This document shows, one piece after another, positions 1-64,000 of a stretch of 64,000 bases of DNA. The translations under genes and the position numbers were made by a program. The notes below the pieces were generated by a model. That model had not been told where the DNA came from, did not search any database, and saw only the letters and a list, made by a program, of their open reading frames with translations. Each line of letters starts with the position of its first letter. Position 1 is the first letter of the stretch. Source of the DNA: Octopus vulgaris (Eukaryota); NCBI GenBank assembly GCA_951406725.2, contig OX597814.1, positions 102,672,001-102,736,000 of the forward strand. Reading direction: 5' to 3'.

Positions 1-504
1 TACAAAATTGAAAGACAATTTAAGAAGCATTTATAAAACTTTTCCCGAATCTGGTCGGACTTATTGCTCGAATGAGAAACCAAGTGAAGAAGCGTCTATA
101 AAACTTATTGGTGGTCTGGTATTTTACTAGAAATAACAGCCCATCACGCTATACTTTACATTGTTTTCATGAAGAACACTTTAAGAAGCTTCTGGAGAAA
201 TATAGTCCATTTGGGGATTTAATGTGATGCTAGAAATAACAGATCCTCAATAACTATTGTATTTGTTTCCATGGTGATTTTCTATTTCATATGCAAGGAA
301 TATCGACAGTAAACTGTTACTCTATGCTATAAAAAGCAGGGAAGAGGTTGGCGTCAAGAAAAGTTATTAAACTATAAACACTTTAAAGAATGGAGCCAGA
401 ATGAATGAACTAATTGTTGCTGTGGATAAAACCTACAAATCAATATAAAGGGAGATAATTAGATTTAACTGTTCGTTACAGTAAATACTTCAGGAGAGGA
501 AATA

Positions 505-550
505 CGCATGCGCATTGAATGTGCTTCCTACTTGATGTTTGACTTCCGGT
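505..550. promoter_or_regulatory. Candidate promoter: NRF1-like and ETS/GABPA-like sites
   Basis: CGCATGCGCA at 505-514 (NRF1-type palindrome) and ACTTCCGGT at 542-550 (ETS core CCGGAAGT on - strand) in otherwise CpG-poor DNA; donor-like GTAAGT at 680-685 downstream. Confidence 0.5.
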
Positions 551-1464
551 TAAATGTCCTTTGAATGAATTTTATTTAATCAGCTGATAATAATAATACG
601 TTTATAATTCTTTTAATGTATTTCTCAACCAACACATACACACATATATAAACAACACTATCCTTTATGAAACATTTGCGTAAGTATTAAACAATGAAAA
701 TATTCAATGTTTTTAATTCTGGAGACTTTCGGTTTTTGGTGCATCAATTCGTTGTTCCTCTTCCGTGTTTTATGAACGAGAGATGTGCTTGATTGTACAG
801 GATTTGGCTGCTATTTCTTGCTACGAAAAACATATTCAATGATTTGTGCGATATTTGGTTGATATTACTAGCTATGGAAGTGAAATGTTTATTAATTGTT
901 CGAGCTTTGACTGCTATTTCTAGCTATGGAAGCTACCTTATGCACTGTCCGCCGTTGCCTGGTTAGTTTGTTGTGTGTTTTAGCTGAGAAATATTCTCAA
1001 ATACACTCCAACCACTGAAATGTTTACAATATTACCTGGAAACGAAATACAAAGTAGAGAGTGCAACGGGTGTAAGAAAAAAATGGGATCTATTCCATTT
1101 GACGGACAGATTTTTAAAATCATCATTATTTATTTTTGAACTAAACACTTTGAAACTTCGGATACTGGTAGAATGTGTCACATAGAACAGGGTTTACTCT
1201 TAACGTTTTTGACAAAACTATGTATTTTAGAAGTTATTTTGTGTTAAAGTTGTATTTGGGTAATTTTTAAGCAATCAATGACGTATATTCAGTTGAAGAA
1301 AATTACTGCTGCTGTTTGGGAAGAAGAACTTCGGGGTCTATTAACAATAAAGGAAAAAAATGGAGGGGGTGGGGGCAAAATGTCTTTCAGGAAAAAAAAA
1401 ACTAAAAGCAGTAGAAATGCACGAAGGATTATGGAGGAAACATGCTTCAGATACACTCGTTGAT

Positions 1465-2311
1465 TCATACAAACGTAACTGAGATGAAATGCAGCAGTGG
1501 ATCATGGACTGGCAACTCAAGCTGGCTGTGGACAAATGTACCACCATGCATTTTGTGAGGAAAAACCGAGCATCTGCTTACTCCCCTCACAACACTAATC
1601 TCAAAAAGTCTTCTTGTGAACGTGACCTGGGCGTTATTGTCGACAGCGATTTGCGTTGAACAAAACACATCGCCAAGAAGGCTGAGGGTGTCTTGGCATC
1701 ACTCACCAAGTCCTTTATGACCCTCTTTCCTGCTATCTATCTGAGGCTTTATATAGCTATGGTGCAGCCTCACCTGGAATTTGTATCACCGGTCTGGAAC
1801 ACCTATCTTGCCCAGGATATTAATTGTCTGGAAACTGTTCAGTGACGTGCAACTAAGAGAATACCCTCCATCAGACATTTGCCATATTCTGAACACCTTA
1901 CTTCCTTGGGCATGGATACATTGAAACTCCAACTTCTGGCGGCTGACTTGGCAGATACCCATAAAATTATTAACCATCTTACAAACAATAACTCTGAGCA
2001 CCTTTTCAAACTCCACCTGTCTAACACCCGTGGATATGCTTACAAAGTCAGAAAACAGCACAGCTTCCATGACCTGCCAGTATTAGTTGTTAGTTGTCGG
2101 AGCACTGCATCCTTCAAAACTTCCATGCTTCCTGAGATTCGCCAACACTACACCTGATTTTCTCCCCTCCATACACATGCAAGCATGTATCTGACTCATA
2201 CACTGTTCACTTCCCAGACATTTGTACATTACTGCATATGCTTTATACACACTTTTGACAACATGTGGTGCACCTGAGCACTGTATACAATGATTTCATT
2301 ATTATTATTAT
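1465..2311 (+). mobile_element. 5'-truncated CR1/L2-group LINE (RT C-terminus, 3'UTR, (ATT)n tail)
   Basis: Broken + strand frame reads RDLGVIVDSDL..MVQPHLEFVSPVWNTYL..LETVQ*RATKRI..LPYSEHLTSLG..NTRG; ends in ATTATTATTATT at ~2298-2311. Confidence 0.85.
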
Positions 2312-2483
2312 TCTATATATATGGGTGAATATGTATTTTAATTATACACACACATAAAAATCTGGCACACTGTCGGTTACGATGATCACAATTACCCAAA
2401 ACTTCTTCACTCTTCCAGTTACATTTTTCCTCTTGAAAAGAAGGCTTTCATCTACTTGGACTATAAGTTGTACCACTGTACAA

Positions 2484-2588
2484 CTGAAAGGATGAAAGGC
2501 AAAGTCAACCTGGGCGGAATTTGAACTCAGAATGTAAAGATAGATGAAATACTGCTAAGCATTTCACCCGGCATGCTAACGATTCTGT
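2484..2588 (-). mobile_element. tRNA-derived SINE head fragment
   Basis: Reverse complement CAGAATCGTTAGCATGCCGGG...CTGAGTTCAAATTCCGCC..GACTTTGCCTTTCATCCTTTC contains a Pol III B-box (GAGTTCAAATTC). Confidence 0.7.
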
Positions 2589-3436
2589 CTATTTGCATAA
2601 TCATATTGATTTCATTATGCAAAAGATAGAATCGAAAGAATTTTGTAAAAATAGAAAGGTTATTCAGCATATTGTTACATCGTTACTCTGCCATTTGATA
2701 TTTCTAGGTATGCAAGTGCGATATCTATGATTTGTGGGGGATTTGGCTGCTATTTCTAGCTATGGACGCTACCTTCAGCACTCCCCATAATTGCCTGGTT
2801 TGTTTGTTGTGTGTTTTAGTTTGAGGAATATTCTGAAATACACTCCAACCACTGAAATGTTTGGAAACCAATACTTTATTGTAATCTATTGATTGTTTCT
2901 CGGTATTACTATCGATGTGTGCCCAACCAACTAGTAATTTGTTTCCTCATAACTTTCTCAAAAATGGATAATTCAAAATAAAATTTTCTGAAAGTACGTA
3001 GTAGTATAGATAAGGATTATGTAGGAATCTGTTGTGCAAAGATAAGTATAATTGAATGGAGGTTATGGATAATTTATATACATCGACTTTATTTTCTCAT
3101 ACTTGTAGATTTAAAATGAGGCAGAGTGTCAGATTAGCTCATCCACATAAGTTGGTTAATATTCGTTTTGAGGGGGATTTTTTCAAATTACCTTCACCAC
3201 ACATTTAAAAATGATGGTTGTGGAGAAAAAGTTACGAAAATCTGATTTCCACCTACTCATGAGACATTAAACACTGAAATAATATTATTAGCCATATTTC
3301 TGGAGAAGGACTAATATTAGTGTCCACCATTCTGTAGTTTTATTTTAAAACAATGTGAAGGTGTCAGTGCAGTTTACAATTATGTAAGCTTCACACAAGA
3401 TTCTATGATATCAGTTTTAATAAATTTAAGTGTTAA

Positions 3437-3610
3437 GTTCATCGTCATCTTTTAATGTCTGTTGTTCATATTGGCATGGTTGGATGGTTTGACCAAAGCT
3501 GGCATGCTGCAACAGACTCCAGTCTAATTTGTGATGGTTTCTACAGCTGAATGCCCTTCCTAGTGCCAACCGCCTCATGGTGCACAGGGTGTGTTTATGT
3601 GGCACCACAC
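3437..3610 (-). mobile_element. Degraded RTE-type 3' tail
   Basis: GTTTCTACAGCTGAATGCCCTTCCTAGTGCCAACC matches the RTE 3' end at 28718-28753 and, in reverse, at 9597-9630. Confidence 0.7.
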
Positions 3611-4115
3611 ATTTACTTTAATGTGGTAGCACTTGGCATTGCACGTCTGCATTTATGAGAAACTATCACAAGCGATTTTCGTCACCAGACGCCTGAGTTT
3701 CAATACTTTAGCTGTGGAGTACAGGTTTTCTCAGTAAGCGATGTGGCAGGCATCTCAGTCTTTATCATATCACTTCTACGTGTTCCATCTGCTTTGAGAG
3801 ATCAGCACTTCTCTATAGAACTGTTAGCATCCACCTCAGTTGTTAAGGTAAATGTTTATTTCTACAGTTTATCTCAGTAGAAATGAATCTGTCTTTTTTA
3901 AGTAGCCTCTACATCTTATACGTTTTTTTTCTCTATAATTTCAGAACATCAGATGACAGAAGAAGAATCCTCAATATCTACCACCTTTTAAAGACTACAA
4001 GAAAATATTATACAAAACTGACTGAGAAAATTATAGAATTGATTTCCCCTGAACACATAAGATAATATGACTGTAATATCTGTATGAATGCTTCTTTCAA
4101 GAAAGTAACCTAATT

Positions 4116-5455
<1,340 letters not shown>

Positions 5456-6499
5456 AAATATAAGGCGTGGTTTCTATAGTTTCGATTTTTTTTCTTTCGT
5501 TTTTGCAATATTAACCCCTGCTCCTTTCTTGACCACTCATCCTTTCCATGATGTAGGGACCTCTATACCAAAACTCCTCCTCCTGACAGCCCTACACATT
5601 AGGCTTTCTTGAGTATTGCATCCTGTAATTACAGCATACTGTATTTGAAATGCTTCTCTCATTCCATATTTTATGTCATCTTTTATACACAGGTATATTG
5701 TAAAGTTGTCAAATATTTACATAAACTATGACCCCCCCCCCCCCAAATACAAATCAGAAGAAATCGCAAAGGAAAAACATGAGGCATAAGTATAGTTTAG
5801 TGTCCCACGCCAGACTGATTCCTTGTTGGTTTCAGGATAATGGTTTCTTTAAATTCAATTTTGCAGATGTAAGTTTTGAATTGACCAAATTATAATGATT
5901 TTCATAAAGTTCAGAAACAACGTTTTGGAGGAGATTTCTCACTATCCTTTGTCAAGTCTGTACCACTTCTTCAAAATGTGAGGTTAAATTCAGTTCAGCC
6001 AAGATAACCTATGAAATATCTTTTGTTACTGTGACCAAGTGTAGCTATGAAATTTTTATAAAAATGGAACAGTAAATAGAATACTCTCTTTCTTTTACTT
6101 GACACCTGTAACAGAGGCAGGTGTCAAGTCTCAGTAATGTCACAGACATAAAGATGTGCTTTCGTCTCTTTACTTGCTGGTTGTTACACATGTAACATTT
6201 CTCTCTTATCCTCTCTACTCAGAGATATTTACACAATGGACAACAACTACACTCTGTATTTATTAACAACTCTAAATAGTTTAGCTGATAATTCTAAACA
6301 AAAGCCAGATCACCTGTGATCTATTTCTAGTGTCCTTTATTCTATGTATGATGAATGAAATATGTGGCTTTATACATGCAGGGTGTTTGGGTTAAATTTC
6401 ACAGTTTGCATAAAAGTAACATAAACCACAGTATCCCATCCAAAAATAAAAGATCAAAAAATATGAACTAGATTATGCCGGGGAGACAGCTTCCACCAT

Positions 6500-6990
6500 G
6501 GTCCCAGGACAGCTCTAGAACCTGGTCTATGTGTCCCTCCTTTTGTCTCTGAAAAGTTCTTCAAACACCTCCTTGATCTTGGCTACCAGCTCAGCACTGA
6601 TGTTGAAACAGAGCAGTCGGTGTCTTTCTCAACTGTGCCTTACAAATGATAATCCAGGGGATTACAATGAGGAGAATTAGGAGGCCAGGAATTAAGGCTG
6701 GAGAAGTTGTGGGACATTCTCTGACCACCACTTCTAACTTTTTTGCAGAAATATGACATGCAGTCAAATGTTGCTGCCACACACACATCCCTATGACAGC
6801 ATCCTTCTTCAGCAAAGTTGCACCACAGTCTCACGTGACATCTGAATGGAATCTAACGTCATGTTCAAAGATGTGGTGTCACATGACATTACCCTCACTG
6901 TTGACACACCCAGAGATGAGCCTGTTGTACTCCTTCCTGCTGGTCATGACTTTGTAGTCTCTGTTGCTGCTGTGCATGTCATGTCTTACA
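6500..6990 (-). mobile_element. Tc1/mariner-superfamily transposase remnant
   Basis: Minus-strand ORF contains WPPNSPHCNPLDY, matching the WPxxSPDxNPxD motif of the catalytic C-terminus; multiple frameshifts. Confidence 0.75.
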
Positions 6991-7939
6991 TCTTTTACAG
7001 TGTTCAGAAAGCATTTAGCTGCAGTCATGTCAGCATCTTTTATACCCAGTATGAATCATCATGATACAGCTAACTCTCTTCCAATATTCAGATGGTTTCC
7101 AGTCCTCTCTTTTAGCTGCTGACTTTTTTTTTTAACTTTATACTCTCCAACAATATTGACTGTTCACCAATACATAAAGTGTTTTTTTCTAAAAGGTGAC
7201 ATAAAAATATTGTGAAATTAAGCCTGAATACACTGTGTCCCAATGTTTATATTTACAAAATTGCAGGCTCTGAACTTGTGGTGTGTAAATTGTTTGTTTC
7301 GTAAAGGCATAATATAAATGTACCTTTTATATGAATTAAATCTGGCAGCTAGCTCTCATTGGCTCCCTTTGTCTCTGAAATGGTGTGTTTTTCAGAGAAA
7401 TATATCTTGCTTTTGAAATCTGCAATCCAAACATAAATAATTATTACTTCACCCAAGAAGTAAGCTTAAAATATTGCAGATAAATATAAAATTTTATAAA
7501 AAATACTCTGATGCTTTATCATAAATTCCCATGAATCAAATAAAAATTGCTTTAAGGTTTTGAAATTGAGATTAATTTTTGTTGATTATTAATACAATGT
7601 TATAAAGAATATCTTTATTTTATTTCATCATGATTAACTCTATGACATCTGCATATATATATATATAGTTTTCTTTTGCAAGATATTCACCTTTAGTTCG
7701 TCAATTTTCCGGATCAACTGAAATTTACTTTTTGACTTTCAGCTTTTATCACTGTTCAGTGAGGAAATTTGCTCTTTTAGTTTCCCATTTTATTTCATTA
7801 AAAGAACTATTTTCTGGTTCAAGTTTTTTCCTATCACATCCTGCAACACATGTGTATGCTGTTCTTTGACTTTCTGGAAAGATTTGACGAAGATTTTGCA
7901 ATTCTGACATCTTTCCGTAATGACATCTCTTTCAGAATG

Positions 7940-8900
7940 TTCCGTTTCTTTACGCTGCACTGGCACCATCCTCCAAACCGGTTGCTCGATTGGGCAATGA
8001 TCACCTGTGTCAATATGGTGCTTCACACTACACTCCATCTGCAGTTCCGATTTCGGTAGGATCACTGTCATGCATAATTCTTTCACTTCACCACCTGTAA
8101 TTATCCACTTTACCACCTTGACACAGTCTAATCTTTCTTTGAACCAAAGCTTCATAAAGCAGACGTCCAATTCACACCTGATAAACGACAAGTAGTCCAG
8201 AACTAAGAAACAAGGATACTTCATCACCACATAGACTGGAAGCACAACCTTTTGTCCTGCAACTTTAATCAGGACATCAACCGATCTTCTCAGTTGAGTA
8301 CAGTGTCCCACAATGTCAACAATTTATTCCAGCCGTCTCTTGTTCTTTCTTCTTCAAACAGCTTTGTTTTTTATGTCTCACCTTCTCGTGGTACCAACAA
8401 CTTCCATTAAATCTTCCTGCTTCACGTACTTGCCCCTTCCTTGCTTTGAAATCAGGACTGTAGTCCACCTGAAACCTTCCTGTGCCTGACCTTAACACTC
8501 AAATTCCAGAGCTCTAGCCAATACCTCTTGCATTGTTTCACTTGAACTTTGAGCTCTGCACTGCCCTGCCCTAAGCATCGATAAACTGCTCTTTCTGAAG
8601 AAGAGCCAAAGGTTCCTGGGCAAGCAGTTGTGATTCTCCTCTAACCCTTATGTGGGTCTGAAATCGTACCTGTACACTTCACTCAGGCACATTGTGCCAT
8701 ATCTTCTCTTGAACAGTTCAACTATTGAAGAATAACAGCTTCTGTCCTCCACAGACAACTGGTTCAGTACCTCTAGTGCAGTGCCCTTTAGACTAGTAGC
8801 AAGCTGAACTGCTCTTTGCTCATCATCCCATCCGTTCTGGTCAGCCAATAGTTCAAACTGGACATGGTAGGCCTCCCTTGACACTTTTTCCATCAAATTC
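7940..8900 (-). mobile_element. Ty3/Gypsy LTR retrotransposon remnant (gag, decayed Zn knuckle, start of pol)
   Basis: EAYHVQFELLADQNGWDDEQRAVQLATSLKGTALEVL (gag-like); CWYHEKVRHKKQSC (decayed CCHC); VKHHIDTGDHCPIEQP (pre-RT motif). No LTR recognised. Confidence 0.75.
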
Positions 8901-9002
8901 CTGTGGTTTCTTTTTAGTGGGAGCTCCACTGCAGACTTACACTTTTTTGGAACAAATCTTTTGGCTACTTGCATAATTTTTTTTTCTATCTAATATCTTT
9001 TA

Positions 9003-9741
9003 GCAAGCCGCCCCGACTGGCTTCTGTGCCAGCGGCACATAAAAAGCACCATCCGAACGTGGCCAATGCCAGCGCCGCCCCGACTGGCTTCTGTGCCGGT
9101 GGCACATTAAAAGCACCATCCGAACGTGGCCGATGCCAGCCAGCGCCACCCCGACTGGCTTCTGTGCCGGTGGCACATAAAAAGCACCCTCCGAACGTGG
9201 CCGATGCCAGCGCCGCCCCGACTGGCTTCCGTGCCGGTGGCACATAAAAAGCACCATCCGAACTTGGCCGATGCCAGCGCCGCCCCGACTGGCTCCTGTA
9301 CCAGTGGCACATAAAAAGCACCATCCGTACGTGGCCAATGCCAGCGCCGCCCCGACTGGCTTCTGTGCCGGTAGCACCATCCGAACGTGGCCGATGCCAG
9401 CCAGCTCCGCCCCAACTGGCTTCTGTGCCGGTGGCACATAAAAAGCACCATCTGAACGTGGCCGTTGCCAGCGCAGCCCCGACTGGCTTCCGTGCCGGTG
9501 GCACGTTAAAAGCTCCAACCAATCGTGGCCGATGCCGGACCCCCCTGGCACCTGTGCAAGTGGCACGTAAAAAGCACCCACTACACTCGCGGAGTGGTTG
9601 GCGTTAGGAAGGGCATCCAGCTGTAGAAACTCTGCCAGATCAGACTGGAGCCTGGTGCAGCCCCTGGCTTCCCAGACCCCGGTCGAACCGTCCAACCCGT
9701 GCTAGCACGGAAAACGGACGTTAAACGATGATGATGATGAA
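9003..9741 (+). mobile_element. RTE LINE 3' end carrying a GC-rich ~68-bp minisatellite (about 8 units) and (GAT)n tail
   Basis: Unit GCCGCCCCGACTGGCTTCTGTGCCGGTGGCACATAAAAAGCACCATCCGAACGTGGCCGATGCCA; 9580-9741 is the reverse complement of the RTE tail at 28603-28770. Confidence 0.85.
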
Positions 9742-10194
9742 GGTCATTACCAAAAGATTCTACTCATTAAGTTTTTTTAAACATCATAATTAAAATGAGA
9801 AAGTAAATATTAGGCACCGCTGTCCCAGTTTTGGCCCTACGTTTTTTAATAATTTTTTTGTACTGTGAAAATGTACAGCTTATGAAATACCCGAGACATT
9901 TTGAGTCAGAATCAATTTTAGGCATTACTTACCAAATATTTGGCTATCTAAAGCTGTATAACTGTTTGTAGTACCAAATATCTTTTAAAGAGACTTTCAC
10001 TAAAAATTTCTACTCATCAAATGCTTTTTAAAAAATATGATTAAATTATAGTTTGCTTTTCCAATAACTGAGAAATTATGAGGCGAAATAAGTATCAGGT
10101 GTTACTCACCCATTTTTGGCCCTACATATTTTATCATAACTTGTTTTCTACTGAACCTAATTTCGATTATATTATGTGAAAGTATAGCTTAGCA

Positions 10195-10531
10195 CAGATT
10201 TATCATGGCACAAATAACTGAATTAAGATTAAGCTAAAAGTTAATTAGCGGTAAAGCGTCAAATTGGATGCGAGTGAGTAAGAGTTAACCTAAACTCTTT
10301 TACATGTTTCAGTCATCTGACAGTAGCCATGCTGGAGCACCACCCTTCACACACTACTGTGTGTGAATAATAGATTTATCCTGGCACAAAAAGCTGAATT
10401 AAGATTAAGCTAAAAGTGTCAAATTGGATGCAAGTGAGTAAGGGTTAACCTAAACTCTTTTACATGTTTCAGTCATCTGACAGTAGCCATGCTGGAGCAC
10501 CACCCTTCACACACGGTAGTGTGTGAATAAT
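10195..10531. repeat. Local tandem duplication, two ~160-180 bp copies
   Basis: GATTTATC.TGGCACAAA...GTTAACCTAAACTCTTTTACATGTTTCAGTCATCTGACAGTAGCCATGCTGGAGCACCACCCTTCACACAC..GTGTGAATAATA occurs twice in a row. Confidence 0.9.
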
Positions 10532-10794
10532 AACGATGACACTACCGATGTGTTTGTATGTCTGCTAAAAAATGTGTTTATATTTCCCGCCTTCCTTCTC
10601 CAGCACTTTCGGGGATGCTCCTGATTAATATCTAAATGTAAACTCTTCATTCAAATGTATTTTCGTATTATGAAAACTGTTTCTAATGGGAAATTCCTTA
10701 CGTGTCTACATAACATGTAAATCTTGGTAATTGCAATCAGAAAATAAATCACATGTGATGGAGAATAAATAATACCAGAAACATTTATATTTTC

Positions 10795-13700
10795 CTGTCA
10801 TAATGGAAGTCTGTCGGGTTCGACAATGACATCAGTGACGCCAAAGGTGGATGCGCAGATGCGGCCACATGTTGGGCACATAACAGCAGATGTAGGGTTG
10901 GGGATCCTCTCTTTTCAGGCTTGTCACTTTTCCTCGAACAGCCTGACACCCTTTTGGACTGCTGGACGCCAGGCACTGTAGTCAGAGATAAGCGATTCCC
11001 AGCCACGGGCTGAAATGCCACAGGCCAAAAGGGAAGTTTTCAGGCTCTCCTTGTATCGCCTCAGTAGCCTTCCAGGGTTTCTTGCTCCAGAAGCCAGCTC
11101 AAAGAAGAAGATTATCTTTGGTAGACACGCGTCGTCCATTCGGACTACATGTCCGACCCACTGGAGCTGGGCCTTCAAGATGAGGGCTTCAATCTCAGGC
11201 ATTTCAGCTCTGTGAAGCACATCAGTGATGGAGACTCTGTCCTCCCAGGAAATTCTCATGATTCGTCGCAAGCAGCAGAGGTGGAACTGGTCAAGTACTC
11301 GCAGAGAGGTGATGACGACTGCAAGCTTCGTGGAAAGTCTGATGCCTCGTTCAGCCTACACACGTGTCCAAAGTCTGCCAAACGAAGCTCCTGCTTTCGC
11401 AAGTCTCATGGAGATCTGCAGTTTGAGGACAGGCATCCTCCCAGGTATGTAAAGCTCTCCACGTTGTTCAGAGTTGTACCCTCAGTCTTAATCTGAGGCT
11501 CAGGAGGTGTCAGGCCAGGTGCAGGTTGAGGCATCACCTCTGTTTTTCGCAGGCTAATGGTCAGTCTGAAGGCTTTTGCTGCTCCTGTGAGACAAGTGGC
11601 AAGTTCTTGCAGGTCTTGTTCATTCAATGCTGCAAGCACACAATCGTCTGCAAACAAGAAGTCTCACTAGGGTGTCCAGGACTTTGGTTTTTGCCTTCAG
11701 ATGTCTGAGGTCAAAGAATCAGCCGTGACATCTGTAGCGAATAGTGACATCAGCATCAGACTTTGACAGGTTGTGGAAGAGCAAGGTAGCAAACATGAGG
11801 CTGAGGAGTGTGGGAGCCATCACAGCTTTGCTTCACGCCACTGGAGACTGGGAATGGATCAGAGACATCTCCGTTTTCCACGATGCGAGCCATGATCCTG
11901 ACGAGCTTTGATGGGCATCCTAGGTTGGACAAGATATCACACAGGCCCTCTCGGCTGTCAAAAGCTTTCGTCAGGTGCACGAAGAGGATGTAGAGGCTCT
12001 GGTTTTGTTCTCGGCACTTCTCTTGTATCTGCCGAACTGCAAACACATGTGTACTGTCCGCCTGTTGTTCCTAAATCCACACTGGCTCTCTGAGACCACG
12101 TCGTCCAGCAGGTGGTGTGTGATGCAGTTCAGAAAAACACAGGCTATGATCTTTCCTGCGATGCTCAGCAATGAGATGCCTCTGTGGTTGTCACATGAAG
12201 CTCTGCCCTACTTGTTCTTGTTCAGATGCACGATGTTGGCATCCTTGAAGTCCTGCAGCACTGACCCTTCATCCTAGAACTGCTGTATCAGCTCAGTCAG
12301 CTTGATGGTAACAGCTTCACATCCTTCTTTGAAGATCTCTGGGGGTATTCCGTCAAGACCAGGTGCTATCCCCACATGTAGTTGCTTAATGGACTTCTGC
12401 CAGATTTGAGTGGTGGGGGGTCATCAATCAATACCAGGACTGGGCGCTGTAGCATGTCGTGGATGGCCTGCTGGTCAATCTGGGAAGGTCTGTTTAGCAG
12501 CTGACTGAAGTGTTCACTCCAGCGCTGTATGATGTTGCTCTTCTCAGTAAGCAGGGTTCCATCGGCAGAGCGCACCGGTGCCATTGCATTTAGCGTGGAG
12601 CCATACACGTCTTTCAGGCTGGCAAAGAACTTCTTGGAGTTGAGCTCGTCTGCATACTGCTGTAGTTTTGCAGCCTTGTTTTCCAACTACTTGTCTTTCA
12701 TCTGTTGCAGCTCAGTCTGTACCTTTCCTCTGATGTTCTTGAGGCGGTCGTGCTTGGCTTGGGAGTCTTTTTCGTTGAGCCAGGCTGTGAAGGCTTCTTT
12801 CTTCTCTAGAGGAGGGTGGTGATCTCCTTGTTGTTGTCAAACCAATCTTGGTATTTCCGTTGTGTGTGGCCAAGGGTAAGGCTGGCAGAATCATACACTG
12901 CATCCTGGAAGTTAGCCCAGGCCTTCTCAAGGTTTCCTTCTGCTGGCAGATATTCAAGCTGGTTTGCAAGGTTGGAAATGAGGGTCTCTTTTGTTTTTGG
13001 TTCATTGGGTTTCTGCTCTTCCAGTTTTTTTTTAACAACAGCTTTCTAGCGTCTGTGTCTGCTGACGATGGAAAAGACAGTCTGCACCTCAACAGCAGGT
13101 GACATGTCCAGCAGCCAGCTAACCTCATTGCCCATAGACAGGATGATGCGAACATCCTGGATGTCATGGCGCCTGGTGATCACATAGTTAATCAGGTGCC
13201 AATGCTTGGACCTTGGGTGCATCCAGGTAGCCTTGTGGATGTCAGGCAGTTGGTACAGAGTATAGGTAATGGTGAGTCTCTTTTCAGTGCAGAAGGTGAG
13301 TAGCAGTTGACAGTTGGTATTCTCATGTCCGATGACATCTGGCCAAGACTGGGCATCTCTGCCTACACGGGCATTAATGTCCCTGAGTATCAGAAGCTGG
13401 TCGTCTTTAGGAACTGACCGTAGCACTTTGATGAAGTTCTGATGGAACAGCTCTTTCTGCTCCAGAGTGTAGGTCGTGGTGGGAGCGTAAGCACTGATGA
13501 GTGTCAGGTGCATCTTGCCTTGGAGAGGAATTCTCATCACCATCAGGTGGTCACTGATTCCTCTTGGGAGAGACACCAGATTCTTGACGAGGGCGGTGCG
13601 AATGGCAAAGCCAGCTCCTGCTTCCCTGCATTCAACCGGTGCCTTCTATGACCAAAAGAAAGTGCATCCAGCTCAAGCCTCGGTGATCTCCCTCCTGTCA

Positions 13701-14690
13701 ACAAGGTGTGTCTCGCCGAGGGCAACAACATCAATGCTGTATCTCTGCAGTTCTTGACCCACAAATGCTGTTTAACGTTCTTGTCTGTCACAGTTTTGGT
13801 TTGTCCATGAGTGTCCTGATGTTCCAGGCTCCAACACATAAAGTGCTTTTCCAGTGGGAGGATTTTGGGTTCTTCTTTCGTATTTCTTTCATGTTAAGAC
13901 TGCACGGTAGATGACCAGGGGGTGGAGCAGTGCTATCCCTAAATTGGGCTACTTTGTCATCAGAGTGGCTGCCGAACTATGCCCTTGCTCGGTAGGCTGC
14001 AGAACGACCATCCTGCCCTGATCGTCTGTGTGCAGGTCCATGGCTAGCAGCTCCCAACGCCATTCTGCACCTGCCATCGTCACCACTTGCCCATCGCCTC
14101 AAAAGAAGTAGAGGGGGTGCAGTCACTGAATCTTGGACAAGAGAACTGTGGAGGCATGGGTTGCTCAAGCCCAGGACCCCCTTCTCAGTCCAACCGATCT
14201 AGCCAGGAGGGACGCAGGACGACACATCCTAGCTACGACTGGACTGCAAGCACTGCCGGAGAGATGATGGATTTCATCACCTAACCGCCTTAGGGGCTCC
14301 ACTCCAGATTTGGATATGGTTTACTCCCGAGCCTTTGATTAACCAAAAAGACCTACCCGCAAGGCAGCGGGAGACTCTTGGAGGGTGGGGGCGTCTTACT
14401 TCCCGTACAGGACCAGAAGGACCTGCCCACTGCCCATACAATATATACAATACACACACACAGACCAAAATGCAAACACTCCACAAGCACACATAGTTGA
14501 ATGGCCATTGATTACGTTGTAGTTCTTTCGTCCTTTGACAGGTCTTATTTTTTGTCCTGCAGGGTGTTCAAGAAGCACCCACCTCACCAAGCAAGCCTGG
14601 AAGGGGTTGCCAGTTTAGTCACCAGCGACCCGACCGTAAAACAGGTTGTACTGGGCCACATGGTACCAGTAGCACTCGAGAGCAACCTGA
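10795..14690 (-). mobile_element. Near-full-length degenerate RTE (BovB-like) LINE: 5'UTR, APE endonuclease, RT
   Basis: Minus-strand fragments: LTLISAYAPT and TWMHPRSKHWHLINYVITR (APE); SIAGKII, SQCGFR, GVKQ, FADDC (RT); QLQWVGHVVRM. Many frameshifts and stops; higher GC than flanks. Confidence 0.92.
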
Positions 14691-15029
14691 CATACATATA
14701 TACTATATATACACATATACTAAAATACTAAAATGTTTGTATGTTAACTATTGAAATTAAATTTATTTTCATTGTAAATGAAGAACTAAGCAGTTATTAT
14801 CTCTGAAAGTTTGCAAATTTCGGGTAATTTTAACCAATCGAAAGCCAGACATGTTTTATAAACTGATTTTTTTTTTTGCTTCTACTCAACTTTTCAGTGA
14901 AGGTAAAGAATACATACACCCAGTGTTTAGCGTTAGGGTTTAGGATTACTGTTTAGTGTTAGGGTTATGCTGAAATCGGGTGGTGTGCCTATTCTGTACC
15001 TCCCCCGAGAGATCTCCTTGACTTGTGCC

Positions 15030-15555
15030 AGATTTGACTACTATTTCTAGCTATGAAAGAAAAATGTCTATAATTTGTTCGAGATTTGGCTGCTATTTCT
15101 AGCTATGGAAGAGAGATGACTATCAATTTTGCAGGATTTGGCTACTATTTCTAGCTATGGAAATTACCTTCTGCATTTTCCATCGTTGCCAATTTAGTTT
15201 GTTGTGTGTTTTATTTTGAGAAATGGGTAATTTGAAATAAAATTTTCTGAAAGTACGTTTCAGATGGTGGAGATAAGGATTATGTATGAATTTGTGAAAA
15301 GAAAAGTACAACTGAATGGAGGTTGTGGATAATTTATACACGTCGACTTTATTTCCTCGTACTTCTAGTTTTAAAATTATGCTGAAAAATAAGGCAGAGT
15401 CGGATTAGCTAATCCCCATACATTGGATATCATTTGTTTTGAATGGGATTTTTTCAAATTATCTTCACCACGAATTTAAAATGATGGGGAGGGGGAGGGG
15501 CTTTTATGAAAAATTTATAAAAATCTGATTCCCACCCGCTTTTAAGACACCAAAC
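15030..15555 (+). repeat. Diverged copy of sequence at 2735-3270 (putative ZNF intron 1)
   Basis: Shared colinear blocks: GATTTGGCTGCTATTTCTAGCTATGGA, AAAATTTTCTGAAAGTACGT, GATAAGGATTATGTA, GAATGGAGGTT.TGGATAATTTATA, TTTTCAAATTA.CTTCACCAC, AAAATCTGATT.CCACC. Confidence 0.75.
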
Positions 15556-16879
15556 ATGATTGCAATTCCTGGGTAGAATGTAGTCTACTGATGTGAAAGG
15601 ATGAAAGTAAATGGATGATTTTGTTTGTTTAGATCTTTGTTGTTGAGTAGTCATCTTAGAGTGCTTTTTAATGTATTTCTTTGTTAATTATTGATTTACC
15701 CCTTGTGTTAATGTTTAGTTGTGTAGAAACGTATGCTACAATAGTGAAAAATTAATGTAGTTTGTATTTGCATTTGAGATAAATATTTACAGATGCTTGG
15801 AGATAAAATATATGTTAGTGCAGAACTCTTTGCTTTGAGGAAGAATTTTTTAGTTTAAAAGCGAAGGGTGCTTGATTTTTGCAACATTCTGTGATAGCTT
15901 GATACATATAGTTTTGTATTTGTGGCCGTTAGTTTTTAACAGAGACATACGAGTGAAAAGTCAAAAGTGTGTGTGTAAATTCTGAGTGCTCAATGAATTT
16001 AATAAAATCACTAGATGCATGTGTACGTGCATATATATTCAATAGAATGACTGGAGAAATTTACACTGTGCTCACGAAAAATTGTTTTTCCACAGATTAT
16101 TGCAGGTACTATGGGGTCAAATTTAATCTTGTTGATTTCATATTGCAGATTTCGCAAGAATTAGAAATTAAAAATTAGAGATGTTTGAGTTGAATTGGTT
16201 TCTGTTTCTTCAACTTTCGTTTTAAATTAGGAAACTAATTTTGCTGAGGGCGGACACAAACGAGAATGAATGTTGAGCTAGAGAGAAAGGTGTATTGTGT
16301 CGCATATATGGAGTAAACTTAATGTGTAATGAGAACTCTTGCGACCATCAAAGAAATGAATCCAATGTTGGCATCGCTGGTTATACTTTCTATGTCAGAT
16401 TGACACATTTCTCACCATAGCATGCAATACATAGTAAGATTTTCTCCCCTTCATAAAGGGTAAAGATTAACCTATGAATACCAATGTTATGGGTAAATAT
16501 GAAGATGAATATGAATATATAAAATATAATATACTTCAACCATGTACTCTATGTATACATACATACATATGCACGGGCATGCGTATATTTTTAAACAGGC
16601 ACAAATTTTCAATTTCCTTGTCGCACACATTTCGCTTTTGCTGTACACAGTGCAGCACTGTTAATGAAAGGTTTTGAAAAATGAGATTAATAGAAAGGGT
16701 CAATTTGATAAAACATGGAGACACAGGACTAGGGACTGGCGTGTTACAACTGAGTTAAAATGACATAACATTAACATCATAAAACATTGGTTTATGCCAT
16801 AACATTAGAAAAGGTCAAAAGACTCCATTTGTATAAAGTTACAGGCATTGTTATACCGAAACACTATTTGGGACCACAA

Positions 16880-17205
16880 AACCATAATCCAAACTAAATC
16901 ACTGACCCCAATCTGAAAATAGAAACCTAACAACCAATAATGAATCCTAACTTGTAAGCCCTAAACCTTAACTCTCACACAAAACACCAACCTGAACCCT
17001 AATCTCTGGTTAAGCCATGACCACAAACACTTAACTCCCGGCCCAAAGCCAGGGCTCTAAATCTAATCATTTTTAATCTACACTCCCCTCAACAATAAGT
17101 GTCTAACCCCTATTACCATACAACCTAACTATTTACTGTAAATCCTTTCACTAATCCCCAAGCTAACCCTACTATAGTCTAAACCCCAATCCTAACAGCA
17201 AACCC
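16880..17205. repeat. Highly degenerate (CCCTAA)n-like tract
   Basis: Scattered CCCTAA/CCTAAC/CTAACC words with strong C-over-G skew; a shorter TTAGGG-like patch also at 14924-14966. Confidence 0.45.
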
Positions 17206-17212
17206 ACAACAA

Positions 17213-17641
17213 AATAATAATAATAATAATAATGAAATTATTGTATACAGTACTCAGGTGCACCACAACTTGTCAAAAGTGCATATAAAGCATATGCAGT
17301 AATGTACAAATGTCTGGAAAGGGAACAGTGTATGAGTCAGATACATGCTTGTGTGTGTATGGATGGGAGAAAATCAGGTGTAGTGTTGGCGAATCTCAGG
17401 AAGCATGGAAGTTTTGAAGCATGCAGTGCTCCGACAACTAACAACAGATGCCGGCAGTTTGTTCCGTGCTTCAGCAACTCTTAGCGTGAAAAAATGTTTC
17501 CGAAGGTCAAGGGAGCTGTGCTGTTTTCTGACTTTGTAAACATGTCCATGGGTGTTAGACAGGTGAAGTTTGAAAAGGTGCTCAGAGTTATTGTTAGTAA
17601 GATGGTTAATAATTTTATGGGCGTCTGCCAAGTCAGCCGCC
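17213..17641 (-). mobile_element. CR1/L2-group LINE 3' fragment (same family as 1465-2311)
   Basis: AADLADAHKIINHLTNNNSEHLFKLHLSNTHGH on - strand; (TAA)n tail at 17213-17233. Confidence 0.88.
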
Positions 17642-18436
17642 AGAATAAGAAAAACCACTTGCTTTTGGTCATTTGTTAGCTGTAATTTCAGATATGATAT
17701 GCAAACAACGAGCAAAATATTAACCAACAACATTTCAAAGCTAAGTAACCATTGAAAATCTCTTGTTTAAAAGATATAGTTGTCCTTCCATTTACACAGT
17801 ACACTACTTCCAAAAATCATGTGAAATAAAATAGGTTTTTATGAATTAATTATTGGAATGAAATAAGAAATACAATTCACATTTGTCTGTGTGTCATCAT
17901 CATTTAACATCACTCTTCCATACTTGCATAAACTGGACTCTTTGACAGGATCTGAACTGAAGAACTGCACTGTGCTACGTGTTTTGACATGGTTCCTCTG
18001 TGAATGGGCATTTTTTGAAACATTAGCATTTGCAAAGTCACCAAGTACTTGACAAGATAATGGAAAATCCCTTCAACTGAGTAGGTTGTTAGTAGTGAGG
18101 AAGGTGGCTTTAGGCTCGACTGAAGTATGATATGGTTTTAAAATATTGAAGATTCGGCGATTGCACTGGGACTCGTTTCTTCTTTGCTTCTTATGAGTGT
18201 TTTAACAATTCTTTCTATTAAGCTATTTTGCATTTTCTATCGAATACTGTCCAGTTTGAAGTGGATTTTTTTACAGTAAAGTTTCTTTTCCAGGGAAATG
18301 AAACATGTCCCTGGAACATTTCAAATTCAAAATTATATCATAAAATAAATGGAAAAATTGGAACAAGTGTTATTTCTATATTTTTAAAACAATCAATGAG
18401 AAAAACAATTAGCAAACCTGTGAAAGTGAAAAACTA

Positions 18437-18768
18437 TCAAATACATGCTTGCATGTGTATGGAGGGGAGAAAATCAGGTGTAGTGTTGGCGAATCTTAGG
18501 AAGCATGGAAGTTTTGAAGGATGCAGTGCTCCGACAACTAACAACTGATGCTGGCAGTTTGTTCCATACTTTAGCAACTCTTAGTGTGAAAAAATGTTTC
18601 TGAAAGTCATGGGAGCTGTGTTGTTTTCTGACTTTGTAAACATGTCCACGGGTGTTAGATAGGTGGAGTTTGAAAAGGTGCTCAGAGTTATTGTTAGTAA
18701 GATGGTTAATAATTTTATGGGTGTCTGCCAAGTCAGCTGCCAAACGTTGGAGCTTCAATGTATCCATG
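18437..18768 (-). mobile_element. CR1/L2-group LINE 3' fragment (third copy)
   Basis: MDTLKLQRLAADLADTHKIINHLTNNNSEHLFKLHLSNTRGH..MLPKIRQHYT on - strand. Confidence 0.88.
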
Positions 18769-19289
18769 TTCAATATGATTTCATTAAAATCCACACTTCC
18801 CATCAAATACTGCATTCTTCCACAAAGAACGATGTACAGTGATGTTTTTTACTTTCTATAGTGTATTCTTGATACAATGCTCATACATTAATTTCAATCT
18901 GTTGACAAGGTTTTTACTCAGGATTAACTTACCATACAAACATTGATAAGAGACATAATTGCTTTCCATCCTAACCTCATAACCACTCTTAATATAATTG
19001 GTGCTGAAGTACTGCAGGCTCCATACTGGTAGATGAACAGCATTCCAGGGCTTAACATCACTTACATGACATTGGATACCCAGTATATGCACAAATTCAC
19101 CTCCTGACATATTTGCAGTAGTAGCAAGCCATTTCTATTGTGCTTTCCAACTCCATGTTTTCCAATCACATTTTAAATTTCATGATCCCTTGCCAATGCT
19201 AGCATTGAAACCAGCAAATATGATGATTTGATCAGCACAAAGAACATTGCAAATGAGCTGCTTTAATGAATGTGAGATAAAAGGCCTAG

Positions 19290-20525
19290 TTTCAACAGTG
19301 CAGATATTCACTAAGGATATCGGAATGAAATTTGGGATTAAAAAGTGCCGTATGCTTTTAATATAAAGAGGCAAAGTAGTGTCGTCTGACAGTATAGAGC
19401 TACTCAATGGTGAGAATCAAGAATATGAGACTAATGGATATAAATATCTGGAGATTTTGGAATATGACAAATCAAGGAAGATGAAATGAAGGAAAGCTTT
19501 CAGTGAAAATATCACAGAAGAATCAGATTAATTATGGGAAGTAGGCTCTGGCAAAAAACAAGATCAGGCCATGAACACATGGGCTGTTTCCTTAATGTGA
19601 TATGATGCAGGTGTTGTTAGGTGGACAAAGAACAAGCTTGAGGAAATAGACAGGAAAACCAGAAAATAGATGACAATTAACAAGTAACTACACCCCAAAA
19701 GTGATACTGACAGACAATATGTAACTAGGAACAGAGAAGGAAGAAGCCTCAGAGGAGATACATCAAACAGCAGAGTGAATCCTTGCTTACCACTGTCAGA
19801 ATTAACAATACAATAGCTACCGAAAATCTGATGCATCCCCAAACATTAAAGAAATATGTAAAAGAAAGAGTAAACAATTGGAAAATGAAATCATTGCAAT
19901 ACGTCAGAGGAATGGAAGGAAAATCCATATCAACATTGGGAGATGGCTAATAATAACTGATCTGAAAGGATGCACGGAATCACTGATATGCAGCATTTAA
20001 AATCAAGCTCTGAGGACTAATTACAGCAAGTTTCAAATGGATAAGAGTAATGAATCGCATCTTTGTAGGGTGTGTGGCAGCAGAAAGGAAACACTCTCAC
20101 ATATTGTGAGTGAGTGAAGCAAGCTAAGCCAAAAGCACGACAAAAGGAGGCAGAATAACATGGCTAAGTTTGTCCATTGGAGGCTGTGTGGAAAATACAG
20201 CCTGAACAGAGCACAGAAATGGTACGAAAATAAAGCAGAATGAGTCACCGAGAACAAGGAATATAAGATACTGTGGCATTTTACAATCCAATGAGACTCC
20301 GTAATCAAGGCTTGGAGACCAAATATTGCTGTGGCAGATAAAAGTAAAAAGGACACCAAGATTATAGACATTGCAAATGGGAATGAACACATGAATGAGA
20401 AAGTACGAGAAGTGATTGAAAAGTAGAGACTATTAAAAGACGAAATTACAAGAATGTGGATCATGAGGAGGGTGTCTATCATTGCAGTAGTTGTAGGGGT
20501 ACATGGAGCACTAACAACCAAATAG
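19290..20525 (+). mobile_element. R4/Dong-clade (RLE endonuclease) LINE remnant
   Basis: Broken frame: DIGMKFGIKKC..GYKYL; CRVCGSRKETLSHIVSE (CCHC knuckle); RQNNMAKFVHWRLC; KILWHFTIQ..RPNIAV..IIDIA (PD..D endonuclease). Confidence 0.82.
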
Positions 20526-21949
20526 AATGTTATTACTTACATTCTGGAATTTCAGAATTAGCCAAGCAAAGAAATAGATGAAATTCACAAAATCTGTTAC
20601 AACTATTATTACTATACAAGAATTTCTGGTGGCTGACAGAAGTGCAACACCTGTCACCATTGCAGTGTGATAAGATGAGAATGTACTCCACTGATGATGA
20701 CAAAATTAATCAAAACATACCTGAAACCAATCATTGCAGTGTTTACAGATGTTGAATCTAGTACGGCCTCACATATACACTCCCGCACATTATAATAATA
20801 TATTACACTGAATCAACAAGGGAAAAGCTAAGGAGAGAGCTTCTATGTGATTGCTCAACTTGCTAGAGATGACAGCCAAATTTCTCTCAAACCCCTCTTA
20901 GAAACGGAAACATTGGATGACAAGACTCTAGATTTCCTAAACAGTGAAAGAGATGGATTGGTCATAGTTGTAATGGTTACGACCTTAGGTTTGCTCACTC
21001 AGGGCTGGTCTGGAGTTATGGTCATCCACTTCATTATGCATACGACACAACATGACTAGAATTGAAGAATTTTGACAAGCTGACCCGTGGGTAGGAAGAA
21101 GGGTACCTGACTGATGCCTGAGGATTTCACTTTTTAAGACAGTAGGATGTTGTTTGAAACTAGTTTTAGCTGCTATTTCTTACAGGCCTAAAACTACATA
21201 GGGGCTCTGCAAAAACAGCATCTTCATTGCATTATTTTCCCTTTGAGTGCAAATTCACAATATCACATACGCTTCTTCACAAAATAAAGCCAAATGGTGT
21301 TTATTTAACAGGAATCCTTCGATTGTGATGTAATTTTCATTTTATCAGAAGGTGACAGACAGAAGAATCAATTCTTTCTCCTTTATTCGTTGGAGAGAAA
21401 ATGAAACAAAAAAGAAAGAAAACAGCCAAAAATGAACCAGAAATAGATGGAGACAATTGTAGTAGTGGTAGTTGTCGCAGTTGTTGAAGCAATAAGAGAA
21501 CTGAAATGGAGAAGAAATAATTCTTTGTTTTCTAAAAGAACCCTTAAAATAGACATCAGCACAATGTTTCAAGTAATTTACCTGAAAAATTGTTTAATTT
21601 TGAAAGTTGGCTGCAACTTAAGAACAAACGAAGCAGTGAGACCAAAACAAACAAAAAAAATTGTCACATTTTGATGAGGTTTTGCAAAAAAAAAATCAAA
21701 ATCCTCCTCTTCTAATCATGTCCTCGTCACTATTCTTCTTCTTTCCCATCACAGACTAGTTAGCTTTGTGATATATCTTCCAGATGTTCCAAGTTCAAAT
21801 ATGGGGCAAAGATCAATTTGCATTTTATCACTTTGGGTCAATTAATAGAAAGTACCAAGGAAGTACTTTGGACAATCAATCCAAGTGGTTCCTTTCTCAC
21901 TAAAATTGCTCGTCATGGGCCTAAATCAAGAACACCCATTAAAGGTAGC

Positions 21950-22345
21950 TTGCTGGCTGAACTATCAGAGCTTCAGCAAAAAATGACTTTCATCTTTTTC
22001 TTCAGGTTTACTATGTAGCGATATTGATATCCTCACTCTTTGAGAGACACAATAAAAATGATCTCATTTGAGATTACAACCATCTTTGGCTGGTTTGACC
22101 CTGTTGTCTCCACTGATCTCATTGGCTTTACACTCTGGCGCGAAATAAGTAGAAAGACAGACCGCGCTAGATGCCAACCAATCAGATCAGTGGACACAAC
22201 AGGGTCAAACCAGCCAAAGATGGTTGTAATCTCAAACGAGATCATTCTTATTGCGTCTCTCAAAGAGTGAGAATATCAATATCGCTACAACTACATTCTG
22301 AGTTCGAGTCTCACCGAGCTTCAGTTTACCGTTCATCTTTCAGGA
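21950..22345 (+). mobile_element. Decayed tRNA-derived SINE interrupted by a MITE
   Basis: After the MITE the sequence resumes CATTCTGAGTTCGAGTCTCACCGAG..TTCATCTTTCAGGATCGATAAAATAA (B-box and core like the SINE at 2484-2588); a decayed head lies before the MITE. Confidence 0.55.
22014..22289. mobile_element. 276-bp MITE with ~110-bp TIRs, TGT..ACA ends and 4-bp TSD
   Basis: Starts TGTAGCGATATTGATAT, ends ATATCAATATCGCTACA; flanked by ACTA at 22010-22013 and 22290-22293. Confidence 0.9.
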
Positions 22346-23102
22346 TCGATAAAATAAATATCACTTGAGCATGTAATTGTCATATCTGCTCCTTTAAAAA
22401 GTACTGTGCCAAAGTCTGAAACTATTAATATAATAGCTGTCAGCTGGGGAAACCACGCTTGACCTCGGCTCCAAATTTTGTTTTCGAAAATCGTCAGTTT
22501 TCTCTGGAAAATAGCTGTACTTTCTTGTCATTGTCAACCAGGTTGGAGAATAAGGGATCCTTCTCCTGCTGGTGAGTTCCTTTTGTTGAAAGTCCCCCTA
22601 TTTGGGAGGGGGGGAGACATCAAGGTTATCTAATTTTTTTTTCCACTTGGAAAAATTTAGAAGTTTTGCTCAATGACAGCAACATAGTTTCGAGGGAGTT
22701 TCAGTCGTCAATGAGAGAGGGGGAGAGAGAGAGAAGAGGGTCTTATTACAGAAATGGGAGAGGCTGACAGCTCTTCGCCTGTTGGCATGACTACTAGACA
22801 GGCAAGCAAGCCAAACAAGGTGACCATCTCCATCATAAACAACTTTGACACCACCGCTACCATCACCTCTGCCACAACCATTAAAAACAGTAGCAACAGG
22901 GAGACAAAAATAAGCAGTAGAGCAACAATAGAAATGATTTTCCCTTGTTAGCAAGTAGTTCGGCTACGAGAGCCAACGATATGACCACCACCACAAACAA
23001 CAGCATCACTTTGGCTCTGGCTAACACCAGCGAGAGGAACAGGACCAGCAGCAAAAATGATAGAATAACAACAACGATAGAAACAACTTCTTTGCAGGAG
23101 TA

Positions 23103-23405
23103 ACACAGGATCTTTGCATTATTACTTTCGATGATACCTTCGGGGTTTATGCTCGTACCATATTTTTGCTCTGTCAAGTCTATGCTTGTTGGACAATCCT
23201 TGCTATATTGTCACGTCTCATTCTTTCCGGGCTAGTGGCGTACATTGACTGGTAATATGCCATAAGCTTTCACCATTTTGTTCACAAATTCTGCAATTAT
23301 CACTTTCTAAAATGTTGTAATTGGTTCTTAATGCTTGCTCTTGTGCAGCACAGATTAGGATGTCAGTTTCCAGTTTTAAATCACTTTGTCATTCACAACC
23401 AAATT
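23103..23405 (-). repeat. R4/Dong LINE piece, near-identical copy of 26840-27139
   Basis: ACACAGGATCTTTGCATTATTACTTTCG...TTTGTCATTCACA.CCAAATT present at both loci with only a few differences. Confidence 0.9.
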
Positions 23406-23419
23406 GAGGGGGTGGGGGT

Positions 23420-25995
23420 AGGAAAACCAAGCTTGCTAACCCTTCAGATTTGATGAAGAAGACGGTCAGAAGGACCATCAAATAGAAATGTGTGTCGCTA
23501 AAGATGAGGAAAATTTTCAATGCACCACACATTTAAGAACATTTGAACCGATGTTGATTTCCTCACACGAAGACAATATGGTTCTGTGAAAGTGAGGTTC
23601 CTCACAGAGGCACTCGTACCAAAACGCTCAATGGTCCAGTGCAAATACAAGTATCGTCTTCTCTTCCCCACACTCCTTGAACAGTGGGTGGTGAAGCTTA
23701 AAATATCAGACATGCTACTAGAATTAGACATTTGGTGATGGGTTAGGTGCACTGAGGTCGAAGGACCAGATTCATTTCTAGAAATCAAAAAATATCGCAA
23801 GAAGAGTGGTGCAGGATCAGGTTGGAGATTTTAATCCAATAAAACCAGAATCTCTGGACAAGGTCCTCAACCTTATTGAGCTGCTCAACAAGCAAAACTC
23901 CAGGTCATGGTGGAAGGCAGAAACACATGGGTCTAACACATTTGAAGGCCCTCTACCTACAACAAAATGAATCTAGAGGAACGGCGGCTCTGTTACCACT
24001 ACACCCACCATAAGAAGGCCAAAAGCTGCAACAACAGCCACTGAAGCACCATCTTCAACAGTAGAATCCCACCACCAACAACTGTAGCGATGGAAACAAA
24101 CAACGTCCAACCATTTTTCCAGACGGTCAACTCATGTGCCATGTACTCGCAACACTGGCAATTAAGAAGACTTATCATGCGGCTAGGAGGAATTGAATCC
24201 GTCAAGAAGCCTTGTGTTGGGGAAAAGCAGAAAAATAGGCCGTCCTAATCTGAAAGTGAAAAGATAGGACAAGGAAACTTCACCGAATCCATCAGCTACA
24301 CTAACAACACCGACACACTTACCCAAATCCCAACAACAAAAGCAATGCACACTCATTCAACTACAACAGGCACCAAAATCCGAAACAAATACACGAAGAG
24401 AAACAACAATCACAAGAACAACCCTTACAACTGACCACAGTAGCCAAAAGCCTCATCAACTTCACAGTCGTTTGCAAGAGCAACAGCAAGCTGATACAGG
24501 AAGTAGTGAACAACACGAATATTCATACAAAAGGAGTAAGGTTCACCGAACTTCTGTTGAAAATTCCCCATGACAACTTATAAAAACTGACACAAGCACA
24601 TAACTAGACCTTAAAAAAAATAACCAAAAGACATTGGGCTCTTTAGACTAAAGCCGGTCAAAAGGACTTTGGGAAGGCCCTTTATTAATGATAATACTCA
24701 AACAAGGCAACTGAATCAGCCGAGCTTCTCAAAAATCCAAGATCAGTGACCTTCTTCCATTTGTTTCTCTGATAAACGTGGTCATTTTCAGAGTGGCTTG
24801 TGTGAATGTATATGGCATGGAGTCAGCTTGGAATCAAGGTCACTTGCCAACGACCTCAGGTTTAGATGTGGTTGCAATTAGCAAGACAAGGATTTCTAAT
24901 GTGCAAGGACTAGGAGATATTCTCCTCAAGTGGTCTGCCAGGAGCGGGTGGCATTGTAGCAGTGCTATTCTGAAAATACGTCTCAAAGTAAAGACCACAT
25001 TCTTGGACCCGGGTGGCAGGGTGGTGCTTCTAGATGTGAAGGATATCAAAGTTAGCATCCTTAGACTGGTGCTCGTTTATACCCTGACAGAGGCTGAAAT
25101 GCCAGAATTCTTCATGCGTCCAGAAACATTTCTGGGAAAGTCTCACAGTTTAGTACTAGTAGGGGACTAGAAAGGGATCTTGGATGCACGGAAGGAATAT
25201 TTGGAGCTAGTACACACAAGAAGGGGGTGCAAAAGCTTCGAAAACCTACTCAGAAACTTCCAATTATCTGATAGATATCAACTGGAATTCCCTGATGTGG
25301 CAGTGTGGATATGGAGCAACCACAATTGGTCATCCAGACTGTATCTAGAGTATTTGTTAGTTCAGTGGAGAGGTACAGTGTGGGTTTTCTACAATTTAAA
25401 TTGGTCTGCTAAACAGGCCACAAATTTGTGATCTGTACAATCACGTTAGATAGGACACGTAGACAGGGACACAGTTAATGGACGTTAAACGCATTCTTTC
25501 CGGCACGCAGAGACTACAGAGAACGGATTAGAGAACTAGTTAAGTGGCAATTAACAGGGGCAATCGTGAACAACCAGTGGTGGGCTGCCTTGAAGAATGT
25601 GATTAGAGCAGAATTGATAGCATTTAGCAATGGAGAGAAATAGATTAGGGGGTGAATTAGTTTGCAAATTAGAAGAAGCGATTAGAAATGGCATCGCGAC
25701 CGATGTGTTAGCAGTGAGAATGACCCTTGACCATTTCTTCAAAACGAAACCCAAACGTTGCATTGTCGGAGCTAAGATCCATGAGCTCAAACATGAAGGA
25801 ACTAAAGCTATCCGATGGGCCCCGAATGGTGGGAAGAAAACAGCAATCACATATTTAATGGACCCAGATGTGCACATGCTACTCAGCTCAGAGCAGATGT
25901 ATGTAGCTTTTCAGCAGCATTTAACGTAGCTGTTTGTGGAGGTTGATGGGTCGATGATGATAGTGGAATTTAGTCCGTACCCAGACAGCGTTGAT
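23420..25995 (+). mobile_element. L1/Tx1-clade LINE 5' half (ORF1-like region and APE endonuclease), degenerate
   Basis: From 24778: RVACVNVYG..DVVAISKTR..LDPGGRVVLLDV..LRLVLVY..LVLVGD*KGILD (APE motifs). ORF1 assignment of 23420-24600 is weaker. Confidence 0.65.
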
Positions 25996-25999
25996 ACTT

Positions 26000-28140
26000 C
26001 CTTTTTAAATATTTTGGGAGACATTCACCGTCCAAGTACCAATCTCAAAATCCTAGCTGTTCCCTTTTGGGCTTGCTCTGCACTCATGTCAATTCTGATT
26101 TCTCTCACATATTTCTTGAATTGGTTGTTAGTGCTCCGAGTGTCCCCTACAACTAATGGGATCACAGACACTCTCCCCATAGTCCATCTTCTTGCACTTT
26201 TGTCTCTTAGTGATCTTTACTTTTCAATCTTTGCTACTTCAGTGCGTCCCCAGGTATTGCAATATCTATAATCTCGATCTCCTTCTTTTCTTTATTACTA
26301 TTACAATATCTTGTCTCTCAGCATCGATTAGGGAGCCACATTGTATTGTAAAATCACACAGTATCACGTATTACCTGTTCTCGAGGACTCACTATTATTA
26401 TTTGTCTTTGCACAGCTTCCAACACTGGAGATGTACTACAGTGTCAGCTGTTCACTACCAGTAAACTAAGGTAACACCCCTTATTTTTCAAGCACCATCC
26501 AAAGTTATTTGAGCGGTTTCAAGCAGTTGTATTTTCTGTGAAAGAACCACACTTATTGTAGCCCCTATTTGTTCCATGTACTCCAAGATTTTTACTGTTC
26601 CCAGGGCTCTGCCAATTATTGGTATTACCATAACCTTTTTTAGCAACCACAACTGCTTAACCTCCCAAGCTAAACTGTTATATCTATCAACTTTCCTTTC
26701 TTCCTTATCGCATACCTTGTAAGCTGGCCATGCTGTATCTATCTATATCTATGATCCTGCACAGTTTGCTTTCTTTCTCAATTAACACTATGTCTGGTTT
26801 CGTATTCTCTATCTCATGGTCACACAGAATCATAAATTCACACAGGATCTTTGCATTATTACTTTCGATGATACCTTCGGGGTTTATGCTCGTACCATAT
26901 TTTTGCTCTGTCAAGTCCATGCTTGGACAATCCTTGCTATATTGTCACGTCTCATTCTTTCCGGGCTAGTGGCGTACATTGGCTGGTAATATGCCATAAG
27001 CTTTCACCATTTTGTTCACAAATTCTGCAATTATCACTTTCTAAAATGTTGTAATTGGTTCTTAATGCTTGCTCTTGTGCAGCACAGATTAGGATGTCAG
27101 TTTCCAGTTTTAAATCACTTTGTCATTCACAGCCAAATTTTTTCTCTGTTCGTCTTATCTTCAATATCCCTATGAAATTGTCTACGCATTGTTTTCTTTA
27201 TCCACCTATTTTCAGTTTCAATCACACCCGAGCGCTTATTATCATTATTTTATTGTCTTTGCAGAACTTCAAATGCTCGAGATGTATTATGGTGTCAGCT
27301 GTGTGTGCCTTATGTATGGGCTGTGGTTTGTTGTGGTGCTCTTATATTTACTGTATTGAAATTGTTTCATGTAGGATGTGTGTGTTGTCTAGTAGTACTA
27401 TTTTCTCCATGTTATATAGACTTGTTAGACCAGGTGTTTTGGTTATGTATTTATCTGAACGTTTTTTTATATCATACCTAATACGCCAACTATTAAAGGA
27501 ATTATTTCTGTTTTTAGGATACACATTCAAGGCAACTCAATTTCCAGATATTATTTTCGCCTCCATTTCTTGCAGAAGATCTTCCCAACACATAGGACAG
27601 GGAAACACACTGTATACATTGGAAGGCCATTAAAATAAACACATCAGATTGTTCTTTTACAAAGTCGAGTGACAGAGAAAGAAGGGAAGAAAGACAGAAA
27701 AAAAATTTTTTTAATTAAAAAGTGAAACAAAGAAACTAAATAGAAAAAAGGAAAGAAAATTCACAGCGACAATGCACTTTTCAGTGTGACCAGTTAGCAA
27801 TTAAGACAACCTTATGCACTTCCTGCATGGATGGTAATCCAGGGATCATTCTTTTATAAATTTCAGTTCCTTTTTTTGATCATTCCAAGTGCTCCTACAA
27901 TCACTGGTATTGTAACCATCTTGTGATGCCACATCTTTTCGATTTCTATTAGCAAATCTTTATATTTTCTAATCTCATCAAAACCTTTTGCAGAGATATT
28001 ATGGTCACTGCATATGCGCATGTCAATCAATAAACAGACTTTATTGTTTTGGTCTTTCACAACAAAATCTGGTTGATTTGCTTTGGTCTGGTCTGTACAC
28101 ACTGGAAAATCTCAAAGAATCGTTACATTTTCTCCCTCAG
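26000..28140 (-). mobile_element. Cluster of several R4/Dong LINE 3' fragments
   Basis: KILCEFMILCDHEIENTKPDIVLIEK..CRIIDI (26705-26920); NQPDFVV..CLLIDM..KYKDLLIEIEKMW..IPVIVGALG (27863-28102); similar pieces at ~26100-26460 and ~27240-27480. Confidence 0.8.
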
Positions 28141-28149
28141 TTACAGCCT

Positions 28150-28602
28150 CAGGGTGTATTATTATTATTATTATGACTATATATTTGACTTTTGCTTTGT
28201 ATTTGTACAAGTTGGCTACAAATCTCATCCAGAGACCTCAAGAGACAAGTTAGAAATTCAAGTTGGTGTTATGCCTAGGGTGTCATATATTTGGTTTTGC
28301 ACATAGTATTGTTCTAGAGAATGTTTAAGAAGACATAAGAAAATTATGAATGTGTTTTAAAATTTGAGATTACATAGACAGTATTTTACATAGGATATGG
28401 GCAGTTCCCATGAGCACTATCTTTTGAATTTTTGCTATTTTGGGGTTTCCTGGTATCTCAGCTAGGTAGCAATCAGCCCCTTTTGCTATCATTCCTAAGG
28501 CACCTATGACAACAGGTATTGTTTTAGTCTTGAGGTTCCACATTTTGCCAGATTTCTATTTTAAGATCTTTATACTTGGCCAGCTTTTGGTAGATCTTGA
28601 CA
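28150..28602 (-). mobile_element. R4/Dong LINE 3' part, downstream half of element split by RTE
   Basis: Minus strand VKIYQKLAKYKDLKIEI..MWNLKTKTIPVVIGALGMIAKG, followed by 3'UTR and a (TAA)n tail near 28156-28173. Confidence 0.8.
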
Positions 28603-31600
28603 TCATCATCATCATCATCATCGTTTAACGTCCGCTTTCCATGCTAGCATGGGTTGGACGGTTCAACTGGGGTCTGGGGAGCCCGAAGGCTGCACCAGGC
28701 CAGTCAGATCTGGCAGTGTTTCTACAGCTGGATGCCCTTCCTAATGCCAACCACTCCGAGAGTGTAGTGGGTGATTTTATGTGCCACCGACACAGGTGCC
28801 AGACGAGGCTGGCAGACGGCCACGCTCGGATGGTGTTTTTTATGTGCCACCGACACAGGTGCCAGACGAGGCTGGCGGACGGCCACGATCGGATGGTGTT
28901 TGTTACGTGCCCACAGCACGGAGGCCAGTCGATGCGGTACTGGCTACGGCCACGTTCGGATGGTTTTCTTATGTGCCACTGGCACTGGTACCACAAAGAT
29001 ACAAATTCCATTGATGTTCATCTATTTTGATTTGGTTTGATTTTCACTTGCCTCAACAGGTCTTCACAAGTGTCCCAAGAAGGAAAGTATGCACAGGTGG
29101 ACTGGCTACGTCCCAGGTAGGGGCCACGGGTTATGGCCTCACTAGTCTTGCCGGGTCTTCTCACGCACAGCATACTTCCATAGGTCTCGGTCTCTAGTCA
29201 TTTCCTTGGTGAGACCTAAAGTTCGAAGGTCGTGCTTCACCACCTCGTCCCAGGTTTTCCTGGGTCTACCTCTTCCACAGGTTCCCTCAACTGCAAGGGT
29301 GTAGCACTTTTGCACACAACTATCTTCAGCCATTCTTGTCACATGACCATACCAGCGCAGACATCTCTCTTGCACACCACAACTGATGCTTCTTAGGTTC
29401 AACTTTTCTCTCAAGGTACTTACACTCTGTTGATTATGAACACTGACATTACACATCCATCGGAGCATACTGGCTTCATTTCTTGCGAGCTTACACATAT
29501 CCTCATTAGTCACGGCCCATGTTTCACTGCCATGTAGCATGGCTGTACGTACACATGCATCATAGTCTGCCTTTTACTCTGAGCGAGAGGCCTTTTGTCA
29601 CCAGCAGGGGTAAGAGCTCTCTAAACTTTGCCCAGGCTATTCTTACTCTAGCAGTTACACTTTCAGCACACCCACCCCTGCTACTGACTTGGTCACCTAG
29701 GTAGCGGAAGCTATCAACTACTTCTAGTTTGTCTCCCTGGAACGTGGTAGAAGTTGGTCTCTGCACATTTCCAGTGTTTATTGCTCCTGAACATCTGCCA
29801 CAGACAAAAACTATTTTCCGAGTTAGCCTTCCTTTGACATTGCTTCACCTCTTATGTGTCCATAGCTTACACTTGGTGCACCTTATAGAGTTTCTACCTA
29901 CACCTTTTTTTACAGATCGAGCAGGGCCATCTACCTGAAGTCGTTTGTGATTGGTCCACCTTCCTACTTATTAGGACTTTGGTTTTGGCTAGGTTGAATC
30001 TAAGGCCCTTCGATTCTAATCCTTGTTTTCACACCTGAAACTTCTCCTCCAGTTCTGATAGTGACTCAGCAATTAGAGCAAGGTCATCAGCATAGAGGAG
30101 CTCCCAGGGGCATCCTGTCTTGAATTCCTCCGTTATTGCCTGGAGGACTATGATAAATAGGAGGGGACTGAGGACTGAACCTTGGTGGACCCCAACCTCT
30201 ACCCGGAATTCTTCACTGTACTCGTTGCCAACCCTCACCTTACTAGCAGCGTCTCTGTACATGGCTCGCACAGCTCTTACTAACCATTCATCTATCCCTA
30301 GTTTCCTCATTGACCACCAGATAAGGGATCGGGGGACCCTGTCAAAGGCTTTCTCCATGTCAACAAAAGCCAGGTACAGGGGCTTATCTTTGGCTAGGTA
30401 TTTCTCCTGCAGCTATTTTACCAGGAATATAGCATCAGTAGTACTTTTCCCTGGCACGAACCCAAACTGCATCTCATCTAAGCTAACTCTCTCTAATTAA
30501 TTGGGCTATAACCCTCTCCGTAACCTTCATTACCCGATCCAGCAGCTTGATACCCCTGTAGATATTTGTATCTAGGGCGTCACCTTTACCTTTGTAGCAG
30601 TTGACTATTATGCTGCTACACCAGTCATTGGGTATGACTCCTTCGTGTATCACCTGGTTAACTATACGGGTGACTAGGCTATAGCCGACACTACCAGATA
30701 TTTTGAGCATCTCTGCAGTAATTCCTGATGGGCCTGGGGCTTTCCCTGTTTTCATGCTTGTAATTGCCTTAACTACTAAGGAACTGTTAACTCGGATTGC
30801 TGGTCCCTCTGTTGGGTCGACATTCGGCAGACTCTCTTTATCCCATTCATTTTCCTCATTCAGCAACCTTTCATAGTGGCATCTCCAAGCCTCTCTCTTT
30901 GCATCCTCATTTAGCGCAAGTGAACCGTCATCCTTGCGAACACATTTCTCTCCTACCACGTCACGATTCTCTCTCACACACTGTCTTGCAACACAAAATA
31001 CCTCAAGTCTTTCATCCTCATGGCGCAGGACATTGGCAAATTTTTTCTTATCTGCTTCCCCTCTGGCTAGATAGACCTGTCTCCTAGCTTCCCTTCTGGC
31101 AGTCTGATACACTTCCCTGCTACCACCGTTCTTCCAGTCCTTCCAAGCCTGTTTCTTTTGTCTAATAGCCCTGTCAACAATATTGTTCCACCACCACGTT
31201 ATTTTGGGTCTTAAGGGGACTTTGCACCAGCCACAGATCTGGTCAGTGGCCTTCAGCAGGTTGTCCCTCAGAAGCGTCCAGTTGTCTTCTACCCCATGTG
31301 TAGCTATACCCCCTTCCATTTCGTCAAAGGCTTCAAGTAACATGTCTCTAAATCTCTGTCCATTCGCAGGGTCTTTAAGCTTCCAGACCCTTCTTCTCCA
31401 TGTTGGTTGTCTTCTAGTCGCCCTCTTAGTCCTGATCCTAAAGTCACTAACTACCAGTCTATGTTGTGGGGTGCATTCTTCGTCTGGGAAGGTTTTGGCA
31501 TTTATAAGCAGCCATCTTTCCCTTTTTCTGGCAAGGATGTAGTCGATTTGGCTAGTATGCCGGCCCGATCGGTAGGTAACCAAGTGGCTTGTCGGTTTCC

Positions 31601-32007
31601 TGAAGTTAGTGTTGCAAACCATAAGACTATTTGCATCGCAGAACTCCAGCAGCCTGGTTCCCTCCTCGTTGCGGGAACCATAACTGTAGCCTCCATGTAT
31701 GCCATGGAAGCCCCCAGTATGTTGTCCAACATGCCCATTGAAATCACCAGCCACAAAGAGAAGGTCCCTGTCGTTCGTCAATGAGGTGGTCTGCAGTAGG
31801 GTGTCATAGAAACTGTCTTTCTGTTCATCGGGTAGCCCTGGCTGAGGGGCATAGGCCGATATAATGGTTGCTAATCTATGATGAAGCACTATTCTAATCT
31901 TAAGTATTCTGTCACTTACTCTGATTACCTCAATTACTTTATCTACCCATTTCTCAGCGATAAGTATACCCACGCCACCAACCCCGTCAATTTTCCCTGC
32001 CCAGAAA
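28603..32007 (-). mobile_element. Relatively young 5'-truncated RTE LINE (APE + RT, few frameshifts)
   Basis: 496-aa ORF (30483-31973) with ISAYAPQ, GDFNGHVG, QIDYIL, YRGIKLL; then EKAFDRVPR, GVHQGSVLSP, LLYADDL, LRWYGHV; 3'UTR with ~63-bp repeats and (GAT)n tail. Confidence 0.95.
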
Positions 32008-32450
32008 ATACATTTATATCGAACGGAACAGTCATATCAATGAAGAGGCATGATTTTTGTCTGAAGTCTTCCTTTCTGGCCTTTCACATCTGTCTTTCTG
32101 TCAGTTTGAATGAAGTCCCACAGGAGTGAAATGCAATCATATTCAAGCACTGGAGGTAGTTTGTATTTCCTCCAGTTTTTATCATGGGGCAGGTCCAGGT
32201 TTTTGCAAATTACCCAGTGAATATATTGTGCTGCTCTTTCATGCCTGTTGAGATACACTGTAGGCACACGAAGACTGCACATGGAGACAACATCATGATC
32301 AATGGTTTCATTTTGTTGTTGACATGTTGGGCAGCAGCTGTTCTTTAATATGTTGGCCTGGTGGTTTCTTGTAGGTAAGCATTGACCTTGGGCTGCTATG
32401 ATAAACCCTTCTGTTTCCGATTAGAGTTCAACCATTGATGGTTAGTGTCT
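32008..32450 (-). mobile_element. R4/Dong LINE, upstream half of element split by RTE
   Basis: YLNRHERAAQYIHWVICK..LLWDFIQTDRK, then KSCLFIDMTVPFDINV up to the RTE junction. Confidence 0.82.
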
Positions 32451-32649
32451 TATGACTAGCTTAGGTCTTATGACTATCTACTACTAAATCCGGGTCTTAG
32501 AACTATTTATCGACAACTAAATCAGGTCTTTGAGCTTCTGTTACTATGTCTTTCCCACATTTTATAATTCCTAAGTTCTAGTACTTTACTCGGTTCAAGT
32601 TCATACCATTTATCAGTATGTTCAAACCCTAACCTTCTCTATAACTCTC

Positions 32650-32960
32650 AGTGGCTTACTCTTTAGGCTGTCATGTCTTTTCTTGTATTCTGTCTGTGCC
32701 AGCATGCTACATTCACTATGAGCAACACTTTCCTGTTTTGAGTTGCATAATCTACATTGGGAATCTACTTGGTTTTATGTCTATCTTAGTTTTTATCTAA
32801 TTAGTCATTAATGCTTAATCCTGTGCTGCTACCACCAAACTTTCCACCTCCCTTTGTAAGCCTTTCTTTCTGCAACCATACCCATGTCTCGCTTCTACTA
32901 TTTGCTGCATTATCTTTGGGAATCTACCACCATAGTCTTCTCTTGCCAGTTACATAATTT
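32650..32960 (-). mobile_element. Additional R4/Dong-like LINE fragment
   Basis: Minus strand reads roughly WLQK..LQREVESLVVAAQD*AL..CRLCNSKQE..MLAQTEYKKRHD. Confidence 0.6.
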
Positions 32961-32999
32961 CTGTGCTTTTGTTCTAGTTTTTAACTTTATTCCTTCATT

Positions 33000-33545
33000 C
33001 ATTTACTATTATTATTATTATTATTATGATCACCATCATTATTATCACTATTATTAAGAGGATGATGGTGAGATAATGAAAATATTACCGAAAACTTTCA
33101 TAATTTATGATGAATTTTGCGTATAATAATAAATACTCATAAAAACAAGATTAACAACAAGTTTAGGATGATAACTGTAATAACAAATAGAAGAGATGCA
33201 GCTGATGATGAAGTCAATGATGAAAAGGTTGATGTTGTGGATGATGATGATGATAAAAAAATAAATTTTGAAAGTAAATCCAATGACAGATGAGAATGAT
33301 AATTATGGTAATGAAGATTATGATGGAGCCGTTGGTGATGATGATGATGGCAGTAGATGTGGTCATGCTGGTAGAGGTTATGCTGATGGTGAAGATGTGT
33401 TAGAGTAGTGGTAATGGTGTTGGTGGTGATTGTGATATGATGTGGACGAAGGTGGTAGTGACGACGAAAATATGATGTTTTCTAATGATGGCAATGATGT
33501 TGAATAATTATGACCACAGTGACAACAACAACAACAACAACACAA
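33000..33545. repeat. Low-complexity trinucleotide region (ATT, GAT/GGT, CAA)
   Basis: Visible runs of ATT, GAT and CAA repeats. Confidence 0.8.
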
Positions 33546-34419
33546 GCAAGAACAATGGATAATCCACAAGTTTTTTTTTTTGTTTTTTATTCTGTTTATT
33601 TCCTCCTCGTGTTCCTTTCTCTTGAAGAGAATAGGCTCGTGGGGCTATAAATTACAAATTAAATAGAGAAATACAATTGACAATTTAACAATTTATTTAC
33701 ATAAGAGAGGATAACATAAAGAAAAAAACAAAAAGCCAACAATTTGTTTCAACATATATAATATTTGATTTATAAGTCACTTCAGGGAATTGGTTCAAAA
33801 AGACAGATAAAATTCCATACACAAGGAATGTTACATTACAAAATACTCGTTCCAAATCCCTTTGTGTTGACAGTTCAAATATATAAAAGAACAAAATGAA
33901 AACATAAAAATAATTACAGAATTTTACAACAGTCAAAATGTTGTTATGTATCTCCAATAATATTAATCTAAATGTATTTAAGTCGAATTCCTGACCAGTT
34001 TTAATAATATATGATAGCAACAATATAGAGATAAATAAAGTATCAAATTTTCAATTAGTTTCAGAGACAGTAATAGATTTATTTTCTATAATAAATCAAA
34101 TTTTATTTTACAAATATGTGTATGCGAGTTTGAAAGAAAGAATTTCTAGTATATCAACCAACTATTTAGTTATGTGCAACTTTCTCATTTAACTCAATAA
34201 ACACCTCAAAACAACTAACACATAATTGGTCTTAGTTACATATTCTACCAAAGGGAGAACTCCATAAAAAAAAAAAAAAAAAAAAAAAACCAAACATGTA
34301 TATACATTTTTAGAGATATAACTCCCATTGCTCTAGTTTCTACCGGACTTGGCAGTTACATTTGGGAATTGAAAGACAAAACGTTACAGTTACAACAAGA
34401 TCATTTTCCTTTACTATTG

Positions 34420-34880
34420 ATACAACCAGTGCCTTCTGACACAAATGAGATGGTTTCACCTATTGATGCCTAGAAATTATTTGTAACGGATAATATGATG
34501 GCACACATTGTTGAAGAAACAAAGAGATATGCTGATCAAATTCTTGGGACTCAAATAGTAACTAGGAAGTCATTTCTGTCACAGTGGTTCCCAACAAATA
34601 ATGATGAATTGATGAAGATTTTGGGGATCATCATTAGTATGGAAGATGTCAACATGCCAACATTGGAGCATTACTGGTCAAAGAAGAAGGTATACAACTA
34701 TAACTTCGTAAAGGATAGTATAACAAGAAACCAATTTTTCTTGCTTCTATGAATGTTGTACTTCAATGATAAACAAACTTTTGAAAAAAAACCCACAGAA
34801 GATTGCATAAAATTCAACCAGTCCTTGATATACTAAAAACCAACTTTAAATCTGTGAACTCTTTCAGGTGAAAAACTAGT
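34420..34880 (+). mobile_element. piggyBac transposase remnant, N-terminal core
   Basis: LFVTDNMMAHIVEETKRYA..WFPTNNDELMKILGIIISM..PTLEHYWS..TRNQFFLLL*MLYFND follows the piggyBac (DDE_Tnp_1_7/PGBD4-like) pattern. Confidence 0.85.
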
Positions 34881-35600
34881 GAATTATAGAGGAAGGCAGA
34901 CCGCCAATATGTTTTGCATGTGGAGTAAGGGGTCACATGAAAGCCAAGTGTCCCCAGATACACGAACAGGAGGAGGCAGAAAAGGAGAGATTGTAATGGC
35001 AGAGGAGGAAAAGGAGTTGACAGTGGTAGAAAGGAAGGGAAAGAACATTGAATCTCCAGCTAAAAATAAAAGGCTGAGGAAAATAAGAATGAGAAAAGAA
35101 AAAAGGAGGAATCAAAGAGAGAACGAACACAAAGACCAGAGCTTTCAACGAGTAAGGAGGAGGAAAGAGGGCTGAAGAGACTAGAAAGAGGAACAAATAG
35201 AGAAAGAAATAGTAACAACAGAGGCAGAGAGTGAAGTGATAGAGCTGAGAAAGCCACTGAAGGGGAGATAGGAAAGAGTTCTGGTTGCATATGGAAATAG
35301 AGAAAAGAAATCCCACGATGAAAGGTGTAATAAGGATTAAGATGGCAGAAGAGGAGGGGAAATGGAATGAGAAAGCAGTGTTGCTTGAAGATGAGAGAGA
35401 GCAAGAAGATTGAGAGAAATATTCAGAGACAGGATAGAAATAAAAGCATTACGATTTAGATATGACGAACTACCAGCAGTGATAGAGTTCGAGGAGTTAA
35501 TAGAATTTATGGTGTGAACACGGTACAAACTGGAAAAACAATTATTTAAAAACAGTAAAATGGAACTTCCTACTTTGCGGGGGTAGGAAAGCCATTTCAT
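34880..35600 (+). mobile_element. Gag/ORF1-like fragment with intact CCHC zinc knuckle, lying inside the piggyBac remnant
   Basis: 34910-34951 encodes CFACGVRGHMKAKC (CX2CX4HX4C), preceded by EGRPPI and followed by purine-rich E/K/R-coding sequence. Confidence 0.6.
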
Positions 35601-35779
35601 TCTCATTATTTTCATAATTCATTCGTTATTTGTACAGCAAATGGATACACACCAAATGTGCAAGGTTAGGTTACTGGTAACCTAACCAAAGAACCAGAGC
35701 ATGATCATTCAGAGTTTAATGTCCTGCAACTAACAAAATATCTCCTTTAAAAAGGGATGACCATTTATGCTGAAGATTT

Positions 35780-36232
35780 TTATTCATTTTTACCACTACA
35801 ATTGGGGTTGACACATCTGACCAAACAACTTGTTATAACTCCATCCTCAGAAAAAGTATAGAAGTGGTACAGACAACTTGGTCTTGAACTACTGTTAGCA
35901 ACATCAATGGTGAATACCTGGCTGATATATAACCAATTTTTCCAGCAGAGAAACAAAAAGATGTCTATTTTGAATTCAAAGAAAGCGTTCTCATGTCTAA
36001 TTTGTGAAATCACCCAAAAGAAATTGAAACCAGATCCCCCCAAAATACCAGTGTTTCTGGAAAGCTCAAGTTTCACGTGCATATTGAAGGTGATGGGCCA
36101 AAAAGTAAAACAAGAAAAACAATGTCACAGTTGTTACAATCAAAATGCCCAAATGGAAGGGACCAAAATTACTAGACTCAAAGCTTGCAGACTAAACACT
36201 TTCTGTGACATTTGCAATGAGAAGCCATCTTG
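35780..36232 (+). mobile_element. piggyBac transposase remnant, C-terminus with Cys-rich domain
   Basis: GVDTSDQ..YNSILRKS; KWYRQLGLELLLATSMVNTWLIYN; CHSCY..NTFCDICNEKPSC. Confidence 0.85.
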
Positions 36233-37769
36233 TATGAAGTTAATACATGAAATTCCATCCCTGGGGTCATGTTCAAAAAGTAAATCATAGCAAGTTCAGA
36301 CTCCAAACAATGATGAAAAGGAAGTCCAAAAAGTGGCAGAGTAAGTTGAGACTTCAAAAATTGAAGAGAAGAAAGTCCAAATGGTGACAGCAACGTGTGT
36401 ATGTGTGTGTGTGGAGAAGGTCCTGACGACATCACAGACAGTTGAATGTGCAAAGGTCGAGGATAAGAAAGTACAGACCGATTGACAGCCAGTAGAGGAT
36501 ACATCCTAGTAAGTGGATTCTTAAAACCTGGAAGAAGAGGATCTCCTGAAGGAGTTACGTCAGTTAGGAAGTAATTGGTAGCAAGTAGGAATTTTCTTGG
36601 AAATTATAACTATTGACCTGCAAATTAACAAGCATAATGATCCTTTGAACATTGTCAAAAAGGTCTACCAAATGCTGTTCAAATGGTATCGAAGTTGTAA
36701 TCTAGAAAAACGGCGACACAAATCATGAAAAGAGGCTTTTAGAGAGAGTGAGTATTTAACTGCCCTTGAATGTCTATCATTAGACAAAGAAGGGAGATGT
36801 GTGTAAATATTGTTGCTCTTTAGTTCCAGGCCTAACTTCACTAAACAGTGACCCATGATTAAATTCCTTCAACCAGAAAGATCCTTTCTTTTCCTAAATG
36901 TAAACGATCCACAACAACATTGCCCAACATATTCTTTAAGGTGGTAAGGTATGAATTGAAGAGGATTTAGCAATTAAATCTTGCAGATCTCTACCATGTA
37001 TTGCCTCCTTTAATAGTTTGGCTCCCTTATTTGAGATTAAGCTTTGAACTAAACAAGTTTGAAATATTCAAAAAAGAAAAAAATGTTTTAAAACATTACC
37101 CCCCTTCCCCACTATCAGACTGAAAGTCGATAGTATAACAAACGAGTATAAAACAAATGTCCCAGATAAACACTTATTTACAAGAACTAAATGTTCATGT
37201 AAGGGTAAGAAAAAAGCTAATGAAATGAAATAGGAACAAACATGGCAAACACATACTGTAACATTTGCAATGAGAAGCCATCTCATCGTATAACATGCTT
37301 CAAGTTACAGCAATCCAACTAATCAGGGAATAAAATATCCTAATGATTCAGAAGTTGTAATCTAGAAAAACGGCCACACAAATCACGAAAAGAGGCTTTT
37401 AGAGAAAGTGAGTGCTTAACTGCCCTTGAATATCTATCATTAGTCAAAGAAGGGAGATGTGTGTAATATATTTTGTCTCTTTAGTTCCAGTCCTAACTTC
37501 ACTAAACAGTGACCCATGATTGGATTCCTTCAACCAGAAACATCCTGTCTTTTCCTAAATGTAAACAATCCACAACAACATTGCCCAACATATTCTTTAA
37601 GGTGGTAAGTTATGAATTGAAGAGGATTTAGCAATTAAATCTTGCAGATCTCTACCGTATATTGACTCCTTTAAAAGTTTGGCTCCCTTATTTTAGATTA
37701 ACCATTGAACTAAAGAACTTTGAAAGGTTCAGAAAAGAATAAAATTAATGTTTTACAACATTACCCGCC

Positions 37770-38289
37770 AGCAGACTGAAAGTCGATAGTATAACAAACG
37801 AGTATAAAACAAATGTCCCAGAAAAACATGTTTACAAGAACTAAATGTTCATACAAGGGTAAGAAAAAAGCTAATGAAATGAAATAGGAACAAACATGGC
37901 AAACACATACTGTAACATTTGCAATGAGAAGCCATCTCATCGTATAACATGCTTCAAGTTACAGCAATCCAACTAATCAGTGAAAAAAATATGCTAACGA
38001 TGTCTGTGGCTAATTTGCTGAAGGAAAAGTTTATTCTATAACTTTGTGGGATATATATTTGTTGATGTGTCTTTTCTTAATATTGATAAGTTTTGAAAAT
38101 GAATCAGGAATATGTTATAAATTTGCAAAATCTAGTTATTGTCCTTTATTTCTAAAACATAAATCATACAGAGTTCACTAAAATATCAGTTTGTAAAAAT
38201 TTATACTGTGTACCAATAGTGGTACATGATGCAGGTTGGGACAGTTACCCATGTACCATATATGGCGCACGATGTGGTTAAAGTGTTAA
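37770..38289 (+). mobile_element. piggyBac right end within the array unit (representative copy)
   Basis: NTYCNICNEKPSHRITCFKLQQSN* (CRD tail, shares ACATTTGCAATGAGAAGCCATCT with 36208-36230); palindromes TGTACCAatagTGGTACA (38209-38226) and TGTACCAtataTGGCGCA (38252-38269); terminus GGTTAAAGTG + TTAA (38286-38289). Confidence 0.75.
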
Positions 38290-39405
38290 GAGAACAGATG
38301 CTTCAATTGGACCTATGCACAGTAACCAAGTGGCCACAACGGTGTTCGTGTGGTTCACAATATCCACTACAGGACTGAAATCCGGAACAGCATCAAGGCC
38401 ACTGCATCACAGCCTTGCCACTGAACTGCATAATGTGGAAGTGTGTAACCAGTGTTTTTGACTGTGTCTCAGGACCACTCGGAAAAATGCAGAGGCTGAT
38501 AGCTAGGGATGAAGGCATAAATTCTGTGGCTCAGGGTCATCTCAGAATAATAGCTAGGGATGCAAACACAAATTCTGTGAACAAAGGCAACAACTGTTTG
38601 CACCTTGCTGTGAAGAAGGGGTTCCATTCTCAGGTTCAATAGTCAAACATTCTAGAGCAATACTCTCACAAGTTCAGACCCTGAAAGGGATGAAGGTTCT
38701 CTGACGTGGTGGTTGCTAGTTATCTAGTCCACTAGAAGGCCGATTATGACTTTAAAAACAAAGGAGACATTACTCCATTAGACCTCCTTAAAAATGCATA
38801 GTCCAAAGGAAAATTAAAGACATTATTCCCACCACAAATACTATGTAGGTTGACTGAAGTTAATACATGAAATTCCATCCCTGGGGTCATGTTCAAAAAG
38901 TAAATCATAGCAAGTTCAGACTCCAAACATTGAAGAAAAGTAAGTTGAGACTTCAGAGATTGAAGAGAAGAAAGTCCAAATGGTGACAGAAACTTGTGTG
39001 TGTGTGAGTTTGTGGAGAAGGTCCTGACGACATCACAGACAGTTGAATGTGCAAAGGTCGAGGATAAGGAAGTACAGACCGAGTGACAGCCAGTAGAGGC
39101 TACATCCCAGTAAGTTGATTCTTAAAACCTGGAAGAAAAGGATCTCCGGAAGGAGTCACGTCAGTTAGGAAGTAATTGGTAGCAAGTAGGAATTTTCTTG
39201 GGAATTAAAACCATTCACAGGCAAATTATCAAGTATAACAATCCTTTGAACATTATGAACATAGTTCAGGAATGATGTGCGATGATTCAGAAGTTGTAAT
39301 CTAGAAAAACGGCCACACAAATCACGAAAAGAGGCTTTTAGAGAAAGTGAGTGCTTAACTGCCCTTGAATATCTATCATTAGTCAAAGAAGGGAGATGTA
39401 TGTAA
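38290..39405 (+). pseudogene. Intronless ankyrin repeat - RING - death domain gene fragment (representative array copy)
   Basis: QGHLRIIARDANTNSVNKGNNCLHLAVKKG (ankyrin); KFHPWGH (decayed RING F-x-PCGH); QLGSNW*QVGIFLGIK (death domain). Multiple stops and frameshifts. Confidence 0.75.
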
Positions 39406-42400
39406 TATATATTGTCTCTTTAGTTCCAGGCCTAACTTCACTAAACAGTGACCCATGATTGGATTCCTTCAACCAGAAACATCCTGTCTTTTCCTAAATG
39501 TAAACAATCCACAACAACATTGCCGAATATATTCTTTAAGTTGGTAAGTTATGAATTGAAGAGGATTTAGCAATTAAATCTTGCAGTTCTCTACCGTATA
39601 TTGACTCCTTTAAAAGTTTGGCTCCCTTATTTGAGATTAACCATTGAACTAAAGAACTTTGAAAGGTTCAGAAAAGAATAAAATTAATGTTTTACAACAT
39701 TACCCGCCAGCAGACTGAAAGTCGATAGTATAACAAACGAGTATAAAACAAATGTCCCAGAAAAACATGTTTACAAGAACTAAATGTTCATACAAGGGCA
39801 AGGAAAAAGCTAATCAAATAAAGTAGGAGCAAACATGGCAAACACTTACTGTGACACTTGCAATTAGAAGCCATCTCATCGTATAACATGCTTCAAGTAA
39901 CAGCAATCCAACTAATCAGGGAATAAAATATGCTAATGATGTCTACGGCTAACTTGCTGAAGGAAAAGTTTATTCTATAACTTTGTGGGATATATATTTG
40001 TTGATGTGTCTTTTCTTAATATTGATAAGTTTTGAAAATGAATCAGGAATACGTTATGAATTTGCAAAATCTAGTTATTGTCCTTCATTTCTAAAACATA
40101 AATCATACAGAGTTCACTAAAATATCAGTTTGTAAAAATTTATACTGTGTACCAATAGTGGTACATGATGCAGGTTGGGACAGTTACCCATGTACCATAT
40201 ATGGCGCATGATGTGGTTAAAGTGTTAAGAGAACATATGCTTCAATTGGACCTATGCACAGTAACCAAGTGTCCACAACGGTGTTCGTGTTGTTCACAAT
40301 ATCCACTGCAGGACTGAAATCCGGAACAGCATCAAGGCCACTGCATCACAGCCTTGCCACTGAACTGCATAATGTGGAAGTGTGTAACCAGTGTTTTTGA
40401 CTGTGTCTCAGGACCACTCGGATAAATGCGGAGGCTGATAGCTAGGGATGAAGGCATAAATTCTGTGGCTCAGGGTCATCTCAGAATAATAGCTAGGGAT
40501 GCAGACACAAATTCTGTGAACAAAGGCAACAATTGTTTGCATCTTGCTGTGAAGAAGGTGTTCCATTCTCAGGTTCAATAGTCAAACATTCTAGAGCAAT
40601 ACTCTCACAAGTTCAGACCCTGAAAGGGATGAAGGTTCTCTGACGTGGTGGTTGCTAGTTATCTAGTCCACTAGAAAGCCAATTATGACTTTAAAAACAA
40701 AGGAGACATTACTCCATTAGACCTCCTTAAAAATGCATAGTCCAAAGGAAAATTAAAGACATTATTCCCACCACAAATACTATGTAGGTTGACTGAAGTT
40801 AATACATGAAATTCCATCCCTGGGGTCATGTTCAAAAAGTAAATCATAGCAAGTTCAGACTCCAAACATTGAAGAAAAGTAAGTCCAGACTGTGGCAGAG
40901 TAAGTTGAGTCTTCAGAGATTGAAGAGAAGAAAGTCCAAATGGTGACAGAAACTTGTGTGTGTGTGAGTTTGTGGAGAAGGTCCTGACGACATCACAGAC
41001 AGTTGAATGTGCAAAGGTCGAGGATAAGAAAGTACAGACCGAGTGACAGCCAGTAGAGGCTACATCCCAGTAAGTTGATTCTTAAAACCTGGAAGAAAAT
41101 GATCTCCGGAAGGAGTCACGTCAGTTAGGAAGTAATTGGTAGCAAGCAGGAATTTTCTTGGGAATTAAAACCATTCACAGGCAAATTATCAAGTATAACA
41201 ATCCTTTGAACATTATGAACATAGTTCAGGAATGATGTGCGATGATTCAGAAGTTGTAATCTAGAAAAACGGCCACACAAATCAAGAAAAGAGGCTTTTA
41301 GAGAAAGTGAGTGCTTAAATGCCCTTGAATATCTATCATTAGTCAAAGAAGGGAGATGTGTGTAATATATTTTGTCTCTTTAGTTCCAGGCCTAACTTCA
41401 CTAAACAGTGACCCATGATTGGATTCCTTCAACCAGAAACATCCTGTCTTTTCCTAAATGTAAACAATCCACAACAACATTGCCGAATATATTCTTTAAG
41501 GTGGTAAGTTATGAATTGAAGAGGATTTAGCAATTAAATCTTGCAGATCTCTACCGTATATTGACTCCTTTAAAAGTTTGGCTCCCTTATTTGAGATTAA
41601 CCTTTGAACAAAAGAACTTTGAAAGGTTCAAAAAAGAATAAAAATAATGTTTTACAACATTACCCGCCAGCAGACTGAAAGTCGATAGTATAACAAACGA
41701 GTATAAAACAAATGTCCCAGAAAAACATGTTTACAAGAACTAAATGTTCATACAAGGGCAAGGAAAAAGATAATCAAATGAAGTAGGAGCAAACATGGCA
41801 AACACTTACTGTGACACTTGCAATTAGAAGCCATCTCATCGTATAACATGCTTCAAGTTACAGCAATCCAACTAATCAGGGAATAAAATATGCTAATGAT
41901 GTCTACGGCTAACTTGCTGAAGGAAAAGTTTATTCTATAACTTTGTGGGATATATATTTGTTGATGTGTCTTTTCTTAATATTGATAAGTTTTGAAAATG
42001 AATCAGGAATACGTTATGAATTTGCAAAATCTAGTTATTGTCCTTCATTTCTAAAACATAAATCATACAGAGTTCACTAAAATATCAGTTTGTAAAAATT
42101 TATACTGTGTACCAATAGTGGTACATGATGCAGGTTGGGACAGTTACCCATGTACCATATATGGCGCACGATGTGGTTAAAGTGTTGAGAGAACATATGC
42201 TTCAATTGGACCTATGCACAGTAACCAAGTGGCCACAACGGTGTTCGTGTGGTTCACAATATCCACTACAGGACTGAAATCCGGAACAGCATCAAGGCCA
42301 CTGCATCACAGCCTTGCCACTGAACTGCATAATGTGGAAGTGTGTAACCAGTGTTTTTGACTGTGTCTCAGGACCACTCAGAAAAATGCAGAGGCTGATA

Positions 42401-44516
42401 GCTAGGGATGAAGGCATAAATTCTGTGGGTCAGGGTCATCTCAGAATAATAGCTAGGGATGCAGACACAAATTCTGTGAACAAAGGCAACAATTGTTTGC
42501 ACCTTGCTGTGAAGAAGGGGTTCCATTCTCAGGTTCAATAGTCAAACATTCTAGAGCAATACTCTCACAAGTTCAGACCCTGAAAGAGATGAAGGTTCTC
42601 TGACGTGGTGGTTGCTAGTTATCTAGTCCACTAGAAAGCCAATTATGACTTTAAAAACAAAGGAGACATTACTCCATTAGACCTCCTTAAAAATGCATAG
42701 TCCAAAGGAAAATTAAAGACATTATTCCCACCACAAATACTATGTAGGTTAACTGAAGTTAATACATGAAATTCCATCCCTGGGGTCATGTTCAAAAAGT
42801 AAATCATAGCAAGTTCAGACTCCAAACATTGAAGAAAAGTAAGTCCAGACTGTGGCAGAGTAAGTTGAGACTTCAGAGATTGAAGAGAAGAAAGTCCAAA
42901 TGGTGACAGAAACTTGTGTGTGTGTGAGTTTGTGGAGAAGGACCTGACGACATCACAGACAGTTGAATGTGCAAAGGTCGAGGATAAGAAAGTACAGACC
43001 GAGTGACAGCCAGTAGAGGCTACATCCCAGTAAGTTCATTCTTAAAACCTGGAAGAAAAGGATCTCCGGAAGGAGTCACGTCAGTTAGGAAGTAATTGGT
43101 AGCAAGTAGGAATTTTCTTGGGAATTAAAACCATTCACAGGCAAATTATCAAGTATAACAATCCTTTGAACATTATGAACATAGTTCAGGGATGACGTGC
43201 AATGATTCAGAAGTTGTAATGTAGAAAAACGGCCACACAAATCAAGAAAAGAGGCTTTTAGAGAATGTGAGTGCTTAAATGCCCTTGAATATCTATCATT
43301 AGTCAAAGAAGGGAGATGTGTGTAATATATTTTGTCTCTTTAGTTCCAGGCCTAACTTTACTAAACAGTGACCGATGATTGGATTCCTTCAACCAGAAAC
43401 ATCCTGTCTTTTCCTAAATGTAAACAATCCACAACAACATTGCCGAATATATTCTTTAAGGTGGTAAGTTATGAATTGAAGAGGATTTAGCAATTAAATC
43501 TTGCAGATCTCTACCGTATATTGACTCCTTTAAAAGTTTGGCTCCCTTATTTGAGATTAACCATTGAACTAAACAACTTTGAAAGGTTCAAACAAGAATA
43601 AAATTAATGTTTTACAACATTACCTGCCAGCAGACTGAAAGTCGATAGTATAACAAACGAGTATAAAACAAATGTCCCAGGAAAACATGTTTACAAGAAC
43701 TAAATGTTCATACAAGGGCAAGGAAAAAGCTAATCAAATGAAGTAGGAGCAAACATGGCAAACACTTACTGTGACACTTGCAATTAGAAGCCATCTCATC
43801 GTATAACATGCTTCAAGTTACAGCAATCCAACTAATCAGGGAATAAAATATGCTAATGATGTCTACGGCTAATTTGCTGAAGGAAAAGTTTATTCTATAA
43901 CTTTGTGGGATATATATTTGTTGATGTGTCTTTTCTTAATATTGATATGTTTTGAAAATGAATCAGGAATATGTTATGAATTTGCAAAATCTAGTTATTG
44001 TCCTTCATTTCTAAAACATAAATCTTACTGAGTTCACTAAAATATCAGTTTGTAAAAATTTATACTGTGTACCAATAGTGGTACATGATGCAGGTTGGGA
44101 CAGTTACCCATGTACCATATATGGCGCACGATGTGGTTAAAGTGTTAAGAGAACATATGCTTCAATTGGACCTATGCACAGTAACCAAGTGTCCACAACA
44201 GTGTTCGTGTGGTTCACAATATCCACTACAGGACTGAAATCCGGAACAGCATCAAGGCCACTGCATCACAGCCTTGCCACTGAACTGCATAATGTGGAAG
44301 TGTGTAACCAGTGTTTTTGACTGTGTCTCAGGACCACTCGGAAAAATGCGGAGGCTGATAGCTAGGGATGAAGGCATAAATTCTGTGGCTCAGGGTCATC
44401 TCAGAATAATAGCTAGGGATGCAGACACAAATTCTGTGAACAAAGGCAACAACTGTTTGCATCTTGCTGTGAAGAAGGGGTTCCATTCTCAGGTTCAATA
44501 GTCAAACATTCTAGAG

Positions 44517-47347
44517 CAGGGGTCTCCAAAGTACGGCCCGCCAAGGTTTTTAATCCAGCCCGCCGAGCTGTCCTCCAAAATTATAAAACAAATGTCGAAA
44601 AACAAGCCTTGCCGAAATCATACAAAAACAAATATACTTTACACCCCTTTTAATACGTTTGACAAATATAGTACAGCAAATAGACGCAAGACGACGCTAA
44701 TTGATTTGCCATCAATTAATGTCTTTAAATTGCGCCGGCGAATTAAAAATTTATACACTAAACTTTAGTGTAAATATAGGTTCTTTTCCACTCCCCCCGT
44801 TTTAACTGACCCATCAGAACCACCATAAAATGAATTAACTTCGCTATGGAGCTACCTATCATTCATCTTAGATAATAGGCGATTGTCAGTGAGATGGATG
44901 GTGCTGCTTACAATGAAGCAGAGATTCAATTTCTAGCTTTATTGATGTCGCAGAAAAGTCAACCTATTCCGTCAACTGTCGAGAGAGCAGATACGACAAG
45001 TATGACGTTAATAAAAGTCCCGTGCCTAGTATAATAAAAGAAGACAAATATCGATTTATCGATGTCACCTACATCTCACGAGCGATGAATAGAGAGGGTT
45101 GAGCCTGACGTTGTGTGGTGGTTTCTAATCCTGGTGCAGTCGCCAATCAGCGTGGAGTAAAGTTCGATGCGCATTCCGTCAGTCAGCACAGACTTGGCGT
45201 TTTCGTTGTGCACAAGTGTGAGTCGTCGTCGCTGCCGAAGTGAATGCACGTATCGAGTGACCTGTGAATATTGTTTTTACTTGTTTCGTCCTTTTACATA
45301 TATTGTCGAGCAAAATCTGTCGACCCATGGTAAAAATGTTAGCTCAAGGAAGAAAACGAAAAATCGACTCTGAGTGTAGAGTTTTTAAGGAACAATGGAA
45401 CATAGACTATTTTGTCATAGAGTCAAACAACAAGGCACTATGCGTTATATGCACCGACACAATTGCAGTACTTAAAGAGTACAACATTCGGAGACATTAT
45501 GAAAAAAAGCATTCATCACAGTACTACCAATTCATTGGACAGCTACGTAAAGAGAAATTTGACAAATTAAAGAAGAATTTATCATCAATGCAGTTTGTTT
45601 TCAAGAAGAAGGCTGTAGAAAAAGAGAGAGCAACAAGAGCAAGCTTCCATGTTGCTAACCTTTTGGCGAAGAAAGGTAAGCCATTTACAGATGGTGAACT
45701 TATCAAAAAGTGCTTGAATGAGGTAGCTAAGGAAATGTGTCCAGAAAACGTAGATTTATTTTCCGCAATTAGTCTTTCTGCGAACACTGTTGCTCGTAGG
45801 GTTGAACATATTGAAAGAAATATTAAATCACAGCTAAAAGACAAAGCCAGCAAGTTTGTATGCTTTTCTGTTGCACTTGATGAGTCAATTGATGTATCAG
45901 ACACATCCCAATTGTTATTGTTCATCAGAGGAATAAATGCCAATTTTGAGATTACTGAGGAACTTGTATCTGTGCACAGCATGCATGGAACAACAACAGG
46001 CATAGATATTTTTAGAGAAGTGGAAAAGTCAGTGGCTGAGTATAATTTGGAATGGAAAAAACTAAAATGCATAACAACAGATGGTGGCAGAAATATGTGT
46101 GGAACCAAAAAGGGCTTAGTTGGGCAAATTAACAAAGTAATTGAGAATTCTGGTGGATTGAAACCTTTGGTATTGCATTGTATTCTTCATCAGCAAGCAC
46201 TGTGTGGAAAGCATCTTGATTTATCATCTGTATTAGATCCTGTGATTTCCACTGTTAACTACATAAGATCTCATGGACTCAAACATCGCCAATTTCGTGA
46301 TTTCTTGGAGGAAATGAATGCTGAGTTTCCAGACCTACCTTACTATACTTCAGTAAGATGGCTTAGCTATGGAAAAATTCTGGCTAGATTTTTGAGCTTC
46401 GAACTGAAATTGAAATATTTTTAAATGAGAAAAACCATTCACAGGTGTTGCTCAAAGACAGTGAATGGCTCTGGAAATTAGCATTTTCAGCCGATTTAAC
46501 TATGCATCTCAATGATTTCAACCTACGGATACAAGGTGAAACTTCACTCATCTGTGATTTGTACTCAAAGGTGAAAGCTTTTCGTAAGAAATTAATACTA
46601 TTTGAAAGTCAGTTAACAAGAAGCTGCTTTACTCATTTTTCACAATGTGACAAATATAGACAGGAAGCTGCCACTCCATTTCCAAACTTGTTTGCTCAAG
46701 ATGTCATTTTAGCTTTGAAACAACAGTTTGAAGAACGTTTTTCTGATCTTGATGCATGTTCTTCAAAACTAAGAATTTTTGAAAATCCATTTAACTCTGT
46801 TATTGGAGACTTACCTTCTGAGTTACAAATGGAAGTTATTGATTTGCAATCCAATGACATCCTGAAGGACAAATATAAAGAGGGAAATTTGATTGAATTC
46901 TACAAATGCCTTCCATCCGACCAATTTCTTCATTTAAGGAGGTTTGCCTGTGAATTCATTTCAGTTTTTGGCACCACATATTTGTGTGAGAAGACTTTTT
47001 CAAAGATGAAATACACAAAATCCTGCTACAGATCACAATTGTCTGATGAACATTTAAATGCATTGCTTGTTATTGGAACCACTCATTTTGAACCTTAGTT
47101 GGACAAAATTTTGTCAGAAATGAAACAATTTCATGTTTCCCCTATTGATCAAAGTTAAAAAAAACATGTTAATTGTTACTGATATTATATACATTGTGAT
47201 TATGTACTGAATAAATAACCTTTTTTAATTATTAATTCACTATTTATTTATATTATTTTGGTAAAATAAATAATTTAGAACCTTGGCTCCCGTAGCTTTA
47301 AAAATTCAGCAATGTGGCCCTCCGCTGGAAAACTTTGGAGACCCCTG
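44517..47347 (+). mobile_element. Full-length hAT DNA transposon (Charlie/Buster group, SPIN/OC1-like), 2831 bp
   Basis: Perfect 16-bp TIR CAGGGGTCTCCAAAGT; 8-bp TSD TTCTAGAG at 44509-44516 and 47348-47355; sister units show the empty site CATTCTAGAGCAATAC. Confidence 0.97.
45327..47158 (+). pseudogene. hAT transposase (GTF2IRD2/SPIN-like), one frameshift and one late nonsense codon
   Basis: KRKIDSECRVF, CVIC..RRHYEKKH (BED-like finger), ALDES, TTDGG, HCILHQ, VRWLS, TYLCEKTFS. T5 run at 46389-46393 splits the two ORFs; TAG at 47096-47098, frame continues to TAA at 47156-47158. Confidence 0.92.
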
Positions 47348-49399
47348 TTCTAGAGCAATACTCTCACAAGTTCAGACCCTGAAAGGGATGAAGGTTCTCT
47401 GACGTGGTGGTTGCTAGTTATCTAGTCCACTAGAAAGCCAATTATGACTTTAAAAACAAAGGAGACATTACTCCATTAGACCTCCTTAAAAATGCATAGT
47501 CCAAAGGAAAATTAAAGACATTATTCCCACCACAAATACTATGTAGGTTGACTGAAGTTAATACATGAAATTCCATCCCTGGAGTCATGTTCAAAAAGTA
47601 AATCATAGCAAGTTCAGACTCCAAACATTGAAGAAAAGTAAGTCCAGACTGTGGCAGAGTAAGTTGAGACTTCAGAGATTGAAGAGAAGAAAGTCCAAAT
47701 GGTGACAGAAACTTGTGTGTGTGTGTGAGTTTGTGGAGAAGGTCCTGACGACATCACAGACAGTTGAATGTGCAAAGGTCGAGGATAAGAAAGTACAGAC
47801 CGAGTGACAGCCAGTAGAGGCTACATCCCAGTAAGTTGATTCTTAAAACCTGGAAGAAAAGGATCTCCGGAAGGAGTCATGTCAGTTAGGAAGTAATTGG
47901 TAGCAAGTAGGAATTTTCTTGGGAATTAAAACCATTCACAGGCAAATTATCAAGTATAACAATCCTTTGAACATTATGAACATAGTTCAGGAATGATTTG
48001 CGATGATTCAGAAGTTGTAATCTAGAAAAACGGCCACACAAATCACGAAAAGAGGCTTTTAGAGAAAGTGAGTGCTTAACTGCCCTTGAATATCTATCAT
48101 TAGTCAAAGAAGGGAGATGTGTGTAATATATTTTGTCTCTTTAGTTCCAGGCCTAACTTCACTAAACAGTGACCCATGATTGGATTCCTTCAACCAGAAA
48201 CATCCTGTCTTTTCCTAAATGTAAACAATCCACAACAACATTGCCGAATATATTCTTTAAGGTGGTAAGTTATGAATTGAAGAGGATTTAGCAATTAAAT
48301 CTTGCAGATCTCTACCGTATATTGACTCCTTTAATAGTTTGGCTCCCTTATTTGAGATTAACCATTGAACTAAACAACTTTTAAATGTTCAAAAAAGAAA
48401 AACAATACTGATTCACATCGCTACCCGCCAGCAGACTGAAAGTCGATAGTATAACAAACGAGTATAAAACAAATGTCCCAGGAAAACACGTGTTTACAAG
48501 AACTAAATGTTCATACAAAGGCAAGAAAAAAGCTAATCAAATGAAGTAGGAGCAAACATGGCAAACACTTACTGTAACATTTGCAATTAGAAGCCATCTC
48601 ATCGTATAACATGCTTCAAGTTACAGCAATCCAACTAATCAGGGAATAAAATATGCTAACGATGTCTGTTGCTAATTTGCTGAAGGAAAAGTTTATTCTA
48701 TAACTTTTTGGAATCTATAATTGTTAATGTGTCTTATTCCTGATTCATTATCAAAACTTATCAATAATATGTTATAAATTTGCAAAGTCTAGTTATTGTC
48801 CTTCATTTCTAAAACATAAATCATACAGAGTTCATTAAAATATCAGTTTGTAAAAATTTATACTGCGTACCAATAGTGGTACATAATGCAGGTTGGGACA
48901 GTTAACCATGTACCAAATATGGTGCACAATGTGTTTAAAGTGTTAGGAGAACATATGATCAAGCAATGCTTCAATTGGACCTATGCACAGTAACCAAGTG
49001 GCCACAACAGTGTTCTTATGGTTCACGATATCCACAACTGGGCTGTATCCTAGGACAGCATCATGGCCACTGCATCACAGCCTTGCCACTGAAATGTATA
49101 ATGTGGAGGTGTGTCAGCAGTGTTTTTTCGCTGTGTCTCAGGGACACTTCGGAATGATGCAGAGGTTGATAGCTAGGGATGCAGGCAAAAATTCTGTAAA
49201 AAATGAAGGCAACAATAGCAAATAAAATATGCTAAGATTGTCTGTTTCTAATTTGTTAAAGGATAAGTTAATCCAATAACTTTTTTTTATCTATATTTGT
49301 TGATATTTTACTTTATTATTATTGATAAGTTTTGATCAGGCGTCGGCAACCTGTGGCACATAAGTTCAACCAGCATTGCTGCTGAATTGCATAACGTAG

Positions 49400-50360
49400 A
49401 GGTGTGTTATCATTACTTTTTGCTGTGTCTCAGGGTCACCTCAGAATAATGCAAAAGTTGATAGCTAGAGATGCACAAATAAATTCTGTGCCTCAGGGTC
49501 ATCTCAGAATAACCCACAGATTAATAGCTAGGGATACAGGCACAAATTCTGAGAACAAAGGCAACAATTATTTGCACCTTGCTGTAAAGAAGGGGTTCCA
49601 TTCTCAGGTTCAATAGTCAAACATTCTAGAGGAATACTGCACCGAGCTCAAACTCAGAAACGGATAAAGGCTCTCTGATGTGGTGGTTGCTAGTTATCTG
49701 GTCCACCAGTGAGCTAATTTTGACTTTAAAAACAAAGGAGACATAACTGCAGTGGACCTCCTTATAAATGCAAAGTCCAAAGAAAAATTAAATACATTAT
49801 TCCCACTACAAATACTATGTAGGTTGTCTGAAGTTAATACATGAAATTCCATCCCTGGGGTCATGTTCAAACAGTAAATCATAGCAAGTTCAGACTCCAA
49901 ACATTGAAGAAAAGGAAGTCCAAACAGTGGCAGACTAAGTTGAGACTTCAATGATTGAAGAGAAGAAAGTCCAAATGGGGACCGCAACATGTGTGTGTGG
50001 AGAAGGTCCTGACGACATCACAGGCAGTTTAATGCGCAAAGGAGAAGAAAAGAAAGTAATGGCTGATTCACAGCCATTAGAGGCTACATGCCAGAATGCT
50101 GATTCTAAAAACCTGGAAGAGAAGGATCTCCTAAAGGTGTCACGTCAGTTAGGAAGCAATTGGTAGCAAGTTGGAATATTCTTGGGAATTAAAACTATTG
50201 ACGTGCAAATTATCAAGCATAACTATCCTTTGAACATTGTCAAATAGATCAACCAAATGCTGTACGATGTAATCTAGAAAAACAGCCATACAAACGACAA
50301 AAAGAGGCTTTAAAAGAAAGTGAGTGCTTAACCACACTTAAATATCTATCACTAGACAAA
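49400..50360 (+). pseudogene. Best-preserved ankyrin-RING-death domain copy in the array
   Basis: FAVSQGHLRIMQKLIARDAQINSV..GNNYLHLAVKKGFHS; VVVASYLVHQ*ANFDFKNKGDITAVDLL; KNLEEKDLLKVSRQLGSNW*QVGIFLGIKTIDVQIIKHNYPLNIVK*INQML. Confidence 0.75.
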
Positions 50361-53300
50361 GAAGGGAAATGCTTCAATTGGACCTATGCACAGTAACCAA
50401 GTGGCCACAACAGTGTCCTTATGGTTCACAATATTCACAACTGGACTGAATCCCGGCACAGCATCAAAGCCACTGCATCACAGCATTGCCACTGAACTGC
50501 ATAATGTTGAGGTGTGTAACAGAGTGCTTTTTGATGTGTCTCAGGGATACTTCGGAATGATGCAGAGGTTGATAGCTAGGGATGCAGGCAAAAATTCTGT
50601 AATCAAAGAAGACAACAATAGCAAATAAAATATGCTAAGATTGTCTGTTTCTAATTTGTTAAAGGATAAGTATATCCTATAACTTTTTGTATTTATATTT
50701 GTTGATTTGCTTTTTGTTGATATTTTACTTTATTATAATTGATAAGTTTTGATCAGGCATCGGCAACCTGCTGCACATAAGCTCCACAGAGCGTTGCTAC
50801 TAAACTACATAACGTAGAGGTGTGTTATCATTAGTTTTTGCTATGTCTGAAGGTCACCGCAGAACAATCGAAAAGTTGAAAGCTAGAGATGCACACATAA
50901 ATTCTGTGCCTCAGGTTCATCTCAGAATTACCCACAGATTAATAGCTAGGGATGCAGACACAAATTCTGTGAACAAAGGCAACAACTGTTTGCACCTGGC
51001 TGTGAAGACGGGGGTTCCATTCTCAGGTTCAATAGTGAAACATTCTAGAGGAATACTTCACTGAGCTCAAACTCAGAAACGGATTAAGGCTCTCTGATGT
51101 AGTGATTGCAAGTTATCTAGTCCACCAGAGAGCCTATTTTGACCTCAAAAACAAAGAAGACATAACTTCAGTGGACCTCCTTATAAATGCAAAGTCCAAA
51201 GAAAAATTAAAGATGTTATTCCCACCACAAATACTATGTAGGTTGTGTGAAGTAAATACATGAAATTCCATCCCTGGAGTCATGTTCAAAGAGTAAATCA
51301 TAGCAAGATCAGACTCCAAACATTGAAGAAAAAGAAGTCCAAACTGTGGCAGAGTAAGTTAAGACTTCAAAGATTGAAGAGAAAAAGTCCAAATGGTGAT
51401 AGCAACGTGTGTGTGTGTGAGTGTGTGTGGAGAATGTCCTGACAACACCACAGATAGTTGAATGTGCAAAGGTCGAGGACCAGAAAGTACAGACCGATTA
51501 ACAGCCAGTAGAGGCTACATCCCAGTAAGTTGATTCTTAAAATCTGGAAGAGTTACGTCAGTTAGGAAGTAATTGGTAGCAACTTGGAATTTTCTTGAGA
51601 ATTAAAACTATTCACCGGCAATTTATCAAGCATAACTATCCTTTGAACATAGTCAAATAGATCTACCAAATGCTGTTCAAATAGTACAAAAGTTGTAATC
51701 TAGAAAAACTGCCGCACAAATCACGAAAAGAGGCTTTTAAAGAAACCGAATGTTTCAATGCACTTAAATATCTATCACTAGACAAAGAAGGGAGATGTGT
51801 GTAAATGTTGTTGCTCTTTAGTCACAGGCCTTACTTCACTATACAGTGACCCATGATTATATTCCTTCAACCAGAAACATCCTGTCTTTTCCTAAATGTA
51901 AACAATCCACAACAACATTGCCGAATATATTCTTTAAGGTGGTAAGTTAGGAATTGAAGCGGATTTAGCAATTAAATCTTGCAGATCTCTACCGTATATA
52001 GACTCCTTTAATAGTTTGGCTCCCTTATTTGAGATTAACCTTTGAACTAAACGACTTTTAAATGTCCAAAAAAGAAAAACAATACTGATTCACATCGCTA
52101 CCCGCCAGCAGACTGAAAGTCGATAGTATAACAAACGAGTATAAAACAAATGTCCCAGAAAAACGTGTTTACAAGAACTAAATGTTCATACAAGGGCAAG
52201 GAAAAAGCTAATCAAATGGGGTAGGAACAAACGTGGCAAACACATACTGTAACATTTGCAATGAGAAGCCATCTCATCGTATAACATGCTTCAAGTTACA
52301 GCAAGCCAACTAATCAGGGAATAAAATATGCTAACAATGTCTGTTGCTAATTTGCTGAAGGAAAAGTTTATTCTATAACTTTTTGGGATATATATTTGTT
52401 GATGTGTCTTTTCTTTTGAAAATGAATCAGGAATATGTTATAAATTTGCAAAATCTTGTTACTGTCCTTTATTTCTAAAATATAAATCATACAGAGTTCA
52501 CTAAAATATCAGTTTGTAAATATTTATACTGTGTACCAAAAGTGGTACATGATGCAGGTGGGACAGTTACCCATGTACCATATATGGCGCACGATGTGGT
52601 TAAAGTGTTAAGAGAACTTATAATCAGGCGATGCGTCAATTGGACCTATGCACAGTAACCGAGTGGCCACAACAGTGTTCTTGTGGTTCACAATATCCAC
52701 AACTGGACTGAAATCCGGAACAGCATCAAGGCCACTGCATCACAGCCTTGCCACTGAACTGCATAATATGGAAGTGTGTAACAAATGTTTTTTGCCGTGT
52801 CTCAGGAACACTTAGGAATAATGCACCAGTTAATAGCTAGGGATGCAGGCACAAATTCTGTGAACAAAGGCTACAATTGTTTGCAACTTGCTGTGAAGAA
52901 GGGGCTCCATTCTTAGGTTCAATAGTGAAACATTCTAGAGGAATACTCTCACGAGTTCAGACTCAGAAAGCGATAAAGGCTCTCTGATGTGGTGGTTGCT
53001 AGTTATCTAGTCCACTGGAAAGCCATTTATGACTTTAAAAACAAAGGAGACATTACTCCATTGGACCTCCTTAAAAATGCGAAGTCCAAAGAAAATCTTA
53101 AAGACATTATTCCCACCACAAATACTATGTAGGTTGGGCTGAAGTTAATACATGAAATTCCATCCCTGGGGTCAGGTTCAAAAAGTAAATCATAGCAAGT
53201 TCAGACTCCAAACAGTGGCAGAGTAAGTTGAGACTTCAAAGATTGAAGAGAAGAAAGTCCAAATGTGTGTGTGTGTGGAAAAGGTCCTGACGACATCACA

Positions 53301-56300
53301 GACAGTTGAATGTGCAAAGGTCGAGGACAAGAAAGTACAGACCAGTAGAGGCTACATCCCAGTAAGTTGATTCTTAAAACCTGGAACAAAAGCATTTCCT
53401 GAAGGAGTCACGTCAGTTAGGAAGTAATTGGTAGCAAGTGGGAATTTTCTTGGGAATTAAAACTATTGACCTGCAAATTATCAAGCATAACAATCCTTTG
53501 AACATTGTCAAAATAGATCTACCAAATGCTGTACAAATGGTTCAGAAGTTGTAATCTAGAAAAACGGCCACACAAATCACGAAAAGAGGCTTTTAAACAA
53601 ACCGAATGTTTCAATGCACTTAAATATCTATCACTAGACAAAGAAGGGAGATGTGTGTAAATGTTGTTGCTCTTTAGTCACAAACCTTACTTCACTAATC
53701 CGTGACCAATGATTAAATTCCTTCACCCAGAATCATCCTGTCTTTTCCTAAATGTAAACAATCACAGGTTCAATGGTCAAACATTCAAGAGGAATACTGC
53801 ACTGAGCTCAAACTCAGAATGGGATAAAGGCTCTCTGATGTGGTGGTTGCTAGTTATCTAGTCCACCAGGGAGCCTATTTTGACTTCAAAAACAAAGAAG
53901 ACATAACTTCAGTGGACCTCCTTATAAATGTAAAGTCCAAAGAAAAATTAAAGACATTATTCCCACCACAAATACTATGTAGGTTGTGTGAAGTGAATAC
54001 ATGAAATTCCATCCCTGGAGTCATGTTCAAAAAGTAAATCAGAGCAAGATCAGACTCCAAACATTGAAGAAAAGGAAGTCCAAACTGTGGCAGAGTAAGT
54101 TGAGACTTCAAAGATTGAAGAGAAGAAAGTCCAAATGGTGACAGCAACGTGTGTGTGTGTGTGTGTGTATGTGGAGAATGTCCTGACGACATCACAGACA
54201 GCTGAATGTGCAAAGGTCGAGGACAGGAAAGCACAGACTGATTGACAGCCAGTAGAGGCTACATCCCAGTAAGTTGATTCTTAAAACCTGGAAGAGTCAC
54301 GTAAGTTAGGAAGTAATTGGTAGCAAGTTGGAATTTTCTTGAGAATTAAAACTATTGACCTGCAAATTATCAAGCATAACAATCCTTTGAACATTGTCAA
54401 ATAGATCTACCAAATGCTGTTCAAATGGCATCAAAGTTGTAATCTAGAAAAACGGCCACACAAATCACGAAAATAGACTTTTAAAGAAACTGAGTGTTTA
54501 ACTGCCCTTGAATGTCTATCATGACTCAAAGAATGGAGATGTGTGTAAATATTGTTGCTCTTTAGTCACAGGCCTTACTTCACTATACAGTGACCCATGA
54601 TTAAATTCCTTTAACCATAAACATCTTGTCTTTTCCAAAATGTAAACAATCCACAACCACATTGCCCAACATATTCTTTAAGGTGGTAAGTTATGAATTG
54701 AAGAGGATTTAGTAATTAAATCTTGAAGATCTCTACCATATATTGACTCCTTTAAAATTTTGTCTCCCTCATTTGAGATTAACCGTTGAACAAAAGAACT
54801 TTGAAAGGTTCAAAAAAGAATAAAAATAATGTTTTACAACATTACCCGCCAGTAGACTGAAAGTCGATAGTATAACAAACAAGTATAAAACAAATGTCCC
54901 AGAAAAACGTGTTTACAAGAACTAAATGTTCATACAAGGGCAAGAAAAAAGCTAATCAAATTAGGTAGGAACAAACATGGCAAACACTTACTATGACACT
55001 TGCAATGAGAAGCCATCTCATCATATAACATGCTTCATGTTACAGCAATCCAACCAATCAGGGAATAAAATATGCTAACGATGTCTTTAGCTAATCTGCT
55101 GAAGGAAAAGTTTATTCTATAACTCTTGGGGATCTATATTTGACGATGTGTCTTTTCTTATTCTTGATAAGTTTTGAAAATGAATCAGGCATAAGTTATA
55201 AATTTGCAAAATCTAGTTATTGTCCTTCATTTCTAAAACATAAATCATACAGAGTTCATTAAAATATCAGTTTGTAAAACTTTATACTGTGTACCAATAG
55301 TGGTACATGATGCAGGTTGGGACAGTTACACATGTACCACATAGGGCGCACGATGTGGTTACAGTGTTAAGAGAACTTATGATCAAGTGATGCTTCAATT
55401 GGACCTATGCACAGTAACCGAGTGGCCACAACAGTGTTCTTGTGGTTCACAATATCCACAACTGGACTGAAATCCGGAACAGCATCAAACCACTGCATCA
55501 CAGCCTTACCACTGAACTACATAAGGTGGAAGTGTGTAACCAGTGTTTTTTGCCGTTTCTCAGGAACACTTTAGAATAATGCACCAGTTAATAGCTAGGG
55601 ATGCAGGCATAAATTTTGTGTCTCAGAGTCATCTCAGAATAATAGCTAGGAATGCAGACACATATTCTGTGAACAAAGGCTACAATTGTTTACAACTTGC
55701 TGTGAAGAAGGGGCTCCATTCTTAGGTTCAATAGTGAAACATTCTAGAGGAATACTCTCACGAGTTCAGACTCAGAAAGCGATAAAGGCTCTCTGATGTG
55801 GTGGTTGCTAGTTATCTAGTCCACTGGAAAGCCATTTATGACTTTAAAAACAAAGGAGACATTACTCCATTGGACCTCCTTAAAAATGCGAAGTCCAAAG
55901 AAAATCTTAAAGACATTATTCCCACCACAAATACTATGTAGGTTGGGCTGAAGTTAATACATGAAATTCCATCCCTGGGGTCAGGTTCAAAAAGTAAATC
56001 ATAGCAAGTTCAGACTCCAAACATTGAAGAAAAGGAAGTCCAAACAATGGCAGACTAAGTTGAGACTTCAAAGATTGAAGAGAAGAAAGTCCAAATGGGG
56101 ACAGCAATGTGTGTGTGTGTGGAAAAGGTCCTGACGACATCACAGACACTTGAATGTGCAAAGGTCGAGGACAAGAAAGTACAGACCAGTATAGGCTACA
56201 TCCCAGTAAGTTGATTCTTAAGACCTGGAACAAAAGCATCTACTGACACAGACACTTGAATGTGGAAAGGTCGAGGACAAGAAAGTACAAACAGATTAAC

Positions 56301-59300
56301 AACCAATAGAGGCTACATCCCAGTAAGTTGATTCTTAAGACCTGGAACAAAAGCATCTCCTGAAGGAGTCACGTCAGTTAGGAAGTAATTGGTAGCAAGT
56401 TGGAATTTTCTTGGGAATTAAAACAATTCACCGGCAAATTATCAAGCATAACTATCCTTTGAACATAGTCAAATAGATCTACCAAATGCTGTTCAAATTG
56501 TATAAAAGTTGTAATGTAGAAAAACGGCCACACAAATCACGAAAAGAGGCTTTTAAAGAAACCGAATGTTTCAATGCACTCAAATATCTATCACTAGACA
56601 AAGAAGGGAGATGTGTGTAAATGTTGTTGCTCTTTAGTCACAAACCTTACTTCACTAAACCGTGACCAATGATTATATTCCTTCACCCAGAATCATCCTG
56701 TCTTTTCCTAAATGTAAACAATCACAGGTTCAATAGTCAAACATTCTAGAGGAATACTGCACTGAGCTCAAACTCAGAATGGGATAAAGGCTCTCTGATG
56801 TGGTGGTTGCTAGTTATCTAGTCCACCAGAGAGCCTATTTTGACTTCAAAAACAAAGAAAACATAACTTCAGTGGACCTCCTTATAAATGTAAAGTCCAA
56901 AGAAAAATTAAAGACATTATTCCCACCACAAATACTATGTAGGTTGTGTGAAGTGAATACATGAAATTCCATCCCTGGAGTCATGTTCATAAAGAAAATC
57001 ATAGCAAGATCAGACTCCAAACATTGAAGAAAAGGAAGTCCAAACTGTGGCAGAGTAAGTTGAGACTTCAAAGATTGAAGAGAAGAAAGTCCAAATGGTG
57101 ACAGCAACGTGTGTGTGTGTGTGTATGTGGAGAATGTCCTGACGACATCACAGACAGCTGAATGTGCAAAGGTCGAGGACAGGAAAGCACAGACTGATTG
57201 ACAGCTAGTAGAGGCTACATCCCAGTAAGTTGATTCTTAAAACCTGGAAGAAAAGGATATCCGGAAGGAGTCACGTCAGTTAGGAAGTAATTGGTAGCAA
57301 CTTGGAATTTTCTTGAGAATTAAAACTATTGCCCTGCAAATTATCAAGCATAACAATCCTTTGAACATTGTCAAATAGATCTACCAAATGCTGTTCAAAT
57401 GGCATCAAAGTTGTAATCTAGAAAAACGGCCACACAAATTACGAAAAGAGGCTTTTAAACAAACCGAATGTTTCAATGCACTTAAATATCTATCACTAGA
57501 CAAAGAAGGGAGATGTGTGTAAATGTTGTTGCTCTTTAGTCACAGGCCTTACTTCACTAAACCGTGACCAACGATTAAATTCCTTCACCCAGAATCATCC
57601 TGTCTTTTCCTAAATGTAAACAATCACAGGTTCAATAGTCAAACATTCAAGAGGAATACTGCACTGAGCTCAAACTCAGAATGGGATAAAGGCTCTCTGA
57701 TGTGGTGGTTGCTAGTTATCTAGTCCACCAGAGAGCCTATTTTGACTTCAAAAACAAAGAAGACATAACTTCAGTGGACCTCCTTATAAATGTAAAGTCC
57801 AAAGAAAAATTAAAGACATTATTCCCACCACAAATACTTCAATTGGACCTATGTACAGTAACCGAGTGGCCACAACAGTGTCCTTATGGTTCACAATATC
57901 CACAACTGGATGACTCCCGGAACAGCATCAAGGTCACTGTATCACAGCCTTGTCACTGAACTGCATAATGTGGAGGTGTGTAACCAGTGTTTTTTGCTGT
58001 GTATCAGGGACACTTCAGACACAAATCCTGTGAACAAAGGCAACAATTGTTTGCACCTTGCTGTGAAGAAGGGGTTCCATTCTTAGGTTCAATAGTCAAA
58101 CATTCTAGAGGAATACTGTCACGAGTTCAAACTCAGAAAGGGATAAAGGCTATCTGATGTGGTGGTTATTAGTTATCTAGTCCACTAGAAAGCCAATTAT
58201 GACTTTAAAAACGAAGGAGACATAACTCCATTGGACCTCCTCAAAAATGCAAAGTCCAAAGAAAAACTTAAAGACATTATTCCCACCACAAATACTATGT
58301 AGGTTGCCTGAAGTTAATACATGAAATTCCATCCCTGGGGTCATGTTCAAAAAATAAATCATAGCAAGTTCAGACTCCAAACATTGAAGAAAAGGAAATC
58401 CAAACTGTGGCAGAGTAAGTTGAGACTTCAAAGATTGAAGAGAAGAAAGTCCAAATGGTGACAGCAACGTGTGTGTGTATGTGGAGAATGTCCTGACGAC
58501 ATCACAGACAGCTGAATGTGCAAAGGTCGAGGACAGGAAAGCACAGACTGATTGACAGCCAGTAGAGGCTACATCCCAGTAAGTTGATTCTTAAAACCTG
58601 GAAGAAAAGGATATCCGGAAGGAGTCACATCAGTTAGGAAGTAATTGGTAGCAACTTGGAATTTTCTTGAGAATTAAAACTATTGCCCTGCAAATTATCA
58701 AGCATAACAATCCTTTGAACATTGTCAAATAGATCTACTAAATGCTGTTCAAATGGCATCAAAGTTGTAATCTAGAAAAACGTCCGCACAAATCACAAAA
58801 AGAGGCTTTTAAAGAAACTGAGTGTTTAACTGCCCTTGAATGTCTATCATGACTCAAAGAATGGAGATGTGTGTAAATATTGTTGCTCTTTAGTCACAGG
58901 CCTTACTTCACTAAACACTAACCCATGATTAAATTCCTTTAACCATAAACATACCGTCTTTTCCAAAATGTAAACAATCCACAACCACATTGCCCAACAC
59001 ATTCTTTAAGGTGGTAAGGTATGAATTGAAGAGGATTTAGCAATTAAATCTTGCAGATCTCTACTGTATATTGACTCCTTTAAAAGTTTGGCTCCCTTAT
59101 TTGAGATTAACCTTTGAACAAAAGAACTTTGAAAGGTTCAAAAAAGAATAAAAATAATGTTTTACAACATTACACGCCAGCAGACTGAATGTCGATAGTA
59201 TAACAAACGAGTCTAAAACAAATGTCCCAGAAAAACATGTTTACAAGAACTAAATGTTCATACAAGGGCAAGGAAAAAGCTAATCAAATTAGGTAGGAAC

Positions 59301-62300
59301 AAACATGGCAAACACTTACTGTGACATTTGCAATGAGAAGCCATCTCATCGTATAAAATGCTTCAAGTGACAGCAATCCAACTAATCAGGGAATAAAATA
59401 TGCTAACGATGTCTGTTGTTAATTTGCTGAAGGAAAAGTTTATTCTATAACTCTTTGGGATCTATATCTTTTGATGTGTCCTTTCTCATTATTGATAAGT
59501 TTTGAAAATGAATCAGGAATATGTTATAAATTTGCAAAATCTAGTTATTGTCCCTCATTTCTAAAACATAAATCATACAGAGTTCATTAAAATATCAGTT
59601 TGTAAAAATTTATACTGTGTACCAATAGTGGTACATGATGCAGGTTGGGACAGTTACACATGTGCCATATATGGCGCACGATGTGGTTAAAGTGTTAAGA
59701 GAACATATGATCAAGCGATGCTTCAATTGGACCTATGTACAGTAACCGAGTGGCCACAACAGTGTCCTTATGGTTCACAATATCCACAACTGGACTGACT
59801 CCCGGAACAGCATCAAGGTTACTGTATCACAGCCTTGTCACTGAACTGCATAATGTGGAAGTGTGTAACCAGTGTTTTTTACTGTGTCTCAGGGACACTT
59901 TCGAATAGTGCACCAGTTAATAGCTAGGGATGCAGGCATAAATTCTGTGTCTCAGGGTCAACTCAGAATAATAGCTAGGGATGAAGAAACAAATTCTTTG
60001 AACAAAGGCTACAATTGTTTGCACCTTGCTGTGAAGAAGGGGTTCCATTCTTAGGTTTAATAGTCAAATATTCTAGGGGAATACTGTAACGAGTTCAAAT
60101 TCAGAAAGGGATAAAGGCTCTCTGATGTGGTGGTTGCTAGTTATCTAGTCCACTGGAAAGCCATTTATAACTTTAAAAACAAAGGAGACATTACTCTATT
60201 GGACCTTCTTAAAAATGCAAAGTCCAAAGAAAAATTAAAGACATTATTCCCACCACAAATACTATGTAGGTTGTCTGAAGTTAATACATGAAATTCCATC
60301 CCTGGAGTCATGTTCAAAAAGTAAATCATAGCAAGTTCAGACTCCAAACATTGAAGAAAAGTAAGTCCAAATAGTGGCAGACTAAGTTGAGACTTCAAAG
60401 ATTGAAGAGAAGAAAGTCCAAATGGTGACAGAAACTTGTGTGTGTGTGTGTGGAGAAGGTCCTGACGACATCACAGACAGTTGAATGTGCAAAGGTTGAG
60501 GACAAGAAAGTACAAACAGATTAACAACCAGTAGAGACTACATCCCAGTAAGTTGATTCTTAAAACCTGGAAGAAAAGTATCTCCTGAAGGAGTCACGTC
60601 AGTTAGGAAGTAATTGGTAGCAAGTAGGAATTTTCTTGGAAATTATAACTATTGACCTGCAAATTATCAAGCATAACTATCCTTTGAACATTGTCAAATA
60701 GATCTACCAAATGCTGTTCAAATGGATTAGAATTTGTAATCTAGAAAAACAGCCACACAAATCACGAAAAGCGGCTTTTAAAGAAACCGAGTGTTTCAAT
60801 GCACTTAAATATCTATCACTAGACAAAGAAGGGAGATGTGTGTAAATGTTGTTGCTCTTTAGTCCAAGGCCTAACTTCACTACACCGTGACCTATGATTA
60901 AATTCCTTCAACCAGAATCATCCTGTCTTTTCCTAAATGCAAACATTCCGCAACCACATTGCCGAATATATTCTTTAAGGTGGTAAGTTATGAATTGAAG
61001 AGGATTTAGCAATTAAATCTTGCAGATCTCTACCGTATATTGACTCCTTTAATAGTTTGGCTCCCTTATTTGAGATTAACCTTTGAATAAAAGAACTTTG
61101 AAAGGTTCAAAAAAGAAAAAAAATAATGTTTTACAACATTACCCGCCAGCAGATTGAAAGTCAATAGTATAATTAACGAGTATAAAACAAATGTCCCAGA
61201 AAAACGTGTTTACAAGAACTAAATGTTCATACAAGGGCAAGAAAAAAGCTAATCAAATTAGGTAGGAACAAACATGGCAAACACTTACTATGACACCTGC
61301 AATGAGAAGCCATCTCATCATATAACATGCTTCGTGTTACAGCAATCCAACCAATCAGGGAATAAAATATGCTAACGATGTCTGCTGCTAATTTGCTGAA
61401 GGAAAAGTTTATTCTATAACTTTTGGGGATCTATATTTGTTGATGTGTCTTTTCTTATTATTGATAAGTTTTGAAAATGAATCAGGAATATGTTATAAAT
61501 TTGCAAAATCTAGTTATTGTCCTTTATTTCTAAAACATAAATCATATAGAGTTCATTAAAATATCAGTTTGTAAAAACATATACTGTGTACCAATAGTGG
61601 TACATGGTGCAGGTTGGGACAGTTACCCATGTACTATATATGGCGCACGATGTGGTTTAAGTGTTAAGAGAACATATGATCAAGTGATGCTTCAATTGGA
61701 CCTATGTACAGTAACCGAGTGGCCACAACAGTGTCCTTATGGTTCACAATATCCACAACTGGATGACTCCCGGAACAGCATCAAGGTCACTGTATCACAG
61801 CCTTGTCACTGAACTGCATAATGTGGAGGTGTGTAACCAGTGTTTTTTGCTGTGTATCAGGGACACTTCAGACACAAATCCTGTGAACAAAGGCAACAAT
61901 TGTTTGCACCTTGCTGTGAAGAAGGGGTTCCATTCTTAGGTTCAATAGTCAAACATTCTAGAGGAATACTGTCACGAGTTCAAACTCAGAAAGGGATAAA
62001 GGCTATCTGATGTGGTGGTTATTAGTTATCTAGTCCACTAGAAAGCCAATTATGACTTTAAAAACGAAGGAGACATAACTCCATTGGACCTCCTCAAAAA
62101 TGCAAAGTCCAAAGAAAAACTTAAAGACATTATTCCCACCACAAATACTATGTAGGTTGCCTGAAGTTAATACATGAAATTCCATCCCTGGGGTCATGTT
62201 CAAAAAATAAATCATAGCAAGTTCAGACTCCAAACATTGAAGAAAAGGAAATCCAAACTGTGGCAGAGTAAGTTGAGACTTCAAAGATTGAAGCGAAGAA

Positions 62301-62835
62301 AGTCCAAATGGTGACAGAAACTTGTGTGTGTGTGAGTTTGTGGAGAAGGTCCTGACGACATTACAGACAGTTGAATGTGCAAAGGTCGAGGATAAGAAAG
62401 TACAGACCGATTGACAGCCAGTAGAGGCTACATCCCAGTAAGTTGATTCTTAAAACCTGGAAGAAAAGGATCTCCGGAAGGAGTCACGTCAGTTAGGAAG
62501 TAAATGGTAGCAAGTCGGAATTTTCTTGGGAATTAAAACCATTCACAGGCAAATTATCAAGTATAACAATCCTTTGAACATTATGAACATAGTTCAGGAA
62601 TGACGTGCAATGGTTCAGAAGTTGTAATCTAGATAAACGGCCACACAAATCACGAAAAGAGGCTGTTAAAGAAAGTAAGTGTTTAACTGCCCTTGAGTAT
62701 CTATCATTAGTCAAAGAAGGGAGATGTGTGTAAATGCTGTTGCTCTTTAATCCCAGGCCTAACTTCACTAAACAGTGACCCATGATTAAATTCCTTCAAC
62801 CAAAATCACCCTGTCTTTTCCTAAATGTAAACAAC

Positions 62836-64000
62836 CCATCGAGAAACTGGTCTACAAGTTGCAAACGTGCGCCACATCAGGCAGGAGTATCCATAACAAC
62901 CTCCATCTGATACGCTACATCATAGACAGGGTAGTTAAGGGACCTGGCACAGGCGGCGAGCTGATCAATTTGGATCAATCCAAAGCTTTCAATAGGCTAG
63001 ACCATCGATACTTGGAGACTGTCTTCATAGCAGCTGGTCTCAGTACTGTTTTTCGTGGTTAGATTGCTACCTTATACAACGCCATCCGTTCAGTAGTTTG
63101 TGTGAATGGGCATCTCTCTAGACCATTTGACATTGCCTGTTTGGTCCATTAGGGATGCCCCCTCTTGTCACTTCTGTACGCATTGACTCTTCTGTCGAAG
63201 CTGGCAATGTTAAGGGGCATCCCTCGAGAATTGGATGACATGCTAATGTCCAGCAACGGCCATATCGATCTGGTCGGCAAGACACTAAAAAAACACATAG
63301 CAGAAATGGGAGCAAAAGTTAACTGGGAAAAGTCAGTGGGCTTGCAGCTTAGAACCTGGAGAAGCAAGCCCATGCCGTCCAACTTCATCTCAGTCATGAG
63401 ACTCTGGACTGCTGGACCTGTTAAATTACTCGGGGTCTGGACCTCCAAATGGAGAAGTGGGACGAGGTAACGAGTAGGGTGGCTACTCTCACCCAGCAAT
63501 TAGCCGAAAGGAAGCTATCCTTAGAAGACTTAATTGGAATTTCAGAGGAAAAGAATGGAAAAGAGTATGAATATGTATGTGTTTTGTTAAGTCACTATTT
63601 TGATAGTGTAGAGGAGGTATGACGATGATCTTGGAGAGAACCTGGGTGTCGACAAATACCTAACCTGCCTGTTCAGGACATTTGGGCCAGGGCCTATGGA
63701 CAACTTCCAGAGATCCCTGGCCTGGCAGTGCTAACGAGAAGCACCACCTGTTTGAGATAAGCTCTACAGGCATGGCTCTAGAAGCACCGAGTCAACCTGC
63801 CCGAGATACAGTCAGAGCGACGAATCCGTTCTGCATGCACTCGCGCAATGTCAAACCATTTCCAACCTGTGGGCTTTTGTCGAACAACTGTTATGTCGCG
63901 TATGGGACAAGTTGGTTTATCAGCCTAGTCTATCGTTGATATTGCCCTGCCTCCTTACTTCAAACGGGAAGGAAGAGCTGTTTTCAGTGTACTAGTGGCT
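62836..64000 (+). mobile_element. L1/Tx1-clade LINE RT-region remnant terminating the array
   Basis: QTCATSGRSIHNNLHLIRYIID..INLDQSKAFNRLDHRYL; GCPLLSLLY; GAKVNWEKS; VKLLGVW. Confidence 0.85.

Follow-up and report, generated by a model that had tools for sequence, protein, structure and literature searches.

A tandem array in Octopus vulgaris composed of a dead, 5'-inverted ANK-RING-death retrocopy and a piggyBac right end

We analyzed a window of 64,000 nucleotides of the Octopus vulgaris genome (assembly GCA_951406725.2, contig OX597814.1, positions 102,672,001 to 102,736,000 of the forward strand) that contains a macrosatellite, with kilobase-size units arranged head-to-tail. Our data make it probable that a dead, spliced and 5'-inverted retrocopy, situated next to the right end of a piggyBac transposon, was amplified by tandem duplication and unequal exchange and not by transposition. 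The array likely grew through ordinary recombination after the retrocopy had died, and would hence represent a genomic fossil and not a new mobile element.

Although of modest weight, the array provides an unusually legible record of the birth of a macrosatellite from junk DNA, in which the order of retrocopy, transposon end, tandem duplication, segmental duplication, homogenization and ectopic capture is largely recoverable from the sequence. It shows LINE-type retrocopying of an mRNA with a 5' inversion of the twin-priming type in a mollusc, and that a pseudogene array and living genes of the large octopus ANK-RING-death family have exchanged DNA. It also serves as a warning for annotation, as such arrays inflate the counts of this family; neither a new transposition mechanism nor a functional protein is revealed by it.

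Composition of the array

The features of the array, and of one representative unit, are collected in Table 1. The initial annotation had counted about 14 copies of a ~1.96-kb unit. Both figures hold for the RING-linker modules and the death-domain modules (14 each) and for the period of whole units (1,939-1,969 bp), but a piggyBac 3' end is present in only nine of the 14 modules and truncations or rearrangements affect many units. An exact GGTTAAAGTG occurs six times within the window. Identities of 98-99% between units are confined to the block at 38.8-48 kb, and range from 85 to 96% in the rest of the array. TRF failed to detect the ~1.96-kb unit because its longest period was 500.

Table 1. 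Coordinates of the array, its borders and the parts of a representative unit (positions in the window)
Feature	Position	Strand	Evidence
Decayed piggyBac transposase pB-A, left array edge	34498..36230	+	DDE_Tnp_1_7, open frame
Left junction between piggyBac cysteine-rich tail and retrocopy RING remnant	36215..36250	+	
Complete array with 14 RING/death modules and 9 piggyBac 3' ends, numerous units truncated	36230..62836	+	
Young hAT transposon inside one unit	44517..47347	+	TIRs, TSD, Pfam
Unit, part 1: piggyBac right end	59310..59694	+	Similarity to dispersed short elements
TTAA target site adjoining the TIR	59695..59698	+	
~57-bp spacer, TTAA to retrocopy	59699..59755	.	
Inverted 5' part: spliced upstream ANK exons	59756..59877	-	tblastn
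Sense retrocopy: last ankyrin repeats	59869..60255	+	Ank Pfam matches
Truncated, frameshifted RING remnant and linker	60256..60563	+	Frameshift-aware alignment to P0012, P0021
Death domain with in-frame stops	60564..60824	+	Stops in nearly all copies
Coding end, 3' UTR, poly(A) remnant	60825..61124	+	Paralog homology to 61,109
Fragment of low-copy dispersed repeat X	61125..61278	+	78-90% to loci on C2, C9, C14, C19
LINE reverse-transcriptase fragment truncating the last unit	62837..63500	+	RVT_1 E 5.7e-8

An interruption on which the initial annotation was silent splits the array: a hAT transposon of 2,831 bp with perfect 16-bp TIRs and an 8-bp TSD (TTCTAGAG), whose transposase is split over two frames (Pfam: zf-C2H2_12, E 3e-9; Dimer_Tnp_hAT, E 3e-7). 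The junction with the LINE at the right edge recurs in identical form in the sister locus described below. Neither natural end of the array has survived, and its founding single-copy arrangement is a reconstruction, not a direct observation.

The piggyBac terminus

The piggyBac part of the unit consists of the second half of the cysteine-rich tail, the 3' UTR, two hairpins just inside the terminus (59,618-59,635 and 59,664-59,675) and the TIR. Its last ~214 bp are 77-93% identical to seven dispersed short elements, six of which stop at the same base as the unit's TIR. Five of these relatives are two-ended; four are bordered by TTAA on both sides and one by TTAG on both sides, and the 8-bp TIR CACTTTAA is found at both termini of the short elements. 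The initial reading of GGTTAAAGTG followed by TTAA as a piggyBac right end is thus borne out by TTAA-flanked relatives that stop at the same base. An exact-pattern search for this end gave at least five matches, a lower bound because known copies escaped it. Some piggyBac lineages begin with CAC. The TIR found here starts with CACT, not with the CC[C/T]T given for the piggyBac superfamily in an account of such elements (PMC2872659). The length of ~520 bp originally ascribed to the piggyBac end stands only in part, since ~385 bp, including the two palindromes, belong to piggyBac but the remaining ~150 bp to another dispersed repeat.

In pB-A, Pfam recognizes DDE_Tnp_1_7 (E 8.7e-16 at 34,498-34,836), and from 35,862 on, an open frame passes the CxxC motifs, enters the cysteine-rich tail and stops at the array junction; Pfam gave no zinc-ribbon match on the tail. 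The last 37 nt of pB-A recur with 97% identity where the piggyBac part of the unit begins. A left end of pB-A was found at neither of the two array loci. Genome searches for autonomous piggyBac elements or relatives of pB-A returned only these two loci and the seven short elements. Full-length or autonomous elements with this right end, which the initial annotation had envisaged elsewhere in the genome, were absent from the matches listed, and these searches found no intact cognate transposase.

The coding part is a processed retrocopy

According to the initial annotation, a piggyBac element had inserted at a TTAA inside an ANK-RING-death gene, and the unit contained ~1.1 kb of intronless decayed coding sequence. 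The absence of introns and the decay are supported by our analysis; the insertion into a gene is not. To judge by its sequence, the coding part is a processed, spliced, poly(A)-tailed and 5'-inverted retrocopy, not a fragment of a genomic gene, and ~57 bp separate it from the TTAA upstream. Three junctions, each aligned to four paralogs, show the clean loss of an intron; the sense ANK part lacks an intron of 2.6-4.0 kb present in the paralogs, and the death domain lacks an internal one of 2.1-2.6 kb. The ANK-RING junction carries three extra nucleotides. Homology to seven paralog loci stops at 61,109, the start of an A-run that follows the equivalent position in all eight units displayed, with the caveat that one copy of repeat X carries an A-run of its own at the adjoining position. 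When the 5' spacer was compared by eye with the sequence following the poly(A) remnant, no target-site duplication was seen; the copy is old and rearranged.

Upstream of the sense part, searches of three copies with 30 family proteins by tblastn gave 54 matches on the minus strand and two on the plus strand (best E 9e-7), and in DNA shuffle tests the inverted strand gave counts of 0-63 and the forward strand 36-927 of 1000. The exons joined within this inverted part sit 4.5-10 kb apart in the paralogs, and they break off near the codon with which the sense part begins. An inverted part reaching as far as the TTAA was considered and rejected, since the similarity of the spacer to sense ANK is not significant (in three copies, its score is reached by 1280, 343 and 163 of 2000 shuffles). 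What had been taken for a ~300-bp trailer thus resolves into the spacer, the inverted 5' exons and the first sense ANK sequence of the retrocopy. An intact parent gene had also been anticipated, but no close one was found among the best 40 candidates scored, in which the best paralogs are 66-80% identical. A match on C10 was rejected as the parent gene, being an isolated fragment of 114 bp.

Decay of the retrocopy and identity of its domains

The stop at 60,618 in the death domain is common to all 25 copies, and because of this we conclude that the retrocopy was dead before amplification. Further stops are shared by 24/25, 23/25 and 23/24 copies. The longest aligned stretch free of stops, in one sister copy, comprises 155 aa, and none in the copies of the window exceeds 75 aa; no unit contains an intact ORF and, with it, a coding retrogene of the D4Z4 type. 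No function is predicted at the protein level.

The proposed ANK-RING-death identity is upheld for the ankyrin and death portions by homology (tblastn to octopus family proteins down to E 2e-50) and by Pfam matches, which lie below the cut-off in the copies of the window (E 0.0014-0.052 for Death and 0.05-0.16 for Ank) and just above it in a copy of the sister array (Ank_4, E 9e-5; Death, E 1e-4). The RING, however, is only a truncated remnant with the first CxxC; it gave no Pfam match in three frames, as in the copy at 40,780-40,901, whereas the relatives possess a RING (PF13920). An octopus family labeled 'E3 ubiquitin-protein ligase MIB2-like' (P0001-P0030) has the same domain order as the unit, about 35-50% amino-acid identity to it, and the same exon junctions and 3' UTR. 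The living genes of this family have several exons and are located on C1, C5, C6, C10, C29, C30 and C31, whereas the unit represents an intronless dead 3' half. P0012 does not qualify as a true Mind bomb 2, which has MIB/HERC2 and ZZ domains, because a Pfam scan of it gives only Ank, RING and Death families; the name 'MIB2' looks like an automatic label.

A sister array in a segmental duplicate

A search for other arrays had been suggested, and our genome searches found one, with 11 modules, in a segmental duplicate at a distance of 114 Mb. Over most blocks, the sequences flanking the two loci show 90-96% identity. The 11 sister copies form a single clade (support 100/99; identity 96.6% within, 89.8% between), and the sister array was homogenized separately from that of the window. 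It also carries 1.1 kb of intron-exon DNA captured from a living paralog, to which the piece is 87-96% identical. The joint of this fragment lies 13 nt inside the TIR and has a few bases of microhomology. Two other junctions resume ~20 bp beyond the TTAA. A TIR-like motif before the TTAA in the sister array was considered as host ANK sequence at an empty site explained by microhomology; we rejected this idea because four paralogs diverge from the motif at that point.

Unit junctions and mode of amplification

Within the array, the end of repeat X meets the cysteine-rich tail of the next unit ~385 bp inside the transposon, so that repeat X is the unit's own upstream neighbor of its piggyBac part. 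The alignment that defines this repeat scores 155 (0 of 1000 shuffles as high); it has no Pfam family in six frames, and a faint similarity to pB-A was matched by 14 of 1000 shuffles. The junction is not one of element termini and the unit has no left end, which sets it apart from a dimer of transposable elements. At the left border, the first partial unit lies between two direct copies of a ~37-bp stretch of the cysteine-rich tail (36,194-36,230 and near 37,250), where ~1 kb of the head of the first unit was probably deleted.

In the course of events that we propose, an mRNA of the ANK-RING-death family was copied into DNA, as the missing introns, the poly(A) and the 5' inversion show, presumably by a LINE through twin priming. 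The resulting retrocopy lies with a piggyBac right end ~57 bp upstream, which may well belong to the decayed element at 34.5-36.2 kb, and with a fragment of repeat X after its poly(A); its shared stops show that it carried them before amplification. A tandem duplication of ~2 kb, with breakpoints in the cysteine-rich tail and repeat X, would then have founded the unit, and unequal exchange together with short deletions would have generated the 14 whole or partial units. The region was duplicated segmentally, and the sister array was homogenized apart and took up the 1.1-kb piece of a living paralog. The hAT and the LINE interrupt the array.

An orphan piggyBac end might instead act as a break hotspot that is cut in trans by transposase and thereby seeds rearrangements and the capture of paralogs. 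The junction of the captured fragment and the two that resume past the TTAA, which together are the breakpoints within 25 bp of the TTAA (3/27, P~0.03), fit this explanation, as does the retention of the TIR in most units that reach it. However, that test is post hoc and its signal is lost in windows of 50 and 100 bp (P 0.16 and 0.53), no break falls at the cleavage position itself (0/27), the capture junction shows microhomology, and an intact cognate transposase was not found in the genome searches; we therefore regard the hotspot as improbable. Slightly less credence still is due to its extension, in which such a transposase-cut end would make a growing array of the dead retrocopy and cause the sister array to capture and amplify the 1.1-kb paralog piece, which would yield a multi-copy template for small RNAs or gene conversion aimed at the large, immune-like ANK-RING-death family.

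The ~37-bp direct repeat could also be read as the trace of a unit that was formed elsewhere from another piggyBac copy and the retrocopy and that integrated into pB-A as a DNA circle by way of homology in the cysteine-rich tail, or the retrocopy might have resided inside a Pack-type piggyBac; as the right end of the array is lost, a second end of pB-A could have stood there. The searches gave neither a donor locus nor a single-copy unit, however, no left TIR turned up in the unit or in the sequence on either side of it, and duplication in place plus one deletion accounts for the repeat in fewer steps, which renders both variants quite unlikely.

The initial annotation favored amplification of the piggyBac-gene junction by unequal crossover or by one-ended/rolling-circle events. 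The tandem array is real and its terminus is truly of the piggyBac type with a TTAA, and piggyBac and piggyBac-type MITEs are described as able to form tandem arrays (PMC2872659). One-ended or rolling-circle transposition is nonetheless argued against because the junction lies inside the tail and none of the 27 breakpoints falls at the TIR/TTAA. The intronless, poly(A)-tailed coding part, the position of the TTAA upstream of the inverted 5' end and not in coding sequence, and the presence of only two arrays and no dispersed whole unit among the genome matches listed likewise speak against an insertion into a genomic gene followed by transposition-linked events, and leave this explanation very little probability compared with tandem duplication and unequal exchange of a dead retrocopy.

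Relation to known systems

The array had been held to match no named family, a view that we do not share because comparable composite macrosatellites (TAF11-like, D4Z4) are described. In the account of the human TAF11-like macrosatellite at 5p15.1, a 594-bp ORF is presented as coding (PMC5687341), whereas all octopus copies carry stops; the octopus unit differs further in its 5'-inverted retrocopy and piggyBac end, and its arrays are short (14 and 11 modules). D4Z4 is reported to be a multi-kb tandem array with the DUX4 retrogene embedded in each unit (PMC5849414, PMC3616921, PMC5687341) and to have a near-identical sister array elsewhere (PMC10620044), features in which the octopus array resembles it. 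DUX4, however, is intact and expressed, while the octopus retrocopy died before amplification and its array gives no sign of function.

Twin-priming 5' inversions are described for three of 23 human processed pseudogenes, which likewise possess no introns, a poly(A) and an inverted 5' segment ending where the sense segment starts (PMC12016303). The octopus retrocopy differs from these in that it stems from a mollusc, yielded no TSD and was later tandemly amplified. DNA-transposon termini inside tandem arrays are also a feature of published double-insertion dimers and a hobo array (PMC5932611) and of piggyBac-type CMITE arrays of corals, for which the inter-element spacer is described as repeated as well (PMC2872659). 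Such tandems repeat whole elements, whereas only ~385 of the ~1,960 bp of the octopus unit are transposon, with one end and an internal junction. The literature that we searched held no published account of the octopus array or of its ANK-RING-death family.

Read support

Four runs from four studies were inspected at the level of contigs only. Head-to-tail joints were present in three of them, and the left junction was found, and spanned by contigs, in all four. The summed depth of the array was roughly 18-24x that of a single-locus bin in three runs, a ratio obtained by hand that gives no copy number; run X14 showed no excess. An assembly artefact, be it an over-expanded repeat or an uncollapsed haplotype at the second locus, would agree with the flat depth of X14 and with the fact that none of the contigs listed spans a whole unit, but it is extremely unlikely given that the units differ by 1-15% in structured subfamilies, that the two loci diverge by 4-10% across most of the blocks on their flanks and are unlike in unit structure, that locus-specific junctions of both loci occur in all four runs, and that the array depth is raised in three. 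In a run that we guessed to be RNA (X1), the intergenic flank was covered as in DNA.

A Retrocopy Lies Next to a piggyBac End

With a C6 exon as query, we retrieved 30 proteins out of 75 candidates, all from Octopus by source name, mostly designated 'MIB2-like', and with Ank, zf-C3HC4_3, and Death domains; one of them, P0001, shows 100% identity to two exons on C6. The ~1.96-kb unit aligns with the 3' half of such 'MIB2-like' proteins at ~35-50% identity. The ankyrin (ANK)-RING-death identity proposed in the initial annotation is therefore upheld for the Ank and Death homology, while the RING is reduced to a truncated remnant. Paralogs are interrupted at ILDK|YC by introns of 2,558-4,048 bp, ahead of the RING exon by several kb, and inside the death domain by 2.1-2.6 kb; the unit is continuous across all three sites (with 3 nt added at the RING junction), confirming that its coding part is intronless. 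Homology with seven paralog 3' ends terminates at 61,109, the start of an A-run; an A-run at the same place in one copy of repeat X, a separate repeat at the unit junction, slightly weakens this poly(A) sign. About 120 bp before the sense ANK sequence encode, on the minus strand, the ANK exons that come before it (three copies gave 54 minus versus 2 plus matches; best E 9e-7), and they are spliced, because 4.5-10 kb separates the same exons in the genes. Absent introns, the A-run end, and the spliced inverted exons largely refute the earlier reading as a genomic gene fragment. The inverted segment stops near the codon where the sense part starts, a geometry shared with the twin-priming cases that the available text of PMC12016303 describes for L1 and 3/23 human processed pseudogenes. 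No target-site duplication (TSD) of the retrocopy was found.

Stop codons are common to nearly all copies (60,618 in 25/25, 60,561 in 24/25, 60,549 in 23/25, and 60,522 in 23/24), showing that the retrocopy was dead prior to amplification. A spacer of ~57 bp, which gave no significant match when compared with ANK, separates the inverted part from the TTAA upstream of it. Hence piggyBac did not split a gene, contrary to the insertion into an ANK-RING-death gene envisaged before.

Relatives of the Transposon End and the Founding Junction

The last ~214 bp of the unit's transposon end recur at 77-93% identity in seven dispersed short elements. Six of the seven stop at the identical base, after which come TTAA (five) or TTAG (one) and flanking sequence unrelated between loci; the remaining element is truncated. 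The five with both ends have an 8-bp terminal inverted repeat (TIR), CACTTTAA, and a duplicated TTAA (four) or TTAG (one). Judged from these sequence features, the unit's terminus is a piggyBac/TTAA-type end, as had been proposed. Its TIR does not start with CC[C/T]T, the piggyBac TIR start given in the available text of PMC2872659. The short elements constitute a low-copy, TTAA-flanked MITE family with a core of ~320-390 bp, for which no autonomous partner was found among the matches listed.

Immediately left of the array lies a decayed piggyBac transposase (DDE_Tnp_1_7, E 8.7e-16), split by an unrelated insertion. Its open frame terminates within the cysteine-rich tail, and over its final 37 nt the sequence agrees at 97% with the beginning of the piggyBac part of the unit. 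The end carried by the unit is probably the right end of this very element. Among the matches listed, genome-wide searches gave neither the anticipated full piggyBac sharing this right end nor any autonomous copy of the transposon, and the adjoining element's left end was not found at either array locus. The unit sequence before the 37-nt match is repeat X and not transposase (match score 155, 0/1000 shuffles, versus 37, 14/1000 shuffles, for the transposase alternative); the founding junction thus probably joined repeat X to the mid-tail, ~385 bp inside piggyBac. A Pfam search with repeat X gave no match.

Features at the array loci and elsewhere in the genome (bare coordinates are window positions; G000:C#, genome sequences; L###, fetched loci)
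Feature	Location	Remarks
Window array	36,230-62,836	Head-to-tail; self-comparison
Sister array	G000:C1:216,930,106-216,965,171 (L015-L018)	In segmental duplicate
hAT, 2,831 bp	44,517-47,347	Within one array unit; 16-bp TIRs, 8-bp TSD, Spin-doc zinc finger and hAT dimerisation matches
Older piggyBac 3' UTR variants	49,221-49,335; 50,624-50,724	Nearer MITE sequence than main units are
Insertion in upstream transposase	34,860-35,650	Unrelated, high-copy; in both loci
LINE	28,603-32,007	Minus strand; 517-aa endonuclease frame
Dispersed short elements, n=7	C2, C4, C7 (two), C14, C17, C32 (L053, L054, L055, L056, L057, L060, L061)	Match last ~214 bp
Repeat X	C2, C9, C14, C19 (copies L058, L059, L062, L063); G000:C16:33.07 Mb	Low-copy, dispersed; L058 and L063 contain long inverted duplications
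129-bp tandem repeats	G000:C30 ~5.096, 5.112, 5.121 Mb (L029, L030, L081)	Separate; upstream of a RING exon
114-bp ANK piece	L028:5232-5346 (G000:C10:42.19 Mb)	Between inverted repeats, within (AT)n tracts
C2H2 zinc-finger array	4,077-5,458	84-bp period, ~16 fingers
GC-rich 63-67 bp tandem repeat	9,007-9,740; 28,608-28,993	Inside dispersed repeat; both orientations

Two Arrays in Duplicated Segments

Element ends in whole units of the window array are spaced 1,939, 1,960, 1,960, and 1,969 bp apart. RING-linker, death-domain, and second-ANK modules each number 14 in the array, against 10 each for 3' UTRs and cysteine-rich tails and 9 for piggyBac 3' ends; the initial estimate of ~14 copies is thus correct for the gene core but not for the described chimera. 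Unit identity is 98-99% in the 38.8-48 kb block and 85-96% for the remaining units, which are frequently truncated. The hAT, a putative member of the Charlie/SPIN group, is near-intact, with perfect TIRs, the TSD TTCTAGAG, and its transposase in two frames, and looks like a recent insertion. It is confined to a single unit and is therefore likely younger than the left block's last expansion. The older 3' UTR variants suggest an early array layer.

The search for other arrays, recommended earlier, uncovered one on C1. Its flanks match those of the window over ~10 kb left and ~24 kb right, the same LINE junction included, at 90-96% identity over most blocks (one 83%, one 88%). The LINE listed in the table is missing at the aligned sister-locus position. 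The sister array comprises 11 core modules with periods of ~3.6 and ~3.4 kb, and its copies form a single clade (support 100/99). Identity is 96.6% within the sister array, 90.5% within the window array, and 89.8% between them; divergence within the window array thus resembles that between loci, which suggests that the segmental duplication roughly coincided with the onset of amplification or came after it.

The extra sequence of the sister array, attached 13 nt inside the TIR, is a ~1.1-kb genomic intron-exon-intron piece that shares 87-96% identity with living paralogs. When the junction bases of four paralogs were compared, the best match was a paralog ~190 kb upstream on C1, a candidate donor; over the intron, the captured piece resembles C31 copies to an equal or slightly higher degree. 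Six sister-array units carry a 703-bp insert absent from all other loci fetched.

Mode of Amplification

Our junction tally comprises 17 distinct events with 27 breakpoints. None of the 27 falls at the TIR/TTAA, and 3/27 lie within 25 bp of it (P~0.03 in a post hoc test; wider windows not significant). We consider it quite probable that the unit would first have been tandemly duplicated in place and that the array would then have grown through unequal exchange. Of the two routes initially offered, unequal crossover is hence favored; one-ended or rolling-circle transposition would leave ends at the TIR as well as dispersed units, and neither sign was seen, the latter among the matches listed. 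A scenario in which a transposase-cut end drives paralog-DNA capture, with regulatory small RNAs as a product, appears very improbable, and the array is most likely neutral.

The array is real. Part of a unit is present in 20 public runs from 11 studies; in four runs (four studies), 30/30 bins of a unit were covered, and of these the head-to-tail joint was found in three, and the left-edge and the sister-array-specific junctions in all four. Contigs span the left junction in all four runs of the depth comparison. The array/single-locus ratio was ~24 (X6), ~18 (X10), ~21 (X1), and 1.4 (X14), calculated by hand by dividing the mean summed depth of nine bins in the array by that of the single-locus bin (36,018-36,139), summed contig depth not being a copy number. 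The first three ratios agree with 14+11 copies; that of X14 does not. Depth in X14 is flat over flank and array, unlike in the other three runs; library type or a low-copy individual are candidate causes.

Comparable Arrays and Further Repeats

D4Z4 is a known retrogene array; the octopus units differ from it in having no intact ORF. As far as the available descriptions go, the octopus array works like D4Z4, TAF11-like, and transposon-tandem arrays. The accessible text of PMC5687341 presents TAF11-like as a composite macrosatellite that combines a gene-like ORF with a disrupted DNA transposon, so that the octopus array, contrary to the earlier supposition, has named counterparts; transposon tandems are already described in the accessible parts of PMC5932611 and PMC2872659. 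Compared with a TE-dimer satellite, the octopus unit has no terminus-to-terminus junction. Our literature search found no paper on this octopus locus.

The 129-bp repeats on C30 are a variant ANK exon of the ANK-RING-death family, with several copies in open frame. With up to 93% identity, the 114-bp piece on C10 corresponds to part of the inverted ANK segment in the array; it was apparently captured by a small inverted-repeat element. C2H2 zinc-finger arrays like that in the table also occur right of both array loci.
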